Shown: positions 1-64,000 of the stretch, in pieces
How the letters are laid out: each line of letters starts with the position of its first letter
Position numbering within the stretch: position 1 is the first letter of the stretch
Source of the DNA: a virus
Taxonomy: Duplodnaviria > Caudoviricetes
Reading direction: 5' to 3' (one strand)
DNA: 64,000 nt
Virus record (IMG/VR): IMGVR_UViG_3300037501_000111
Span: 276,342 to 340,341 of that record
Made by a program: the position numbers and the translations under genes
Notes under the pieces: generated by a model
What the model saw: the letters and a program-made list of their open reading frames with translations, nothing else
What the model was told of the DNA's origin: nothing
Databases searched by the model: none

Positions 1-360
1 GCCGCAGCGGTCTTTCAAGCCTACCTGGAAGACAAGGCTTGTGAGCACTTGGCAATCCTTCTGTTGGATGGGCAATCCAAGATGATTGGAATTGCCACCA
101 TCACCATCGGTGGGCTGGATCGCCTGTCTTGCTCAGTCCGAAGTGTCTTTGAGCACGTCATTGGTGGGCGGGCTCATGGCTTCATCCTGGGACATAACCA
201 TCCCAGCGGTAATGTCCAACCTTCTCCTGAGGATCTGGTTTTCACTCAGAGGGTGATGGAGGCTAGCGAAATCATTGGGGTTCCCATGCTGGACCACATC
301 ATCATCTCGTCTAGCACCAATCGGGACTCTTTGTCTTTCTTGGACAAGGGTTTGTTGTAA
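1..360 (+). CDS. RadC-like JAB domain protein (5' partial)
   Basis: Frame open from base 1; motifs EHLAILLLD, HNHPSG and DHII match the RadC/JAB metal-binding signature. Confidence 0.9.
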   Translation, partial: AAAVFQAYLEDKACEHLAILLLDGQSKMIGIATITIGGLDRLSCSVRSVFEHVIGGRAHGFILGHNHPSGNVQPSPEDLVFTQRVMEASEIIGVPMLDHIIISSSTNRDSLSFLDKGLL

Positions 361-380
361 GGCGGGACGCCTTCGGTAGT

Positions 381-392
381 TCCCATTCACGG
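381..392 (+). promoter_or_regulatory. Dispersed 13-bp motif copy 1 (TCCCATTCACGG)
   Basis: 20 nt after the RadC stop; followed by a GC hairpin at 413-441. Confidence 0.75.
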
Positions 393-495
393 CACATCGC
401 AAACGAAGCTCGGCCCGCTCCCGTCGTCAGATGGGGCGGGCTTGAGGCATTGAAAGAAAGGGAGCTGTTGCTCCCCATAACACAGGAGCAAAACA

Positions 496-672
496 ATGGA
501 AAACGTCAAGATGTTGGTCAACGGAACGAAGCTCACCATCGAGGTTGATCTCGCCCATCGTGGTGCGAAGTCTTCCACGGGCAAGACGATTCGAGTGGCG
601 AGCACGGAGGGCAACGTGGAGTGTCCCGAGCACCCGGCCATCAAGGTCGGTCTGAATGTGTTTACGAAGTAA
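496..672 (+). CDS. Small conserved hypothetical protein (MENVKMLVNGTKLTIEVDL...SSTGKTIRVASTEGN)
   Basis: Read manually (below ORF-track cutoff); AGGAG RBS at ~484; GC3-rich codons. Confidence 0.8.
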   Translation: MENVKMLVNGTKLTIEVDLAHRGAKSSTGKTIRVASTEGNVECPEHPAIKVGLNVFTK

Positions 673-748
673 TTCGTAGAACACGCTATCAAGGTTAGTG
701 GCCCCGTAACCTTGATAACAGATGATATATAGTTTCTTAGGAGACTAT

Positions 749-1085
749 ATGTCAGAGGATTCAAACCGGGGCCAAAAGTTAGAAGCCCATAGAAAAGCAG
801 CTAGAGAATGGGCAAAGCGAGACTACGAGAAAAACAGGAGATGCTAGAGTTGTCATGCGAAAGAAATGGCGACATGAGCACCCTGAATATGTCTTGCTAA
901 GAAACGCCAAGAGGCGTGCAAAAGAAAAAGGGTTAGAGTTTACCCTAACGGCAGAAGATATCCACATACCTGAAGTTTGTCCTTTACTCGGCATTTTTAT
1001 TCACCGTAATCTGAATGGCGATAAAGCAACGCCTAACAGTCCGACGTTGGATAGGATTGATTCAAGTAAAGGTTATACGAAGGAT
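749..1085 (+). pseudogene. Degenerate HNH-like homing endonuclease remnant
   Basis: AKRRAKEKGLEFTLT..CPLLG..SPTLDRIDSSKGYTKD; A-run frameshift near 833; truncated before the terminal Asn motif and run in frame into the gene starting at 1098. Confidence 0.7.
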
Positions 1086-1097
1086 GGAGAGAGAACG

Positions 1098-1358
1098 ATG
1101 ATCGCAATGCAGTCCGGTATGAAAGGTACGCTGACCGTCCAAGGAATCCCTTGGATGTACCTCAGCTACAACTCCAAGGTGGGCTTTGGTTTTGGCCGAC
1201 ATGCCATCATCTTTGACCTTCTGGCCAATTGCTACGTCATCAAAGAAAACGGAGAGACCGTTTTCGGATCAGGTTCCGTCTCAGAATGTTTGGAGCAAGC
1301 GGCTCCGATCGTCTGGGACTACTACGCCAACCAATTCACACCGTCCTGGGAAAAATGA
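1098..1358 (+). CDS. Hypothetical protein
   Basis: GGAGAG RBS then ATG at 1098; the ORF track fuses it to the HNH remnant. Confidence 0.65.
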   Translation: MIAMQSGMKGTLTVQGIPWMYLSYNSKVGFGFGRHAIIFDLLANCYVIKENGETVFGSGSVSECLEQAAPIVWDYYANQFTPSWEK

Positions 1359-1699
1359 AACAGAACATGATTTGCTACAACTGCAATATTGTGCTTGGTG
1401 AATGCAATGTTCGTTCCGAGAACTACACACGAGTTGGACTCCAAGTGGAGCGTTTCATTCGTGAGTATTCTCAATGCGAGATTCGCAGCGGCCAGAATGG
1501 TGGCCTCTTCAAGCGCTCGGCTGCGGGCGAAACGGAGACTCCCGAGGAAAAGAAAAAGCGGGAGTACAACGAGAACCCAAAGAACTTCGAGGCTATCAGG
1601 CCAGTATACTGTGAAGCCTGTGGGTGCACGTACAAGAATGGATGTAGCACACACCCATCCAATGTACAGATTCCACTGGTGAAACCGGCCAAGAAGTAA
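1355..1699 (+). CDS. Cys-rich hypothetical protein (CYNC...CEACGC)
   Basis: ATGA overlap with the upstream stop; paired CxxC motifs. Confidence 0.65.
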   Translation: MKQNMICYNCNIVLGECNVRSENYTRVGLQVERFIREYSQCEIRSGQNGGLFKRSAAGETETPEEKKKREYNENPKNFEAIRPVYCEACGCTYKNGCSTHPSNVQIPLVKPAKK

Positions 1700-1712
1700 C
1701 GAACGAACGGCG

Positions 1713-1725
1713 CTCCCATTCACGG
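1713..1725 (+). promoter_or_regulatory. Dispersed motif copy 2 (CTCCCATTCACGG)
   Basis: Exact copy 13 nt after the stop at 1699, upstream of gene 1789. Confidence 0.8.
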
Positions 1726-1788
1726 GGCGGCGGTGACGAAAACCGGGCAATCGCCCCAACAAGAAACAAAGCAACAGGAGAATCGAAC

Positions 1789-2235
1789 ATGGCATGGGAC
1801 AAGACGCCCGCTCAAAAGGATGCGGTCAAGGCGTTTCTGGTGACGGTGGATGGCAAGGTGGACCTGGAGGCCAGCGTGGAGAAGTACCGCGCGGTGTGTC
1901 GCCAGTATCTCGCCGGGCAGACGGCAGAGCAGGATCTGATCGCTCTCTGCATGGCGGAGCTGTTCGACCAGGCTCGTGGTGGCACCCGCAACATCGACTA
2001 CATCAAGAGCCAGACGGTTCAGCTCATGGCCAAGCGCCACCCGGAGCTGGCTGATCCGACTCTCTTCGCCATGCTGAGCGGTCGAGTGGAGGACTACCTC
2101 CACGCCAACTGCGACCAGCCGGCGGTGGCGGCCAAGGGCAACAAGCCTGCTCGTGAGGCCATCACGGGTCGGACGTACGCCAAGAAGATGGGCCAGGGCG
2201 GTGGCTTCTATCGGAAGTCCGACTACAAGGGCTGA
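1789..2235 (+). CDS. Paralog family A protein (putative winged-helix DNA-binding)
   Basis: Shares DGxVD..S, FAxLSxR..Y and GxGGG motifs with 10218 and 37672; AGGAG RBS; GC3-rich. Confidence 0.75.
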   Translation: MAWDKTPAQKDAVKAFLVTVDGKVDLEASVEKYRAVCRQYLAGQTAEQDLIALCMAELFDQARGGTRNIDYIKSQTVQLMAKRHPELADPTLFAMLSGRVEDYLHANCDQPAVAAKGNKPAREAITGRTYAKKMGQGGGFYRKSDYKG

Positions 2236-2521
2236 GGATAAGTGACCCCAAGGTGGAGCTGATCCACTTTCTCAAGAAATGGCTCCATCACAAGGCAGCC
2301 GATATTCTGCCAGCCCATCGATGATCTGGTGGAACGCCTGAAGGCTTGCTGGACTCGTCAGTGGTGTAAGGAAAACACGCCCAAGCATTGAGGCGTGGAA
2401 CGGAATCGGGTTTGGTGTAAGAGGCTGGCCAGTTGACAACGGATCAACGCAGCTAATCCCAAGTCAAAAACACCCTTTGTTTCCTGATTGGAATAGCGCC
2501 ACTCTCCCTGACAAAGACAGA

Positions 2522-2630
2522 GGAACGGTTAGCCAAATGGTCATGGTGAGTACGTTCGGGAGCATCTAGTGGAACTGACCAACCACTAAGACTATGGGTT
2601 CGACTCCCATTCACGGACAAGCGTTCGTGA
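2522..2630 (+). ncRNA. Degenerate tRNA-like element containing motif copy 3 (2604-2616)
   Basis: D-arm-like TAGCCAAATGGT and canonical T-arm ATGGG-TTCGACT-CCCAT; no clean acceptor or anticodon stem. Confidence 0.45.
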
Positions 2631-2670
2631 TGCTAGATGAGAGTGACGCTATTCTGCTCAGGAGATAGTC

Positions 2671-3030
2671 ATGTGCCCGCACAACACTGACAGCCATATC
2701 GAGTTATCCAAACTTCCCGCCCTCATCAAAGAGAAGGGATGGTCATGCTCAGAGATTCGTGGTTACTACGCCCACACTGAGCCTGGATGTTGGTTGCAGG
2801 GAGATTCTGGTTACGAGCGTAACGGTACTGCATTCCAAGTCATCGCACGAGAAGATGACTTGAAAGTCAGAGTTGGATGGCCAGGACAATTTACCACCAC
2901 CTATACTTGCTTCTCTGCAATGCAGGTGATGTGGTGGTTGGAGAGGATTCTGGCTTGTCGCACCTACAATGGTGAGCAGCGTAATGAATGCAAGCGCTGT
3001 GACCAAGAACCAGCTAATCAAGTGAGCTGA
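2671..3030 (+). CDS. Hypothetical protein
   Basis: GGAG RBS; co-oriented ORF. Confidence 0.6.
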   Translation: MCPHNTDSHIELSKLPALIKEKGWSCSEIRGYYAHTEPGCWLQGDSGYERNGTAFQVIAREDDLKVRVGWPGQFTTTYTCFSAMQVMWWLERILACRTYNGEQRNECKRCDQEPANQVS

Positions 3031-3031
3031 G

Positions 3032-3283
3032 ATGAAAGAGCTATCTTCTATATTCTTTCTTTTAGTTGGGTGTTCAGCTAGCTCTGAGCCAATCGTTCAC
3101 GATGGTCAGGATAGTGGATGTGATGATGCTTTCACAATGGAGGATGCTGAAACGTCCTCTTCTCGCGCGAACGAGTCAACTACCTCAGATGCATCATCAG
3201 GTGGTGGCAACAACACCAACCCTCCAACTCAAGGTTGTTGCAAGTGGTACAACAAAACTTGCGTACAACCATGTGTTAGATAA
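3032..3283 (+). CDS. Putative lipoprotein
   Basis: N-terminal MKELSSIFFLLVGC resembles a lipobox. Confidence 0.5.
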   Translation: MKELSSIFFLLVGCSASSEPIVHDGQDSGCDDAFTMEDAETSSSRANESTTSDASSGGGNNTNPPTQGCCKWYNKTCVQPCVR

Positions 3284-3433
3284 AGCACAACTGGTGGACC
3301 AGATCACTGGGGAGAACATGTGTTGTGCAGTGGAACAATGGGCTACCAGAGAGTCTGGCCTGATGAAGTTCCACATAAAGACAAGTTGACTCTTGCAGTG
3401 GTTACAAGACGCATTACAGAAGTAAAGGCCGTC

Positions 3434-3697
3434 ATGAAGGAATCGTTTTACTTGGCTCTCGGTCTTTGGCTGCTGGTAGTTGGTTGCCTGAAACCACTTC
3501 CTTCTGAGACCACTCCAGTAATGATAGTTGAGATCAAACCTCTTCCTCCAACTAAGGTCTATGGTGAGATTGTTTCAGTAGAGATAATCGAATCGCCTAT
3601 CAAGACCTGGCTATCTAAAGAAGAGATAGAAGAGAAACGCCTTCAACAAAAAAATCCTTGTGCGAAAGGCGACCCACTCTGCGATGTCATTCCCTAA
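3434..3697 (+). CDS. Putative lipoprotein
   Basis: MKESFYLALGLWLLVVGC signal/lipobox-like start. Confidence 0.5.
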   Translation: MKESFYLALGLWLLVVGCLKPLPSETTPVMIVEIKPLPPTKVYGEIVSVEIIESPIKTWLSKEEIEEKRLQQKNPCAKGDPLCDVIP

Positions 3698-3827
3698 CCT
3701 CACACACGTAGCCATCAGACAGGGTGGAGTTGTATAATCCTTACCTTCTCCTAATAGACACCTCACTGGTACGAACACAACGGAGATATTTGCTCCTATT
3801 GTGAGGAACACAATTACCAGTGAGGGG

Positions 3828-3840
3828 CTCCCATTCACCG
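3828..3840 (+). promoter_or_regulatory. Dispersed motif copy 4 (CTCCCATTCACCG)
   Basis: 20 nt upstream of ATG 3861. Confidence 0.8.
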
Positions 3841-3860
3841 CACGAACGAGGAACGAAACC

Positions 3861-4253
3861 ATGAGTGATATCATCGAATTGACGTACAAGAATGATGAGG
3901 CTGAGGAAATTACCCTGAAGGTTCCGTCCAAGATGGAAGTCTGCTATGACTGTGAAGGTCATGGCACGGTTCTCAACGAATCGATGCGGTATCATGCTTA
4001 TACCTCGGAAGACGAGGAGATGCATGATCCGGAATTCCTTGAGGAATACTTCAAGCGGGGCGGAATCTATGATGTCCAGTGTCCGACTTGCAAGGGCAAG
4101 AATGTCCTTGCGGTTCCTGACGAAGAGGCCATCAACAAGAACGAAGCACTCAAGGCCGAATACGAGAAGTACACGGAGTGGAAGGAAGATTCGGACCGTG
4201 CTGATGCAGAGTATGAGGCTCTGTGTCGGATGGAACGGATGATGGGCTGCTAA
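3861..4253 (+). CDS. Phage protein with DnaJ-type CxxCxGxG zinc motifs
   Basis: CYDCEGHG and CPTCKGK; GAGGA RBS. Confidence 0.7.
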   Translation: MSDIIELTYKNDEAEEITLKVPSKMEVCYDCEGHGTVLNESMRYHAYTSEDEEMHDPEFLEEYFKRGGIYDVQCPTCKGKNVLAVPDEEAINKNEALKAEYEKYTEWKEDSDRADAEYEALCRMERMMGC

Positions 4254-4544
4254 ATGGACATCCATGAGCTGTCGCTAACGATGGGTCGTCCCGTGGCGGT
4301 AATGGGTTTGGATGGCGACAACGATAAGCACATTATGGTTGTTGTTTGTTTGAATCCGCCCGAAGCCTACGTCAACAAAGACAACAAGCATATTGGTCAC
4401 ATCATCGCAGCCAAAGTAGTCCCGGTCAAGGATGCTGCAATCCTTTCGGAACGAGAACATACGGCAGTTATCAGGGCACACTTTGCCTTGAAGGTTGCTT
4501 TAGAGGGCGCATATGCTGTACCACCTCCTGATCAATACTGCTAA
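4254..4544 (+). CDS. Hypothetical protein
   Basis: Abuts the upstream stop. Confidence 0.55.
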   Translation: MDIHELSLTMGRPVAVMGLDGDNDKHIMVVVCLNPPEAYVNKDNKHIGHIIAAKVVPVKDAAILSEREHTAVIRAHFALKVALEGAYAVPPPDQYC

Positions 4545-4800
4545 TCTCATCTACCTCGCATCCTATACTGCCAAAGACATCAAGTTTTTGCGATGGTTGA
4601 CGATTGCTGGCATCATCCTTCTGATTCCCTACTACCTGTATACTATGGTCTTTAGGAAGCAACCGCCTCCAAAGAGTCACATACAGATGGTATCTTTTGG
4701 CAAGATCCATCTGGTCATCTAGTCCATATTTCTGGATGGTACAACCGAGTCCAAATCAGCAATCGCTATGACACTCTCTGGTCTTACGCTCAAAATTGAG

Positions 4801-4941
4801 ATGTCCAAGAAGAAGAAGAAGAAACACGAGCCGCCTAAAAAGCATCGTAAGTACATTCTCATTGAGGGGTATGTACTCAATGAAAAAACTGGTGAGTTGG
4901 AACCATACTATAAAAAAGTATATCCTAAACACAAGGTATAG
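4801..4941 (+). CDS. Small basic protein (MSKKKKKKHEPP...)
   Basis: Read manually; 46 aa; stop lies 3 nt before motif copy 5. Confidence 0.55.
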   Translation: MSKKKKKKHEPPKKHRKYILIEGYVLNEKTGELEPYYKKVYPKHKV

Positions 4942-4944
4942 CGG

Positions 4945-4957
4945 CTCCCATTCACCG
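4945..4957 (+). promoter_or_regulatory. Dispersed motif copy 5 (CTCCCATTCACCG)
   Basis: Between the stop at 4941 and ATG 4977. Confidence 0.8.
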
Positions 4958-4976
4958 CACGTCGGGAGCAACCGTC

Positions 4977-5258
4977 ATGAGCGAACTACGAAGGAGCACT
5001 ATCAGACGTCTCCGAGAAGAACGAAATGAGCTTCAAAAGAGAGTCTACGCTCTCAATGACTCTATCAAAGAGTTGCAACTACTAGAAGACAAGGAACAAC
5101 ATCCTTGTACATGTGTAAAGCTCAATGGTGACATTGAGATTTATAACATGCAAGAACAAGAGCGACGTGGAAGGGTTCCTTTGGACTTAGGATTGGTCTC
5201 AGAGTGCCTAAGTGCTCGTAAAGACTGCCCTATCTGTAAGGGAACTGGCAAGCCATGA
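4977..5258 (+). CDS. Coiled-coil plus Zn-finger hypothetical protein
   Basis: CTC and CPICKGTG; GGGAG RBS. Confidence 0.65.
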   Translation: MSELRRSTIRRLREERNELQKRVYALNDSIKELQLLEDKEQHPCTCVKLNGDIEIYNMQEQERRGRVPLDLGLVSECLSARKDCPICKGTGKP

Positions 5259-5842
5259 ATCATTGGTTTATCAGCGATACCCACTTTGGGCATGCGAACA
5301 TCATCAAATATTCCAATCGTCCTTTCAAGGATGTGGATGAGATGAATGAGTTGATGATCCAAGAGTGGAACAAGTTGGTCAAGCCAAATGATGCGGTCTA
5401 CCATAACGGTGACTTTGCATTCATGACTTTCGACAAGTTTCGCCTGATGCATCGGCGCCTCAATGGAGATATCTATCTCCAGCTTGGTAATCATGACAAG
5501 ATGATTATCCAGCATAAGACGGATCTTCTCAAGCAAGGGAAGATTGTCAGCATCGAAAACTACCGCGAGTTGAAGATAGGTGGTCACATGATCGTCCTCT
5601 TTCACTACGGTCAAAGAGTGTGGAACAAGTCGCATCACGGAAGTATCCATCTCTATGGACATTCCCACGGTTCATTGCCACCATTTGGCAAGTCAGTAGA
5701 TGCCGGTGTAGACTGCAAAGAGATCACTCACGAGTATCGGCCGATTCACTTGGACGAAGTACTCAAGTACATGTCTAAGCGAGAACAATCAGTAGTCGAT
5801 CATCACGGTACTCGTGACGAAATGGGCAGCAAGGAAGACTGA
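5255..5842 (+). CDS. Calcineurin-like metallophosphoesterase
   Basis: SDTH, GD, GNHD, FHY and GHSHG motifs. Confidence 0.92.
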   Translation: MNHWFISDTHFGHANIIKYSNRPFKDVDEMNELMIQEWNKLVKPNDAVYHNGDFAFMTFDKFRLMHRRLNGDIYLQLGNHDKMIIQHKTDLLKQGKIVSIENYRELKIGGHMIVLFHYGQRVWNKSHHGSIHLYGHSHGSLPPFGKSVDAGVDCKEITHEYRPIHLDEVLKYMSKREQSVVDHHGTRDEMGSKED

Positions 5843-5843
5843 G

Positions 5844-6050
5844 ATGACTCATTCCGACTTCAAGATTGGCGAAACATTCTTCACATCCAATGGATGGCAA
5901 TGGTTGTGTACCGACAAGGGAACACGAGTGATTGTTGCCGTCCATATAGAAGAAGGACGTGACCCATCTTGGTTGAGCGGGCCTCCTTACGCAGTAGCTG
6001 AGGTGGTATTCGATGAGCACGACTTCTCTTCCTGCACCCAAACGCCATAA
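5844..6050 (+). CDS. Hypothetical protein
   Basis: FKIGETF..WLCTDKGTRVIVA; co-oriented. Confidence 0.6.
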   Translation: MTHSDFKIGETFFTSNGWQWLCTDKGTRVIVAVHIEEGRDPSWLSGPPYAVAEVVFDEHDFSSCTQTP

Positions 6051-6144
6051 AAACAAACCTAATCTCAACCTGTGCCGGTCATTCCATGAGTAACGTTCTC
6101 AAAATCGAAAACCATAAGTCAATTCTGAGTGCTTCTCGAATCGT

Positions 6145-6333
6145 TTGGTCAGAAGGCTGCGCCCCATGCGTGTGGTTCTTCGTGATAACGGTGGAGAATT
6201 CGTTACTCATCTGGAAGTTTTGGACTTGGAGGATGGTACTTTCAAGCACAGCGATTTTCTACATGGTCACTACTTCGGCAAAGATGGTAATAAGGCTATG
6301 GCCGATTACCAAGAGCGCCGGGCGAAGCTGTAG
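6145..6333 (+). CDS. Hypothetical protein
   Basis: GEFVTH..GHYF; stop directly before motif copy 6. Confidence 0.6.
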   Translation: MVRRLRPMRVVLRDNGGEFVTHLEVLDLEDGTFKHSDFLHGHYFGKDGNKAMADYQERRAKL

Positions 6334-6334
6334 G

Positions 6335-6347
6335 CTCCCATTCACGG
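6335..6347 (+). promoter_or_regulatory. Dispersed motif copy 6 (CTCCCATTCACGG)
   Basis: 1 nt after TAG 6333; 19 nt before ATG 6367. Confidence 0.8.
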
Positions 6348-6366
6348 TTCGCGGTTGGAGGGCGGC

Positions 6367-7194
6367 ATGAGCAAGTTTCTTCTGACTGACTGGGAAATCA
6401 ATGGGTACGATGACTCTGACTTCATGGCATCGTACTATGATGATAAGACCAATACCATCGGATTCACCTGCTACGGCAGTACCCGATATCCATCTGCTAC
6501 TGTTATCGGTCATAACACCGATGGTTCTACTTCGGTAGTGGTGGATGGTGAGAATCTTCTCATGCCCAACTCTGATACGGTTGAGAAGGCTCGTTTGGTT
6601 CTGGAAGAAAACATCTTTCAACGTCTCACTAAGACTGACAAGCGCTTGGTGGATGAACCTGATGTGGAGGATCTCTCTAAGGGCCTTCGTGTTCGGCTGA
6701 CTGCCAATGCTCGTATGCAGGTTCGCGCTCTGGAGCCTTGCAATAAGTGCAATGGTTCTGGTAAATGGGTCAATCCTCGACGAGAGACTGACATTCGTGA
6801 CTGTTTCTCTTGTGGTGGTTCTGGTCAGCACAAGGGCGCCAAGGTCAAAGGCGAGGATGGTAAGCAGGCTTACGAGACTCTGCCTGCCGGACTTACAGGT
6901 ACCGTGGTGGATTGGAACAGCTTCGGCCAGTTCTACGCTTCGGGCTATAACAAGCCCAATCGACACAACACTACAGTTCAGTTCCGTACAGACCATGGCA
7001 AGGTAGTCCGGGCTAGTCTGTCCAAGTTGCGGCTGGATCGCGACTATCAACCTGCTGAGTCCCTTCGTGAGAGAGCTAAGAAGCTCTCTTTCGATTATCA
7101 GTTCAGCGCTCTGTATCCTCGTTTTGCGTGGGATACTCGGAACTATGCGATGCAGGTAGCAAAAAAACATGAGAACCAGATTCATTCTGCCTAA
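6367..7194 (+). CDS. Phage protein with DnaJ-type Zn finger
   Basis: CNKCNGSG and CFSCGGSG; GGAGG RBS. Confidence 0.75.
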   Translation: MSKFLLTDWEINGYDDSDFMASYYDDKTNTIGFTCYGSTRYPSATVIGHNTDGSTSVVVDGENLLMPNSDTVEKARLVLEENIFQRLTKTDKRLVDEPDVEDLSKGLRVRLTANARMQVRALEPCNKCNGSGKWVNPRRETDIRDCFSCGGSGQHKGAKVKGEDGKQAYETLPAGLTGTVVDWNSFGQFYASGYNKPNRHNTTVQFRTDHGKVVRASLSKLRLDRDYQPAESLRERAKKLSFDYQFSALYPRFAWDTRNYAMQVAKKHENQIHSA

Positions 7195-7411
7195 TGGTAA
7201 GACAACAATTTCATCCAAAACGTATCTTACGGCTTGGAGAAAGTTGTATCGTCCTATCGAAAAGGCGACCGATTCCAAGTGCTTTGGGTTTGACCCTGGA
7301 TTATCTTTCGTAACGGAAGATGGCAAGTACGTTTGGGGTCTAGGGAAATATGAAGCAATTCGCCTTAGTGAAGCTCTTCAGCTAAGACGCGGCTAAATCT
7401 GTAGGGTTGTC

Positions 7412-8128
7412 ATGAAGTTCGATCTTTCCAAGACGTTCGATGTTACCAAGATTACTCACAAAAGCCGTATCCTGGTGGGTGCGGTTCAGGTCAACAAGCC
7501 CTTCATCTACCACGATGCCAGTTACGAATGTGCGGCGTGGTGGGAAGATCGTGAAGCTCAGACTGGAGTGTATCCGGTCTATCTTTCTCGAAGATATCAC
7601 CACCCCAAGCATCTGACCATCACGGCTCACATCAAGGCTAAAGTGGTGGACGATTACTTTCCTGGCCTCTGGGGAGGTATACCCTACAAGCCCAAGCACA
7701 TTGGGGAGGAGCGAATCATTCGCCAGGGTATCGAGGTGGTGGATGCCATCGAACGGACTGGCAACTCTCCGGGTAGTGACCTGGATTGGTTCATCCACCC
7801 TTCGTGGTGGAAGGTGTTCACGGATGAGGCTGAGGCCGAGCTTCGTGAGAACTACCGCAGACTGTCGGAATTCTGGAACGAGTGGAATAATCTCGACCCC
7901 CAGACCTTCAAGGCAAAGATGGATGGTCGCTGGGAATTTGATGATGAGTTTCGTTCCAAGATTGGAATGATTGCTCACTTCGGAGGTCACTTGGAAAAGT
8001 GGGCACGTCGAATCGAGAAGATTAACTGGTGCTCTCAGTATCACAAAGTGGGTGGAAAGTACGATACGGAGTATCAGCGCAACAACTTCGCTCAGAATAC
8101 TGAGTGGACTAAGGCACTCGAAATCTAA
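7412..8128 (+). CDS. Hypothetical protein
   Basis: 238-aa co-oriented ORF. Confidence 0.75.
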   Translation: MKFDLSKTFDVTKITHKSRILVGAVQVNKPFIYHDASYECAAWWEDREAQTGVYPVYLSRRYHHPKHLTITAHIKAKVVDDYFPGLWGGIPYKPKHIGEERIIRQGIEVVDAIERTGNSPGSDLDWFIHPSWWKVFTDEAEAELRENYRRLSEFWNEWNNLDPQTFKAKMDGRWEFDDEFRSKIGMIAHFGGHLEKWARRIEKINWCSQYHKVGGKYDTEYQRNNFAQNTEWTKALEI

Positions 8129-8964
8129 GCATACACATGAAAGCATACATTTTCCTGAAGGATGGTCAGAAAGAGGAACAACTTCTCGCCAAAGTGGAGA
8201 ATTTGGAAGTTGTTCCTTGTGGTATCTATGTTATTGATGGTGTAGAGTACCAGTACACCGGGCAACCCACCTTCATCATCGAGAAGACCCCTTATCTATA
8301 TGGTGGTAAACATCAATTGACTAGGGTGGAATTCTCTGTGGAGAAGGTTGGAGAGGTCAAGCGACAAGGCGACATGTAAGGTGCGTGAATTCTTCATTGT
8401 ATTCAGTGTATTGATGGCATTATTTACATGGTGGTGTGGCTGGACAGGCCAACCTCGTAAAACATGCGGCCTCAACATGCTGAATACTTTGCTCAGCTTG
8501 GAACTTATTAGAGTGTACGGAGAGAAAGAAAAAGACAATGGGTGATAAAGTCAAGGGCTGGCATAGTCGTAAACCTAAGAAGCACGGACAGTATTCCGAA
8601 AAGAAGAATCGTCCATTGCGCCCTGATCAAGACAAACGTAATCCCTCAAAGGATTCACGTGGAGATTACAGAAATGGCCGTTATGTTCAGTGGGATTCGG
8701 ACGAGCGCGAGTACGATTTCGGAGACTAGCCATAATGAAAGACGCAATTTGGGTCTTCAAGTCTTTCGGTTTTAGGTCCGGAATACTCTTTGTCCTTGGT
8801 TCCATCGGTACGAAAATCAGGCGCCTTTTCGTCTGATGAAGAGGCTCGGCAAGTCGCCGCCCAGTTTGGCATTTTTCCTGGACAAACCAGGCATATACTG
8901 AACTATCAATTCAACGAAGAAAACGAAAACAGAACGTTACACTAGTCTCAACAAAGGAAATAAC

Positions 8965-9273
8965 ATGCGATTCACAACGATCAGCGGTTCGATTTACGAG
9001 GTGGATCGAAAGAACAAGAAGATTCGACGCCTCAATGGCAATGCCGATCCTACCCCTCGTCAGGGCAAAGATGGTGAGTGGCGTGGTTATCTCAACGAGC
9101 TTCACATTGAAGTTGGTCAGCCTGTCGTTATTGCATGGGCCGATGCTCATCAACTAACAGAGGAAACCATGTCTCTTCTTGGAATCTCCGAGAAGGAAGC
9201 ACCTCCTCCTATGCCTGGTAGAACTACTTTCACTTCCCGAGTGGTAGAGATCGACGACAAAGTTTACCACTAA
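8965..9273 (+). CDS. Hypothetical protein
   Basis: AAGGA RBS; MRFTTISGSIYEVD. Confidence 0.65.
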   Translation: MRFTTISGSIYEVDRKNKKIRRLNGNADPTPRQGKDGEWRGYLNELHIEVGQPVVIAWADAHQLTEETMSLLGISEKEAPPPMPGRTTFTSRVVEIDDKVYH

Positions 9274-9494
9274 TCAGTATTGGGATATAATCCCATAAGG
9301 TTAGGAAAGTGTTTCGTGTATATGGTGCGCCAACAAGGAAAAATAATAGTCTCATTCACTATGTTTGTGGATGCATGGCTCTATGTGTTCTTGGAACTAG
9401 AATCGTATGCACGGATTGTTGGGCCAGAGGGTATCTGGATAATCAATCCTGGTAAACACTCGGTAAACTAAAAGACTTAGCCGCTACATAATCT

Positions 9495-9692
9495 GCGGGT
9501 ATTCGAAAATTCCGCTGACACTGTAACGGCTCCCATTCACGGCAACCGCTAGCCGATTGCCGTGAATCGCTTACGAAAACGGGGCACACGAGCCCCATTG
9601 AATGACGGAGCTAAATCTCCTCAGAGAGATGACGTAACGGCAGACGATGCCGGCTCCTAACTACCTCGTCTCATGACGAGGCAATCTTTTCT
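9495..9692 (+). ncRNA. Candidate structured RNA containing motif copy 7 (9530-9542)
   Basis: Non-coding; stems ATTCACGGCAA/TTGCCGTGAAT, GGGGC/GCCCC, GGAG/CTCC and CCTCGTC/GACGAGG. Confidence 0.5.
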
Positions 9693-9728
9693 TACAATGC
9701 GACGAGTAACGTAGATGTGATGAAATCC

Positions 9729-10109
9729 TTACCAATAATGGAGATCGTCTTCATACTCTAATACATCATTATATCTTTGTCCTTTGGGTTGGTTCACAAC
9801 CCTTAGTTCAAGATTGATAAGTCTGTTATCAGACTTATCACCATTGATATGATGTATGTTTTCGGAGGGTAGAAGTTTTCTCCCTAAATGTTGCTCCATT
9901 ACATAACGGTGTTCATAATACTGTTGTCCGTTTACATAAATACGTCTATATCCACTAGACATTTTGTAGCCGGATCCTTTGGGGCCAATAGTTTTGGTTT
10001 CAATATTTATGACAGTTGTACCATCATCTAGCATTCTGTCATAATGTGATTGGCAATAACCTTTAGCGTGGTGAGGTCTTTCACAATTTTCTACTTTACA
10101 AAGGCGCAT
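9729..10109 (-). CDS. HNH homing endonuclease
   Basis: YEHRYVME..IHHINGDKSDNRLINLEL; N-terminal CKVENC..GYCQSHY. Confidence 0.92.
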   Translation of the reverse strand: MRLCKVENCERPHHAKGYCQSHYDRMLDDGTTVINIETKTIGPKGSGYKMSSGYRRIYVNGQQYYEHRYVMEQHLGRKLLPSENIHHINGDKSDNRLINLELRVVNQPKGQRYNDVLEYEDDLHYW

Positions 10110-10217
10110 TATCTTCTCCTGTTAGTAATATAACAGGGCCAATCGTTAGCTAGCGGGCAGAAGTTTCTTCTTCCGGGATAGTGTACGATATGTCTCGTCA
10201 AAAAAGGAATACACAAC

Positions 10218-10637
10218 ATGAGCACTTCTCTCGATATCACGGTCACGCTCGTCCAGACGGACGGCCGAATCGACCTTGACCAGTCCACGGCGGCCTTCCG
10301 TTCGGCGGCTCTCAAGCGCCAGGCGGAGCTGGAGACCGAGAAGACCGAGATCGCTGCGGCGGTTTCGGCCATCTTCGACCAGCACTACGGCAAGTCCATC
10401 CCGATGCCGACCCTCGGCTCGATGGTGGCGCAGGCCCTCAACGCTCAGCCGGAGAACTTCGCTGTTCTCAGCGAGCGTGCCCTCAACTACGTTCGTGAGA
10501 ACAGCCAGGGCGAGGTTAAGGATGGTGTCGAGGAGCGTCCCAATTCGCTCTTCGTCATCAGCAAGGGTAAGGGCGGCGGCTGCGGTCGTCGTGCGGACCT
10601 TCCGGTCAAGCCGGCCAAGGGCAGCAAGACGGTCTGA
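10218..10637 (+). CDS. Paralog family A protein (putative winged-helix DNA-binding)
   Basis: DGRIDLDQS..IPMP..FAVLSERALNY..KGKGGG. Confidence 0.8.
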   Translation: MSTSLDITVTLVQTDGRIDLDQSTAAFRSAALKRQAELETEKTEIAAAVSAIFDQHYGKSIPMPTLGSMVAQALNAQPENFAVLSERALNYVRENSQGEVKDGVEERPNSLFVISKGKGGGCGRRADLPVKPAKGSKTV

Positions 10638-10656
10638 GCGTCTCGGAACATGAGCG

Positions 10657-10684
10657 AGGGGCTAGCAATCCTAGCCCCTTTCTC
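10657..10684 (+). terminator. Intrinsic terminator-like hairpin
   Basis: AGGGGCTAG-caatc-CTAGCCCCT followed by TT, 20 nt after the stop. Confidence 0.65.
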
Positions 10685-10771
10685 GTAAGCTGTTAGTGCG
10701 ATAGCTATTCAATCTAACCGCTTCAAAGGTCGTCAAATTCTGAACGAAACAATCAAGACCAAAGAGACAAC

Positions 10772-11113
10772 ATGAGCCAGCACAACAAGAAGCAGTTTCA
10801 CAAGCAGGAGCGCAAGGTGACTCAGGAGTTCAAGAGAGAGCAGATCGAGCAGATCGAGCTGGGCGAGGAGGACAAGTGGCACCCGACTCCCGAGAAATTC
10901 GCTGCTTATCAGCTTCGTGATGTTGCTCAGTGTGAGAGTAACCTTCGGCTCATTCTGGCCGGCCGTTCTGGCCTGACACTCAAGGAGCTGAAGGATTCAA
11001 CGCTCCACACGGCCCAGACGGTCGAGTCTCAGGTGAGTACTTGGCTGAAGTCTGGCTACCTGGTGGAGAGCAAGGGGCGTCTCAGCTTCAACCCATCTTA
11101 CCAGGGTCGCTGA
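10772..11113 (+). CDS. Hypothetical protein, possible C-terminal HTH
   Basis: GLTLKEL..VSTWLKSGYLVESKGR is winged-helix-like; GC3-rich. Confidence 0.7.
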   Translation: MSQHNKKQFHKQERKVTQEFKREQIEQIELGEEDKWHPTPEKFAAYQLRDVAQCESNLRLILAGRSGLTLKELKDSTLHTAQTVESQVSTWLKSGYLVESKGRLSFNPSYQGR

Positions 11114-11386
11114 ATGTTTCCTTCTCCGAAGGAACTGGATGTCCAGTCCAAAATTCAATTGGATGGCTGGGTTGATCTGGATTCGGAGAGATGGCGTGAG
11201 ACTGATAATGATCCATCCTTGACCAAGAAGTGGTTGAGAATGCTGATGCAGGAGCCCGCCTATCTCTTTACGGATGCAGATGGCCGAGTATGGGGCAAGG
11301 GGGAAGACGGACATTACTATCCTTACCATTATGAATATGGTAAGAAGAAGTACGGAATTCGTCTTCCAAAGAAAGCGGCGAACTAA
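11114..11386 (+). CDS. Hypothetical protein
   Basis: Abuts the upstream stop. Confidence 0.65.
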   Translation: MFPSPKELDVQSKIQLDGWVDLDSERWRETDNDPSLTKKWLRMLMQEPAYLFTDADGRVWGKGEDGHYYPYHYEYGKKKYGIRLPKKAAN

Positions 11387-11390
11387 CCGG

Positions 11391-11403
11391 CTTTCATTCA
11401 CGG
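11391..11403 (+). promoter_or_regulatory. Dispersed motif copy 8, variant (CTTTCATTCACGG)
   Basis: 4 nt after the stop at 11386; 11/13 match. Confidence 0.65.
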
Positions 11404-11739
11404 GACAACGAGAAACGCAACCGACTTCGAGAATCTAGTACTGACAGAGCTAAGCCGCGCTTGGCATTCTAATGTCGTCAAGTTCTCTTGGAAAGGCAGC
11501 GGTATCATTGCTCCTAACTTCCGTATTACGGATGCTGAGGGGTATTACGGACAGTGGACAACTGCTACCCGTGAGATGAGCTTCTCTCGTTGTCTCGTGA
11601 AGGACCATCCTTGGAATGAAGTGCTGTAAGTTCTCAAGCATGAGATGGCTCACCAGTACGAGTCAAAACGACAGCTAGGTTTCGTAAAGAAAAAGAAATT
11701 GCCAAGCTCATCGAGTCTTTGGATTTCCCGGAATAATAC

Positions 11740-12255
11740 ATGATCATCTACGGATTCTGGTTCTACGAAGAGTTGGCCGAAAAGGTTGGTGTGGGGCCGG
11801 GTAAGCATCGTGGTGATAAGGTTGATTCCTATATCGAACTTCAAGATGTTCGCGGTAATATCTTTGATGTCAAGGTATCGAGCCTACGCTTGGAGTTGTT
11901 CCGACAGAATCCAAAGTGTGTCAGTTGTCATCGTATCGGACATCTTTGGATTCTGGAAGCCCATCATCGAAAAGAGCCTCCCCACTTGAATCTTTACTAC
12001 TCTGGTGAGGACGAGTGCGGGGATTGGAAGAATCTGTGCAAAGATGGTTTGGTCCTAATGACTAAGGACCATATTATTCCTCGCTCCAAGGGAGGCCCCA
12101 CTAACTTGGAAAATCTTCAAACTATGTGCTCCATCTGTAATGGAATGAAGGGAGATAAGCTTCATCATCAGATGGTCAAACATAAGAAAACATCAGACCC
12201 ACTTATTGGGACTGGCTTGATGCAAAATCTTCAAGGGAAGATTCAATTCCTGTAA
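11740..12255 (+). CDS. HNH endonuclease
   Basis: CVSC...TKDHIIPRSKGG..NLQTMCSICN. Confidence 0.9.
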   Translation: MIIYGFWFYEELAEKVGVGPGKHRGDKVDSYIELQDVRGNIFDVKVSSLRLELFRQNPKCVSCHRIGHLWILEAHHRKEPPHLNLYYSGEDECGDWKNLCKDGLVLMTKDHIIPRSKGGPTNLENLQTMCSICNGMKGDKLHHQMVKHKKTSDPLIGTGLMQNLQGKIQFL

Positions 12256-12264
12256 GGTGATGTT

Positions 12265-12732
12265 ATGGAAGTTTGGACTATCGAATGGTCATGCCCCAGT
12301 GATGGTGATGGTGACGTTACCATCTGGGCTACTGAGGAAGACGCTTTGAAGGCGGCTTGCCGAGAAATTGGCAACCATATTCAGAGCACGTTTGACTTCG
12401 ACCTGGTAAGCGATGCTTCTTGTGCAGAAGACTTCAACGATCTGGTTCGAAATGGCCAGCTCCGAGATGCCATTCGACGGTACAATGATCATCAAGATGA
12501 TTATAATCAAGACTATGCGAACTACTGGTTCGTGCAGAAGAAGCCTGTTTTGACTGGTGACGGCAAGACTTCGGTTTCTTCGTCTGCTAACCTGAGTTTC
12601 TCCAGTAATGGAGCTACTTGCAGGGGGCCTTGCAAGCAGCACAACGAATATGCCAATGCCGATAAGGCAGATGGTACTTACGTGTGCCGTCAGTGCAAGA
12701 CGTTCCAGCACATCTTCAGCGGTTCGCCATGA
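12265..12732 (+). CDS. Protein with C-terminal Zn ribbon (family C)
   Basis: CRGPC..ADKADGTYVCRQC, similar to 38764. Confidence 0.75.
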   Translation: MEVWTIEWSCPSDGDGDVTIWATEEDALKAACREIGNHIQSTFDFDLVSDASCAEDFNDLVRNGQLRDAIRRYNDHQDDYNQDYANYWFVQKKPVLTGDGKTSVSSSANLSFSSNGATCRGPCKQHNEYANADKADGTYVCRQCKTFQHIFSGSP

Positions 12733-13520
12733 AGACAGATGAAGAGTTGACTCAACTCACCATCAAGATCATTGAGGCTGGTGGGCGCATTCTGCTTCGC
12801 AAAAAATCAGAAGGCGCAGATTGGATTCCTAAGTATTGGTATCTACATGCTTGGACCAACATCCCTGCTGGACCCGATCATGCTGTATGGGGACAGAAAC
12901 AAAACGCAATCGAATTCTTCAATCTCAAGTGGGCAATTACGATTGCTCCTCTGTATGGTTGCAGCGTAGTTGTTGCATATCCTGAGAAAGAAACAGAAGT
13001 ATGAGTGAAGAATACAACACAGTCACATGCAACAATTGTGGAATTGAATTCAAATTCCATAAGAAGATTGAAGACTTGTGGCGAGATACTGAGAAAACTT
13101 TCTACTGTCCTAATGGACACGGGTTGGTTTGGAAGAAGCCCAAAGAGTCTAGTGAGCAGAAAGAACTGAAAAAACTCAGGGCAGAAATTGATGAGCTGAA
13201 AAAATAAACTGGCTGCGGCTGAGAAAGAAGCCGCTGACCAAAAGAAAAAGGCTGAGGATCTAGCTCTTGAGCTAAAAATCTGGCGACCAACAACTGACGA
13301 AAAGAAAGCTGGATAATATGGCTACCAAATTTGTGCTGGAAATCGAGATGGGCAATGATGCCATGAAGCTTCCTGCTCATGTAGCAGAGGCGGTGGTGGC
13401 TGCTGCTAAGCAGATTCCCCATGTTATTGCTCTGAAGGGATCTTCAATCAAGATCAAGGATGCCAATGGTAATACTGTTGGCACCTGGGGATACAAGTAA
13501 TTCCGCTGATGCTGTAATTT

Positions 13521-13533
13521 CTCCCATTCACGG
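13521..13533 (+). promoter_or_regulatory. Dispersed motif copy 9
   Basis: Exact copy between the stop at 13500 and ATG 13552. Confidence 0.8.
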
Positions 13534-13551
13534 CATCCGAGCCGCCCTACC

Positions 13552-13967
13552 ATGAAAAAAAACTCTCTGGCCCATTGAATGTAAAGTTTATCAATAAGAC
13601 TTTCTTTCCAGAGTACAAAGATGTTTCAGTAATCAATCAGGGTGAATGCTTCCTATGGGCTTATCTGGCCTATCGCCTCTATAAGAATGTAGAACTTTGA
13701 GACATGGGTGCACATGCGTTCGTGCGTGACAAGGTAACTGGTAAATTCTACGATTCCGAGAGGCCCAATGGCGAGGAAGACTGGAAGGATTTGCCGGCTA
13801 CTAACTGGGGTAAAGGTTGCGGCTGTTCCTGCTGTCTGGAACCTGCACGTAAGTTCAGTGTTGCTCGGAAGTTTCGATATGCCTGGAGGGGGATGGCTAA
13901 GCGCCACCATGTACGGTGGAAGAAACTCCACCTACAAATCAAACAGGTAATTGAGAAAAATACATGA
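13552..13967 (+). pseudogene. Hypothetical gene with A-run frameshift and in-frame TGA
   Basis: Reads ..GECFLWAYLAYRLYKNVEL*DMGAHAFVRD..; TGA at 13698. Confidence 0.55.
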
Positions 13968-14132
13968 GAGCACCTTGGGAAACAATCTCTACTGGATTGG
14001 ACCAACTATGGTTCACTCCATTTTCCGATTGCGAAACTCCACAAGATAGAGCAGATGCAATCGAAAACTTCCTCAAGTTCAATGGTTGGAATTGGGATGA
14101 AGTTCTGAATGAAATAGCAAAGGAAACTATCA

Positions 14133-14684
14133 ATGGACCAGAACCAGTTCGTCACTGAGCTTTCCAAGCTCCGTCCTTCTTCGACTTTTTTGACGGTGAA
14201 GGGATACCGTAACGAAGCCAGCGAGATCGCTGACTACAGCATCGTCTTCCACATGAGTTACGAAAATGCTCTCAAGAAGAGCATCGAGACTCTTGCAGCA
14301 CTCGACCTTCAAACTGACCTGGAGAAGCAGGCACGAGCAGAACTGATCGATAGCTTCAATAAGTCTCTGGCTAAGGGAGCCAGTGACGCAGCTCTGGAAG
14401 AGCGTGACCCGGTCTACTCCTACTTTAAGGACGAGAGTGGAAACTATGTCAAGGGCGTCAAGTACCATGAGGCAACTGGCACTCTTCACCTGTACGGTTT
14501 GGTCGTTCACAAGCGTACGCTTCTACCTGGTATCTATGCCAGCAAAAACAAGAAGCCGCTGACTATTGCCAAGGACAAGCTGCGGCATCTGACTCCGGTT
14601 GGTAAGTTTCGCCAGTTCAAGATCACTCCCGAACAGGTTGACAGCATCACCGTCCAAAACGTTTCTTTGCTTCCCCCGGAGTGA
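14133..14684 (+). CDS. Conserved phage hypothetical protein
   Basis: 183 aa; AAGGA RBS. Confidence 0.8.
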   Translation: MDQNQFVTELSKLRPSSTFLTVKGYRNEASEIADYSIVFHMSYENALKKSIETLAALDLQTDLEKQARAELIDSFNKSLAKGASDAALEERDPVYSYFKDESGNYVKGVKYHEATGTLHLYGLVVHKRTLLPGIYASKNKKPLTIAKDKLRHLTPVGKFRQFKITPEQVDSITVQNVSLLPPE

Positions 14685-14687
14685 TTC

Positions 14688-15035
14688 ATGCTGAATCTTT
14701 TGCGAATTGCGGCAGAGGTTGCCGATCCTACTGTTGATAATTGTAGGAAAGCTTTTGTTGGTGCAGTTTCCATTCGCAGAGATGGTACGTTGGTTTATAG
14801 CCGGAATGGTGGAAATCCTTATGCTCATGGTAGGACGCCATCCTCTCACGCAGAGGCTCGCGTTCTGAGAAAGAGTGGTTATGGTGCCACGCTATATGTT
14901 GCTCGGGTTCTCCGCAATAGAGAAATAGCATTGGCAAAACCCTGTGGTTATTGTCAGGCCAGACTGCGGGCTCATAGGGTGGAAATGGTTTACTACACCA
15001 CCGGACCTGAGACCTGGGAAGGTTTTAGGCCATAA
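14688..15035 (+). CDS. Zn-dependent cytidine/dCMP deaminase-fold protein
   Basis: HAE and PCxxC (SSHAEARV..AKPCGYCQ). Confidence 0.85.
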   Translation: MLNLLRIAAEVADPTVDNCRKAFVGAVSIRRDGTLVYSRNGGNPYAHGRTPSSHAEARVLRKSGYGATLYVARVLRNREIALAKPCGYCQARLRAHRVEMVYYTTGPETWEGFRP

Positions 15036-15490
15036 AAAAGTATGGGTTCTCCAAGACTACTTCAATCGTAAAGCTAGAGCAGAAACAGACTTGTATGAAT
15101 TGGCTGCCAAAGCTATGAATACCTTTGTAGAAGGTAACATAGAAAGGTATAGAGGACGATGAGTAAGCAAGTGAGATTGTACCATCAGAACACTGACCTA
15201 AAGTACCACATAAACGAGCTAGAAGGAAAATTGGCTGATGCCCGACGATAAAAAGACGAATGCCAAGGCAAACGATAAACTACGAGTGCCATACGAAATT
15301 ATGGCGGTCGAGGTTGACAAGTTATACCCGCCGTATTACGTTCTCAAACCGGGTGAAACCATCGAGCAACACTTGATGGATATTGAAACATTCATCGAAT
15401 CATGTGGGTGGACGACAGAAGAATATCTGTCAGAATATATTCACAGGTTCGTTGAAGAGCTTTTTCCAAATCCAAAGAACATGAACTAAC

Positions 15491-15823
15491 ATGAGGTACA
15501 CCATCGAACAAATCATGGACTTCGTACTCAAAGGTGCTGAGACTTCTCGTGAGGATGCTAGCTATGGTGAACGCTGGGATGATGGTGGGGCTTCTCGCTT
15601 GGAGGATCAGGTTAGATTCTATAAGATGGGTATGAAGAACGAAATTCCTAAGGATTGGGAAAAGTTCATACCCGCTCCAACTCCAGAACAGGTTCGTAGT
15701 GAAAATCACCCATTGCAATTTGAATATTGTGAATGTGGTTGTCATTGCCATTCTGGCATCTCTAAAGGGATTGAATATTCCATCTACGACGATTTGAAAT
15801 CGAAGCTCCCATTCACGGTTTGA
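15491..15823 (+). CDS. Hypothetical protein
   Basis: Its 3' end overlaps motif copy 10. Confidence 0.6.
   Translation: MRYTIEQIMDFVLKGAETSREDASYGERWDDGGASRLEDQVRFYKMGMKNEIPKDWEKFIPAPTPEQVRSENHPLQFEYCECGCHCHSGISKGIEYSIYDDLKSKLPFTV
15806..15818 (+). promoter_or_regulatory. Dispersed motif copy 10
   Basis: Exact copy at the gene end, upstream of gene 15950. Confidence 0.75.
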
Positions 15824-15949
15824 ACGGCGTCCAAGTCGGACCCAAGTATGCAACCTTTTTGGAAGCACAAGTTGCTGCCCAAAATGACTGGGATAAAATC
15901 CCCTAACCCTGAATCGCAATCGAGCGAGTGCAAAGGAACAGGAAACAAC

Positions 15950-16417
15950 ATGGCTGACGAGAAGAAGAGCAAGAAGCAGAAGAATAACCCCGCACCCGAG
16001 CAGGAGCAGACGCCCGCTCCGGTTGCCAAGGCAGAGTCTCAGGAGTCTGCACGAGGTGATCGTGGTGAGGTGGGTATGGCAACGGCTGGGCTGAAGATTC
16101 GTCAGCTCTGGCATTCGGCGCACTTCACTCGCAAGGACATCGGGGACAAGCACAATCCCCGCAAGAGCATCTACGTGCCCAACCCTGGTGGGGCTCCGTC
16201 CCTCAAGCGGTTCGCTCGTGAGTTGCTGAAGGCCGGTGATGCCGTTGCCAAGGAGTGGTTTGCCAACAAGCGTGGCGCCAAGAACCAGAAGCGTACGGAG
16301 AAGAACCAGGCACGTGTCAACCTGGAGAAGCAGTCCAGCAAGGCGGCTCGTCGTAAGTCCAGCCAGGGCAAGCAGGGTAAGGCTGCGTCTTCCGCTGCTG
16401 ACACTGCAAAGAAGTAA
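15950..16417 (+). CDS. Highly basic Lys/Ala-rich protein (possible nucleic-acid binding)
   Basis: AGGA RBS; GC3-rich; K/R-rich C-terminus. Confidence 0.75.
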   Translation: MADEKKSKKQKNNPAPEQEQTPAPVAKAESQESARGDRGEVGMATAGLKIRQLWHSAHFTRKDIGDKHNPRKSIYVPNPGGAPSLKRFARELLKAGDAVAKEWFANKRGAKNQKRTEKNQARVNLEKQSSKAARRKSSQGKQGKAASSAADTAKK

Positions 16418-16774
16418 GCTGCAATGAAAATCATTGCTGGACTCATCCGGGAGTTTCCTTTTTGGAAGCTTCCTAATCATCACCGGGATTGTCGGTGGCA
16501 TTGTTTCTGTTGCCAAGGCATATGTCAATCGCAATCGTCCCATCGTGGATTGTAATTGTGATTGTTGTGCCGATGAAGAGGATGATGAGGATGATGAAGA
16601 CTAAGAGCGAAAGCTCGAAACAGATCTCATATGCCTGGCGGTATGAGGCCGGACATGAACAGCCGGGTGCTACTTGGATCTTTTTCTCCACAATGTTATT
16701 TTGGTAATAATCGTGCTGATAAGTGTTTAACCAAATATAACACATTGTAAACGTGTTATACATGAAAGGCAACA

Positions 16775-17077
16775 ATGTCTAATCTCAACTATGGTCCGAT
16801 TTTTATGCCGGGAGACGCCGTGTATTATGCTGGTGAAAAGCACAAGCAGGAACTTTCCAACAAGGAAGGTAAGCCCTACAAGGGCTGGATCCATGCCGCC
16901 GTTAATGGTCAGCCTGGTACCTTTGTGGTCTGGTTTCCTGACACGAAGGAGCAGGACTCGTACGTCCTCCATGCTAGTCTTTTGACGAAGGCGCGGCCTC
17001 CCAAGACGGAGAGCAAGGAGTGTTCTGGCCCGGTGGTGGAGCACATGCCAATCCGCCGCAAGGCTTCCGAGGATTGA
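16775..17077 (+). CDS. Hypothetical protein (SH3/KOW-like)
   Basis: FMPGDAVYY..KGWI..FVVWF. Confidence 0.65.
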   Translation: MSNLNYGPIFMPGDAVYYAGEKHKQELSNKEGKPYKGWIHAAVNGQPGTFVVWFPDTKEQDSYVLHASLLTKARPPKTESKECSGPVVEHMPIRRKASED

Positions 17078-17446
17078 GATGATACGGTGGATGACTGCCT
17101 GGGTATGGTGGGCTACTTGGAGGCTGGCTGTTTCACTGGCTTGTCTTTTGACCATCCAAAACGTCATTCACCAAGAAGGTTACCGTGTAGAGTTTTCTAC
17201 TCTTCTGGTAACTGGAGCATGCGCAATCCTGGGAATCAGAATTTGGATGCCTTCTTCTAAAGAGAAAAGTCCACAAAATGAAAATCGATGAACTCTTCAA
17301 GAGTGCATCCAAAGGATGTCAAGTCCCTGGATGCACTCACCAACATGGCGAAGTCGTTCTATCTTCCGCTTGTCATCCGGTCTTGGTCATCAACCACACG
17401 ATAAGTAACTGAAACGCAGCACTGCTGCATAGCAAAGAGAAAAAGA

Positions 17447-17746
17447 ATGTATAAGTGTGAAATCACGGGTAAGTTTAGTCGTCAGGGTCGTCCGGGTCCT
17501 CTGGATAAGGAGGGGTATCCTACCCAGATTCCTGGTGAGAAGCTCAACAAGATCGTGGTGGCGACTCGTGAGCGAATCTATACCAAGCGAGTCAAGAACG
17601 AGGAGACTGGCCTGTGGGAAGATGTCGAGATCGGTCGTGGCTGGGAAATTGTTCGTGAGGTCAATGCCAGTGATGAAGGCGTTGCTCTTTGGAACTCCTG
17701 GACTCCCGAGGAGCGCCAGGCGTTTGTCGAGAACTTGGACCGCTGA
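17447..17746 (+). CDS. Conserved phage hypothetical protein
   Basis: MYKCEITGK..GWEIVREV. Confidence 0.7.
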   Translation: MYKCEITGKFSRQGRPGPLDKEGYPTQIPGEKLNKIVVATRERIYTKRVKNEETGLWEDVEIGRGWEIVREVNASDEGVALWNSWTPEERQAFVENLDR

Positions 17747-17857
17747 GCATGGCACTCACTAAGCTGTACCAAGTAGTCGAGACTACCAAGGACAAGGTCT
17801 TCAAAACCAGGCGCACTCGTATGGCTCTCATGACTTTTCTTTTGGAAAAGAAGGAAG

Positions 17858-17870
17858 CTCCCATTCACGG
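17858..17870 (+). promoter_or_regulatory. Dispersed motif copy 11
   Basis: Exact copy; its 3' end opens a 72-nt stem structure. Confidence 0.75.
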
Positions 17871-17963
17871 GATGCCGGCACTTCCGCTAGCGGAGCCGGT
17901 CTCCGAGCCTATTATGGTAAGGTTCCGGCAGTTCCCGTAGACAGTACCTTTTGGGATATACAA

Positions 17964-18209
17964 GTGTTCCCTCTCAAGACTATGGACCCTCGCGAACAGC
18001 AGCTTCTAAGCGAAATCAAGGAAGCAAACACCGAGCTTCAAAACGCTAGGATGGCCTTTGCCGAAGCTAAACGTAGACTCATTGATGCAGAATCTAATGT
18101 CATCAATGCCAAACTTCATGTAGAAAAACTAACAGAAGAACTACGGGTCATTCGTGTTCGAGAAGTCATTCCTGACGAACGATATGACCTTTACGATGAT
18201 GAGAGTTAG
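17964..18209 (+). CDS. Coiled-coil hypothetical protein
   Basis: Heptad-like composition. Confidence 0.55.
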   Translation: MFPLKTMDPREQQLLSEIKEANTELQNARMAFAEAKRRLIDAESNVINAKLHVEKLTEELRVIRVREVIPDERYDLYDDES

Positions 18210-19041
18210 GATATGAAGAAATCGGATCATATTACAGCCCTCTTCATAGGTAGTATCTTTTATTACTACAAAGAAGATAAGCAACTGTCTCAGTTACTTA
18301 TCAATACCGCATTGTACATTCTGGTAAATTGTCCAGCTAACTTCATAGGAGACGCATAATATGCGTTTCTACTCTAAATGGATTGAATTTCATTCTGTTT
18401 CTTCATTAGTAAATAATGAATCAATTGATTGGACAAATTTTATCCATCGTTGCAAAATCATAATAGAATAAGGTAATACTGTCATATCCTATTATGTTCG
18501 ATGACCTAAAACATAAGTTCTTGTTTAAGTGTGATGACTGTGCAATGATCTTCTCTGTTGAGTTAGAAGAAGACGAATTAGAAAGAGTTAACGAGAACAA
18601 GTTTTTTCTCGAATGTGCTTGCGGTGGTAAGAGCCATGTATTAAGAGATTGAAATGATTAAGAAAGCATCTGAAGTTTTATTCTTCTTAGCAAAGCGTGA
18701 GAGGAATAAGAGGAATCAATACCATTTTATCAAGAGGTGGTACGGTTATAACCAAGGCTCCGCTCAAAGAAGGTACGTGTGTTACATATGTAATACTGTT
18801 ATTGATACCGAAAGTTCAAAGTATCCAATGACTAAGCATGCAGAATGTTCGATAGAAGAACATGGTATAGCTCACAAAATAGTGGATTATTAGCTTTTAT
18901 TTAAGATGCTACCAAGATTGCATCCGAAAAGGATGTGGATATTATTGGTAGCATGTATGAAGATTCGCGAAAGCTAGAATACGCAATGGAAAACGCTGTG
19001 TGGCGCACGTCATCCTGGCATTGTTAAAAGGAAGTAAGAAA

Positions 19042-19341
19042 ATGGAAACCAAAGCGAAGACTGTAACTGAAGTCCTTAAGGCAGCTAAGTGGATACTGGA
19101 GAATGTTGGTTGGTGTCAGTATCGGTATTCAAAAGCCAATAAAAATGGAAAGCTTACCGCCTTCTGTGTAGCTGGAGCTATTGAAAGTGTCAACGCAGAC
19201 TGGGACTTGATTATCAAAGCTGAAACTACCTTGGGCAAGGTAGTTGGTGAAGACTACATTCCTAACTGGAATGATGTAAAGGGAAGAACTTTACCCCAAG
19301 TACTCAAGGCTTTCGATAAGGCAATCAAAGTGAAGCGATGA
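19042..19341 (+). CDS. DUF6197-like phage protein
   Basis: LKAAKWILENVGWCQ..FCVAGAI..WND..GRT..QVLKAFDKAI (family recalled, not searched). Confidence 0.7.
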   Translation: METKAKTVTEVLKAAKWILENVGWCQYRYSKANKNGKLTAFCVAGAIESVNADWDLIIKAETTLGKVVGEDYIPNWNDVKGRTLPQVLKAFDKAIKVKR

Positions 19342-19465
19342 ATCTGGAAGAAGAATTCCAAAAGGTACAAGCTAAGCAAGCGGCTGGTGAACTATCTGAG
19401 GAAGAGGCTGAAGATCTGATTAACATAATTGCTACCCGTAGGCAGTATAATAAGAGGAACAGACC

Positions 19466-20392
19466 ATGATTCTGATTGGTTCACGAGCACTTGCCCTTCG
19501 ACAACCATCAACACTGACACGTAAACCATTGGACTTTGACTGGGTTTGTACTCAGGAAGAGTTTGATCAGTGGATGGAAAAGAACCAGCACAAGGTCAAT
19601 CCTATCAAGGTCTACAAAGAAGAGTGCCGGCAGGGCGTTCACAAGATGATTGTCGAGGGCAGTACCAACTGCGAATTCGAGATCATTGACTCGGAGAAAA
19701 GTTCTGGAATTCTTCAGAAGTTGGTAGAGAATAATCCCGAAAGTTTGGAAACGCCGTTTGGTTGGGTTCCTTCTTTCGATCTTCTCTTTACCATCAAGCA
19801 ATCGCATCGTTACCTACGTAACAGCCCACACTTCTGGAAGACCTTGACTGACTGGCATATCATGCGTCGACTAGGTGCTAAGGTTCGTCCAGAGTATCGA
19901 GACTTTCTCAATGTTCGAGAAGCCGAAACCTACTGGTACAAACACCCTAAGCTGAATGTTTCGAAGGATGACTTCTTTCAAGATAATGGTATCCAATATG
20001 AAGTAGAGCACGACGATATTCATGTATCAGTCAAGCTTTTCGATAAGCCTGCCTACTGCTACTATCTCAAAGATGGAGCACAAGTAGAATGTGATAAAGA
20101 AAAATTCTTTTCTGTATCACAGGACATTAGGTTGGCTGGAGTTGTAGAAGAGGCTGCTGTTCTTGCTATCGAACGTTCCCTTATTCCTCATCCTGGAGTA
20201 TGGACTCCAGAGTACGCTTGGAAGTTTGCCTTAGCAAAAGTGTGCTCATCTATCACTTCTGGCTGGTTCAGGCAATTTGCATATGAAAATGCACCTGCGG
20301 TTCTCAAACTGTATCCTTCCGGGTATTGGGAAAAGTTTCAGCAGGATCGGGCTGAAGGTCGTGTGAGGCCTTTCTCTGGTAAAAGGTACTAG
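19466..20392 (+). CDS. Putative nucleotidyltransferase-like phage protein
   Basis: N-terminal LIGSRAL..DFDW resembles the GS..DxD motif. Confidence 0.55.
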
Positions 20393-20575
20393 GAAGTGGT
20401 GGATTGGTTTATCATACCAATCAAACTGTTTACTCGTCTTTCTACGATGACAGTTGGCACAGCGCACTTCGCATTTATCTATTTCTTTTTGAATGGTAGA
20501 TATTTCAAGATGCTGAAGGGCTGGAAATCTTCCGTCGTGCAAATGAAGGAGAATCTCGTAAAGAATTAGCAACAG
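20390..20575 (-). pseudogene. HNH endonuclease C-terminal remnant
   Basis: [17 protein letters not shown] with no intact N-terminus. Confidence 0.55.
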
Positions 20576-20846
20576 AGTTTGGAGTCTCTGAAGATTATGT
20601 GAGTGATATCAAGAACATCCGTGCTAGGGTGGGTATTACTCTTAACTATCTTAATGGAGTAGAGAAGAAGGAGCCGGCCAAAGCAGTGGTAGCTTCTCAA
20701 AACAAGAACAAGAAACTCTCTCCTGGGTTGGCGAAGTTCATTCGTTCAGATCATAAGATTCAGAACATGAATACCAAGCAACTTACTAAAAAGTATTGTG
20801 TTTCTGATTGAACTATTCAAAGGATTCTCAAGGGTGATAAGTAATC

Positions 20847-21365
20847 ATGTTCAAGTATAACCAAAACCTGGGAGTTTACGGTCTTACCCTAGTTACTGAT
20901 CGTATCGTTAGGAAAGAAGCATCATCCTTTAGGATTGAACGCTTCAATTTCATCCGGAAATTGGTCAACCATCTGATTGCATATCCCGATCCTATGGTGG
21001 TTCCGGTTTACAAGTTCGAGATTCTGGGCTCTCCTAGCTCTAGGAATTCTCCTTGGAATGCATTCTCATATGCATACGAGATGATGCGTTTGCCAATGCT
21101 TTCTCGCGATGAAAAATCTCTTATCAACAAGATGATTTCTCATAGGTATATCCTAGATCAGGATGACTTTCATCCTGATCTTAAGAAAGGTCAGAGAGAA
21201 TTTCCTAAACTTTTTAAGTTCATGAAGCGTGTGATCGATGATGAGAACTACACCGATCTTCATGATGGGAATTTTCTGAAAGATGAGGACGGCAATTACC
21301 GTATCATCGACCTAGAGGGTTTTTACAAGTATCCTGGTGTAGGAAATAGAGACTACTGCGCATGA
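20847..21365 (+). CDS. Small protein-kinase-like (APH/ePK fold) protein
   Basis: DLHDGN..RIIDLEG resembles the catalytic loop and DFG-like motif. Confidence 0.6.
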   Translation: MFKYNQNLGVYGLTLVTDRIVRKEASSFRIERFNFIRKLVNHLIAYPDPMVVPVYKFEILGSPSSRNSPWNAFSYAYEMMRLPMLSRDEKSLINKMISHRYILDQDDFHPDLKKGQREFPKLFKFMKRVIDDENYTDLHDGNFLKDEDGNYRIIDLEGFYKYPGVGNRDYCA

Positions 21366-21556
21366 AGGCAACACCAGTTATTAAAGCCGGCTATGTTATG
21401 ATGGCCCTCAACTTACTCATAGCTGGATACTTCTGGCTTTTCAGCAAAGAGGATGATGCCCGTGTTCATGTCGTTATGTTCATGGCCGGTGCCATGCTTT
21501 GGATTCTAGTAATCCTAGTTTGGTATAAGGTTAAAGAAACTGAGGATAGGTAAGCT

Positions 21557-21925
21557 GTGGAAGAATGGGCTGAGCTAGATGATGACAAATGTGCATGTCA
21601 TGGTACAGGCTGGGTGAATATAAACGCTGATAAAACAGTTGAATGTCCTATCCATTTTGTGGGACAGCTTCATCCAGAGACTCAGGCACTACTGTATGAT
21701 GAACCTAACAGGTTAGCCGAAGAAGAACGTAAAGCTAGACTTCGGTTTCTGATTCGTGAGACTCGGAATGAAGTAGTAGAACTACAGACAAAACTTAAAG
21801 CCAAACAAGAAAATCTAGTCAAGCTGGAGCTTGAACTTATCAATAGAACACCTACAGTTCGAGCTATCCAGGTCGTAGTTCCAGTTGAGCCTGAGACTAT
21901 GGAAGAAGATGGGGGTTTCCTATGA
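21557..21925 (+). CDS. Hypothetical protein
   Basis: CACHGTGW..CPIH plus coiled coil. Confidence 0.6.
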   Translation: MEEWAELDDDKCACHGTGWVNINADKTVECPIHFVGQLHPETQALLYDEPNRLAEEERKARLRFLIRETRNEVVELQTKLKAKQENLVKLELELINRTPTVRAIQVVVPVEPETMEEDGGFL

Positions 21926-22507
21926 GAATCTACGAAGCCATTGACGCAGCCGCTCAAGCTCTCAAATCTGGGGCTCATCCTAATATTGTTAGACTTGCTC
22001 TGTTGAGTGATGGTATTCCGGCAACGAAAGTTGATGTTATCATTGGCTGGGCATCTCAAACAAAACCAGATGCAGAAGCATTGGAAGAGGCTGTCCTCGC
22101 AGGCTGTCCCGATTGTTCTGGCGCTATGCACCACGCAACCATGAGCGCGTGTATGTTTATTGCTAAGAATGGTTGGAACAAATTCACTTCTGAAATGAAG
22201 AAACGCGGATAACAATGACTAAGAAAGACTACATTAAAGCTGCTGAACTTGTTCGGGGAGATCATAAAAAGAATGGAGACATCATGAAGAAAGTACCGCT
22301 CACATTTGTATTAGATGAAAGTGATCTCAAAGAAGCCATTACCGAATGGCTAAATGAACACCACAATGATGATGTTGACTGGAGTGAATACTCAATATCA
22401 TTCAAGACAGAAACAAAGCGGTCACCTGGTAAGGGGTTGCCGGGCGGTATGAATGATGACATTGTTACAACTGTCATTACTGCGGTAGCTGTTAAGGATT
22501 GAATAGC

Positions 22508-22520
22508 CTCCCATTCACGA
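22508..22520 (+). promoter_or_regulatory. Dispersed motif copy 12 (CTCCCATTCACGA)
   Basis: 5 nt after the stop at 22502; a second partial copy GGCTCCCATG overlaps ATG 22546. Confidence 0.75.
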
Positions 22521-22955
22521 GCGGGCTGTTGCGAAAGGGGCTCCCATGATTAGAATAAGAACTAAAGTAGGAGATGGACGGGTCTTTACTCTCTACTTTA
22601 TAGGCAAATGGGTGACCCTAATAAATGATGGCAATAGAACATCATCCATGAATGCTGAGTCTTTGGCATTAGCCGGAGATAATCATCTTACAGCGTGTGT
22701 TAGAATTAAGGAGATTATGGATGACAGAAGAAGAAGACTTACTTCAAAATTACTTAACGGATCAGGACATCCCTGGGATAACAGCTCAGGAATTTCAGAC
22801 AGCAGTACTGGGGCTGATCGAGAAGGGATTAATGGTGATGGTGGAAGTAAATGGTGTGAAGCTATACCGACCAACCCCTCTTCTCCGGAAAATCAAAACA
22901 CATCTGAATTCGGATCCGGCAACACAGAACTAATCAACAACAATTTCGAGGACAA

Positions 22956-23270
22956 ATGAGCAATAAGAATCTTCCCATGGACGAGCAACTTTTTATGGCC
23001 GAGCAGTATGCGCCAATGCCGGAGGCCATGCTTGCCTTGCAGGCCAAGGATGTTACCCTAAATAACAAGATGGGCGACTTTCCTGCTGGTTCCAAGTTTG
23101 CATTTGCCATTCTTCTTGGCGATGCATCGGCTGTCGTTCTGATTGATGAGAATCAGAAGGAGCATGCATTCCGACTGAATGTTAGTGTGGGCGAGGCGGT
23201 CGATGTGGATGAGTTGAAGGAGCCATATGGTGATGAGTGCGGTCATGATCATTGTGGTCATGAGCACTGA
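22956..23270 (+). CDS. Hypothetical protein with His-rich tail
   Basis: Ends ECGHDHCGHEH. Confidence 0.7.
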   Translation: MSNKNLPMDEQLFMAEQYAPMPEAMLALQAKDVTLNNKMGDFPAGSKFAFAILLGDASAVVLIDENQKEHAFRLNVSVGEAVDVDELKEPYGDECGHDHCGHEH

Positions 23271-23317
23271 AAGGATTTAGGCTACGACTCAGACATGTAC
23301 ACAGACGTGTGTGCATG

Positions 23318-23453
23318 AATGGGGCTAACGAGTTAACGGTTAGCTTTCGACCTAGTAAGCTTCTCAACAGTAAACTAGGAAGGGTCAAAGGGGTGCCAAC
23401 AAACCCATAACCTGTTGGAGCGTAGGCGGTCAAGTCTTATACCTAGCCCCATT
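23318..23453 (+). ncRNA. Candidate multi-stem structured RNA
   Basis: Closing stem ATGGGGCTA/TAGCCCCAT with internal stems CCTAGT/ACTAGG and CCAACA/TGTTGG; non-coding gap. Confidence 0.55.
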
Positions 23454-24081
23454 TCTTGGCATTATTGCTGGTGTCAATAATCGTCTCAGGTCTACTACCA
23501 TATCAGACCGAACATAATCATATGGTCCGTGTTGCTAACTTCTGAAGTAATAGATAGTTAGGGCCACTCCTGGCCATACCCGTGAGCGTGAGTTTTCGCT
23601 TCCGTTTTGAGTACGAAACACATAGGCGTGTGCTTAGATACGAACTTGCAAGCGTATCGGTGCAGGCGCCTATAAAACGGAGGATCAATTTTACAATTGC
23701 AAATAAGATATTAGTTATGGCCGAAAATGAAGCGCAAAGATTGCGTCAAGCCCTCAACCAATTAGGTAATTAGATATGATTCGTATTCGATATTCTGACG
23801 ATAGCATTAAAGAATACAAGAGTTTGGACGTTGCTAACTTCATGGTTCTCAATACTCTATTCTCTTCTGGTGGTATGATTGCCCCTATTGAAGCCGTAGA
23901 GATCATGGGAGTAACTACCAGCGGAGCTACTGTCGAAAGAATGCTCAAGATTAAGCTTGGAGCAATCGAATCTGACTGGTAGATGCTGAGGATTGATTTA
24001 ATGGGTCGCACTTACCGCCAATATAGGGCCGCCAGTGGAGCCGGTCCGCCCAGGTACACATACACACAATAGGAATAATCT

Positions 24082-24890
24082 ATGATTCTTGGTGAATACA
24101 GTGATCACGCCCAAGTAAGTTCCATTCGATACGAGCAGCCTGAATTGTCTGCTGATGATCCGATTTAGTTTTATCCCAAGGGACTATGGACTCCGATTAT
24201 CGACCCTGATAACATTGCTTATCACTCGATGTTCAAGCCATTCAATCTCAATCAATATCTGTATCCAAGGCCACCGATTGACATGGGGCTCGTGCCTCCC
24301 ATTCATGGCGCCCCGCCCAACGTGCTTAGGATGCCGCTCAAGTTTTCCAATACTTCCTATGTGATTCCACGTCAACTAGAAGCGCTAGAGCCTGTGATTC
24401 GTCGAGTGGCCGAGTATGAGAAATATCTGTGCTCGGATAATAGCATCGATCATGATGATACTTTCTGTCATATCACCTATGATTCATCAACAGTAAATGC
24501 TGGAGAGTATCATCGTTTCCCTGGTTTCCATGGTGATGGTATTCAAGGGACGAAACTAACACCCAAGGTATTCGTAGAGCATTCATACATTCTTACGAGT
24601 GCGCCTCTTACTGAGTTTTGTTTGCAGCCCTTCTTCCTGAAACACTTGGATGAAGCCAAGCACAACTATTTCTTGGAGTTTGATAGGCAAGCTAAGGAAA
24701 CTAATGTTTACGGTTCGCTTCCAAACCATCTATACCTAATTGATCCGTACATCGTACCCCTAAGATCAAACAGGCTACAAACCGCGTGTTCTTGCGTATC
24801 GCATATGCATTTACAGAACTTCAGCATCCCAAGAACACAATCAATCCACTCTTCTTTGGTCAACAGTATGATAATTCGCAAGAAGGTTAA
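24082..24890 (+). pseudogene. Putative 2OG-Fe(II) oxygenase-like gene (lesions: TAG 24166; 7-nt repeat collapse ~24750)
   Basis: FPGFHGDG (HxD); restoring one TACATCG unit gives PYIVHRTP..RVFLRI (distal His and Arg); contains motif variant CTCCCATTCATGG at 24296-24308. Confidence 0.5.
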
Positions 24891-24891
24891 T

Positions 24892-25605
24892 ATGAACGGT
24901 GCAATTTACGTTTCTGATTCTGGCAACACCAAAATCATGGGTTCCAAGAAAGTGGATGCAACTTACGCATCTATCAAGCATACCTGTCCTAGCTCCTGCC
25001 CCCTCAAAGATGAGGGTTGCTACGCTCAAACTTCGTTCGTGGGAATGATTAACCTGCGAATGCAGCGGCGAGCCAAGGGAAAATCAGCAATAGATGTGGC
25101 TCGGTCAGAAGCCAAGGCCATTGATAACTCTTATAACGGCGGCCCCGTTCCACAAGGACGAGCATTGCGCCTGCATGTGGCTGGTGATTCTCGTACTCTT
25201 TTGGGCACGAGGATTATCAACAAGGCTATCAAGCGATGGAAGAATCGTGGTGGTGGATCCGTATGGAGTTACACCCACGCATGGAAGCATATCCCTCGGG
25301 AAGAGTGGAGTAATGCTTCTGTTCTAGCTTCTATTCAGAACACTTCTGAAGTTGAAGCGGCTCGGGCGCAAGGATATGCACCTGCGATTGTCGTAGATTA
25401 TCATAAAAGTGATAAGGCATATCAACTTGCAGGCAGTGATACAAAGTTTATTCCATGTCCAAACCAAACTCGTGGTGTCGGCTGTTCAGATTGTAAACTC
25501 TGTTTTAATGCAGATCGATTGTTTGCAACAAATATGGGTATTGCTTTTGCCGCTCATGGAGTAAAGAAAGAGCAAGTTAAGCGTCATCTGACCGTCCTAA
25601 AATAA
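24892..25605 (+). CDS. Cys-rich phage protein (Gp88/radical-SAM-like)
   Basis: TCPSSCP..GCYA, RLHVAGD, YTH, CPNQ..CSDCKLC; own ATG after TAA 24890; ORF-track fusion to 24229 is likely an artefact. Confidence 0.6.
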   Translation: MNGAIYVSDSGNTKIMGSKKVDATYASIKHTCPSSCPLKDEGCYAQTSFVGMINLRMQRRAKGKSAIDVARSEAKAIDNSYNGGPVPQGRALRLHVAGDSRTLLGTRIINKAIKRWKNRGGGSVWSYTHAWKHIPREEWSNASVLASIQNTSEVEAARAQGYAPAIVVDYHKSDKAYQLAGSDTKFIPCPNQTRGVGCSDCKLCFNADRLFATNMGIAFAAHGVKKEQVKRHLTVLK

Positions 25606-25847
25606 TTGGATTGTCATATAACGCTAGAATTTGTTTAGCCCACTCAACTAAATCTTTGGCTCGTTGTCCACAAGGCTGTCCTTTAACCCATAGCTCAAGG
25701 AGTTAGTCCAGAGCTTGACGAGTTGATCGATCGTGCTCACTCTAAACATTTGCGGGAAACTGGGCAACCCTGTACACGTGCCGAATATATTAGACGCATG
25801 CTGCTCTCATAATGTGATACAGAGTTAGCAGAAGATAAGGATTTATA

Positions 25848-26651
25848 ATGAGACGAAAAGACTCTAGCAAAAAAAATACAAGCAAATCGCTGCTTCGCTA
25901 TCCAGGTGGTAAAACCAGAGCTATCAGTACTATCACCCACTATTTTCCAAAAGATATTACAGAGTTGTGCTCTCCATTTTTTGGAGGAGGATCAATAGAA
26001 TTATGGTTAGCTGCTAAAGGTGTTAAAGTATATGCTTATGATATTTTTCGGCCATTAGTTGATTTTTGGCAGACAGTAATTCTTCATCCAGAAGAGCTAT
26101 CAAAAGAAGTACAGAAATACTATCCACTTGCCAAGGAAGCATTTTATAAACTTCAAGAAGAACAAAATAAATTCTCTACTAAATTAGAAAGGGCTGCGGC
26201 GTTCTATGTTCTAAATAGAAGCTCTTTTTCAGGATCAACCTTATCTGGTGGTATGTCCCCCAATCATCCTCGTTTCAATCAGACGTCTATTGATCGTGTT
26301 AGAGATTTTCATAATCCTAACTTTAGTGTAAATCGGTTGGATTTTAATGAATCCATTGTAAAACATGATAAGGTTTTCAAATATCTTGATCCTCCTTACA
26401 TAATTGAGGGGGCACTTTATGGTAAAGATGGAAGCACCCATAAAGATTTTGACCATCAAGGACTATTTAATCTGTTAAACAAAACAGACAATTGGATCAT
26501 GTCTTATAATAATTGTGAAGAGATTAGATCTCTTTATAAAGATTATCAAATGATTGAGCCTGTTTGGGCGTATGGTATGTCTAAAAATAAAAGATCTAAT
26601 GAACTATTAATCTTCAGTAAAGATATCAAATCTAAACAAAATGGGATCTAA
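25848..26651 (+). CDS. Dam-like (D12 class) N6-adenine DNA methyltransferase
   Basis: LRYPGGK, SPFFGGGS, YAYD and YLDPPY motifs. Confidence 0.92.
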   Translation: MRRKDSSKKNTSKSLLRYPGGKTRAISTITHYFPKDITELCSPFFGGGSIELWLAAKGVKVYAYDIFRPLVDFWQTVILHPEELSKEVQKYYPLAKEAFYKLQEEQNKFSTKLERAAAFYVLNRSSFSGSTLSGGMSPNHPRFNQTSIDRVRDFHNPNFSVNRLDFNESIVKHDKVFKYLDPPYIIEGALYGKDGSTHKDFDHQGLFNLLNKTDNWIMSYNNCEEIRSLYKDYQMIEPVWAYGMSKNKRSNELLIFSKDIKSKQNGI

Positions 26652-27561
26652 TAAGCAAACAAAAAATGGTAAAGCTTTTGAGTTTGCATTTGCTAATTCT
26701 CTTTACAATAATTGTTCTGAATTTTCAGAAACTGATTTAGTGTCAGATTATACATATAATGTGGCACTAAATCATTACAATTCTACAGATATTGATGAAC
26801 AGAAAAAGTTTAATGAAGCCGCTGACATTGCAGTAGAACATATTATTTCACTTGAGCCTCAATTAATTACTCCGAAGTCAAATTTAGATCTATTGAAAAT
26901 AGAACTACTATCAGATACAGCAGGCAAATTAGGAGACGTTAGGGACGTAAAAGCATTTAGAAAAATGCAAGCATTTGAAATTGGGTTTTCTAATAAAAAT
27001 AATCACAAAGCGCTCAAAAGTAATAGAATTTCTGATGTTAGTGATTTTGGGAAAGAATGGGTAAATATATCTTGTTCTTCTCAATTTATATCAGATATAA
27101 AACCTATTTTTTCCCGTCTAAGATCTCTTCATCAAACTCATAGTAAATGGTCATCTCTTACCGACAAAGAAACTGGTATTTATAAACCAATTTTAGATGC
27201 TCTTAAGAAAGAGATTGAATCTCTCAACCAATCGCAAAATATAGCTGTTCCACTTTTCAAATACTTTTTGGGAAGAAAAGACTTTTACAAAGTTATTAAA
27301 CAAGATAAATCATCTGAAGTCGAGATTGAGGGGTTTAATGTGAATGGTAATTTATCAATTACTAAATTAGCTTTACCCTCTAAAATTGAAAGGTTGCAAT
27401 TTAAAACAAACTCTAATAATAGGTTGCTTTTAATCTTTGACCAAGATTGGATTCTAGAATTTAGAATACACTCCGCATCTTCAATAGTTGAGCCCTCTCT
27501 TAAATTTGATGTCCAATTGATTGGTAATCCACCAATTTATAGAAAGGTTCTATCTATCTAA
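26641..27561 (+). CDS. HaeIII-family type II restriction endonuclease
   Basis: NGKAFE, DTAGKLGDVRDV, SNKNNHKALKSNRIS, YFLGRKDFYKVI, FRIHSASS, SLKFDVQL resemble the RE_HaeIII pattern; overlaps the MTase stop. Confidence 0.75.
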   Translation: MGSNKQTKNGKAFEFAFANSLYNNCSEFSETDLVSDYTYNVALNHYNSTDIDEQKKFNEAADIAVEHIISLEPQLITPKSNLDLLKIELLSDTAGKLGDVRDVKAFRKMQAFEIGFSNKNNHKALKSNRISDVSDFGKEWVNISCSSQFISDIKPIFSRLRSLHQTHSKWSSLTDKETGIYKPILDALKKEIESLNQSQNIAVPLFKYFLGRKDFYKVIKQDKSSEVEIEGFNVNGNLSITKLALPSKIERLQFKTNSNNRLLLIFDQDWILEFRIHSASSIVEPSLKFDVQLIGNPPIYRKVLSI

Positions 27562-27854
27562 TCGTATTTATTATATGACTATAAATCGTTTGATAAAACA
27601 AGCAGAACAATTTTGTTTGTTGTCCGAACATTCATTAGAAAAAAAATAGCTGTTCAAAAATTAAAATACACCATCTGGTGGCGTAATCCTGATAAACAAG
27701 ATAAGTGGAATGTCTACCAATCTGGACTATCTAAGACCAAAGCGGAACGTCTATCAAAAGACATAACCTATTTTCTAAGTGTTAGATGGTTTGATCGTAA
27801 TATTCCAACTCGTATTCTAACAGATGGTGCAATTATAGATTCATAAGGTAAGTC

Positions 27855-29030
27855 ATGTCAGATTGGTCCCCTCAAATTGTTCGCATTGAAAAGATAGAGA
27901 AACATCCATATGCAGACGCATTGGATATCGCTACCGTACTTGGTGACTATCCAGTCATCGTCAAGCGAGATGAATATAAAAAAGGAGACCTGGCGGGTTA
28001 CATTCCTATTGACTCTATTGTTCCTGATACTGAAGAGTTTCACTTTCTCTGCCCCAAAAATATAGAGAAGTATGAAGAAGTAGAGGGAAATGAGATTGTA
28101 ACCAAGACTCGTGTGCTTGGTCCCAAATTTCCGGTTGGTTTGGTTCCAGAAAAGAATCGTATCATTAAGGCAAAAAAGATTCGCGGAATCTATAGCCAGG
28201 GAATGCTGGTCTCTACTGCTGGGTTAATTAAACCAGTTCTGCCATATGATGTGGAGCCTATAGCAATCGTAGAGGATGGCACCAAATACAACTTGTTCAC
28301 CTGGAATCCTGGCGATTCAATTGTTGAGGCTTTGTCACTCAAGAAGTGGAAAGAGGAAGAAGAAGATAATCTTCCCGGTCTCAAAAAGACGCGAACCAAC
28401 GCAGAGAAAGCCCCACAAGGGTGGTCTATTCCTCACTATGATATCGATTCGGTACGTAAGGTAGTTAACCTTCTTCTTCCTGGTGAAGAGATTGTTCTAA
28501 CCGAAAAGATTCATGGCTCTAATGCTGGCTTCTCACATGATGGTATCAGACTGTGGGTGAAGTCTCGCAACTTTTACAAGAAGATGGACGAAGAGGATAT
28601 GTGGTGGGATATTGCAATCCGCTATGAGCTTGACAAGAAGCTCTCTCAATATCCGGGCCTTGTCTTCTTCGGTGAAGTATATGGTCATGTCAAGAAATTC
28701 TGTTACGATACCATTATCGAAGGTGGGCGCTTGCTTACACGCGTTCGCTTCTTCGATGTGTGGGACACCAAGAAAATGCGATACGTTGATTATGATGAAC
28801 GAGTACACATTTGTACGGAGCTGGGATTGGATATGGTCCCTGAATTGTACCGAGGTCCATGGCTTGGTAAGGAACAAATGTATCCTTATGCCGAGGGCTT
28901 GACAACGTTGGGAGGCAAGCATATCCGTGAAGGATGGGTTCTTAACACCGTCAAGGAGCGCTTCGAGCCCCATCTCAATTCTAGAATGCAATTTAAATTG
29001 GTAGGAGAGGGGTATAACCTTCAGAAGTAA
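27855..29030 (+). CDS. RNA ligase, DRB0094 family
   Basis: IEKHPYADALDIA N-terminus; EKIHGSN, FGEVYG, REGWV and FKLV nucleotidyltransferase motifs. Confidence 0.92.
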   Translation: MSDWSPQIVRIEKIEKHPYADALDIATVLGDYPVIVKRDEYKKGDLAGYIPIDSIVPDTEEFHFLCPKNIEKYEEVEGNEIVTKTRVLGPKFPVGLVPEKNRIIKAKKIRGIYSQGMLVSTAGLIKPVLPYDVEPIAIVEDGTKYNLFTWNPGDSIVEALSLKKWKEEEEDNLPGLKKTRTNAEKAPQGWSIPHYDIDSVRKVVNLLLPGEEIVLTEKIHGSNAGFSHDGIRLWVKSRNFYKKMDEEDMWWDIAIRYELDKKLSQYPGLVFFGEVYGHVKKFCYDTIIEGGRLLTRVRFFDVWDTKKMRYVDYDERVHICTELGLDMVPELYRGPWLGKEQMYPYAEGLTTLGGKHIREGWVLNTVKERFEPHLNSRMQFKLVGEGYNLQK

Positions 29031-29412
29031 TGTTGCCAAATAAAAAAGACGAAGAGGTTCTGAAAGAACTCTTTCCTAATCCAGAAGATAAATGTCCAGA
29101 ATATGGTCATGAAGAGAAATTTCATTCCATCGATGATGGTTGGATATCTTGTAGTGCTGACAACTGGTCCTGTAATTGTGGTAATAACATAGGCAGAAAA
29201 TATGATGCACATTGCTGACCATCCAACCGATCCTTGGCTGGACGAAAATCTTCGAAAGACATGGTCTAGAGCCATTCAAGTTTGGAGAATTCAAAGGTAC
29301 AGCAAAATCTAAAGTAGAGGCTGTTGTGATCAACTTACCAGCCCATACTGCCAAGCACAGAGTCTGGTCATAGTCAGGCACTTCTAGATCATTTAGCAAG
29401 TAAGGTAAATGG

Positions 29413-29889
29413 ATGAACTACAAATCGCAAATCGAAGAACTATCTTCTCAGATTAAAGACTTAGAAGATCGTGCCGCCAATCTTCAGGTGGAATCCTTTG
29501 ATTTGCGACAGAAACGTGAAGAGTTAATTGCTCGTATGATTGTGGAAGAGAAGCTCATGGTTGATACCGAATGGGAATTAACCATGGATCATAATTCTAC
29601 TGCATCCTTATCATTTAAAAAAGATAATAAAGGTAGCATAAATTATATTGTAGAGTTAGCTAAAGCTGATTATCATTCATGGTTTGAAATTATGGATGGT
29701 GTTAGTTTACGATTTGATGATAATGAAATCTCTATTTCATTCAAAGACTCTAAGCTAGTAATTCCATTTGCTAAAAAGAATGGGCTCAAAATCTCCGGCA
29801 ATAATCTGACGAACAAACTTGCTCAACTTAAGCGAGATGTTGCAGCATTAGAAATAATCTGCCATCAATTTTCTTTAGATAAAAAGTAA
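29413..29889 (+). CDS. Coiled-coil hypothetical protein
   Basis: 158-aa ORF. Confidence 0.65.
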   Translation: MNYKSQIEELSSQIKDLEDRAANLQVESFDLRQKREELIARMIVEEKLMVDTEWELTMDHNSTASLSFKKDNKGSINYIVELAKADYHSWFEIMDGVSLRFDDNEISISFKDSKLVIPFAKKNGLKISGNNLTNKLAQLKRDVAALEIICHQFSLDKK

Positions 29890-29890
29890 C

Positions 29891-30205
29891 ATGGAATTTA
29901 AGGTTTATATGGACGATGCCCGTGAGACTCCGCAAGGGTGGCATCGCACTTATACGGTAGCTGAGACGATTGAGATTTTGCGTACACGCACGGTCACGCA
30001 CTTGTCTTTGGACAATGACTTGGTTGAGAATCAACCTGAGGGATACAAAGTGATTGATTGGCTGGAAGAGACAGTCTATTATGACAACACCTTCCCTATG
30101 CCAGAGGTTACTGTTCACAGCTCTAACCTTTCTCGCGTATCCTATATGCACAACGCTCTCAAAAACATTGAGAGGATTCGACAACAACAACTAGGTGGCA
30201 GCTAA
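29891..30205 (+). CDS. Cyclic-phosphate-processing receiver domain protein
   Basis: VYMDDARETPQGW..LSLDNDL..GYKVIDWLEE..VHSSN. Confidence 0.8.
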   Translation: MEFKVYMDDARETPQGWHRTYTVAETIEILRTRTVTHLSLDNDLVENQPEGYKVIDWLEETVYYDNTFPMPEVTVHSSNLSRVSYMHNALKNIERIRQQQLGGS

Positions 30206-30527
30206 TATGGAAGTGTTTATCCAATATTCTGAGCCTCAGCTAGAAGCTGCCGCCAAGTTCATTTCAGAAAACAACCAGTCTTTTCTAGGACAACTTAAAC
30301 ACATACGTGAGCATATACGCAAATCAATCTGGGAAATGGCTGAGAAATTCCCGCACCTCCATGTAATTTCTACTATGGGTTATACCATACTAGGGTCAGC
30401 AGATGAGGTGGAGGGCATTGATGATGATGTTAATATTTTACATGTGCAAATCATGGTTGATCCTAGCTTAGCTCAAGAGCCTGAATACACCGAAATTACT
30501 TACATCATTCCTAAAAAAGCAGAATGA
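30195..30527 (+). CDS. Hypothetical protein
   Basis: Co-oriented ORF. Confidence 0.55.
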   Translation: MAANMEVFIQYSEPQLEAAAKFISENNQSFLGQLKHIREHIRKSIWEMAEKFPHLHVISTMGYTILGSADEVEGIDDDVNILHVQIMVDPSLAQEPEYTEITYIIPKKAE

Positions 30528-30534
30528 TTCATTA

Positions 30535-30607
30535 GGGTCTGAAGCTCAAGTGGTCGAGCAGGGGCCTTTTAAGCCCAAGGAAGCGGGTTCGATCCCCGCC
30601 GGACCCA
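30535..30607 (+). tRNA. tRNA-Lys (TTT)
   Basis: GGGTCTG/CGGACCC acceptor; loop CT-TTT-AA; T-arm GCGGG-TTCGATC-CCCGC; CCA not encoded. Confidence 0.9.
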
Positions 30608-31200
30608 CTCATGAAAACATATAACTTTTCTTTTATTGATGGATGTCCTGGCGATCTAGACATTCTCTATGAACAATTGACAATGGTTTACAAAAAGCAG
30701 GAGCAACGAACCGTTAAGGAAGCTGGCGAATTCTTCAAGAAGGTCCAGCAGGATGCCGAGAAGTACAAGTCCATTCCTGACAAGGATCTGGGCGGCAAGA
30801 TCAAGAAGGCGCTGGCGAAGTAGTAAAGCACATTCAAGAGAAGACTGGCGGCAATGGATAGTCCCAAAGAATTTATCCAATATATGGAGTCTTTTGGATG
30901 ATGAGCAGTATGATGCTCTTGCTCAGGAGCGTATCCAGCGCTTGAATCCAGAGCAACAAGTCATTGCTTAAGATCGTGAAGTTAAGCGTCATGAACGAGC
31001 TAAACTCTATATTAAACTACTGTATCAGTATCCTGATGTTCAAGAGATTGTCTTTGATGCACTTAGGGACATGGACGGGTATGAGTGTAAGCACGGACGT
31101 AACTACGTCAAACATTGCATTGCCTGTGGTGAGATAGACCATCTGATGTTCCCCGAACTATTCGATGCGGATGGTTTCCGTAAAGATGAATCGGAATAGA

Positions 31201-31857
31201 TTACTGAACTTCAGTTTCTTTCCATGGAATATCGGATAGCCCTGCATTGTTGGTTGTCTTCTGACTGTTAGTACAATCTACCTGACAACCAAATTCATTG
31301 CAGAATGCCTGTAATTCGGGACAGCATATGTATGGAGAGCTTTCTCCAACACTAGGATGCATCACTGATTCATATGGCCCCTCGTAATGAGAGATGCCAT
31401 TAAAATTCAGATTGAAGGCATGACCTAGTTCGTGTAGCATAACTCTACGAAATAACTCTCCATCAATAGATGGGCGTATAAATGTGTATGCAGAATGATC
31501 TTGGGCAGACCAAGTAGTCCAACCTAGATAACAGGGTCCCGGATCTCTTACATAAATCTTTATAGTATGAGAATCTAAGCTTGGTGGGTCCTGAGACATA
31601 TCCACAAAAGATAATTTATAGGATAAAGTTTGGTTTGTTTTGTCTGCCCATTCATTCAAGGCTGTTAGAATAGCTACTTTGTGTCCCTCTTGTAAATGCT
31701 CATCTGCTAGAACTGTGTAATAAGATTGAGTATTTACGGCAGGAGTAACTGGAGAACAGGGACAATCTGTCTCATTCTCATCATAACTTCCTCCACAAGC
31801 CGGCAGTAAACAAATAATAAAAGACAATAAAACCAATACAAACATAGGAGATTTCAT
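31201..31857 (-). CDS. M10/matrixin-like zinc metallopeptidase lipoprotein
   Basis: Signal peptide with LPAC lipobox; HELGHAFNL..H. Confidence 0.75.
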   Translation of the reverse strand: MKSPMFVLVLLSFIICLLPACGGSYDENETDCPCSPVTPAVNTQSYYTVLADEHLQEGHKVAILTALNEWADKTNQTLSYKLSFVDMSQDPPSLDSHTIKIYVRDPGPCYLGWTTWSAQDHSAYTFIRPSIDGELFRRVMLHELGHAFNLNFNGISHYEGPYESVMHPSVGESSPYICCPELQAFCNEFGCQVDCTNSQKTTNNAGLSDIPWKETEVQ

Positions 31858-31912
31858 TGGGTACCTATTGAATATAGGAAATGATGCCTAGTGTATTGGT
31901 ATAGTTAAGCGT

Positions 31913-32632
31913 ATGTCAGCGACATCAGCAATCCTAAATAAAATCAAGTTACTTCTCAATCTTGCTAAATCTCCTAATCCGAATGAGGCCGAGAATGCAC
32001 GAGCAATGGCTGATAAGCTTATTGCTAAGCATGGTATTACCGAAGAGGATTTAACCTCCTTAGAGCCAAAAGAATTCTATGGAGAAAAAGATAAACTATT
32101 CTCTACTACTGGTGTGGTAAGTTGGAAGCAGCAGTTAGCAGTTGCAATTGCTCACTACTTTGACTGTCAGATTGTGCAAGAAGAATTAATTCCAGCAGAG
32201 GGGTCACATCAATATGTTCACTTTGTTTACGGCGATGATGACCAAGTAAAAGATACACAATTTGTCTACCACGCTTTCTGTAAAAAAATAGATAATTTAG
32301 TAGATATCAAATGTGTAGGTCGAGGCTCCATATATGTTGAATCATATTGTGAGGGAGTGGTCGAGAGTATTAAATGGAATATTCAAATGTATGGTATTGA
32401 AGTTCCTGAGGTAAGGAAAGCAATTAAAGAGGAAGAAAAAGCTTCTCCACCAACCTCTCAATCAATAACTAAATCTGATAATGAAAAAGAACGGCCTACC
32501 GAAAACAGAATAAATATCAGTGGGCAAACCTTTATTAAAGATGTTATGGCCTATTTCAAAGGAGTAGATGATGGAAAGAATCTATCTCTACAAGACATAC
32601 TTGAGCTAGAAAGCAAGAATCAAAACAAATAG
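31913..32632 (+). CDS. DUF2786-domain protein
   Basis: ILNKIKLLLNLAKSPNPNEAENARAMADKLIAKHGI. Confidence 0.8.
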   Translation: MSATSAILNKIKLLLNLAKSPNPNEAENARAMADKLIAKHGITEEDLTSLEPKEFYGEKDKLFSTTGVVSWKQQLAVAIAHYFDCQIVQEELIPAEGSHQYVHFVYGDDDQVKDTQFVYHAFCKKIDNLVDIKCVGRGSIYVESYCEGVVESIKWNIQMYGIEVPEVRKAIKEEEKASPPTSQSITKSDNEKERPTENRINISGQTFIKDVMAYFKGVDDGKNLSLQDILELESKNQNK

Positions 32633-32640
32633 AATGAGGG

Positions 32641-32653
32641 CTCCCATTCACGG
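32641..32653 (+). promoter_or_regulatory. Dispersed motif copy 14
   Basis: Exact copy 8 nt after the stop at 32632; 14 nt before ATG 32668. Confidence 0.8.
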
Positions 32654-32667
32654 GCACGCGAACACAC

Positions 32668-32901
32668 ATGGAATATAGATTATTTAATACGGGCGATCAA
32701 ATCTGGACAAATAAAGGTCGTACTGTTAAATTTATTACACATGATGGTATGGCTTGGGAAGAGGGACAGGACAAAGTTTCCCGAGTTAATAGAATGTATT
32801 AGATGCATTCAGATGGCGGCCAAACTTGGTATGGTCAGCGTTACGGCCTATGGCAAGTAATTAAAGTAATCTCTGCTGATGGTAGAGTTTGGTCGGAATA
32901 A
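32668..32901 (+). pseudogene. Hypothetical gene with one in-frame TAG (32800)
   Basis: RMY*MHSDGGQTWYG reads as one continuous protein. Confidence 0.5.
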
Positions 32902-33723
32902 AATTCAGTTGTTACAGAGCTAGATGGCGCTGAGAAAGGTATCCACCAAATTACAACATTCTGCACCAAACTAATCTTAAAAATTCTCAAATGACTAGGA
33001 GCCTATCATTGGAGCGAAAGCTCTAATGATGGTGGAGGCGCCTGGGTACGTGTCCAGGTTGCCCTTGGTTTACCAGTTTATATCCATAAAAACTGGTTTA
33101 ATTTTTTGTCTTGCAACAGTCATATTTGAGGTTACAATATATGGTGGAGGAGTACACCACCATGAAATTATCATCAATAATCGGCGCTACAATTCTTTTC
33201 ATTTCTGCTGTAGCGCTAGCACACGATCTAACATATTTAGGTCCAATCAAAGCAAACGAAACTAAAAATGTGAAGGTTGAATTACCGGCTGGCAAGCTAG
33301 CTATTGAGGTATTTTCTTCTTCCCCAGAAACTAAATTCAATTGCCAATTCCAATCAGGATATGGTGGAGTTGTATTCGAACAAACGAACACACCCAGGTG
33401 TGTGGGTAAGGTTGTGATACAATCTGATAATAGCATGATTGTATCTGTAAAGAATCTCGGTAAAGATTCTGATTATAAAATATGGGTACATGATCAATGA
33501 TGACTGATGAAGAATGGGCTGTTCTCAAAATCAAAATTGAGAAGGATTTCATCCTTCGTTTGCAACTAGCTGAGCTAGCCGGTCGCCCCAAAATCAACAT
33601 TAAAAACTACAAAGCTTTAGAAGCTTTTGATGATTCAATTCCTGAACTATTTTTAGAGGTTTGTCTTAATAAACCAGAAAATGTTCAGGTAGCATTGGAA
33701 TTAGTAAAACAAGTGAGGTAACA

Positions 33724-34032
33724 ATGGGTGCCAGTCTTTTCTTTACATCTGCTTCCGGTTCTTCGGCAAAAGAGGCTTTTAGAGATGCAGTTAGAAATGC
33801 TGCATATGAGAGTGGGCATGGTGGATATACCGGGACCATTGCCGAAAAGAATGAGTTTGTGTTGTGTAGCCTCACAGTTTATTCCTCTTTTGATGAGGCT
33901 TATGATTTCGCCAGTCAACTCATTGACAATGATGATAAGAGAGTAAGCGATAAGTGGGGGCCGGCAGGCTGTGTAAAGTTTATGGATAATGATAAAGAGT
34001 TATACTTGTTCTTTGGATGGGCGAGCGACTAA
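33724..34032 (+). CDS. Conserved phage hypothetical protein
   Basis: GHGGYTGTIAEK..DKWGPAGC..YLFFGWA. Confidence 0.75.
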   Translation: MGASLFFTSASGSSAKEAFRDAVRNAAYESGHGGYTGTIAEKNEFVLCSLTVYSSFDEAYDFASQLIDNDDKRVSDKWGPAGCVKFMDNDKELYLFFGWASD

Positions 34033-34034
34033 CC

Positions 34035-34646
34035 ATGATTACATTCGGACTGACTGGTGGTATTGCGTGCGGTAAAAGTACCGTTACTAAAACATTTAGA
34101 GCTGCGGGTATCCCAATGGTAGATGCCGATCTTGTCGCTCGCCAGGTTGTAGAGCCGGGTACCGCTGGTTTGAATTCTGTTATCAATGCATTTGGTACAG
34201 ATTTTCTTAAGTCTGATGGTACTCTGAATCGTATTGCTTTGGGGGCGCTTATCTTCGCTAATGAGGAGGCGCGTCATCTAATTAATAAAATTATGTATCC
34301 TCTGATCAGCGAGGAATCGGCCGCGCAAATTAAAAAATTGCACGATGCTGGTGAGGTACTGGTAGGGTATGATGCTGCCTTGATCTGTGAGATGGGTAAT
34401 GATAAAAAATACCGCCCGCTAATTGTTGTGCATTGTCCGCGAGTTACACAAGTCGCTCGCCTTATGTCGCGAAATTCGTTGACACGCGATGAGGCGATGG
34501 CTAGAATTGAAGCTCAGATGCCGGTTGAAGAAAAAATGGCCTTGGCTGATTACCTGATTGATACTTCGGGTACGATTGAGAATTCAGTTAATCAGACTCA
34601 GAAGATTATTGAGAGCCTACAAGATTTAATTCCCAAATCTTTTTAG
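34035..34646 (+). CDS. coaE: Dephospho-CoA kinase
   Basis: GLTGGIACGKSTV P-loop, DADLVAR, LNRIALG, DAAL, R..AQMP. Confidence 0.92.
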   Translation: MITFGLTGGIACGKSTVTKTFRAAGIPMVDADLVARQVVEPGTAGLNSVINAFGTDFLKSDGTLNRIALGALIFANEEARHLINKIMYPLISEESAAQIKKLHDAGEVLVGYDAALICEMGNDKKYRPLIVVHCPRVTQVARLMSRNSLTRDEAMARIEAQMPVEEKMALADYLIDTSGTIENSVNQTQKIIESLQDLIPKSF

Positions 34647-35375
34647 ATACTGCTTTGTAAGATTTCCCAATAGCATTTGCTACTACTTGGAGCGGTTCTC
34701 CATAATGATCCTTGAGATATTTTATTTGTTCTTCTGTCCACCATCGAGATGATGGCGTGTAAAAATCAGAATAAAAAATATCTTTCTTTCGTTTAAGGGC
34801 AGAGCCGCCCGAAGCATACATCAAATCACGAATGGCAATAGCTGAATTAGCTTCAGCATCTAAAACGTAAGTGATAAACTTACCTTTATTCTTAATTCTA
34901 GTTCTACCATGACCAATGATAGTTTTAACATCATCCAAAAAATTAATCGAGCCAGAACAAATTCCAAACTCGATTGTATTTCTGCGACAAGTAATCCAAC
35001 CATCTCCATCAAATAGTCCCCTCAAATAATCTCCTAAAAATTGTTGAGGGATATCAAAATCTAATCTGATAGTAAAAGTTTTATTTGGAATTACATTGTA
35101 TTTTTGTAATGATTGAATTAGTTTAACAGAATTAATTCTTAGTCTACAATATTTTCGATCCTTCTTTTTAGTAATTTTGATTGGTGCAGTTGGCACAATT
35201 TGTTGTTGAATAAATTCTAAACTTCTTTATCTCGCATTTGAAGCTCGATTGACAGAGAAGTTTGTTGTTTATTAACGCCTCCATCTGCCGAAATAAAACC
35301 AAGTATGTAAGCCATTTCATGGCTCCAAGTTTCAAAATAATCCTCTTTTACATCATAAATTCTTTTTCTACCCAT
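34606..35375 (-). pseudogene. LAGLIDADG homing endonuclease, frameshifted
   Basis: YILGFISADGG and YLRGLFDGDG motifs; one missing T near 35218 splits it into two ORFs. Confidence 0.8.
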
Positions 35376-35952
35376 GACCGACTCTAAAATTGAAAAACTT
35401 AAAGTTTTGCAAGACCAAGTATCTATTTGTACAAAATGTGATCTCTGTAAAACTCGTATACAAACGGTGTTTGCGAGGGGTAATCCCAATTCATATATAA
35501 TACTGGTTGGCGAAGCTGCGGGTGAGGAAGAAGATAAATTAGGACTTCCTTTTGTGGGTAGGTCTGGTAAACTTCTGGATGAAACTATTACTCAGCTTGG
35601 GCTTGACCCAACTAAAGATATCTATGTCTGCAATATCATCAAATGCCGACCACCAGGTAATAGGCGTCCCGAGGATACAGAAGTAAATTCCTGTATCAGT
35701 TATCTGGAAGAACAGATTCAGATTGTATCTCCTAAAGTTATTATAGCTTTAGGAAGTACTGCGGTTGATTCTTTGTTACCTGCCAATACATTTGGCATCA
35801 CGAAGATCCGTGGGAAATTCTTTAAGTACAACAAAGTTCCACTGATTCCTACCTATCATCCTAGCTATGTGCTACGCAATGGAAGTAAGGGACCAGTCTA
35901 TGACGATTTCAAAAGGGATTTGGAATCGGCAATCAACAAATCGAGGGAATAG
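35374..35952 (+). CDS. Uracil-DNA glycosylase family 4
   Basis: CTKCDLC, GEAAGEEED, PFVGRSG, KCRPPGNRRP, HPSY. Confidence 0.93.
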   Translation: MTDSKIEKLKVLQDQVSICTKCDLCKTRIQTVFARGNPNSYIILVGEAAGEEEDKLGLPFVGRSGKLLDETITQLGLDPTKDIYVCNIIKCRPPGNRRPEDTEVNSCISYLEEQIQIVSPKVIIALGSTAVDSLLPANTFGITKIRGKFFKYNKVPLIPTYHPSYVLRNGSKGPVYDDFKRDLESAINKSRE

Positions 35953-35954
35953 AT

Positions 35955-36488
35955 ATGAGACTAAAGCAATGGAAAATTGGGGACCGTGTTCAAAAGTTTG
36001 AACGAAAAGATGGTAAGGAAGTTATTCATGTAGGCGTAATCAGTGATGTTGTTACTGAAACACGCGAGAGGAATAACTATGACCTATATGGTGGTTATGG
36101 CTATGATTCCCAGAAGAAAACGACTGAAACTTATGTTAAATCTATCTCTGTTAAATGGGATGATGGTACTGAAGAAGTTGGCTTGAACACCTGGGACGTT
36201 CAGTCAGAAGACTCTCCGTTGGAGCGCGAGTTTCGTATTAAGGCTGCGGAAGTCATTAGTATGATTGATGATAAATTATCTATTGCTGCAAAGGCAATTG
36301 ATGAAGCCGAGGCAATTGCTGAAGAACATGGCATCTCATTCTTTGCTAGCGTGTCTCCGATTGGTCAAAGTTATATAGCCGAATCAGCTGATGAAAAATG
36401 GCCAGGTATTTCTAAAGAATTTAGAAATGAAGTCACTCATTCATATGGTGAGTACAGTGGATGGCAACACAGTGACGTATGTTACTAG
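35955..36488 (+). CDS. Paralog family B protein
   Basis: VKWDDG..LEREF..AAKAIDEA..GWQHSDVCY. Confidence 0.75.
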   Translation: MRLKQWKIGDRVQKFERKDGKEVIHVGVISDVVTETRERNNYDLYGGYGYDSQKKTTETYVKSISVKWDDGTEEVGLNTWDVQSEDSPLEREFRIKAAEVISMIDDKLSIAAKAIDEAEAIAEEHGISFFASVSPIGQSYIAESADEKWPGISKEFRNEVTHSYGEYSGWQHSDVCY

Positions 36489-36824
36489 CATGAAAGTTAG
36501 TGAACTAAAGAAATTACTTGCTGATGTTCCTGATGATATGGAAGTAGTTGTGAGTGGTGGTGATCATTCTTACAATTGTGTGGGTCGTGGTACTGGCATA
36601 ATTGAAGTTGAATACTTTCCCAAGCATCTGATGACGGCAGATACTAATGAAGTTCAAAATTACAGTTGAACATGTCATCAGAGAAGAATATGAGATGGTC
36701 TTCGAAGATGAAAACATAATGCGGGCTTTTGATAAAGCCCGCGAGCTAGTGGCCGCCCGAAACAAAACAGTACGGGCGGGAAAATTTTTTGTTACCAAAA
36801 TATCAGAAGTAAAGGAAGAATAAT

Positions 36825-37157
36825 ATGACTTATCGAGTTCAATATCTCAAGGATCAGAATGGTCACTATGTTGGTTGTATTGCTATCAAGGAGAATCTCG
36901 CTCACAAAGGAGCTAAGACTATGGTGGTAGAGTATCGAGTCTCTACTGTTAATCCGTCTGATTCCTTTGATAAGGACGTGGCTCGACAGTTGGCTATTGG
37001 TCGGCTCGTGGAAGCTCCTTATACCGTGCGAGTAAAGGCGGGAGCTAATTTGTACGAGATTAGCAATGTTATCATGGCAGATATCACTGCTGATTCAACT
37101 GCTCCGTCTCGTACTCGTCGAGCAGCTAAGAACTGGCTCCGTAGCAATTCGAAGTAA
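36825..37157 (+). CDS. Conserved phage hypothetical protein
   Basis: VGCIAI..DSFDKDVARQLAIGRL. Confidence 0.7.
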   Translation: MTYRVQYLKDQNGHYVGCIAIKENLAHKGAKTMVVEYRVSTVNPSDSFDKDVARQLAIGRLVEAPYTVRVKAGANLYEISNVIMADITADSTAPSRTRRAAKNWLRSNSK

Positions 37158-37159
37158 AC

Positions 37160-37172
37160 CTCCCATTCACAG
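37160..37172 (+). promoter_or_regulatory. Dispersed motif copy 15 (CTCCCATTCACAG)
   Basis: 2 nt after the stop at 37157. Confidence 0.75.
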
Positions 37173-37239
37173 GCCCCGGCAGCCTATAGATACCGGTTCA
37201 CAAGTAATATAAGACTCATACTCTCTAGGAGAATATACA

Positions 37240-37593
37240 ATGGATAAGCGACAGGCAATTCAGCAGCATATCGAAAAGGCTCTCAATGAAATTCGTGTTC
37301 AAATCTTTGATAAGGCTGCTGTTCGCATCCTTGCTCTCAAGGATGACGAGAAGGTTCCGGCAACGAAGTTGGCTGAGGATCTGGGCCGCGAAATCATCCA
37401 GGATGATGGTAAGCCTATGACGGGTCCACAGGTGTATCCTACTCTCAAGTTTTTCTTGAAGGGACTCCCTTGTTTTGAAATTACGCGTGGCGCACATGGT
37501 GGTATCAAACCGCTCAAGCAAAACGCAGCTCCCCTTGCACAGCCCGATGCTGATGCGAATGATGGGGATTCAAAGACGATCATCCCACAATAA
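37240..37593 (+). CDS. Winged-helix-like protein (distant family A)
   Basis: KVPATKLAEDLG..FEITRGAHGGI wing-like motif. Confidence 0.65.
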   Translation: MDKRQAIQQHIEKALNEIRVQIFDKAAVRILALKDDEKVPATKLAEDLGREIIQDDGKPMTGPQVYPTLKFFLKGLPCFEITRGAHGGIKPLKQNAAPLAQPDADANDGDSKTIIPQ

Positions 37594-37671
37594 TGTGGGA
37601 TATCCTTGATAGGCTATATAGTATAGCCCTATCATGTTCGTGTGTAACCAAATCCATATAGGAGAATTACA

Positions 37672-38022
37672 ATGGATAAGTTTACGAAGCGTGGTACGGA
37701 TGGTTCGGTTGACGTGACGGCGAGTGCGGCGGCTTATGCTGAAGCACTTACTGAGTGGTGTGCGGAGAATGAGATTCCCGCTGAGCAAATTGAGGCGGCG
37801 GTCAATGCCGTTCTCGATGCGCATGCGGGCAAGCGCATACCTATGCCTGCTTTCTTGAGCCTTGCGGTTCAGGAATTGGGCGGAACCCCTAAGACCTTTG
37901 CGGTCCTCAGTGATCGGGTTCATGCCTATGTCACTGGCCAAGCGAAGGCTGAACAGCTCTTCGTGGTTAAGGGCAAGGGTGGTGGTGTCACTCGCGAACG
38001 TCCGGTGAAGAAGGGCGCGTGA
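37672..38022 (+). CDS. Paralog family A protein
   Basis: DGSVDVTAS..IPMP..FAVLSDRVHAY..KGKGGG. Confidence 0.8.
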   Translation: MDKFTKRGTDGSVDVTASAAAYAEALTEWCAENEIPAEQIEAAVNAVLDAHAGKRIPMPAFLSLAVQELGGTPKTFAVLSDRVHAYVTGQAKAEQLFVVKGKGGGVTRERPVKKGA

Positions 38023-38127
38023 GCGTTCAATTTGCAGCAAATGCAACCGTGAGTTTGCAAGTTTAGTAACGGGACCTTCAAGGTTGAAAAAACTTGCACC
38101 ATACTTATCTTTATTGGAGTAATAGAG

Positions 38128-38469
38128 ATGAATCTCTTGAATGCGCAATTAGGTGATGTTTTTAGAGTATTTCTTGATGGAGAGGGTAATATTACCTCAT
38201 CATCTGGTATGAAAACTATGTTGGCTACTGTAATATCCAGTTGGATGCTATGATAGAGGTGGTGCTGGTAGCATAGAAAATGACTATATTCCCAATCACC
38301 ATGAGTATAGATGGGGCAAAAGTTACTAGACTGTTACCAGTTGCTGTACAAATTTTTAACGGACTAGATGGCTTTCCTTGTAAGAAATGTACAAACTTTT
38401 TTCCCACTCTCTGAACCAAATCAAAAAGACGGAACGCTTGTCTGCTGGTCATGCCGGAACGGGCGATAA
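38128..38469 (+). pseudogene. Broken family C Zn-ribbon gene
   Basis: After frameshift correction the C-terminus reads CKKC..SEPNQKDGTLVCWSC. Confidence 0.55.
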
Positions 38470-38763
38470 CAAAACAAGGCATAGGAAAACAACATGAACA
38501 TTGAAGACCTAGAAGAGGCCCTGGACGAACTGTTTCCGGAGCGTAACTTCTCAATTGAGACTGATAACCACGGACAGATCGTTATCTATACTGGCCTTAA
38601 GCAAGAGGACGATGGAGAACTGGTTACTTTTGATGTAGAAGAAGATGAAGACTTCGATCCTGACACTGAGCCTTTGGAGGACGAAGACCTTGATGACGAT
38701 GACTAAACTCGTAATCAATCATAATTATTAAGCGATATAGGTCTCTATAAACAGGAGACCTAT

Positions 38764-39108
38764 ATGACTAACTCAAATAATTCTGGAAATAATTGTTCAT
38801 CTCAAGGCCAGAATGGCCAAACATTTACCGTTAACGGAAACTGGGTAACTATTCCAATTAATACTACTGGCACCGGAAACTGTGCTGGTACTTGGGTAGT
38901 GCCTGGCCAAACGTATACAATCACTGTAGGTGGCGGTGGTGGCTATCAAATCTCTTTTGATGATATTGATTTAGCAGTGCCAGTCGAAGAAAAGAAAGAA
39001 AATTCTGAAGGCTGCACTTGCAAAAAATGTAAAGAATTCTACCAGTACGCCGAACCTAACCAAGAAGATGGAACTCTAATCTGCTATGGATGCAGAATGG
39101 TGTGGTAA
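38764..39108 (+). CDS. Protein with C-terminal Zn ribbon (family C)
   Basis: CTCKKC..AEPNQEDGTLICYGC. Confidence 0.75.
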   Translation: MTNSNNSGNNCSSQGQNGQTFTVNGNWVTIPINTTGTGNCAGTWVVPGQTYTITVGGGGGYQISFDDIDLAVPVEEKKENSEGCTCKKCKEFYQYAEPNQEDGTLICYGCRMVW

Positions 39109-39264
39109 ATGAATGCTTTAGAAAGTTTAGAAAAAGAAGTCGCTGATCAGAACGCAGATACGAAAATGATTATTATTACGGGGATGGATCAGATTCTGAA
39201 CGTAGGGTTAAGGGTATAATCCTTTCATTGACTGAGAAAATTAAGGAAGCAAGTAGAAATTATT

Positions 39265-39747
39265 ATGTCGCAAAACACCGATACAACGAGCCAGACCAGC
39301 ACCAGCGAGGGTGTACTTGCCGAGGTTGCAACTGCATTGCGGGGCTCAGTGGCGGAAGTTCGGGGACGTCTAGTCAAATCACTGACAGAGCGTGAGCTTG
39401 TCAAGCGAGTTGAACTTTTGGAGAAGGGGCTCGCTAAGCGGACCCAGCTCCAAAGTGAATTGAACGCAATCAAACCTCCGGTCAAGAAGACCTTTGCTCT
39501 GGTTGATGGAAAGATGGTTGAAGTCCAGTCTTTCTATACTCAGGAAGAGGTCAAGAAGCATGAGAGTGAAACCAAACAGTACAATAAGAAGCTGAAGGAG
39601 GCAACTGAAAAACTTGCCAAATTCGAGAAACTCTTTGATGCCGCCCTTAGTGGTGACCCCGAGAGGCTAACTGAATCCTTTGCCAAACTGGCTAAGGTTG
39701 TTGGCGGCGGTGCTGTGGATGAGGAAGAGAAGAAAGAAGAAGAGTGA
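39265..39747 (+). CDS. Coiled-coil hypothetical protein
   Basis: 160-aa ORF. Confidence 0.7.
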   Translation: MSQNTDTTSQTSTSEGVLAEVATALRGSVAEVRGRLVKSLTERELVKRVELLEKGLAKRTQLQSELNAIKPPVKKTFALVDGKMVEVQSFYTQEEVKKHESETKQYNKKLKEATEKLAKFEKLFDAALSGDPERLTESFAKLAKVVGGGAVDEEEKKEEE

Positions 39748-40142
39748 GGCAATATACCATAGCTAGTCTGTGGTAATCTGCAGCCTAGCTATGGAGTAAC
39801 TAAGGATACTTACAATGGATATGGATTTCAAAAATCGCATTACAAGAAGCGATTTACATGCAGTATCTAATCTAGCAGAAGATACTTGTGCGGAACCTGG
39901 TTGTGAAATGACTATTCTAGTCGATAAGGATCTCAAAGAGCAGGATCGTAAATCACGATGCATTGCTTGTATGATGCGTAATAAAATTGCATCAGGAAAA
40001 ATTCTATGAGTATCTTACTCTGGTACATCGTACTATCATACCTGGCAGTGGTCGCTTTATTTGCGATTGAAACATATCATGCACTGAAGAACGAAGAGTA
40101 TCATTTGCTCGGATTCGGTATTGTCCTGCTTTTGCTGTCCCC

Positions 40143-40170
40143 TTGACAGCCTGGCATGGTGTGTTACATT
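40143..40170 (+). promoter_or_regulatory. Sigma70-like promoter
   Basis: TTGACA-N16-TACATT. Confidence 0.4.
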
Positions 40171-40213
40171 ATCTAGCGCTTAATCTGGCAGAAGCGCTGA
40201 AACTTCTCGGCTG

Positions 40214-40230
40214 TTGATATATTTAGCTGT
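40214..40230 (+). promoter_or_regulatory. Extended -10-like promoter for a leaderless HNH mRNA
   Basis: TTGATATAT-N8-ATG; same spacing at 31896, 46366 and 52974(-). Confidence 0.6.
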
Positions 40231-40722
40231 ATGGCAGCTAAGCGTTCGAGTAAAATATGGGAAATAAATAAGGAGGATTTGATAAATTTAGTAATAAAAT
40301 CCTCCTCTTATAAAGAAGTTTTAAACCATTTTGGTTTAGAAAATAAAGGGAACAATTTTAAAACTCTACGTCATAGAATGATTGAGGAGCAAATAGATTT
40401 CAGTCATTTCAAATCTCGTAGAGATTTCTTGAAACCTTTTCAAGAGGCCCTTCCATTAGAAATTATCCTAATAGAAAATTCTTCGTTCAATAGAACCCAT
40501 CTTAAAAATAGACTATTGAAAAACGGTTTTCTTAAAAATGAATGTTATATCTGTGGCCAGCTTCCTGTATGGAATAATAAACCACTATCATTACAGCTTG
40601 ACCATATCAATGGTATAAGTAATGATAATAGAATTGAGAACCTAAGAATTTTGTGCCCACATTGTCATTCACAAACAGAAAACTTTGCAGGTAAAAACAA
40701 ACATAGGCAAACTAAGATATAA
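40231..40722 (+). CDS. HNH homing endonuclease
   Basis: ECYICG..LQLDHINGISNDNRIENLRILCPHCH. Confidence 0.93.
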   Translation: MAAKRSSKIWEINKEDLINLVIKSSSYKEVLNHFGLENKGNNFKTLRHRMIEEQIDFSHFKSRRDFLKPFQEALPLEIILIENSSFNRTHLKNRLLKNGFLKNECYICGQLPVWNNKPLSLQLDHINGISNDNRIENLRILCPHCHSQTENFAGKNKHRQTKI

Positions 40723-40732
40723 TAATAGTAAT

Positions 40733-40808
40733 TGGGGATTAATTCAATTGGCAGAAATTTGGACTTTGAATCCAAAAGTTATACGTTCGAATCGTATATC
40801 CCCAGCCA
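40733..40808 (+). tRNA. tRNA-Gln (TTG)
   Basis: TGGGGAT/ATCCCCA; TTGGA-CTTTGAA-TCCAA; TTCGAAT; GCCA end. Confidence 0.92.
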
Positions 40809-40900
40809 GATAGAGTGGTGGAATAATACACAGCCTCATTATAGCGAGGCTGCCTTTGCTAGCAAAAGGCATGCAGATGCGAATCCCGTCTCTATTACCA
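40809..40900 (+). tRNA. Atypical class II tRNA-like gene (anticodon unresolved)
   Basis: GATAGAG/CTCTATT+ACCA; 8-nt anticodon loop ATTATAGC; long variable hairpin; T-loop TGCGAAT with a poor stem. Confidence 0.55.
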
Positions 40901-40902
40901 AT

Positions 40903-40988
40903 GGCCGTATGGCGGAATGGCATACGCAGTTGACTTAAAATCAACGGCCCTTAAGGGCGTGGGGGTTCGAGTCCCTCTACGGCTACCA
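40903..40988 (+). tRNA. tRNA-Leu (TAA)
   Basis: GGCCGTA/TACGGCT; GTTGA-CTTAAAA-TCAAC; variable arm; TTCGAGT; ACCA. Confidence 0.93.
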
Positions 40989-41950
40989 TGAATAATCATG
41001 AAAACTAATCAACAAAAAGATAGAAGTAAAGAATGTAAATGCCCTTGCCATACTGGAGGCGCAGTGCATTTTATGGCTTGTAGTTGTTATTCTGGTAATC
41101 CTGTCTTAGACGAAAACGACGATGAAAACGAAGAAAACGAAGCAGAAAACTCCCCGTAATGGTTTTGCTATTGTTGCGAAAAAGCGTAAAGCGGGCGAGA
41201 TACGTTCTAAAAAAGATAAGAGACAGAACAGTAAAAACAAACAACAAGAATACCTCAAAGAAGCTGAAGTGTCATGAAGATTCTATCACGTGAAGAGCTA
41301 ATAAAACTTCCGACCAAAAGCCTATTAGCCTATAAAAAGAGGCTACTTAAAGTAGATGGTGCTGAGAGATGTAGCTGCGGTTCTGTTAGCGGATGCGATT
41401 TCCGTAGTAAAGAGCTATTAGCAGAAGGGGCTTTTATTAAAAGCTCACCTCAATGGCAAGAACTTTACGCTCTTGTAAAAGAAATTCTTAATACACGCGA
41501 ACATATTCCGAGAAAAAATGGGAACTAAATTCGCAGATTTCATGCAAGAGATTAAGGAAGAGGCCCGGTCTGGAGGACCCGAGGCAGAGATTTCCTTGCT
41601 GGTGGTATGGATAAACCAGCTTGCTTTTCGGAGAACAAAATGAGTGCAACGTATGCATTTGTGTTTAATGGTACTGGCGATTGGAAGAAGTCCATCGCTG
41701 ATGATTGGGATCTTGACGTTATCGAATTAGAAGGTAACGAGAAAACATTAGGCCATCGTCAAATTGACGGCTCTATTTGTAAGATTGTCCAAACCTCCGA
41801 TGGTAAATTGGTTGCTATAAGCAAGTAATAATATGAACTCCTTACCCACCGAAGACTCTGCGCTAGTAAGCGCTATGTGGTGGTGTATGATTTTATTAGT
41901 AACAACAGGATTAGTTTTCGGATTTATCTCACAGGGATAAGTGTATTCAA

Positions 41951-42361
41951 ATGTCACTACCGTATTTAATTGTTCTTGCCATTTTGGGATGGGGAATCGG
42001 CTCTCTTTTCTATAAGATGGCTAACGATTCTTTACATCCATTTATGGTGTCTGCAATTGCTACGATAGTGTACTTGATTGAAGTGCCACTTGTTTTTACC
42101 TTTGCTAAGTTTAATAAAACAGTCACGCCTAGTGGTATAGCCTTCGCTATCTTAGGTAGTTCCTGTATGGCAGTTGGCTCAATTGGATATTTCTTTGCTT
42201 TGAAGAAAGGTTCAGCGGGAGAAATTACCGCAGTCAGTGCCGTCTACCCGGCCATTACACTATTATTATCTATGTTCTTTCTGGGAGAAGAGATGTCCTG
42301 GCGTAAAGCTATAGGTATGTTACTAGCATTAGCTAGCGTTTTTATTTTGGGATTCAAATGA
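41951..42361 (+). CDS. EamA/DMT-family membrane protein
   Basis: Five hydrophobic segments; YFFALKKG..AVYPAITLLLS..LGE. Confidence 0.85.
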   Translation: MSLPYLIVLAILGWGIGSLFYKMANDSLHPFMVSAIATIVYLIEVPLVFTFAKFNKTVTPSGIAFAILGSSCMAVGSIGYFFALKKGSAGEITAVSAVYPAITLLLSMFFLGEEMSWRKAIGMLLALASVFILGFK

Positions 42362-42822
42362 TTAGAGAAATTTGCGATTGGTTAGCGAAACGTTTGCCAT
42401 CATTTACAATTCCAACGCCCGATGGATCTCCATATCTCACCAGGTATTATTTATTTGGCGCCGATCGTAAGTGTGGAAATATTTCCTTCATCACTTCCAT
42501 TCCTCTGATAAGGATATTGCTCCCAGTGGTACTTACTACCTACATAACCATCCTTGGCCATGGTCTTTCTCAATCATTTTGGCGGGAGGATATGTTGAAG
42601 AAAGACGCCGCACTGATGATACCATTGAAGAAAAAACTTATCTTCCGGGGTCAATTAATACACTAACTGATAAAGATTTTCATCGTGTGGAATTAATTGG
42701 TAACGATGGCTGGAGTCTCTTTTTTTACAGGCTGGCGTTCAGATAAACGTAGCTGGGGATTCTGGGACCGGGTAACTAAAGAGTACTTGGACTTTAAAAA
42801 TTTCGCAAAAGCGATTGAATGA
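42358..42822 (+). pseudogene. Cupin-like protein with two frameshifts
   Basis: PYLTRYY..LHHFHSSD..HNHPWP..LAGGYVE; paralog of 49315. Confidence 0.6.
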
Positions 42823-42877
42823 TGGAAGGAAAGACCATGTCTAAAGAAAAAAAAAATCAAGCGCCGGCCTATGGGCC

Positions 42878-43720
42878 TTGTTTGCTAAGCTTGGTGGTAA
42901 ACTAATTAGTGTCGGGACTAAACTTCTAAAGGGACTTAAGTTTACTAAAGTTGGTTTGGCAGCCGCCTCTCTTGCAGGATATGCGGCTGTATATAATTGG
43001 AAGTTTGGATTGCTTCTGATGATTGCAATTGGCTTTCATGAAAGTGGTCACGTATGGGCCATGAAGAAGATGGGAATTAAAACAAAAGGATTCTACTTCT
43101 TGCCCTTTATCGGCGGTGCTGCTATTGCCGAAGAAGAGTATAAAACATACGGAGAAAATGCGTTTATTGCTATTATGGGTCCTGTATGGGGCGCCTTGTT
43201 AGCTGGTATCTGTGCAGTGGTTTACTATGTCACCGGAGTACCAATGCTAGCGGCGGCTGCGGCCTGGATGGCAACTCTTAATATTTTCAATCTTTTGCCT
43301 ATCACTCCATTGGATGGTGGACAATTGATGCGATCGATTGCCTTTTCCATCAATAAAACACTTGGCGTGGTGTTCTTGGTATTATCAATGGCACTAGGTA
43401 TCTTCATTATGTTAAAGTTGAAGGTAGGATTATTTGCACTAATTCTTGCGGTTGGTGGATTGGAATTATTCCTAGAATTACGTAGGCGTTTTCAATTGAT
43501 GAAGGTTAAAAATGGAACCCTTCCAATCTGGAAACTTTCTCCATCAATGTTGGATGAATCTCAGCCTGATGGTTTGAAGAGATATCCTGATGCAATGAAT
43601 GGAACAAAATTGGCCCTGACAGCTCTTTCCTATGTTGGTACTATTGCTGTACTATTAGTTATCCTTTTCCTGATGGTACATGTACCAGGAGCTGATCTAG
43701 CGAAGCAGTTCCTTGAATGA
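42878..43720 (+). CDS. Site-2 protease (peptidase M50)
   Basis: HESGH, MGP and NLLPITPLDGG; multiple TM segments. Confidence 0.92.
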   Translation: MFAKLGGKLISVGTKLLKGLKFTKVGLAAASLAGYAAVYNWKFGLLLMIAIGFHESGHVWAMKKMGIKTKGFYFLPFIGGAAIAEEEYKTYGENAFIAIMGPVWGALLAGICAVVYYVTGVPMLAAAAAWMATLNIFNLLPITPLDGGQLMRSIAFSINKTLGVVFLVLSMALGIFIMLKLKVGLFALILAVGGLELFLELRRRFQLMKVKNGTLPIWKLSPSMLDESQPDGLKRYPDAMNGTKLALTALSYVGTIAVLLVILFLMVHVPGADLAKQFLE

Positions 43721-44300
43721 TCGATCATTTATTACGATTATTATCAAAGGTATCCTACGATCAACTTACTATACACCCCCTATAGATCCCCCATCGCGAT
43801 GTCGAGATCCACTTCAAAAAGATTTTGAATAACTTTGGCTCCTTGTTTTGTTATAAATTAACGCCCACTATCTATGGGTTTGGAGTCGTGTTTAGTTAGT
43901 TAAGATTAGAATAAATTGAAAGAAGAATATACAATGAGCAATCTTTCGCTTAAGCCATGTCCTATTTGTCAAACGATGATGTGGGTGATTGGTACTGATG
44001 CGAAGGGCAAGAAGATCACTTCTTGTGGCCATAAGTTTAGGTTTAAAAAGACCAAATCTCAAAAGGATATGGATCGCAAATATGTTCGTACCCATGATGG
44101 TGGGCTTGAATTAGTTAAAAAAGGATAAGTAAATGTGGTCTACAGGAACACTATCTAAATTAAACGCTCCCAAGAAATCTTCTAAAGAAGAAGCTTTTCC
44201 AAAAATGCAAAAGTTTTTAGAATTAGAAAACAAATTACAAAAGAATATCATATAAATGATGTGGCTTTACACATTTTCGAAACTCATAAAGGAGGATTGT

Positions 44301-45374
44301 ATGTCAACTACTTTCAACGTTAATCAAAAAGCTCTGCAATCTATGGCCGAAAAGCCGTTCAACACCGTTTCTGTGGCGTCAGCTTTTGAAACAAAGACTA
44401 AAAGTAAAGTCGAAGCAAGTGGTGCAAACCGTAGCAATTTACTTTCCGGTCAAGGCGCCCATAGTTTTGTAGATGCTGTGCATCTAAGTTACTCTCATCA
44501 CGTACCTCTTATCCTCAGCCCTGATACTGTATGGCTTACTATTGCACAAGGCTTTGCTAACCATGTTAATGCCAATGCAGAGTCACTGCGTAAGCGTTTT
44601 GTATCTCATGAAGGTAAGAAGATGATTCTTATTGATGAGCCTGGTTTCGTCAAAGGAAGCCCTGATAATAACTGGCAAGGTACTTTTGGTAAATTCTCTG
44701 ACAAGCTGTCCGAGTACATTGGTAAGAAGCGCGATCTCGTAGTGAGCAATTTCTCTACGACCGGTCTCATTGAGAAGGCTGCTTCTGAGATTGTCCTTAT
44801 GGATAGTATGAAGTCTTACTTCAAGTATGCAGTGCGAACGTCGTGCGGAATTCCCACAATTATTTTGACCGGAACGGTTGAGGATTGGCAAAACATTCGC
44901 ACTCGCGTTGACAATCTTTCGGAATATGATCTTGGTTGGTGGACGAAATCTTTGGGAGATACCATGGACCATTTCGTCAAGGCTGCTCAGGGGAGCCCAG
45001 ATATCAAGTTTTGGGATGAAATGTATAAACAGAGTGGTGGTTCTGGCGGACCTTACATCTCTGGATGGATCAATACCCTGCTTCCTTATACTGAGGATTA
45101 TAAGGGTAACCTCCGAAAGAATCAGTATGCCGAAAAGTGGAATGATAAGAGAGGTTGGGGTGGTGGCCCAACTATGGATCAATATCCTAGTTCTCTTGCA
45201 AAGGTTCCATTCAAATGGGAAATTGATGGAAAGGTTCATGACATGGAGTTCTTAGGAGGTCTTGTTGGTATTCATCAGAATGTTGATCTTTCAATTGAGT
45301 CAGTTACTGGCTGGGCAGTACGAGATCAAGGTACCCAACGAGAGGGTGTTATTAATCCTAATGAGGATTGGTAA
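44301..45374 (+). CDS. DUF4419-domain protein
   Basis: SYSHHVPLILSPDTVWLTIAQGFANHVN..CGIP.I.LTGT.EDW. Confidence 0.85.
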   Translation: MSTTFNVNQKALQSMAEKPFNTVSVASAFETKTKSKVEASGANRSNLLSGQGAHSFVDAVHLSYSHHVPLILSPDTVWLTIAQGFANHVNANAESLRKRFVSHEGKKMILIDEPGFVKGSPDNNWQGTFGKFSDKLSEYIGKKRDLVVSNFSTTGLIEKAASEIVLMDSMKSYFKYAVRTSCGIPTIILTGTVEDWQNIRTRVDNLSEYDLGWWTKSLGDTMDHFVKAAQGSPDIKFWDEMYKQSGGSGGPYISGWINTLLPYTEDYKGNLRKNQYAEKWNDKRGWGGGPTMDQYPSSLAKVPFKWEIDGKVHDMEFLGGLVGIHQNVDLSIESVTGWAVRDQGTQREGVINPNEDW

Positions 45375-45386
45375 TGTCTAGTACTG

Positions 45387-45416
45387 AAGGTGGGATGTAG
45401 GTTCGCATCCCACCTT
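45387..45416 (+). terminator. Perfect 11-bp hairpin after DUF4419
   Basis: AAGGTGGGATG-taggttcg-CATCCCACCTT; no clear U tract. Confidence 0.45.
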
Positions 45417-45839
45417 GACCTCGAAAAATTCGTGATTACAATATTACAAATTGGTGATTCAAATGACTGATCGTGATGATTTTAGAGGTGGTTCTCCTGC
45501 GTTTCCTGCGTCTCGTAAGACTCAAGCTTATTCTTTTATTGAGCCACAGAAAGTGGTTAATGTAGGAGGGCGAGCTGTGGAGCCTACTGTTCCGATGGAA
45601 GCAATGGAGGTTCTTTCTGTCAAAGACGTAGTCCATCGTTTAATTGAACGTAATCTTCAAGCATGGAAAGCTCTTCCAGAACGTATTCGAGATAAGATGT
45701 TAGAGAGCCCTCAAGATTTCCAGCTTATCATGAATAAGCAGGGTAAAGAAGGCGATTTTGATTATAATATCCTATACAATGGAACTGTGTGGCGTTACCA
45801 CAATACTGCTCTTGTATGGGTAATTTCTGATATCGTTAG

Positions 45840-46343
45840 ATGAAAATAGTATTTCTAGATATAGATGGCGTATTTAATTCCGCAGAGTACGGAAGATCTG
45901 AGCGCTATCTAATAGAGACTGCGGGCATGTCAGATGCAGAGGTGATGTTGATAGCACATCATACTCATCTAGATCCTGTGTCTATTCAGATATTCAATGA
46001 TTTGATAAAACGATCTGGCGCCATAGTAGTTCTGTCATCAACTTGGCGTACAAAGTATTCACCCGAAGAGATGACGAAGATGCTTAAAGATCGTGGTGCA
46101 GAATTTGAAATCAAAGAGTCTACCCCAGTACTGTTTGGTAAATTTTCACAGCGCATCCCTAGAGGAAAAGAGATTGCGGCCTATATTAAATCTCTGTCTG
46201 AGAAACCGGAATCATTTGTCATTCTAGATGATCATGATGATATGATTCATTTAAAGACGCACCTAGTGCAAACTAATATGAAGACCGGAATTACTAAAGA
46301 GGATGTAGAGAAAGCTCTCAAAATTCTAAACGGAGATAAGTAA
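45840..46343 (+). CDS. HAD phosphatase, Swiss-Army-Knife RNA-repair type
   Basis: FLDIDGV, VVLSSTWR, RGKEI, FVILDD. Confidence 0.88.
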   Translation: MKIVFLDIDGVFNSAEYGRSERYLIETAGMSDAEVMLIAHHTHLDPVSIQIFNDLIKRSGAIVVLSSTWRTKYSPEEMTKMLKDRGAEFEIKESTPVLFGKFSQRIPRGKEIAAYIKSLSEKPESFVILDDHDDMIHLKTHLVQTNMKTGITKEDVEKALKILNGDK

Positions 46344-46382
46344 TTTCTGCACACCAGTGTATAACGTGATATGTTGTTTAGT

Positions 46383-47107
46383 ATGAAGAAAGTAAATTGT
46401 ACATGTAGCACTACTAAACAATGTAAACATTGTTATGATAAAAACGCAGAGCTAAGATAAAGAAAGGTGTTTGGAAGTTCAACAAACCAATGCCCGATAG
46501 GCTGACCTCAGAACAGGAACAAGTTTTGATTGGTGGATTGTTGGGAGATTTCTATCTGTTTCAAAATGAAAATCATATCAACGCTGGTATAGCTTGTTGT
46601 CGCTCCATTGAGGATAAAGAGTATGCTGAGTTTGAACAATCATTGTTTAATGATTTTTGTAATGGCGGAGTAAAAGAAACATCTTATTTTGATACGCGCA
46701 CCAATAAAACATATCATGGAATAATGTTTAGAACACGAGTTTCAGAAGTCTTTACCTTTTACAAAAAGAAGTGGTATCCTAATGGAACAAAAATAGTTCC
46801 ATCTGATTTGAAACTTACACCACTTATTTGTGCTATTTGGTTTTGTGATGACGGTAGTGTGATAAGGAAAACTGAGAACAGTTTGCAATTACAACTAGCT
46901 ACCGATGGTTTTTCTAAGGAAGAAGTGGATTTTTTAGCAGGTCTTCTTAGGAAAGAATTGAATGAATTATTTATAGTATATCCAAAAGAAGGACATTATG
47001 TAATTCATGCATACACTAACGCAACGAAAAAGTTCATCCAATATATAGGGCCACATTTTCCAGAGTCAATGAAAAGAAAATCAGACAAATGGAAAGGAAT
47101 TATCTAA
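46383..47107 (+). CDS. LAGLIDADG_2-type homing endonuclease
   Basis: LIGGLLGD, LTPLICAIWFCDDG, LATDGFS; N-terminus from 46383 needs an A-run correction, otherwise the start is 46490. Confidence 0.85.
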
Positions 47108-48099
47108 TGCCATTTCATTTCTGTACCGACGAATTACTTGCGCTCTTAGCCATGATTCCGTTCATCGGGTATTTGTTTAGGAAGCTTCATGTGTGGTGGC
47201 ACACTAAGATTGCCCATTCATGTCATGAGAAACATTGTGATGATACTCATGCTGAGCATACTGAATTTCAGTATTCACTAGGTTCTCCGTATAATCCTGA
47301 TAATTGGCATAAACTAATTGAGGTATCTGAAAAAGATATGGAATATTTGTGTGGAACCCCGGCCCCATTGAAGACTACAATCCCGGTTACTATTTGGGAT
47401 CCAATTTCACAAGAGGATGTTCAGGAACGTTTTAGTAAGGATCTAGTTGTTTTCCTCTATGAGGAAGCGAAAGATGCTGGACTTAATAATGTGACCGAAG
47501 ATGAAGTATATTGGTACGTCAATGACAAGGCTGAGCTTCGTGTAGAGGTACGTGATAAGACATTTTTTCATGATTCTCAAACCTGCGAATATGGATGGAG
47601 AATGTCGTGAAAAGATACAAAGCCATCATGCATTTAAATAAGCCAGGCTCCGTACAAGGTAAGCCTTGGACAGTACATTGGCGCGGGACATGCTATCAAG
47701 TCGAAGAAATTAGGTGTATGGTTCCTATGGCATCTGAATGGAAACCAAATAAAAAAAGTAATCCACGTGCATTCTTTACCGCACAAGTGGTAACACTATC
47801 AATTACACAAAATGGTATAGCAATATTGCAATGAACGACGCAAATTCTAAATTAGAAGATTACTCCTATAGAGAGCTTATGGATACCCTTGCAAAACTTC
47901 AGGAAAAATTTCCTGCGGTTTATCGTTGGTTTCTCATCTGGGAGCTGGAGAAAATGCATGGTACCCGAGAAAGTGATTCAGGATTGGGTCAAGAACAAGA
48001 AGCGGATTCAGGATCGCCTTAACCGCATTAAGAAGCGTTTGAAAAAGTTGCAAAAGCAAGAAAAACATTTCGAGATGAGAATAAGGATGATTCAGAAAT

Positions 48100-48576
48100 A
48101 TGAAAAAGAAAACAAAGAAAAAGAAAACAAAGAAAAAGATAATTCGGCACGAAATTCAGACTGAGTATCTGGGTAGCGTGTATGGTAAGGAGTTTCTAAA
48201 GCTGGTCCCCAAAGCAGTTAAGAAGCTCCGTTCTATTAAAAGAAAATATCCCTTTGATGCTATTGCATTTACAGGGTCTAGTGGTGCGGCATTAGCTTAT
48301 CCACTTTCTTATCTACTAAAGATGCCACTTATTCATGTCCGTAAAGGTAATTCTCATTATGGTATGGGCAAAATAGAAGGAACTATTTCTTCTAAGCATT
48401 ACATTATTGTTGATGATTTTATAGAAACAGGTTCTACTATTAAACGAATCATCAAAAATATCAGCGCAGAGACTAATGCTAAACCAATTGGTATCCTGTT
48501 ATACAGCTCTGGAATGAATAACGATTTCGTTTATCAGACGCAAGAATTGCCCGTATTCACCCTTCCAAGGAGATAA
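48100..48576 (+). CDS. Phosphoribosyltransferase-fold protein
   Basis: GSSGAALAYPLS; IIVDDFIETGST PRPP-binding loop. Confidence 0.85.
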   Translation: MKKKTKKKKTKKKIIRHEIQTEYLGSVYGKEFLKLVPKAVKKLRSIKRKYPFDAIAFTGSSGAALAYPLSYLLKMPLIHVRKGNSHYGMGKIEGTISSKHYIIVDDFIETGSTIKRIIKNISAETNAKPIGILLYSSGMNNDFVYQTQELPVFTLPRR

Positions 48577-48578
48577 TA

Positions 48579-48938
48579 ATGAAGCCATATATGCATGCCA
48601 AAAAAAATAGTGCAAAGAAGCACGGCGGCAAACCAGAAGACTATCAAAAGATTCATAACTTTATAGATTCTAGTAAAGCTAGCATGCCTGATATGCGTCA
48701 TAGAAGTTGTTTGCATAATTCTTTTGGTATCTTTATGGTAGAGCAGGTATTTGGAACTACTATTACAAATTCAGAAGGTAAGAAGGTTTGTACCCGCGAT
48801 CTTGCCGAGGACCATGTAATTGAAGACCTTGGTTTCATTCCAACAATGGAACACTGGTTGAATAACATGACCATGCAAGACTGGATGTTCGGTGGTCGAC
48901 GTAAAGAAGCCAAAGATAGAATCATCAAGATCGACTAA
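48579..48938 (+). CDS. DUF6915-like phage protein
   Basis: HGG..EDYQKIHNFIDSSK..DMRHR..LHNSFGI (family recalled). Confidence 0.75.
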   Translation: MKPYMHAKKNSAKKHGGKPEDYQKIHNFIDSSKASMPDMRHRSCLHNSFGIFMVEQVFGTTITNSEGKKVCTRDLAEDHVIEDLGFIPTMEHWLNNMTMQDWMFGGRRKEAKDRIIKID

Positions 48939-48949
48939 AGGAAAGTATT

Positions 48950-49318
48950 ATGTCTAAAGGTATGTGGGAAATTCTAGTTCCGACCGAACGCCGGTCGGCC
49001 CCTGGAAAATTTTACACTACCAGGTTTCATCGTGTTTGGGATGGAAAAGTTAGAGAAATTACCGGAGGTTTAACGGTAATGGTACCTGCACGTGGACAAT
49101 GGGTTAATCCTGTAACTGGACAATTATTTCAAGAGAGAATGATTCCAGTTAGGATTATAGCAACTCGTGAAGAGATTGAACAAATGATTCCAGTTAGGAT
49201 TATAGCAACTCGTGAAGAGATTGAACAAGTTGTTGACCTGACACTCAAATATTATGACCAAATTGCTGTTCTTTGTTACAAGATTAGTGATGAAGTTATT
49301 TTGAAATATAAGGATTGA
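48950..49318 (+). CDS. Conserved phage protein carrying a 15-aa tandem duplication
   Basis: MIPVRIIATREEIEQ twice. Confidence 0.75.
   Translation: MSKGMWEILVPTERRSAPGKFYTTRFHRVWDGKVREITGGLTVMVPARGQWVNPVTGQLFQERMIPVRIIATREEIEQMIPVRIIATREEIEQVVDLTLKYYDQIAVLCYKISDEVILKYKD
49139..49228 (+). repeat. Exact 45-bp tandem duplication
   Basis: atgattccagttaggattatagcaactcgtgaagagattgaacaa x2. Confidence 0.95.
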
Positions 49319-49809
49319 TTATGAGCTTAATTCCTATTGGAGCTATTTTATATATGAGAGAGGTTATTCGTACCCTCTTTCTTGTCAAGGAGATTATCTC
49401 CAAAGATGGTTTGGTACACTTTAGGCGCTGGCGCATTCTAGCCACACCTTGGTTTAATATCTACATTCATAACATTCTAAGGTCTGATGAGGAAGCTCAT
49501 CCCCATGATCATCCGTGGAATTTTCTTTCCTTTATTTTGAAGGGCGGGTATACAGAAGCATGGTTACCCTTTTATGAAGATGTAGCATATAGGAACGGTG
49601 TCCCTCTTCTCAATTCTACTAGGAAACCTGGTACCGTAGTGTATCATGATGCAAAAGATTTCCATAAACTTACGCTCCTGAAAGATAGCGCTTGGACCCT
49701 GGTGTTTACCTTTGGTAAGCGCCGTCCCACATGGGGATATCAAACCGAACAAGGATGGTTTGAGCAAAAGGCATATCGAGAATTAAAACATGAAGGTAAA
49801 TTACGATGA
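49315..49809 (+). CDS. Cupin-like protein
   Basis: HPHDHPWNFLSFILKGGYTE..FHKL..WTLVF. Confidence 0.75.
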   Translation: MIMSLIPIGAILYMREVIRTLFLVKEIISKDGLVHFRRWRILATPWFNIYIHNILRSDEEAHPHDHPWNFLSFILKGGYTEAWLPFYEDVAYRNGVPLLNSTRKPGTVVYHDAKDFHKLTLLKDSAWTLVFTFGKRRPTWGYQTEQGWFEQKAYRELKHEGKLR

Positions 49810-50243
49810 AAAAGAGTGATGCAAAACCTGGAACCAGAGTTCTAGCCTCTACTAACTATGATGAGTGGGGAGATGGAGAACATTTGGGGCCATATAAGTA
49901 TGATGAATATGGCGACACTGATCTAATTGGAGTCATCCGTAGCAAAGAAGCTTCACCCGGTCATGTCTGGGTTAAGTGGATTGAAGGAGACTTATCTGGA
50001 GACGAGGAAGAAGTCGAACTCAAACTTCTAATTTTAGAATCTGAACGCTCCCAAATCGAAGAAGATTTCAAGAAAGTTTCTAAAGAAGTTAAAGAGAAGA
50101 TGAAAGAAGCAGCAAAACTTGTTAACGAGGCTGGTAAGATGGCACGCTCCGTTCATACCGAATTGGCTTATATGGAAGCTGCTTATGAACTTGTAAACGC
50201 AATGGACAAGAATGGTTGGCGTAGTTCTTCATGGGGATGCTAA
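49806..50243 (+). CDS. Paralog family B protein
   Basis: VKW..EAAKLVNEAG..GWRSSSWGC. Confidence 0.75.
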   Translation: MKKSDAKPGTRVLASTNYDEWGDGEHLGPYKYDEYGDTDLIGVIRSKEASPGHVWVKWIEGDLSGDEEEVELKLLILESERSQIEEDFKKVSKEVKEKMKEAAKLVNEAGKMARSVHTELAYMEAAYELVNAMDKNGWRSSSWGC

Positions 50244-50667
50244 TGAAAAAGAAGTTTGAAATGGGCTCTCGTGTAGTGTGGGTAGAACGTAGTAATCTTG
50301 ATACTCATAATGAGTATGAAGATGATGATACCATCAGAGGAATTATAAAGTCAGTCAATGATGATGGCAGTTTTACTGTGCAATGGGACAATAGTTGGGT
50401 GAATCCAAACATCAGCAATCACAAAAAAAAGATGAACTAATTACAGAGGTTGAGGCTGATAAGATTCTTTCCAAATTGGAAAGAGAATATGAAGTTTGGG
50501 CTGGTCCTATCAGGAAAAAAGATGGAAAGGCCGCTAAACTTCTACAAGAGGTTGGTGAATTAGCGGATGAGCAGAATAGAGAATTGATTGAAATGCATGA
50601 TGTAGTTGGTCCCCTCATCCACGCCATGGATGAATTGGGCTGGCGTACTAGCTCTCTATCTTGTTAA
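50243..50667 (+). pseudogene. Paralog family B gene with A-run frameshift (~50425)
   Basis: VQWD..LEREY..AAKLLQEVG..GWRTSSLSC. Confidence 0.65.
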
Positions 50668-51662
50668 ATATGAAATTATGAATACCGTTTACGTTTTAAT
50701 GGAAGAAGGATGGGAATATAATGATGAGATTTATTTCCAACCAGAAGGTGGCGGGGCTCACCTCATTCATTCTTTACTGATAAGGAAAAGGCCCAAGCAG
50801 AATGCGATAAACGAAACTTAATTTCGTTTAAAAAGCTGTGGGAGTCAGGAGAGATTCGAGAGTATTGTTATGGATTTGACGAACTCATTCCATACAATCA
50901 TCGTAAAAATAAAGAAAAGCGCAAAGCGCTGGACGCAATTTGTGAAAAGATTTTCGGAAAAGATTTCGAAGAAATTTCCGAAGATTTCTACAACGATAAA
51001 AATGTGAAAATTGAATCTCAATCTGATAAAGATTGGAAAGAACTTATGTCACATTTGAAACTTAATTTTTGGGAAGTTGTCCAGGTAGAAAAGGGATGAT
51101 ACATGTTACAGTTGCAGATTGCAGATCCAAACGTTAGCTCTGGCAGCATCGGAGTTTCATAGTGTTTAGATCATGAGGTTCTTAAAGAGTTTGCCGCCAA
51201 AGGTCTCCTTGATCCTCAAGTTGTGATTGTGGTGGCACCGACTAAGAATTACCATATCAAAAAGGAATCGCGTAAAGTGGTTCCTCTCAAAGACCTTATG
51301 ACCTACATTGAATGTCGAGCGGCTGGTCCAAGTAAAGTATATGGACTCATTACATTCCGTGAACCAAAAGAAGCAAGGGAGCATTATCTTTCCAAAGAGG
51401 ATAGAGCTTACCAGAATAATGTTTTAGATTACGACGGTGAATCCTATAGCTCTCGCCTCATCGGTCAAGAAAGCCGAGATGCGATTGAGTCTGGAAATTA
51501 TAAATATCTTTCTGAGCCCCTTACAATTAGTGTGCCAAAAGGAGTCTTCGCAAAAGATCCGCCCAAATGGGAAAAGGCTTGGGTTAATCTTTTTTCCGTT
51601 CAAAGGTAATTGACCAGTGCGATTATCGTAGACGCCGCCTGTTTGCTTATTCAGTTCAGCTT

Positions 51663-52256
51663 TTGATTGTTGGATTCAATCTATTCCTTCGATCATTAAT
51701 TTTGCTTCTTGGACTGCTAACTGGAGCAAGGTCTTGGTCCCTCAAGTTTCTTAATCCTATTACATATAAGTTAAGGGAGACTTGGGAAATCTGGGAAGGC
51801 GGGAGTATTTTCATTCGTCATCAACCTGAAGATGACAATCCTAATGAGGAATTAATATATCTGCCTTCCAGTTATCTTTTACGTAGTTTTTGGTTGACAC
51901 CATTTATGCCACTTATTTTAATTCCGGTGGGATTATTATATTGGTTTCATCGTCCATATCTTGCTACCTCTATTTTATTGTTGATATTTTTAGTGGTCCC
52001 AGCTTTATTGGTAGTAGTCTCCTATTTAGCAACGAACGGTAATGGTGGAAGATTGGTCAAGAAGGCGTGGAAAGGTATTACTAATATGTTTACTAGCGAC
52101 AAACTCTGGTATCTACAACAGGAAGATATACAATTCATTACCTGCAATACAAATAAGTCGCCTTTGACATACAAGAGTTTTCCGGCTCGCCGCAAAACCA
52201 TTGGTCTCAGGTTTCAAAACCTCAAAACCAAAGTGTGTAAACCATTTTCAGTTTAA
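51663..52256 (+). CDS. Membrane protein
   Basis: Two to three hydrophobic segments. Confidence 0.6.
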   Translation: MIVGFNLFLRSLILLLGLLTGARSWSLKFLNPITYKLRETWEIWEGGSIFIRHQPEDDNPNEELIYLPSSYLLRSFWLTPFMPLILIPVGLLYWFHRPYLATSILLLIFLVVPALLVVVSYLATNGNGGRLVKKAWKGITNMFTSDKLWYLQQEDIQFITCNTNKSPLTYKSFPARRKTIGLRFQNLKTKVCKPFSV

Positions 52257-52263
52257 GTTGAGG

Positions 52264-52276
52264 CTCCCATTCATGG
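52264..52276 (+). promoter_or_regulatory. Dispersed motif copy 16 (CTCCCATTCATGG)
   Basis: 7 nt after the stop at 52256. Confidence 0.7.
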
Positions 52277-52314
52277 ACGAAACGTATACGCATATTAGGT
52301 GATATAGTAAAGAC

Positions 52315-52398
52315 TTGGGATAGGCTGTTTGAAGAACTAGGGTGTTTCCCCTCCTTTCTGCCCGAAGTTTCAAATTATTTTGAACAGTCCTATCCCAA
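52315..52398 (+). ncRNA. Long hairpin RNA candidate upstream of tRNA-Leu
   Basis: TTGGGATAGG/CCTATCCCAA plus CTGTTT/GAACAG stem. Confidence 0.5.
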
Positions 52399-52401
52399 CA
52401 T

Positions 52402-52487
52402 GGGCATGTGGTGGAACGGCAGACACAGAAGTCTCAAAAACTTCCGAGCTAAAACTCATATCGGTTCAAGTCCGATCTTGCCCACCA
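52402..52487 (+). tRNA. tRNA-Leu (CAA)
   Basis: GGGCATG/CTTGCCC; GAAGT-CTCAAAA-ACTTC; TTCAAGT; ACCA. Confidence 0.9.
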
Positions 52488-52957
52488 GAGTTTCTACCAG
52501 CAAATGTTGAAGTTTGCGAATGACAGTTTGGACATAATAATCTAAGGTTATGTAAACGATTGTCATTATAATTTCTATTGATATGATCTAGTTGTAAAAC
52601 TAAGGTCTTACCGTTCCATTTAGGATTTAAACCACATTCACTGCATTTGTTTTGTAGTTTGTTTTCTTGTAATAATCTTCTTTTCAATGCAGCCGTATTA
52701 TTGTACGTGCTATTTTTGACTAGAATTTTATTCAATGGCAGCTTGGGCGCCCAGGTATTACGTTTACCTTTTAGGTGTCCCTGTCCTACAAAATGAGACG
52801 TGTCTAGATTAAGAATTTGTATTCTCTTTTTAAATACACGATAGGCACTTCCTGTTTCATTTAAGTTGAGAGATAATAAAACCTGCCTAATTGATGTGCT
52901 GTTTTTGACAGCGTTGGAAAAAGTAGTATCATCTACTTTATAAACTATACTTGGCAT
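52466..52957 (-). CDS. HNH homing endonuclease
   Basis: CSECG..LQLDHIN..DNRLHNLRLLCPNCH; same family as 40231. Confidence 0.92.
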   Translation of the reverse strand: MPSIVYKVDDTTFSNAVKNSTSIRQVLLSLNLNETGSAYRVFKKRIQILNLDTSHFVGQGHLKGKRNTWAPKLPLNKILVKNSTYNNTAALKRRLLQENKLQNKCSECGLNPKWNGKTLVLQLDHINRNYNDNRLHNLRLLCPNCHSQTSTFAGRNSGGQDRT

Positions 52958-52978
52958 ACTTAGTTATATATCAATAAA

Positions 52979-53272
52979 ATGCGTTTACCGATTGTAACAG
53001 CCATTTTTCTGTGCGCTTGTGCTACAGGCGTGTCAGATCCTATTGACAATTCCACAGAAGAAGCATCTGCAAATACACCAGCTCCCAAACCATTGCCTCT
53101 GCCCGAGCCTCCTCCTGATTGTGAAGTAAATAGTTATTGGGTAGGCAATTGCTTAGTCAAAAAAGTTTATTGCTTCAATCAAATAAAAAAGATTGATGTG
53201 ATGTGTGATAAGGGCAGAGAACTGCTTCCTTGGGAGTATATTCCAGACCCCCCATTTAATGGTGAAAGATAA
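52979..53272 (+). CDS. Putative lipoprotein
   Basis: IVTAIFLCAC signal; Pro-rich. Confidence 0.55.
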   Translation: MRLPIVTAIFLCACATGVSDPIDNSTEEASANTPAPKPLPLPEPPPDCEVNSYWVGNCLVKKVYCFNQIKKIDVMCDKGRELLPWEYIPDPPFNGER

Positions 53273-54873
53273 TGTCCTCAGAAGAGACCCTAATTCAAGT
53301 TCGTCGTTATAAGCATCAAGAACTTAATGGCGGGACTTATCCTTTAGCAAGCGACCCTAGTGTTCTTCCATTTATTACACATACAACTATTCTTTATGTA
53401 AGAAGGATGATTAGTTTGTTGCGTGGCAATGGTAAGCTCGTTGCTTCTGTTGATCCAGAAGAATTGGGTGATAATGATAAGTACATTATTCGTGGTCGCA
53501 TCTCAGCTTTACGTAAGTCTGGCGCCATTACCTTTGTTAAGGTAACTGATTTTACTGGTTCTGTTCAAGTTATTATTAGCAGATCTTTTTATCCTATGTA
53601 TGATGATCTTAAACTACTGGATTTAGGAGACATTGTAGAGGTAGGTGGTCGTGCTTGTCAGTCTAAGACTGGTGAGGATTCATTACTGGCTTTTACGATT
53701 AAGGTCTTAACCAAGTCTCATCGCCCGCCTCCTGAGAAGTTTGGGGGTATTGCTGACCCAGAGCTTAAGTATCGTAAAAGGTATCTTGATTTGATGTCCT
53801 CTGAAGAGTCTCGTGCAAGGTTCACAGTACGAACATATACTATCCGAGCTATTCGTGAGTTTATGGAGAAACATTCTTTCTTGGAAGTAGAGACTCCTAC
53901 TCTCGGAGCTATCGCCAGCGGCGCTAATGCTAAGCCATTTATTACACATCACAATGCGCTAGATGTGGATATGCGTTTGAGGATCGCGCCCGAGTTATAT
54001 CTCAAAAGATTGCTTGTTGGCGGATTGGATAAAGTGTATGAGATTGGTCGAAACTATCGCAATGAAGGTATTGATACTCGACACAATCCTGAGTTTACTA
54101 TGATGGAAAGCTACCAAGCATATGGTAATTTCCAGCAGCTAATCAAGTTTACTATTGGTTTAATTCAACATGTCACTCAGTATCTAAACATGAATTTGCC
54201 ACCTAATGTTGTTGGATATTATAGAAGGTGGCAAGAGGAAGCATCATACGACCTCTGGACTTTTATGGAAGTTCCCATGTTTGATGCTGTAGTCAAAGCA
54301 ATGCGAGTTGCTGGGCTGGATTGGGTTATTCCTCACACGGTGGGACAAATTCATATTCTAGACAATGACAACCCGCGCCTTCAAAAGATTGATCTCAAAG
54401 GCATGATGCATGGTCTTGACGAAGCAGTTACTGAGGGTGAGAAATTAGCGGTTTTGTTTGAGTATGTAGCAGAGCCATTCCTAGCTGAGGATTATCGCAA
54501 TGAAAGTGGAAATCGCTCACGTCCCGTTTTCATTACAGATTATCCAAAGGATATCTCACCTTTAGCTAGAGCAAAGGATTCTGATCCAACCATTTGCGAT
54601 CGATTTGAATTGTTCGTGGATGGATGTGAGTTAGCCAATGCATTTCAGGAACTCAATGATCCGGAAGAGCAGGCTCTCAGGTTCAAGGAACAGTTAGAAT
54701 CTAACAATAAGGATCCAATGGATTATGATGCTAACTATGTGGAAGCATTAGAGCATGGGATGCCGCCAGCCATTGGATTTGGAATGGGTATTGATAGGTT
54801 GGTTATGCTACTGACTAATACTACATCTATCAAGGATGTTATCCTGTTTCCAACTTTAAGACCTGAGAGGTAA
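53272..54873 (+). CDS. lysS: Class II lysyl-tRNA synthetase
   Basis: OB anticodon domain (GRI..FVKVTD..LGDIVEV), LRIAPELYLKRLLVGG, YRNEGIDTRHNPEF, GFGMGIDRL. Confidence 0.96.
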   Translation: MSSEETLIQVRRYKHQELNGGTYPLASDPSVLPFITHTTILYVRRMISLLRGNGKLVASVDPEELGDNDKYIIRGRISALRKSGAITFVKVTDFTGSVQVIISRSFYPMYDDLKLLDLGDIVEVGGRACQSKTGEDSLLAFTIKVLTKSHRPPPEKFGGIADPELKYRKRYLDLMSSEESRARFTVRTYTIRAIREFMEKHSFLEVETPTLGAIASGANAKPFITHHNALDVDMRLRIAPELYLKRLLVGGLDKVYEIGRNYRNEGIDTRHNPEFTMMESYQAYGNFQQLIKFTIGLIQHVTQYLNMNLPPNVVGYYRRWQEEASYDLWTFMEVPMFDAVVKAMRVAGLDWVIPHTVGQIHILDNDNPRLQKIDLKGMMHGLDEAVTEGEKLAVLFEYVAEPFLAEDYRNESGNRSRPVFITDYPKDISPLARAKDSDPTICDRFELFVDGCELANAFQELNDPEEQALRFKEQLESNNKDPMDYDANYVEALEHGMPPAIGFGMGIDRLVMLLTNTTSIKDVILFPTLRPER

Positions 54874-54875
54874 AT

Positions 54876-55910
54876 GTGTCTGATATCCTCCTTGCTAAAC
54901 CAAAACTTCCACCTGATTGGATTGATGTTTCTGTGGGCGAGCCACACCTTGTCAGAGATAATCTCATTAAAGTATTTCAATTAGAAGAAGAACTAAAGAT
55001 TGGTCATCTTAAAATAGATGATTTAATCTATCCATCTCCGGTTGGATATCAGCCTTTGGTAAGGCATTTAGAGGAGAAACACGGGGCTCCAGTCATCATT
55101 ACTAACGGTGCCAAGCAAGCTTTAGGTGCTTGCTTTTACGCTCTGCGTAAATTAGGCAAAGAGTATATTGCCATGAGAAATCCTCATTGGTGTTTGATTC
55201 CTCCGTTAGCTAGAATGCATGATTTGAAGCCGACCTTTTCGGATCCTAACGTTGAATCAGAAGATCCTTATTTGCTACTCGGACCCAATAATCCGGATGG
55301 ATTTTGCCCATCAGCCAAAGAATTATTAGAATTATCTCAGCAGTATAAAGAAGCCGGTGTTCCGTTCATTCATGACGCAGCATATTATACTCATATCTAT
55401 TTGCCAGAAACTCACACTCTGCCTAAAATTGGAGATGTTCAGATTTATTCTATAAGCAAGATGCTAGGATTATCTGGTCTCAGGTTGGGTTATGCCGTCT
55501 GTCACAATCCTGAATATTATAAATTGATTCAGGAGTATATGGAAGCCATGACTGTAGGGGTCTCAATCTCTTCTCAGACCTGGCTTTTTGATTTACTAGA
55601 CCGTCGCATGCGCAGTTTCCCTACATTAGTTCGGAGGTTTGAAGGTATCTCTTCTATGCAGCTAGAAGAAAATAAAAAGTTATGTTTACAAATATCACCT
55701 GATATCTTAGAGGTTCCAACTAATGTGGCTGAGGTGCCAGGTATGTTTGGATGGTTCAAGACTGGACCTAAGTTTAATTTTGAAAAATCAAAAATAAATT
55801 TTATTGACGGGGCCTTGTTCGGAATGCCGGGCATGATTAGAATGAATTTGGCATTCGATTATGCTAAAATGCAAGAAGTAGTTAATAGATTGAACGCTTG
55901 TAAAGAATAA
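54876..55910 (+). CDS. PLP-dependent aminotransferase, class I/II fold
   Basis: TNGAKQAL, PNNPDG, DAAY, SISKMLGLSGLRLGY. Confidence 0.9.
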   Translation: MSDILLAKPKLPPDWIDVSVGEPHLVRDNLIKVFQLEEELKIGHLKIDDLIYPSPVGYQPLVRHLEEKHGAPVIITNGAKQALGACFYALRKLGKEYIAMRNPHWCLIPPLARMHDLKPTFSDPNVESEDPYLLLGPNNPDGFCPSAKELLELSQQYKEAGVPFIHDAAYYTHIYLPETHTLPKIGDVQIYSISKMLGLSGLRLGYAVCHNPEYYKLIQEYMEAMTVGVSISSQTWLFDLLDRRMRSFPTLVRRFEGISSMQLEENKKLCLQISPDILEVPTNVAEVPGMFGWFKTGPKFNFEKSKINFIDGALFGMPGMIRMNLAFDYAKMQEVVNRLNACKE

Positions 55911-55918
55911 GAAGTATC

Positions 55919-56290
55919 ATGTATATTTACTATGTTTGGGTTACTGCTTTATTGCCAACCTATCAAGATGGAATTATTGCAGGATTAGTCCAACATGGTT
56001 ACATGGTAGGGCCAGCAGCTAAAGATGGAAAGGTTACTTCTATAACAGAAGGTTGCCCAGCAGCTTTGATTGCTCTCTCGGTATACAAACAGGAAGAAGA
56101 AGTTGATGTCAAGAAAATCTATGAAGATGTCATAGGTGTTCTTGGCGAGATACCGGCCAGATATTATTCGGTTGTAATTTCTTTATCACATGAAGCCACG
56201 TGGGTTGGACCCAATTTTTCTGTACCAGTTAAATCTAAAACAGAACCACCTGTACCGCCACCAGCCGGTAAAAAGACTAATATGAATTAA
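55919..56290 (+). CDS. Hypothetical protein
   Basis: Co-oriented ORF. Confidence 0.6.
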   Translation: MYIYYVWVTALLPTYQDGIIAGLVQHGYMVGPAAKDGKVTSITEGCPAALIALSVYKQEEEVDVKKIYEDVIGVLGEIPARYYSVVISLSHEATWVGPNFSVPVKSKTEPPVPPPAGKKTNMN

Positions 56291-56522
56291 CTGGCATTAT
56301 CGTATGCCAAGAGTTCCGTATGAGCGTATTGTTCCTGAAGCCAACAAGCTGTTTATCAAAATGACAACAGCACCAGGCCTAAAAACAGTTAGGTATTGGT
56401 ATGAAGCTTATGTTTCTTTATTAGAGGCAGCCGGATGGGATCCAGTTTCTTTCGATAAAGAAACTCAAAAAAGAGTTGATGAAGGCTGGGAAGATACCAA
56501 GCCTGTTATTTGGAATTGAATA

Positions 56523-57143
56523 ATGTTTAATAAGAAAGTTGCCTGTGGAGAGTTTGTCAAACGTCAAACTCCTGACTCGGGATATTCTCATTTTGAAGGT
56601 TCCTGGGAATTGTTAGAAGGCATAGTAACGTACTGGTTTAATGATCCTTGTTACGCATATAAAACTATACCCGGCTATAAAGACGGGGTAGTAATTCAAG
56701 AAGTGCCATCTGATTTTTTTCGTTCTGCTATTGTAGAGTTGAATGAAAAATCTAAATTGACTGCAAACTATGCACCTCGTAGATTAGGAGAGGATCCATT
56801 CATCCGAGTTTCAGCTAAAGCTAAGAAGCAACAAGCCAAATATGCATCAGTTGTGTTATATCGACATGACGTTCTCGCAGAGAACAACGAACGAGAGACT
56901 GATGCTGAGTGGGAAATTGTTGCTATCAAAGCTCGCGTGACCGAAGAAGAAGAGCCTATGGATCCTTATACAATGGCTCGAAATTTTCTCCACCTTAAAG
57001 GTGGAACTAAGGGAGATTTTACGGCTGAGCAATTTGCTAGGTCGATTGTCTATTGGAACAATCACACAATGTGTATCGGAGATCCAAAATGGCTTCGAAA
57101 GCTTAAGAAGATATTTGATAGCATCTCAAAGATTTTTTCCTAA
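56523..57143 (+). CDS. DUF3228-family protein
   Basis: FVKRQ..SHF..GYKDGV..VVLYRHDVLAEN..EPMDPYTMARN. Confidence 0.85.
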   Translation: MFNKKVACGEFVKRQTPDSGYSHFEGSWELLEGIVTYWFNDPCYAYKTIPGYKDGVVIQEVPSDFFRSAIVELNEKSKLTANYAPRRLGEDPFIRVSAKAKKQQAKYASVVLYRHDVLAENNERETDAEWEIVAIKARVTEEEEPMDPYTMARNFLHLKGGTKGDFTAEQFARSIVYWNNHTMCIGDPKWLRKLKKIFDSISKIFS

Positions 57144-57627
57144 TACGAAAAATAGTCTCTTTGCTGACTCCATAATCTTCTGCAACTACTCTGGCGATTC
57201 TATCATCTTTTAGTATTTGCTCTATTTGAGCATCGGTTAATTTTTGTTGTGACCTGGCCATTTTGTTTTTCGAATCTTCGGACATAGTTTTGCCACGATG
57301 AAAATCACCAACAGCTTTTCTTTGTGCCGCTGACATTTTTCCTCGGGAGCCGCCCGTTCGAATATTGTATCCTAGCTTAATTGAACTATGTTTTCTGATG
57401 AAGTGTTCCTCCCAATAATCAGCGGACTCTTGTGTACCACAGAAGGTCAAAAGTTCAGTGATAAAATTTTCTGAACCATATTTCATAATGGCTCGATGTA
57501 GTTTGATACAATTTTTGCCACTTGGTTTTTTATGATCAAACCATCTTTGTTTAATGGTATTCCAAGTTTGACCAATGTAAATTTTACCGTTAACTGAGTT
57601 AGTTATTTTATATACGCTACATAACAT
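57103..57627 (-). CDS. GIY-YIG homing endonuclease
   Basis: VYKITNSVNGKIYIGQT..RW..H..LHRAIMKYG..GYN. Confidence 0.9.
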   Translation of the reverse strand: MLCSVYKITNSVNGKIYIGQTWNTIKQRWFDHKKPSGKNCIKLHRAIMKYGSENFITELLTFCGTQESADYWEEHFIRKHSSIKLGYNIRTGGSRGKMSAAQRKAVGDFHRGKTMSEDSKNKMARSQQKLTDAQIEQILKDDRIARVVAEDYGVSKETIFRIRKKSLRCYQISS

Positions 57628-57672
57628 ATAGTCATACTATGATATGCCTACACAAGATCATAGTATGACTAT
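57628..57672. repeat. Perfect 16-bp inverted repeat at the GIY-YIG start
   Basis: ATAGTCATACTATGAT-N13-ATCATAGTATGACTAT. Confidence 0.9.
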
Positions 57673-57954
57673 TGAAAGGAAGACTTATGGATTCTATTGA
57701 AGAGTGCCAGCATGTTTGTCATTGCGCCTGTCATAATCCTGCTACCCGCATGCTGCATTTTATTAACTGTTGTGTAACGTGTGATATGTGTGAGTAGCGC
57801 ATTAAGTGTGGTAAACAAAACGAACACGAAACACAATGTCATTCTCAGACTATGGTAGTTGAATCATGACTACTGGTAAGCCAAAGTGGTATAAAAAGCT
57901 TGCTGAATGTTTTAGACAGTTACGTCGAAAAGTTGCCGAAGCTGGACTGAGACT

Positions 57955-59583
57955 ATGGCAAAACATACCGTATTTGAAAGATTAATATCTGGAGTAGAGG
58001 AAATAATGAAAAAAGCAGTTGCTAAAAAGATTGAAACTGGTAATGAGCCGAAGATTGCGTTGAGCACGGCTGCATTGAAAGAGGTGGTCAAGGGCTATGA
58101 AAAGGATTTGCCCCTGTCTCTTGGTAAGGATCTCGTGACAGAGATTCCCCTTGTTGATGCCAACAAGGATCTCTTGGAGTATCTCCAGGATAACATTCCT
58201 ATGAATGCGCAACAGATCCAACTTATTACCAATTGGCTCTACGGAGATAAGAAAGAATCTCTTGCTGATGTAACCGCAAGCTCAGTCAATGAGTTTTTTA
58301 GGAAGATTGCCCACATTAGCAATTCTCCAGACCCAATGATTGAGATTAAGATTGCCAACAAATGGTATCCAGTCAAGGTTACTTTGCAAAAGTTTAAGAC
58401 TTTCTTCGGTGACCATATCATTGATTTTACCTGCTATGCCAAGCTGGGCGACCTTCAGTATCAGAAGCGTTTCTATATTGGTAGTTGGGATTTTATTGAC
58501 AACAACGATATGCCTTGGAAGCGCACTTTCAATGAAGTTCTTGCTAAGAAGAACATTCGTGCTGCATCTCCTGAGGCTATTGAAAATGCCAAGAAGTTGA
58601 ACGTCAAGATTATTGCGTTTACCAATGAAACTAACAAGCAGTATGATGCTTGGGGAGCCGGCCTTACTTACCATGAGTGGTGGGGATTCGATGAGATCAA
58701 TGTTGGTTGGAAGGATTCTCCTACTCCGGTCATCATTGAGCCGACTTTGGAAAATGATAATGCTGCTAATGATCGCACTCAAGGCAATGAATGGCATTTG
58801 CCATTCGTGCGTGTCTTCTCTTTGAAGCACAAGGACTATATCTATGTTGATATTACCTCCATTAAGGAGCATGAATATCATCAGGATGGTCGAGATAAGA
58901 TTGTTCTTCCGAAGAAAATGTTGACTGCATTGGATAGTATTTTCAATGCCAAGCAAGAGAATGTCTTCGGTGATTTGTTCCACGGTCGCCATGGTGGTAT
59001 CGTAGTTATGGCAAACGGACCCTCTGGTGTTGGTAAGACACTAACTGCTGAGGTGTTCGCTGAGTATCAGGAACGTCCTCTCTATGCTATTGAGATGAGT
59101 GAGATTGGAACCTCTGTTGAATCTGTCGAAGAAAACTTGCAGAAAATCTTTGCTCGTGCAAAGAAATGGAATGCAGTGCTTCTTTTTGATGAAGCTGACA
59201 TCTTCTTGTCTGAACGTCAGGCATCTGACCTTGAACGCTCTGCAATCGTTGGTATCTTCTTGCGCCTGCTGGACTACTATGAGGGCATTTTCTTCCTTAC
59301 AACTAACCGTGGAGAAGGAATCGATAAGGCATTCAAATCTCGTGTTACCTTGTACCTCAACTATCCAGAATTGTCTGACGCTACTCGCAAGACCATTTGG
59401 CAGAACATGCTGAAGGCCGCAGGGATTGATGTTAAGGAGACAGTCTCCTGGGATGATGTGGCAAGTAAGAACCTCAACGGACGTCAGATCCGTAACCAAG
59501 TTCGCTTACTCAAATTGATGCATCCGGAAGGTGGTATCACCACTGCCGACGTCATTGATAGCCTTGAATTTGCGGCAACCTAA
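57955..59583 (+). CDS. AAA+ ATPase
   Basis: GPSGVGKT Walker A, LLFDEAD Walker B, FLTTNR, RV. Confidence 0.93.
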   Translation: MAKHTVFERLISGVEEIMKKAVAKKIETGNEPKIALSTAALKEVVKGYEKDLPLSLGKDLVTEIPLVDANKDLLEYLQDNIPMNAQQIQLITNWLYGDKKESLADVTASSVNEFFRKIAHISNSPDPMIEIKIANKWYPVKVTLQKFKTFFGDHIIDFTCYAKLGDLQYQKRFYIGSWDFIDNNDMPWKRTFNEVLAKKNIRAASPEAIENAKKLNVKIIAFTNETNKQYDAWGAGLTYHEWWGFDEINVGWKDSPTPVIIEPTLENDNAANDRTQGNEWHLPFVRVFSLKHKDYIYVDITSIKEHEYHQDGRDKIVLPKKMLTALDSIFNAKQENVFGDLFHGRHGGIVVMANGPSGVGKTLTAEVFAEYQERPLYAIEMSEIGTSVESVEENLQKIFARAKKWNAVLLFDEADIFLSERQASDLERSAIVGIFLRLLDYYEGIFFLTTNRGEGIDKAFKSRVTLYLNYPELSDATRKTIWQNMLKAAGIDVKETVSWDDVASKNLNGRQIRNQVRLLKLMHPEGGITTADVIDSLEFAAT

Positions 59584-59919
59584 TGAAGGAACGTACAGAA
59601 AGAAATCGCCACCCAGGCTGGGCGGTTCGTTTTGTAGATGGAAGTTGGCTAGCATACGGCCATGGATGGCATCTGTTTGAAGATGCTTTCTATGCTAGAA
59701 TCTTCTCCTCTGCTCAAGAAGCAGAGGATGCTGTCAAAGATGCGGCAGAAGACTTTACCAAGCTGGGCGATTACGATATCGTTCCAGCTTGGGAACCAGT
59801 CTGTGAACAACTTCGTCATGAAGTAGCTTAGCTAAAACATGCAAACAAGTTTAGCCCAGATGACATTTTTGAAATTACTATGGAATTAGATTCCATTCTT
59901 GCTCGTCTGAGGGGATGAA

Positions 59920-60625
59920 ATGATTATTGATTGTCATGTTCATTTGGGTCGTAATGAACATATTAAGGCCAATGTCAAAGAATTGTTGGATTCTATGGAT
60001 GGATCCAAGATTGATAAAGCGTTGGTATTTGCTAGCGAGTTGAATGATTATCCAACTTATGAAATGTTAGACGAGATTAAGCCTCAATCGTGATAGACTA
60101 TATGGTGTCGCTTCATGGAACTTCAATCAGTTCTCTTATAAAAACTCTACCAGTAGATATGGTCTTGAAGCTTGCTTCAAAACTCAAGCAGAACTATTTT
60201 GCGATTTGTATAAGTCTGGCGAAATCGTAGCCGTCAAATTCTATACAGGTTACGACCATTACATGCCCAATGGTGAGCAGGTGAGGTATGCTTTAAACGG
60301 TTTAAACAAAGCAAAATGCCCAGCCATTTTTCATATGGGCGATTGTCTAAGCTCTGTCCATCGTGCTAAACTGAAGTATGCTCATCCACTTCATATTGAT
60401 GATATTGCTGTGGATTATCCTAATGTCAATTTTATCATTGCCCACATGGGATATCCATGGGTACGTGATACTGCTGAGGTTTGTTACAAAAATAAGAATG
60501 TCTTCACTGATATTTCTGGATTTGTATACGGCCAATTTACCAAAGATGATATAGAAACGCTGGATTATCTTGCAAACATTGTTCCATCGTTAAAGGTAAG
60601 TGAAATTTTTCACCTCATTATTTAA
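59920..60625 (+). pseudogene. Amidohydrolase-family protein with a frameshift (~60088)
   Basis: IDCHVH, VKFY, FHMG, IIAHMGYPW, TDISG; C-terminus looks short. Confidence 0.75.
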
Positions 60626-60655
60626 TACAAAACACACAACGCGCATTCAATCTAA

Positions 60656-61270
60656 ATGTCTAAGAAGAAGCTTACTACTAATGTAGATTTGGCGAAGAAT
60701 TCTCCGGCACATCTTGTTGCTAGAGAAGATCCGGAAACCAATTATCGTGCTTGGAGCCGTAATGTTGCAGATCATTTGAAAGAAAAATCCGAAGAAGAGA
60801 TCCGTCAAATTTTACGGGAAACTGCTAATCCTTTTTCTGTTTGTTTTGAACACTGGATTGGTGACTTTAACATGGCTACTGGCGTACGAAATGCTAATGG
60901 TTTCAATGCCAAAGAAATTTATTATATTGGTGATAAGAAGTGGGACCGTAGGGGAGCTGTAGGAGTTCATAACTATACGGAAGTAAAGTGGATTCCGTCT
61001 ATTCAAGAGCTTGCTAATCTATGGAAAGAATATACTTTTGTCGGTATTGATAATGTTCCAGGCTCAGTTCCGATGTCTACTTATGAATGGTCTGAGAATA
61101 CTATGATGATCTTCGGGGAAGAGGGAACAGGACTTACTCCTGCAATGCAGCGTTTTTGTAAGGACATTGTTCATATTGAAATGTTTGGTAGTGTTCGATC
61201 ATTTAATTGTGGATCGGCTTCTGCTATCGCAATGTATGATTTTGTCTCGAAATATAAGGCTCGGCAATAA
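60656..61270 (+). CDS. TrmH/SpoU-family RNA methyltransferase
   Basis: FNMATGVR, IFGEEGTGL, IEMFGSVRSFNCGSASAIAMY. Confidence 0.9.
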   Translation: MSKKKLTTNVDLAKNSPAHLVAREDPETNYRAWSRNVADHLKEKSEEEIRQILRETANPFSVCFEHWIGDFNMATGVRNANGFNAKEIYYIGDKKWDRRGAVGVHNYTEVKWIPSIQELANLWKEYTFVGIDNVPGSVPMSTYEWSENTMMIFGEEGTGLTPAMQRFCKDIVHIEMFGSVRSFNCGSASAIAMYDFVSKYKARQ

Positions 61271-61905
61271 TTGTGCCAACATTTTTTTGAAAATAACACC
61301 ACTTGACCGTCCAAAATCTATGATTATATTTAGGCATAGATTAAGAGACGTGCAGGATAGCTTCCTGCTATTGAGATGGAAACTCAAGAATACTGGAGTC
61401 GCTACCAGAAAGCCACCCCTGCTTGGGATAAAAGTTCGCTGAAAGGACAGCGATGTTTTGAATAAGGTAACTATGAAAGTTGAAGAGTAAGAATCTACAA
61501 TATAAATAATTACCCTTTAGGCAAAGCAAAAACGGAATCACCCAGATAACAACACAGATGACTGACTCAGTTCTCATCGCCGAAACGGGTTAAGCCGTCT
61601 CCTTATATTCTGAATTAGAGATTAACAATGGAAAAAGATTCTAAGTCACAGGAGTTAGTTCTTCCTGAATTAACCGATACTGTCATGCAAAAACTGCATG
61701 AGACCGCTCGTAATATCTATGCTTTTCTGAAAAGGGAGAATGCTCTTGACATTTCATCAGAAGATGATATGATTGACTCTTCAATCGTATTAGCAATTTT
61801 TTTGTGTCTGTAATCCAAATAATCTTCCCATGCAAGAAGAAATTCAATTTGTCTTCAATGCATACCAGGATTGGATTCGTAAAACAATGTTCAACTGAGG
61901 ATATT

Positions 61906-62229
61906 ATGGGTGAATTAGATAAAGATTTTGATAGTCTTGTTGACCAAATCAATGCAAAACTAGCATCGGCAGCAGAAGCTTTAAGAGAAGCAAATGAACT
62001 TCGTTCAAAAGCTGGTCTTGAATCGTTCATTTTCTCTGCTTGGATGCGCGATGAAGCTTATCGAGAGATTCGCAACCGAATTGAAGATGAAGAGAATCGT
62101 AAAGCTGATAGCAGTGAAATCTATGATGAAATCGAGAAGCGTCAAGAAATGTATGAGCGCTTTGATGTTCGTGCTCTAGAAAATGAACTAGGTTCTGGTG
62201 GTTGGTCTATATCCAGCTCTTACTGTTGA
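61906..62229 (+). CDS. Paralog family B protein (C-terminal module only)
   Basis: AKLASAAEALREAN..GGWSISSSYC. Confidence 0.7.
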   Translation: MGELDKDFDSLVDQINAKLASAAEALREANELRSKAGLESFIFSAWMRDEAYREIRNRIEDEENRKADSSEIYDEIEKRQEMYERFDVRALENELGSGGWSISSSYC

Positions 62230-62273
62230 GAGGTAATTGGAGGTGGTGGATCAGATGATGTTTGGTGATTAAA

Positions 62274-62381
62274 ATGATAATCCTAATCATTATTGTAGTG
62301 GTAATTTTACTCCTTTGCTTGATTGGTTCCAAGTTAGGTGGAGGAGATTTTGGAGGCGGCGGCTCGTTTTCAGATTGGTAA
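62274..62381 (+). CDS. 35-aa membrane peptide with Gly/Ser-DW tail
   Basis: MIILIIIVVVILLLCLIGSKLGGGDFGGGGSFSDW, read manually. Confidence 0.55.
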   Translation: MIILIIIVVVILLLCLIGSKLGGGDFGGGGSFSDW

Positions 62382-62399
62382 TTTTTATTAGAGGTTAAT

Positions 62400-62585
62400 A
62401 TGGCAACTGCATTGTTTATTCTTGTGTTAGTACTGTTTGTGGCAGCCGTTGTGTGGGTTATTGTCAAAGCTGTTAGCAGTGGTGGCGTTGGCTCCTCTGG
62501 TAGCTCCTCTAGTGGCTCTTCTTCCGATAGTGGAAGTATGGGTGGTGGTGATTCTGGTGGTAGTGGCTCTAGCGATAGCTGGTGA
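62400..62585 (+). CDS. Small membrane protein with Gly/Ser tail
   Basis: One TM helix then GGGDSGGSGSSDSW; GAGG RBS. Confidence 0.7.
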   Translation: MATALFILVLVLFVAAVVWVIVKAVSSGGVGSSGSSSSGSSSDSGSMGGGDSGGSGSSDSW

Positions 62586-63751
62586 TTGACATCATGAAGA
62601 AAATTATTGCCATGCTAGTTGCCTTGATGGTAACTCTTTTCACAGTAAATGTTTTAGCATATACGTCACCTCCTTCTCCAGCTCCAGCAAGCTGGATTTC
62701 GGATAGCTCACGTGTGCTTTCTGATGAAGCGCACGCTCGCTTTGATGCGAAACTTAGGCAAATCAACCAAAGCAGTGCTAATGAAATTGCTGCTCTTATC
62801 CTTCCTACCTTAGATGATGCCGATATTGCTGATGTCGGCGATATTACCGTTAAGACTTGGGGCGTAGGTAAGAAGGGACTAGATAATGGTGTGTTAGTTG
62901 TTCTAGCTATGAAGGAAAAAAAGTCTCGTATTTCCACTGGTAAAGGTGTGGAAGGCGACCTTCCTGACTTGAAGTCTAATGATATCTTGGTGGCTGCCCA
63001 GCCCTATCTTCGTAAAGGAGATGTGGAAGGCGTCCTTAGATTTATCTTCGACAGTTCTGCTAGTGCCATTGCTAATCATAAAGCAGAGGTTGCAGCCGGC
63101 AAAACGACCGAAAGTGGTAATAGGCAGTCCTGTGACGTCTCTGGTGGTGTTGGTGCCAGTGGAGAAGGTACTTGGGTTTTAGTTTTGGTAGTTGGCGGGG
63201 CGATTGCTCTTGTTTGGTACCTGGCTGCTCGTACCAAGCGAAGGCGCCAAACCGAAGAAGCTGAACGTGTTGCCGCCAAGCAAAGGCTGGAAGCTCGTAA
63301 GCGATTAGTTGAAGAGCGAGAAGCTGCCCGAAAACGAGATGAAGAACGTAAGCGCAAAGAGTCTTTAACTAAGAATACTCCGGTTGTGAGTGTTCCAACT
63401 GTTCATCGTCCCACTCCAACTGTTCCTCGCCCTACTCCTAGGGCATCTACTCCAGCCCCATCAGTTGTACCAACAGCTATTGCTGCTTCTGCCGCTTTAG
63501 CTGCTGCTGAAGATTCTGCGCGTAAACACCGTGCAGAAGAAGATCGTAAGCGCCAGCAACGAGAGCAAGAAGATGCTGATCGTAGGCGCAGGCAACAAGA
63601 GGATGACGATCGCCGCAGGCGAGATTCTGAAAGCTCTTCCAGCTACAGCTCTAGCTACTCTTCTAGTAACTCCGGTTGGGATTCTGGCGGCTCCTCTGGT
63701 GGTTTTGGTGGCGGTGATTCTGGCGGTGGCGGATCTTCTGGCGATTGGTGA
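62582..63751 (+). CDS. TPM-domain (YgcG/TLP18.3-like) membrane protein
   Basis: WGVGKKGLDNGVLVVLA..RISTGKGVEGDLPD; TM helix; GGFGGGDSGGGGSSGDW tail. Confidence 0.88.
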   Translation: MIDIMKKIIAMLVALMVTLFTVNVLAYTSPPSPAPASWISDSSRVLSDEAHARFDAKLRQINQSSANEIAALILPTLDDADIADVGDITVKTWGVGKKGLDNGVLVVLAMKEKKSRISTGKGVEGDLPDLKSNDILVAAQPYLRKGDVEGVLRFIFDSSASAIANHKAEVAAGKTTESGNRQSCDVSGGVGASGEGTWVLVLVVGGAIALVWYLAARTKRRRQTEEAERVAAKQRLEARKRLVEEREAARKRDEERKRKESLTKNTPVVSVPTVHRPTPTVPRPTPRASTPAPSVVPTAIAASAALAAAEDSARKHRAEEDRKRQQREQEDADRRRRQQEDDDRRRRDSESSSSYSSSYSSSNSGWDSGGSSGGFGGGDSGGGGSSGDW

Positions 63752-63754
63752 GTT

Positions 63755-63958
63755 ATGGTCACTGTTAAATCTAGCGGTCCAGTTAAAACAAAGACGGTTG
63801 TATGTAGTAAATGTGCATACGAGTTATAATATACTGGTGAAGATATTCAGTCTTCAGGTGGATATTGTATGGGAGAATATGATGTATCCTTCTTTATTAT
63901 CTGCCCAAGGGAAACTTGTAAAGAAAAGACCTTTGTAAAAGCCTGGAATGCTAGGTAA
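63755..63958 (+). pseudogene. Zn-ribbon protein with in-frame TAA (63827)
   Basis: VVCSKCAYEL*YTGED..ICPRETC. Confidence 0.55.
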
Positions 63959-64000
63959 GTGCAGGGCCATTAAATTCGCGCATTCAACGGGGCCTAATCT

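Follow-up and report, generated by a model that had tools for sequence, protein, structure and literature searches.

Several classes of short repeated signals have been described in phage genomes. Class-specific phage promoters are compact, with 17-23 bp in T7, T3 and SP6, and further examples are the early promoters of phiKZ or AR9 and the T4 late promoter TATAAATA, which is read by gp55. In L5 and Cluster A phages, which are temperate, stoperators occur throughout the genome and are bound by the immunity repressor, and boxA/nut antitermination sites occur in few copies in operon leaders, where a GCTCTTTAACA-like consensus is combined with a boxB hairpin. The consensus of sigma32 promoters is CTTGAAA at -35 and, 13-15 bp further on, CCCCATnT at -10. 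In Cluster K mycobacteriophages, a 13-bp oriented repeat, the start-associated sequence (SAS; extended form, ESAS), lies 3-7 bp upstream of start codons and includes AGGAG (PMC3203893). The PeSLs of T4-type phages are described as sigma70-type early promoters with stem-loops (PMC2839356; PMC4122927).

Here we analyze a 13-bp motif of an uncultivated freshwater phage of about 480 kb, using a 64-kb stretch of its genome (the window) and related genomes. The motif and SAS are both asymmetric 13-bp repeats (11-19 copies for SAS, 46-60 here) with nearly all copies in one orientation, located in the non-structural part of the genome at a tight distance before the starts of unrelated genes, conserved across subclusters and accompanied in a subset of cases by inverted-repeat elements upstream (PMC3203893). 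However, SAS contains the ribosome site (PMC3203893), whereas our motif ends 19 nt upstream of the start codon and the Shine-Dalgarno sequence is separate and variable; the two sequences are unrelated, and one copy here precedes a tRNA gene. Unlike SAS, the relatives of this phage use a 6-mer at very high density. Orientation and start association would fit a member of the SAS group, but the 19-nt distance and the separate Shine-Dalgarno do not. PeSLs (PMC2839356; PMC4122927) and our motif have in common that small novel ORFs of hyperplastic regions are flanked by short, conserved regulatory units and that gene content has been reshuffled from one relative to the next; in contrast to PeSLs as described, our motif comes without a sigma70-like sequence and stem-loops are rare. 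We rejected a PeSL cassette on these grounds, with no sigma70-like element, few strong terminators and breakpoints mostly off the motif.

With class-specific phage promoters, the motif shares a single compact block lacking a -35 partner, one orientation, repetition before many genes of one temporal class and a purine (GG) 3' edge. We know of no promoter to which its sequence is related. Unlike in phages that bring their own polymerase, no T7-like, multisubunit or two-barrel polymerase gene was detectable in a complete relative. Judged from the sequence, we tentatively propose that the motif could well be a compact, class-specific phage promoter acting on DNA.

Copies of the motif in the window

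A search with CTCCCATTCACGG, allowing up to two mismatches, yielded 16 matches in the window, all on the + strand, whereas 100 dinucleotide-preserving shuffles averaged 1.1 matches and never exceeded 5. The 16 oriented copies of the original prediction are thereby borne out against about one expected by chance. Fifteen of its start positions hold, and the first copy begins at 380, with a T, rather than at 381. Seven copies are exact, eight carry one mismatch and one, already listed as a variant, carries two (11391); the copies have the form CTCCCATTCAC-n-R. Thirteen of the 16 lie within the first 25 kb, as had been noted, where the GC content is 45-52% compared with about 39-42% further on.

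The copies sit in short gaps between small, unrelated ORFan genes of this GC-rich block (all coordinates refer to the + strand). The usual order is a stop codon, 0-8 nt, the motif, a leader of exactly 19 nt and an ATG, as for the copies at 4945-4957 (..CACCG; 3 nt past the stop, GGGAG Shine-Dalgarno) and 6335-6347 (exact; 1 nt past the stop). At 3828-3840 (..CACCG) an ATG with a GAGGA Shine-Dalgarno follows 20 nt on, and the copy at 22508-22520 (..CACGA) lies 5 nt past a stop and 25 nt before an ATG; both have orthologous copies in the two close relatives. The ATG is more distant from the exact copies at 1713-1725 (13 nt past a stop, 63 nt before the ATG of a 148-aa ORF, and kept at the orthologous site in both relatives), 2604-2616 (54 nt before the ATG of a 119-aa ORF) and 15806-15818 (overlapping the final codons of the upstream ORF, with a 189-aa ORF whose ATG lies 29 nt on). 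Another exact copy, at 13521-13533, lies 20 nt past a stop and has orthologous copies in both relatives, and the copy at 24296-24308 (..CATGG), within an open frame upstream of a DUF7227 protein, is kept in the relative G002.

Three copies lead into hairpins instead of an ORF, in line with the hairpin starts reported before. TTCCCATTCACGG at 380-392, 19 nt past a stop, has a GC-rich hairpin behind it and the next ORF start about 100 nt on; the exact copy at 17858-17870 is followed by a hairpin and, about 93 nt on, by the next ORF start. The third, an exact copy at 9530-9542, heads a conserved non-coding segment (9543-9690) with two conserved hairpins, which is up to 90-96% alike in the relative G001 by translated comparison, ends at a terminator-like hairpin (9664-9681) and matches no Rfam family. 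Possibly this segment is a small RNA, or else a long leader. The copies at 9530 and 13521 are both part of an extended repeat (AATTCCGCTGA..CTGTAA..motif). Isolated copies were found at 32641-32653 (exact; outside the GC-rich block, 8 nt past a stop, 14 nt before an ATG), 37160-37172 (..CACAG; 2 nt past a stop, 67 nt before an ATG) and 52264-52276 (..CATGG), the last one 125 nt upstream of a tRNA-Leu(CAA) gene (52402-52487). G002 repeats this arrangement, with the motif at about 9038 and the tRNA at 9194, and tRNAs gave the only Rfam matches in the window. Besides ORFs, the motif precedes this tRNA gene and the RNA-like non-coding segment.

Most copies lie 1-20 nt after the stop codon of an upstream + strand ORF, as originally described. 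Several have an ATG 14-25 nt downstream, and across the window and the two relatives (three genomes) the distance has a sharp mode at exactly 19 nt. The 114 ORFs behind the copies fall into 74 families, i.e., they are unrelated genes, and orthologous genes vary in their spacing, yet 19 nt recurs. The geometry relative to the start codon is fixed, and the leader is T-poor and unstructured and carries a Shine-Dalgarno sequence.

Among 134 copies the conserved unit is g-G-CTCCCATTCAC-n-R, with a nearly invariant 11-nt core and a purine at position 13 in 129 copies (96%). The motif is free of G, and predicted folds leave most of it unpaired. Upstream of it the logo is flat from -60 to -3 and no enriched k-mer was found within 90 nt, which agrees with the reported lack of a common upstream element; the motif is the sole conserved signal in most gaps between genes. 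The CG seen 5-8 nt downstream reduces to a weak tendency (0.3-0.4 bit at +18/+19), and no hairpin is conserved next to the motif. The core was not found in any paper of the literature searched, where SAS/ESAS, stoperators and PeSLs come closest, and the motif had not been recognized as a described element.

These features invite comparison with a polar operator or roadblock like the 13-bp L5 stoperators, where a bound phage protein would stop or modulate the polymerase in one direction and the early block would be silenced later in infection. The anatomy fits: both elements have 13 bp, are asymmetric, occur in dozens of copies in short intergenic gaps and keep one orientation relative to transcription, and dyads accompany some copies, much as ESAS repeats accompany SAS (PMC3203893). 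However, neither the fixed 19-nt spacing to the ATG nor the terminal purine is predicted by a roadblock, nor is the extreme density of a hexamer inside ORFs of relatives (see below), and the copies are confined to one block, unlike L5 stoperators. We regard the stoperator-like role put forward in the original prediction as very unlikely, with the distance to the ATG and the one-block restriction left unexplained.

Conservation in relatives and the CCCAT box

Two related IMG/VR phage contigs, of 210 kb (G001) and a complete 481 kb (G002), were used for comparison. Related contigs carry 46-60 copies each, all but one in a single orientation; the strand counts in the two relatives are 46+/1- and 46+/0-. 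In the complete relative, CTCCCATTCA is the most over-represented 10-mer (60 copies versus 0 reversed). The copies are confined to one block of roughly 60 kb plus a few outliers. In G002 the series sets in precisely where the sequence switches from AT to GC, next to a divergent intergenic region, and declines steeply along the block (26, 13, 6, 2, 1 and 2 copies per 10 kb); outside, about six scattered copies occur at 1-140 kb and none at 140-410 kb.

Across 35 orthologous pairs, the core is 98% identical compared with 32-45% for the flanks. The single degenerate copy (CTTTCATTCACGG, 11391-11403) precedes a decayed gene, which has lost an ATG that both relatives keep at +19; an HNH-endonuclease ORF (11740-12255) comes after this copy. 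We therefore conclude that the core is under purifying selection.

Distant relatives are without the 11-mer. They have either a polar CCCATC hexamer or a two-part box, CCCATC-N3-TAACGG, and CCCAT alone is conserved throughout the phage family. The motif is a local, lengthened form of a strand-polar "CCCAT box" at gene starts of the GC-rich block in a family of uncultivated 430-480-kb freshwater phages. In the hexamer-bearing phage G013, CCCATC occurs 360 times on the + strand and 7 times on the - strand. Nearly all genes lie on the sense strand, where about 75 reversed copies were expected; reversed copies are thus avoided. The hexamer is absent from both strands of the late genes (160 kb). 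Many G013 hexamers abut a Shine-Dalgarno sequence or fall inside ORFs, at extreme density. The two-part form T-CCCATC-N3-TAACGG-A is present in 82 copies in G010, with the ATG 15 nt on. The conserved block is 11-13 bp long in the window clade, whose motif G010 exceeds with 15-16 bp, and ends in C-G-G or a purine. Since the ATG spacing is 19 nt in the one clade and 15 nt in the other, and the second box is shifted by 4 nt between them, CCCAT lies 30 nt from the ATG in both.

The polarity could also belong to a process that runs along the genome from its leading end, such as genome entry, protection of the DNA that enters first, nicking or replication. The association with gene starts would then merely follow from tight packing, and recombination at the motif, with PeSL-like cassette boundaries, would be either incidental or the principal function. 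In every clade the copies thin out monotonically from one end of the block; the G013 hexamer keeps one orientation over 290 kb whatever its place within genes, with reversed copies avoided; and translocated cassettes make the block a mosaic, in which some of the homology breaks coincide with the motif. Since genes are almost all co-oriented, the polarity of the genome and that of transcription are indistinguishable. We nevertheless consider such a process improbable: the exact ATG spacing in two clades and the decay of the motif together with its gene point to gene expression, and most homology boundaries lie away from the motif. As to the cassette boundary of the original prediction, the block is indeed mosaic and reshuffled among relatives; this mosaicism seems to result from short modules held in common, as in PeSLs, rather than to be the primary function.

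Promoter signals and candidate readers

Sites resembling sigma54 promoters (TGGCAY-N5-TTGCW) are conserved in all three clades, usually just past intrinsic terminators and typically 46-71 nt before the box; about 10% of the copies in relatives have one at this distance. The order terminator, sigma54-like site, about 30 nt, box, 30 nt and ATG recurs in the three clades, which suggests that the box alone may not restart transcription. In G010, three strong terminators are each followed by the box and a gene, and no further promoter-like site lies in between. The motif itself was rejected as a sigma54 promoter, as it has no GG-N10-GC. A sigma70-type promoter (a -35 hexamer 16-18 bp ahead of a TATAAT-like -10) was rejected as well, given the flat logo and the lack of an enriched upstream k-mer; sigma70-like matches in the G002 block number 3 versus 7.4 in shuffles. 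Only three strong terminators were found in 15.5 kb of this block that were scanned. Compared with sigma32 promoters, the CCCAT core is present and invariant family-wide, and a -35 partner is missing.

No reader of the motif was found in the genome searches, which speaks against a promoter. Pfam models for T7-like polymerases and for multisubunit beta and beta' had no match in the complete relative (the T7-like search had no positive control), and PF00940 matched neither G001 nor G002, nor the control genomes. Six-frame searches for polymerase catalytic motifs were negative: the T7 motifs A, B and C are absent from G002 translations, and in G013 one short motif-C-type match occurs, unaccompanied by motif A or B. 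None of the large virion proteins matched a polymerase. The one sigma factor of the family is a generic two-domain sigma beside ribonucleotide reductase; it is not RpoH-like in particular and is equally present in relatives without the 11-mer, i.e., it does not track the motif.

BoxA-type antitermination, also put forward originally, is not supported: the motif shows no sequence match, occurs in about 60 copies and is not followed by a conserved hairpin. A different RNA-level role is conceivable: the CCCAU box about 30 nt before the AUG would be read in the mRNA as a start-associated element. Host polymerase would make polycistronic RNAs from a few sigma54-like, perhaps other, promoters, and the box would either mark where the RNA is processed to release the individual cistrons or be a dock for a phage or host factor acting as an on/off switch for the translation of early messages, resembling the logic of T4 RegA/RegB or of the Cluster K SAS. 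The recurring order with terminators and sigma54-like sites, the sharp ATG spacing (19 nt in the window clade, 15 nt in G010, with CCCAT 30 nt away in both), the G-free and mostly unpaired motif, the T-poor unstructured leader, the abundance of the G013 word in early messages and its absence from late ones, and the lack of a detected polymerase or early sigma for reading a DNA signal are all consistent with this. However, an mRNA-only reading does not predict that the reversed word is avoided on the sense strand of G013 (7 versus about 75 expected), and copies also lie ahead of the tRNA gene and of non-coding segments. Furthermore, no complementary RNA is encoded (0 reverse copies in the complete relative and no match to a tRNA 3' end), no RNA-binding reader is known, and the window holds 13 copies in 25 kb and no sigma54-like site. 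We regard this role as the main rival of the promoter, possible if rather unlikely.

A candidate promoter of a presumably early gene block

In favor of the promoter, a short, strong one would cause the avoidance of reversed copies and of copies in the late zone, while an element acting only in mRNA would not. Of the original interpretation as a "-10-only" promoter with a sigma32-like core, which is the best reading, the core is strengthened, as CCCAT is the sole part conserved family-wide; a phage polymerase was not found, and the sigma factor is not tied to the motif. Overall, that interpretation is partly supported, and the observation behind it is confirmed.

In the proposed mechanism, a factor would direct RNA polymerase to CTCCCATTCAC; the enzyme is presumably the host core polymerase, given that no phage gene for one is detectable. 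The first transcribed nucleotide would be the conserved purine on the 3' edge of the motif or lie just past it, so that the transcript would have a T-poor, unstructured leader of about 18-21 nt with a Shine-Dalgarno sequence, and the gene block would probably be expressed early. The G010 box has the layout of a T7-type promoter (box, N3, TAAC, GG), and its order of specificity box, 3 nt, TA-rich stretch and GG is one that we take to resemble promoters of single-subunit polymerases. The constant distance of 30 nt from CCCAT to the ATG fits a link to translation at least as well as a promoter, and where G013 hexamers abut a Shine-Dalgarno sequence or fall inside ORFs, a classical -10 element would place the transcription start past the ribosome site.

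We consider it unlikely, though worth stating, that the CCCAT box serves as recognition signal in a system of transcription or expression without a described counterpart, read by a phage factor or by a polymerase invisible to homology searches. If true, a polar box of 6-15 nt, located 30 nt upstream of start codons, would drive the entire early program of a family of phages of about 450 kb, in a block that exceeds the remaining genome by 13-25 GC points and in which promoters of the host sigma54 type are used as well.

A one-strand motif at gene junctions

We re-scanned the window with CTCCCATTCACGG, allowing up to two mismatches, and obtained 16 matches, all on the + strand and at the positions of the original prediction (shuffle mean 1.1, maximum 5). 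Thirteen of these lie within the first 25 kb, as had also been stated, where the GC content is 45-52% in comparison to about 39-42% beyond. One copy precedes a tRNA-Leu(CAA) gene, both in the window and in its relative G002, and another, in the region of 9530, precedes a conserved non-coding segment that terminates in a terminator-like hairpin. A hairpin joining the motif to downstream sequence at 9530 was rejected because it is not kept in relatives. At 9690-10200, the window carries an insertion of about 0.5 kb in comparison to the relative G001, with a minus-strand ORF (9729-10109), which lies between the non-coding segment and the gene at 10218-10637. The copy at 2604 is preceded by a T-arm-like sequence, yet no phage tRNA ends in the motif, and a role as tRNA 3'-end mimic was therefore dismissed.

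Genes of the window encode a class II aminoacyl-tRNA synthetase, an RNA ligase, a HaeIII-like endonuclease with a D12 methylase, and an AAA protein, alongside four tRNAs and many small ORFs without a family. The D12-class adenine methylase stands beside the HaeIII-family restriction endonuclease (25848-27561), directly past the presumed early block, and a translated comparison of the first 40 kb revealed no similarity to either relative at 25.6-27.8 kb. At 53272-54873, the phage class II aminoacyl-tRNA synthetase (Asp/Asn/Lys type) is followed by an aminotransferase-like gene. Among GenBank phages, the window has no close relative and no nucleotide match. No RNA dataset was listed as containing it, and only two freshwater DNA runs match, which may be its source.

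A scan of IMG/VR for the motif yielded two contigs with many copies: G001, of 209,766 bp and roughly half a genome, and G002, of 480,838 bp and rated complete. Each is syntenic with the window and matches it locally at about 68-81% nucleotide identity. With a DnaE-type polymerase, genes for tail sheath and baseplate, and 57 tRNAs, G002 is a huge freshwater myovirus; the DnaE-type DNA polymerase is about 30% identical to those of scattered GenBank phages. Three of the 57 tRNAs are of suppressor type (50073-50149, 172924-172997 and 173183-173255; anticodons TTA and, twice, CTA), which may point to stop codons being reassigned or read through late in infection.

The motif does not occur at background frequency on both strands, the outcome named in the original prediction as contrary to it: with one mismatch allowed, we counted 46 forward copies and one reverse copy in G001, and 46 and none in G002. 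CTCCCATTCA is by far the commonest 10-mer of the whole G002 genome, with 60 copies versus 0 on the opposite strand. In G002 the first copies stand where AT-rich sequence gives way abruptly to GC-rich sequence, next to a divergent intergenic region; from there they number 26, 13, 6, 2, 1 and 2 per 10 kb, while the GC content drops alongside from 57% to 48% (about 42% outside the block).

The logo of 134 copies reads g-G-CTCCCATTCAC-n-R-c, with 1.4-2.0 bits per position in the 11-nt core and a purine at position 13 in 129 copies. It showed no conservation from -60 to -3, and no k-mer was enriched in the 90 nt upstream, which bears out the earlier claim that an upstream partner element is absent. 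The motif usually starts 0-8 nt past a stop codon and is followed by a T-poor leader with an excess of words such as ACGAACG, CGAAAG and GAGCAA. The ATG most often lies exactly 19 nt past the motif, a sharp peak of 26-32 copies, whereas the neighbouring distances of 18 and 20 nt have 2 and 4. A Shine-Dalgarno sequence of GGAG type precedes the ATG by 6-9 nt, its position varying. The 114 ORFs that follow motif copies fall into 74 families with almost no within-genome paralogues, and orthologues may differ in spacing (19 versus 31, 34 or 22 nt). Because the ORFs are unrelated and orthologues differ, we conclude that the 19-nt spacing was reached repeatedly and not inherited; the scarcity of paralogues rules out inheritance of the leader via gene duplication. 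RNA fold predictions leave the motif mostly unpaired, and they rule out its pairing with the Shine-Dalgarno sequence (mean pairing probability 0.16). Leaderless mRNAs starting at the A of the ATG were likewise ruled out by the genuine Shine-Dalgarno sequences at variable positions between motif and ATG.

Across 35 orthologous pairs, with the motif as anchor, core identity is 98%; the flanks reach 32-45% in an ungapped comparison. The sole copy with two mismatches, at 11391, precedes a gene without ATG. An HNH-endonuclease ORF (11740-12255) lies where relatives keep an intact motif-led gene, and the 11391 motif and the gene start have decayed. The motif is a real, strongly selected and undescribed cis-signal.

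The CCCAT box across the phage family

In the further relative G013 (451,956 bp, about 32% GC, with a GC-rich block at 54-58%), the block signal is the hexamer CCCATC, which occurs genome-wide 360 times on the + strand versus 7 times on the - strand and reaches 135 copies per 20 kb. The 160 kb of late genes contain no CCCATC on either strand, and only 7 reversed copies were seen where a maximal-order Markov model predicts about 75. Nearly all genes of G013 lie on the + strand. Many copies follow the order stop, CCCATC, Shine-Dalgarno, ATG, and many others lie within ORFs, mostly in frame as CCC-ATC. Forward/reverse counts were similarly polar in the relatives G008 (4/352), G009 (246/4) and G014 (7/273); the clade of the window does not show this hexamer polarity.

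We tentatively read the motif as a promoter, which we rate at slightly below an even chance. A promoter would above all account for why, in relatives whose box is just 6 nt long, reversed copies and copies in the late zone are avoided. It would also account for the limitation to one gene class, the single compact box without an upstream partner, the terminal purine, and the copies ahead of a tRNA gene and a non-coding segment. The G013 hexamers that adjoin ribosome sites are a weak point of this interpretation.

G010, another relative, carries 82 copies of a two-part box, T-CCCATC-N3-TAACGG-A, with the mode of the ATG 15 nt past the box. CCCAT is the core common to all versions, and the second box, T(A/C)ACGG, is common to G010 and the window clade, where it lies 4 nt nearer to CCCAT. 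Counted from the first base of CCCAT, the ATG is 30 nt away in G010 (6+3+6+15) as well as in the window clade (11+19). This exact tie to start codons would be accounted for by an RNA-level start-associated element, as would the recurrent order of terminator, promoter and box described below; the avoidance of the reverse complement is left unexplained by such an element, and we consider it possible but rather unlikely. In the G010 block, start codons after the box stand in a conserved context, (C/T)TAAT-ATG-A, with a weak or absent Shine-Dalgarno sequence, which points to a host with little need of Shine-Dalgarno pairing.

The block itself (window 1-25000; 420-480 kb in G002; 410-440 kb in G013; and the G010 block) lies 13-25 GC points above the rest of each genome (57% versus 32% in G013). 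It is possible that this excess matches the host tRNA pool until the phage has made its own 41-57 tRNAs, or that it spares the block from silencing directed at AT-rich DNA. IMG/VR labels these contigs "provirus", perhaps as an artefact of the GC shift. When 10-20 early ORFs were compared with Pfam or PHROG, most had no family. The block is mosaic, with translocated cassettes between relatives, likely a consequence of the short shared modules. A polar DNA signal or recombination boundary would explain fewer features of the motif than a promoter, and we deem it improbable.

Sigma54-like sites and candidate readers

Sites resembling sigma54 promoters (TGGCAY-N5-TTGCW) are conserved in all three clades, where they occur far above chance and are confined to the block: 6 in G002, 9 strict forward sites in G013, and about 12 in G010 with a looser pattern, all but one of them in the block. 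They were located at L113:4800-4950, 5462-5480 and 6369-6400 in G002, at 412.7-445.4 kb in G013, and in the G010 block; the window contains none. The sites typically lie 46-71 nt upstream of the box, directly behind intrinsic terminators. Strong terminators are followed by such a site in 3/3 cases in G002 and in about 6/10 in G010, where three more terminators are followed by the box alone. Some sites are perfect dyads (TGGCAY-N5-TTGC-N5-GCAA-N5-RTGCCA). Host sigma54 driving early phage genes would be unusual, and neither a phage-encoded sigma54 nor an enhancer-binding protein was found. Such host-type, sigma54-like promoters behind terminators are a further weak point of reading the motif as a promoter.

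So is the missing reader. Pfam searches gave no match to T7-like, beta or beta' polymerase (PF00940, PF00562, PF00623), the T7-like search being run without a positive control. Six-frame pattern searches yielded no polymerase catalytic motifs, and 20 large ORFs, including large virion proteins, showed no polymerase similarity in PHROG, Pfam or PDB. A DIDGD match in a 1,199-aa G013 protein was discarded, as the match is not shared by G002 and the ORF is located amid baseplate and tail genes. The sole sigma-70-family protein (209 aa, regions 2 and 4), whose gene adjoins ribonucleotide reductase, had no tblastn match in GenBank phages. Orthologues with 62-100% identity were found in at least 34 IMG/VR contigs. 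Four of these are genomes of 433-452 kb, complete or nearly so (97-100%), in which the 11-mer is present at background counts only; presence of the sigma factor is therefore not tied to that of the motif.

The gene that opens the presumed early block (124 aa; L113:5022-5396 in G002) is conserved throughout the family, with orthologues in the G001, G013 and G010 blocks, and has 27 metagenomic homologues. Its product matched no Pfam family and no sigma or HTH protein, and it was set aside as a reader since its AlphaFold model (pLDDT 85) is all-helical and matches only uncharacterised proteins.

Known systems and significance

The nearest described analogues are the SAS and ESAS of Cluster K mycobacteriophages (PMC3203893). 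In these phages, non-structural genes that are unrelated to one another have a 13-bp oriented repeat (SAS) close to their start codons at a fixed distance; inverted repeats precede some SAS (ESAS), and the function of SAS is still unknown (PMC3203893). The motif differs from SAS in its sequence, its start-codon distance and its separateness from the ribosome site. L5 stoperators have some features in common with the motif, but the defining ones failed, and an operator or roadblock, which explains fewer features, has little probability in our view. Likewise, T4-type PeSLs (PMC2839356, PMC4122927) share some features with the motif, but not the defining ones. No paper on the core sequence was found in the searched literature, where the 11-mer string appeared only in unrelated eukaryotic or viral primer contexts. 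The motif is best filed with phage class-specific expression signals.

A whole family of 430-480-kb phages without a recognisable RNA polymerase has its presumed early genes tagged by a single short oriented box, which comes in three evolutionary versions (6-mer, two-part 15-mer and 11-13-mer). Almost nothing is known about the control of gene expression in uncultivated huge phages, and the box provides a testable handle: clear predictions for the mapping of 5' ends and for binding assays follow from the way reversed copies are strictly avoided and from the unvarying 30 nt to start codons. Should the box prove to be a promoter, a new polymerase-retargeting factor would be defined; if it is read in RNA, it would be a phage example of a large, regulon-wide signal for translation or processing. 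Under either reading, the box is a marker for early gene blocks, and for their many ORFan host-takeover genes, in metagenomic phage contigs.

What the first reader, a model, noticed from the sequence alone, without database searches (positions are those of the whole stretch)
23280..23580. About 300-nt non-coding, hairpin-rich locus with a tRNA/tmRNA-like closing stem
Seen: GGGGCTA...TAGCCCCA closes a 136-nt multi-stem domain. The 5' part has GCTTTCGAC (cf. tmRNA GGATTCGAC) and the 3' part has a T-loop-like GGTCAAGT. Further hairpins lie at 23461-23481 (ATTATTG/CAATAAT) and 23489-23509. It lacks the G3.U70 Ala determinant and is too short for a one-piece tmRNA. The closing strands resemble the dispersed motif (GCCCCATT; reverse strand GCCCCATTCATG), so it could base-pair with or mimic motif RNA. 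Inference: an unknown phage ncRNA.
Basis: partly seen in the sequence, partly recalled or inferred. Interest (0 to 1): 0.6.

Follow-up and report, generated by a model that had tools for sequence, protein, structure and literature searches.

The report
New large structured RNA in megaphages
The gap holds a roughly 400-base, intricately folded non-coding RNA that matches no catalogued RNA family, is conserved in a small group of giant soil and freshwater phages, usually sits just before a phage tRNA gene, and is neither tRNA-like nor tmRNA-like.

Summary
The non-coding, hairpin-rich locus is real, but it is larger than reported.

**Homologues.** I found them in 13 other distinct metagenome or virus contigs, including records of 481 kb and 498 kb. 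In every contig whose gene layout was read, the RNA lies directly after the same 100-aa protein gene.

**Structure.** An alignment of 14 sequences supports 16 helices:
- 96% of cells are paired.
- 44 of 103 pairs show compensatory changes, against 22.9 +/- 2.6 in shuffles and 3-11 in slid controls.
- G-U pairs outnumber A-C 133 to 18, so the + strand RNA is what folds.
- At least two pseudoknots are supported by covariation.
- One hairpin loop keeps an 8-base palindrome through compensatory changes. This suggests self-association.

**What it is not.** There is no Rfam 15 hit at E<=10 and no tRNA or tmRNA call. The motif-mimic idea is not conserved.

**Context.** In most relatives a tRNA-Glu follows the RNA, and in two it abuts the RNA's last conserved base. 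The window lost that tRNA in a deletion but kept the RNA intact.

**Best reading.** This is a new family of large, ornate phage RNA, closest in kind to GOLLD and ROOL. Its function is unknown. Expression could not be tested.

The scan had noted this stretch before only on this same DNA.

The parts
23286..23689 (+). Whole conserved structured RNA: 404 nt here, up to about 450 nt in relatives that carry an insertion.
   Evidence: nhmmer and alignments. Conservation starts about 15 nt after the stop codon of the upstream gene. It ends at 23689, where a tRNA begins in L025 and L033.
23290..23321 (+). P1: 5' terminal long hairpin (2 + 10 bp, 4-nt loop).
   Evidence: 9 of 10 counted pairs show compensatory changes (helix 1). 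Pairs checked in the window.
23322..23346 (+). P2: 8-bp hairpin. Its loop holds a palindrome, GUUAAC here and GUAC in the 13 other sequences.
Evidence: 100% paired in 14 sequences, with an A-U / G-C split of 7:7 at one pair (helix 2). Loops are shown.
23348..23382 (+). P3 with a small distal extension, P3a.
   Evidence: 4 of 8 pairs show compensatory change (helix 3).
23390..23418 (+). G-run plus the P6 hairpin (23396-23401 / 23413-23418). This is the site of a variable expansion segment, absent here. GGG 23391-23393 may pair with CCC 23404-23406 in the P6 loop (tentative pseudoknot).
   Evidence: P6 covaries (helix 7). Between the G-run and P6, relatives carry 24-45 nt of extra hairpins with their own covarying stems and a loop-strand pairing that switches C-G to U-A. 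The window-specific pseudoknot is an inference.
23425..23448 (+). P8: 3 + 3 bp hairpin with a bulge.
   Evidence: 3 of 6 pairs show compensatory change (helix 8).
23449..23483 (+). P9/P10 pseudoknot. Its loop (23469-23471) pairs with 23449-23451 to form P9.
   Evidence: P10 is kept in all 14 sequences with quite different sequences, for example an unrelated 8-bp stem in L033. P9 occurs in three covarying versions and is found in 12 of 14; it is only 3 bp in the window, and the automatic duplex search missed it there and in L033 (helix 9, 70, 82).
23489..23526 (+). S1/P11 pseudoknot. P11 is 23497-23503 / 23520-23526.
   Evidence: All 5 core P11 pairs covary and are 100% paired (helix 10). S1 has a 3-bp core of nearly invariant bases (invariant ACCGA in the P11 loop), so it has no covariation and remains tentative.
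23535..23600 (+). P12 (23535-23561), P13 (23562-23575, invariant CUCC loop) and P14 (23585-23600): first half of the highly conserved 3' domain.
   Evidence: helices 11-13. Lay-down of a soil relative shows a double compensatory change, 23537/23538 with 23559/23558. The 3' domain averages 88% nucleotide identity against 70% for the neighbouring gene.
23601..23681 (+). Long arm P15-P16-P17. P15 (23601-23608 / 23674-23681) contains the GGAGG-like word as a helix strand. There is a 13-nt one-sided bulge at 23609-23621. P17 is the hairpin 23637-23658.
   Evidence: helices 14-16. L025 changes C-G to U-A inside the GGAGG strand. The whole P17 stem is swapped but kept in L028.
23643..23652 (+). P17 loop with an 8-nt palindrome (CUUGCAAG): candidate kissing-loop self-association site.
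   Evidence: The palindrome is kept by paired changes. L028 has CUCGCGAG; L031 and L032 keep it with G-U wobbles. The paired positions flank a 2-nt centre, so they cannot pair within one hairpin (inference).
23682..23689 (+). 3' tail, the last conserved bases. In L025 and L033 the next base is the first base of tRNA-Glu.
   Evidence: A tentative 4-bp long-range pairing of 23683-23686 with 23383-23386 has no covariation (helix 4).
22956..23270 (+). Co-conserved upstream gene: a 104-aa all-beta protein with a Cys/His-rich C-terminus and no known family.
   Evidence: 16 homologues. Every contig fetched through them carries the RNA right after the gene where sequence was available. No Pfam hit. 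AF2 pLDDT 66, seven strands, no fold match.
22509..22520 (+). Nearest upstream copy of the one-stranded dispersed motif, a probable phage promoter. It is the likely start of the transcript that carries the RNA.
   Evidence: 15 copies, all on the + strand, against 0.6 expected. A copy lies 0.8-1.4 kb upstream of the RNA in L022, L023, L002, L003 and L013. No + strand terminator-like site was found between 22300 and 24400. Transcription itself is inferred.
23717..23773 (+). 18-codon remnant of a 93-aa gene. It marks the right edge of a deletion that removed a 210-aa gene, tRNA-Glu and about three small genes present in the closest relative.
   Evidence: tblastn of L022 proteins against the window: only the last 17 residues of the 93-aa protein match, at 23720-23770, and no match for the 210-aa, 81-aa and 90-aa proteins. 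No tRNA-Glu in the window.

Best explanation
Window 23286-23689 (+) encodes a member of a previously uncatalogued family of large (about 400-450 nt), multi-pseudoknotted non-coding RNAs. The family is carried by a small clade of very large phages (contigs up to 0.5 Mb) from soil, rhizosphere, freshwater and sludge.

**Shown:**
- It is conserved and strand-specific.
- It folds into about 16 covarying helices plus at least two covariation-supported pseudoknots.
- It has a variable expansion segment.
- Its 3' domain is more conserved than the neighbouring protein gene.
- It is tightly linked to an upstream 100-aa protein gene and, in most relatives, to a downstream tRNA-Glu.

**Inferred:**
- It is made as part of a polycistronic + strand transcript started at the phage promoter-like motif about 0.8 kb upstream.
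- Its 3' end is cut free by RNase P where the tRNA abuts it, and by other RNases elsewhere.
- It then acts in trans as a stable folded particle rather than as a leader for any one gene.
- The conserved palindromic loops of P17, and perhaps P2, let copies pair loop-to-loop. It would then work as a dimer or higher oligomer, as the phage RNAs ROOL and GOLLD do, possibly together with the co-conserved Cys/His-tailed protein.

Its cellular target is unknown.
For: - **Homologues and synteny:**
- **Structure:** 103 predicted pairs, 44 with double changes. 96.0% of cells paired against 87.1% in shuffles, 44 against 22.9 +/- 2.6 pairs with compensatory change (0 of 500 shuffles reach this), and slid controls of 3-11.
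- **Strand:** G-U 133 against A-C 18.
- **Pseudoknots and expansion segment:**
- **Independent compensatory pair changes** in a soil metagenome contig.
- **Conservation:** 3' domain 88% nucleotide identity, upstream gene 70%, downstream 150 nt 49%.
- **No known family:** Rfam gathering threshold and E<=10 on the window, E<=1 on five homologue loci. No tRNA or tmRNA.
- **tRNA-Glu downstream:** called by ARAGORN in 9 of the 13 distinct homologue loci and by Rfam only in L033; it abuts the RNA end in L025 and L033.
- **Not tied to a downstream gene:** the window lost the tRNA and four neighbouring genes but kept the RNA intact.
- **The GGAGG word is a helix strand** with a compensatory change.
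- **Loop palindrome** kept through paired changes.
- **Precedent:** phage RNAs near tRNA arrays that assemble through kissing loops (bioRxiv 10.1101/2024.12.08.627333; PMC12990946).
Against: - **Expression and ends are untested.** No transcript data exist for it, so expression, ends and stability are all inferred.
- **Thin support for oligomerisation.** It rests on one 8-nt loop palindrome with three or four independent variants and one 4-6-nt palindrome. Short palindromes are common by chance.
- **A cis role is not excluded.** The RNA always follows the same gene by about 15 nt, so it could act as a 3' UTR, stabiliser or processing signal for that mRNA.
- **Small sample.** The family has about 14 distinct sequences, several of them close relatives, so some covariation counts repeat the same events.
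- **No function from neighbours.** Neither the neighbouring protein's fold nor any nearby gene gave a clue.
Confidence: 0.68

Rival explanations
1. Cis-acting structured untranslated region. The fold serves the transcript it sits in. It could act as a 3' stabiliser or processing platform for the upstream 137-aa/104-aa gene message, or as a long 5' leader that governs maturation of the downstream tRNA-Glu. It would not act as a free RNA.
For: - It starts about 15 nt after the stop codon of the same gene wherever gene context could be read.
- There is no promoter-like motif or terminator of its own.
- tRNA-Glu follows it in most relatives and abuts it in two.
Against: - What follows it varies: a tRNA at 0 nt, a tRNA at about 90 nt, a 210-aa ORF, or a gene remnant. 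The window lost the tRNA without any damage to the RNA, so it is not a leader for a fixed downstream gene.
- 400-450 nt with about 16 helices, several pseudoknots and an 88% conserved 3' domain is far more than known mRNA stabilisers need.
- The Shine-Dalgarno-like word is locked in a covarying helix, and no conserved start codon follows it.
Confidence: 0.15
2. RNA subunit of a dedicated ribonucleoprotein, or a ribozyme. The RNA works only with the co-conserved 104-aa Cys/His-tailed beta protein, or it catalyses a reaction itself, for example its own release from the polycistronic transcript.
For: - Linkage of the RNA to the 104-aa gene is strict in all loci where both could be seen.
- The protein has invariant Cys and His residues at its end that could bind a metal.
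- Size, pseudoknots and blocks of invariant unpaired bases are typical of ribozymes and RNP RNAs. This is general knowledge, stated by the Breaker laboratory for large ncRNAs.
Against: - The protein has no known RNA-binding family or fold.
- No known self-cleaving or other ribozyme model matches.
- Nothing tested here shows binding or catalysis.
Confidence: 0.12
3. One reading: a tRNA-like or tmRNA-like domain closed by the GGGGCTA / TAGCCCC stem, which pairs with or mimics transcripts carrying the dispersed motif.
For: - The 7-8 bp stem exists in the window and in L033.
- The window's minus strand at 23314-23325 matches 10 of 12 bases of the motif.
Against: - ARAGORN finds no tRNA or tmRNA here. 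Rfam tRNA and tmRNA models give nothing at E<=10.
- The stem is 5 bp or shorter in 9 of 14 sequences and excludes two covarying helices.
- The 'T-loop' is a variable hairpin loop.
- The motif likeness is absent from most relatives at these positions, although several relatives carry the motif elsewhere.
Confidence: 0.02
4. A DNA-level element, such as a replication origin, a packaging site or a cluster of protein-binding palindromes, rather than an RNA.
For: It contains many inverted repeats and a palindrome, and no transcript data are available.
Against: - G-U pairs outnumber A-C pairs 133 to 18. The helices therefore work only on the + strand RNA and would be mismatched on the other strand.
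- Whole stems are replaced by unrelated sequences while pairing is kept. That is not how protein-binding sites evolve.
- The pseudoknots have no DNA counterpart.
Confidence: 0.03

Closest known systems
GOLLD RNA (Rfam RF01998)
   Same: - Large, ornate, phage-borne RNA with pseudoknots.
- Conserved 3' domain with a more variable 5' part.
- Lies next to or among phage tRNA genes.
- Function unknown.
- Assembles through loop-loop contacts (10.1101/2024.12.08.627333; PMC12990946).
   Different: - No match to the GOLLD covariance model even at E<=10.
- About half the size.
- Different helices and conserved words.
- Found in roughly 0.5-Mb environmental phages, not in Lactobacillales or mycobacterial prophages.
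- Oligomerisation here is only inferred.
ROOL RNA (Rfam RF03087)
   Same: - Phage or prophage RNA of about 550-600 nt.
- Many helices and several pseudoknots.
- Often near tRNA islands.
- No protein partner known.
- Forms homo-oligomeric cages by kissing loops.
   Different: - No match to the ROOL model.
- Shorter.
- Strictly linked to one small protein gene.
- Very narrow distribution.
Stable RNAs 'species 1 and 2' of the phage T4 tRNA gene cluster (own knowledge, not checked here)
   Same: - Phage-encoded non-tRNA stable RNAs.
- Co-transcribed with phage tRNAs and released by the tRNA-processing enzymes.
- Function still unknown.
   Different: - The T4 RNAs are about 120-140 nt and simple.
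- There is no sequence relation.
- The comparison rests on memory only.
tmRNA
   Same: A G-rich 5' word and pseudoknots.
   Different: - No tRNA-like domain.
- No conserved acceptor stem.
- No T arm.
- No tag reading frame.
- No ARAGORN or Rfam match.

Membership tests
tmRNA | tRNA-like domain: a 5'/3' acceptor stem with G3-U70, a T arm, and a CCA-ready 3' end. | tested here: not met
   ARAGORN finds no tmRNA in the window. Rfam tmRNA models give no match at E<=10. The proposed acceptor-like stem is conserved in only a minority of homologues and conflicts with covarying helices.
tmRNA | Internal tag reading frame ending in a stop codon. | tested here: not met
   No frame is kept across homologues. 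Indels of 1-2 nt and a 24-45-nt variable insertion break all frames.
tRNA / tRNA-like structure | Cloverleaf or T-loop motif recognised by tRNA models. | tested here: not met
   Rfam tRNA and ARAGORN hit only the four true tRNAs of the window. The 'T-loop-like' word lies in a loop that varies among homologues.
GOLLD RNA (RF01998) | Match to the family covariance model (sequence and structure of the conserved 3' domain). | tested here: not met
   cmscan of 23100-23900 at E<=10, and of five homologue loci at E<=1, lists no GOLLD match.
GOLLD RNA (RF01998) | Phage or prophage location next to tRNA genes. | tested here: met
   Carried on virus contigs. ARAGORN calls tRNA-Glu 0-750 nt downstream in 9 of the 13 distinct homologue loci, and Rfam alone calls it in L033. 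Not so in the window itself.
ROOL RNA (RF03087) | Match to the family covariance model. | tested here: not met
   No ROOL match.
ROOL/GOLLD-like self-assembling RNA (functional kind, not a homology family) | Homo-oligomer formation through inter-molecular loop contacts. | not testable with these tools
   Indirect only: palindromic loops kept through paired changes. Testing needs native gels, SEC or cryo-EM.
Group I / group II intron, RNase P RNA, known self-cleaving ribozymes | Match to the Rfam model. For introns, also a host gene split by the element. | tested here: not met
   No match at E<=10. The flanks are separate complete genes that differ between relatives.
Riboswitch / cis-regulatory leader | A constant downstream gene whose expression platform (terminator or start site) is part of the fold. 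| tested here: not met
   The downstream neighbour varies and is deleted in the window. There is no terminator. The Shine-Dalgarno-like word is a covarying helix strand with no conserved start codon after it.

The most novel reading that the evidence does not exclude
This is a new class of self-assembling RNA particle, evolutionarily unrelated to ROOL and GOLLD and specific to half-megabase phages. Its protomers would join through the palindromic P17 and P2 loops into a closed oligomer that acts on the host's translation or tRNA machinery, possibly with the Cys/His-tailed protein as a partner. That would make RNA-only or RNA-dominated quaternary assemblies a recurrent, convergent invention of phages.
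Probability: 0.3. Interest if true: 0.85.

Novelty: new variant of a known kind. Interest (0 to 1): 0.66.

Why it matters
Large RNAs with this much conserved structure are rare. Past examples turned out to be ribozymes, RNP cores or, most recently, self-assembling RNA cages (ROOL, GOLLD, OLE).

This would be a further, unrelated family with three useful properties. It is compact at about 400 nt. It has a natural short form (the window) and long forms. It also has a clear candidate dimerisation loop. Together these make it a ready target for cryo-EM and for testing why giant phages place such RNAs next to their tRNA genes.

The strict pairing with one small unknown protein, and a natural deletion variant that keeps the RNA but not the tRNA, give direct handles for experiments.

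Tried and rejected
- **Phage GenBank collection.** No DNA match for the gap or for 8 kb around it.
- **Whole genome.** None is held for the window.
- **Upstream protein in IMG/VR.** A single-protein search found nothing.
- **IMG/VR pattern scans.** Four scans returned only the same two contigs. The five extra hits of the loosest pattern, and three of the nine metagenome hits, were chance matches.
- **Bacterial and archaeal genomes.** A 22-mer of the 3' domain is absent from the genome-contig collection of bacterial and archaeal genomes.
- **3' domain covariance model.** R1 found no second copy in the window and nothing in five more distant megaphage contigs, one of 327 kb. These contigs are fragments, so this shows only that the family was not seen there.
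- **Sequencing runs.** No RNA holder was listed, so expression could not be examined. Contigs of four DNA runs were laid. They added one more relative and near-identical 3' domain pieces, but they cannot show ends or expression.
- **Upstream protein structure.** Moderate-confidence model (pLDDT 66) and no fold match below E = 0.1, so no function was drawn from it.
- **Long-range helix 23383-23386 / 23683-23686.** Proposed by RNAalifold, it has no covariation and is kept only as tentative.
- **Papers.** Those on candidate viral RNAs and genome-language-model RNA mining gave no sign of this family in the text I could search. The supplement of PMC10690425 is not held.

Full report
**The locus**

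Window 23271-23716 is a gap of about 445 nt between a 104-aa ORF (22956-23270) and small ORFs. All genes here are on the + strand.
- ARAGORN and Rfam at gathering thresholds find only four ordinary tRNAs elsewhere in the window.
- A permissive Rfam scan of 23100-23900 at E<=10 returns two meaningless snoRNA rows and nothing else.
- The gap folds better than dinucleotide shuffles, z = -3.06.

**Relatives**

The window matches nothing in the GenBank phage collection, and no genome is held for it.
- Through the downstream DUF7227 protein I reached IMG/VR contigs of 210 kb and 481 kb. These carry a homologous gap, with nhmmer E about 1e-57.
- A pattern scan of JGI metagenomes added four more contigs. 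One of these, a 498-kb record, carries the same RNA sequence as the 481-kb IMG/VR contig.
- The upstream 104-aa protein has 16 homologues. Every contig fetched through ten of them carries the RNA immediately after that gene, wherever DNA was available.
- After removing duplicates there are 14 full-length sequences at 60-98% identity, plus three pieces.
- Other holders are soil, freshwater and sludge metagenomes.
- The family was not found in bacterial or archaeal genomes by a 22-mer. It was also not found in five more distant megaphage contigs by a covariance model of the 3' domain, and there is no second copy in the window.

**Extent**

Conservation begins about 15 nt after the upstream stop codon and ends sharply at 23689. 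Mean nucleotide identity:

| Region | Mean identity |
|---|---|
| 3' domain (23530-23689) | 88% |
| Adjacent protein gene | 70% |
| Next 150 nt downstream | 49% |

Pieces of the 3' domain that are at least 99% identical occur in three further metagenomes.

**Structure**

- RNAalifold on the 14 sequences gives 103 pairs in 16 helices, 44 of them with compensatory double changes.
- Counting that structure gives 96.0% paired cells. Pairs with compensatory change number 44, against 22.9 +/- 2.6 in column shuffles (0 of 500 reach it) and 3-11 when partners are slid by 1-3 columns.
- G-U pairs outnumber A-C 133 to 18, so the fold belongs to the + strand RNA.
- A soil contig adds an independent double compensation in P12.

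Per-sequence duplex searches show three further features:
- The hairpin at 23461-23481 (P10) is kept in all 14 sequences, sometimes with unrelated sequence. Its loop pairs with the strand just upstream (P9), which occurs in three covarying versions and forms a pseudoknot. P9 is only 3 bp in the window.
- P11 (all five core pairs covary) encloses the invariant word that can pair with 23489-23493.
- Between the G-run at 23390 and P6, relatives carry an expansion segment of 24-45 nt. It has its own covarying hairpins and a covarying loop-strand pairing. The window, L031 and the partial sequence L030 lack it.

The window's helices were checked base by base.

- The 5' strand of the proposed stem is the 5' strand of P2, which is 8-10 bp in all 14 sequences and has one pair split 7:7 between A-U and G-C.
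- Its 3' strand is the 3' strand of P8, which also covaries.
- The proposed stem reaches 8 bp in only two sequences, 6 bp in three, and 5 bp or fewer in nine. It is at best an alternative pairing in some members.
- The likeness to the dispersed motif (15 copies, all on the + strand) is limited to the window and its nearest relatives. It is absent at these positions in most others, although several relatives carry the motif elsewhere.

**Context and processing**

- A tRNA-Glu(UUC) follows the RNA in most relatives. ARAGORN calls it in 9 of the 13 distinct homologue loci, and Rfam alone calls it in L033.
- In L025 and L033 the tRNA starts at the base after the last conserved RNA base. In five others it starts about 90 nt later, after a conserved spacer with small hairpins. 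In three it comes after an inserted ORF.
- RNase P cutting at the tRNA 5' end would therefore create the RNA's 3' end. This is an inference from established tRNA processing.
- Compared with its closest relative L022, the window has lost a 210-aa gene, the tRNA-Glu, two small genes and most of a 93-aa gene. Only that gene's last 17 codons survive, at 23720-23770. The RNA next to this deletion is intact, so it does not depend on the tRNA or on any downstream gene.
- The nearest promoter-like motif lies at 22509, with corresponding copies 0.8-1.4 kb upstream in relatives. No + strand terminator-like site lies between 22300 and 24400.
- The Shine-Dalgarno-like word near the 3' end is one strand of the covarying helix P15. 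L025 changes C-G to U-A there, and no conserved start codon follows it.

**A hint at mechanism**

- The 10-nt loop of P17 holds the palindrome CUUGCAAG.
- In L028 the whole hairpin has been replaced, yet the loop reads CUCGCGAG. L031 and L032 keep self-complementarity with wobble pairs.
- The two changed positions flank a 2-nt centre and cannot pair within one hairpin. The simplest reading is pairing between two copies, a kissing loop or extended duplex.
- The P2 loop holds GUAC in 13 sequences and GUUAAC in the window, again a palindrome after a 2-nt insertion.
- Phage RNAs ROOL and GOLLD lie near tRNA arrays and assemble into cages partly through such loop contacts.
- I therefore propose self-association as the working model. 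The sample of variants is small.

**The neighbouring protein**

The 104-aa protein is all-beta with invariant Cys and His at its end. It has no Pfam family and no fold match. Its strict linkage suggests a partnership with the RNA, but nothing tested here shows it.

**Comparison and novelty**

- In kind, this is closest to GOLLD and ROOL: large, ornate, phage-borne, next to tRNA genes, of unknown function.
- It fails the membership test for both families, having no covariance-model match. It also fails for tmRNA, tRNA, introns, RNase P RNA and riboswitch-type leaders.
- I found no description of it in the literature I could search. The scan had noted the same stretch once before on this same DNA, not elsewhere.
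- I rate it a new family within a known kind of system.

**Limits**

- Expression could not be tested, because no RNA run was listed.
- Several helices (S1, the window's P4 pairing, the long-range 4-bp helix) rest on invariant bases.
- About a third of the sequences are close relatives.

Noticed in passing
window 23690-23775, compared with L022:3764-5533: The window carries a deletion of about 1.7 kb relative to its closest relative. It removed a 210-aa gene, tRNA-Glu(UUC), 81-aa and 90-aa genes and the first 76 codons of a 93-aa gene. The 18-codon ORF at 23717-23773 is the leftover C-terminus.
   Followed up: partly
L002:2815-2903, L003:2698-2785, L013:418-509(-), L014:734-822(-), L023:3770-3862: In some relatives a conserved non-coding spacer of about 90 nt lies between the RNA and tRNA-Glu. 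It has three small hairpins, one of them covarying. It is absent from the window, L022, L025, L031 and L033. It may be an optional 3' module of the RNA or a tRNA leader.
   Followed up: partly
L032:954-1087: One relative has a divergent 3' domain with a 25-nt deletion that removes P13-P14, and a called 130-aa ORF on the opposite strand overlapping it. Even so, the distal helices and the self-complementary loop are kept. It may be a decaying or recombinant copy.
   Followed up: no
L022:1997-2335 and the same position in L023, L026, L029, L030, L033: A tRNA_bind (PF01588) domain protein of about 110 aa is conserved about 1 kb upstream of the RNA in relatives. It has no tblastn match anywhere in the 64-kb window.
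   Followed up: partly
window 381-52276 (15 sites), also L002, L003, L013, L022, L023: The 12-nt word TCCCATTCAYGG occurs 15 times, always on the + strand, against 0.6 expected. It recurs in related phage contigs, usually just ahead of gene starts. It looks like a phage-specific promoter, as an earlier follow-up of this scan also concluded.
   Followed up: partly
window 49138-49227: A perfect 45-bp tandem duplication (two identical copies, head to tail) lies inside the ORF 48950-49318.
   Followed up: no
window 24229-25605: In the window, a 458-aa ORF covers the DUF7227 domain and an N-terminal region that matches phrog_1843. Relatives encode DUF7227 as a separate protein of about 237 aa, with another gene in front of it. 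The window ORF may therefore be a fusion or a frame artefact.
   Followed up: no
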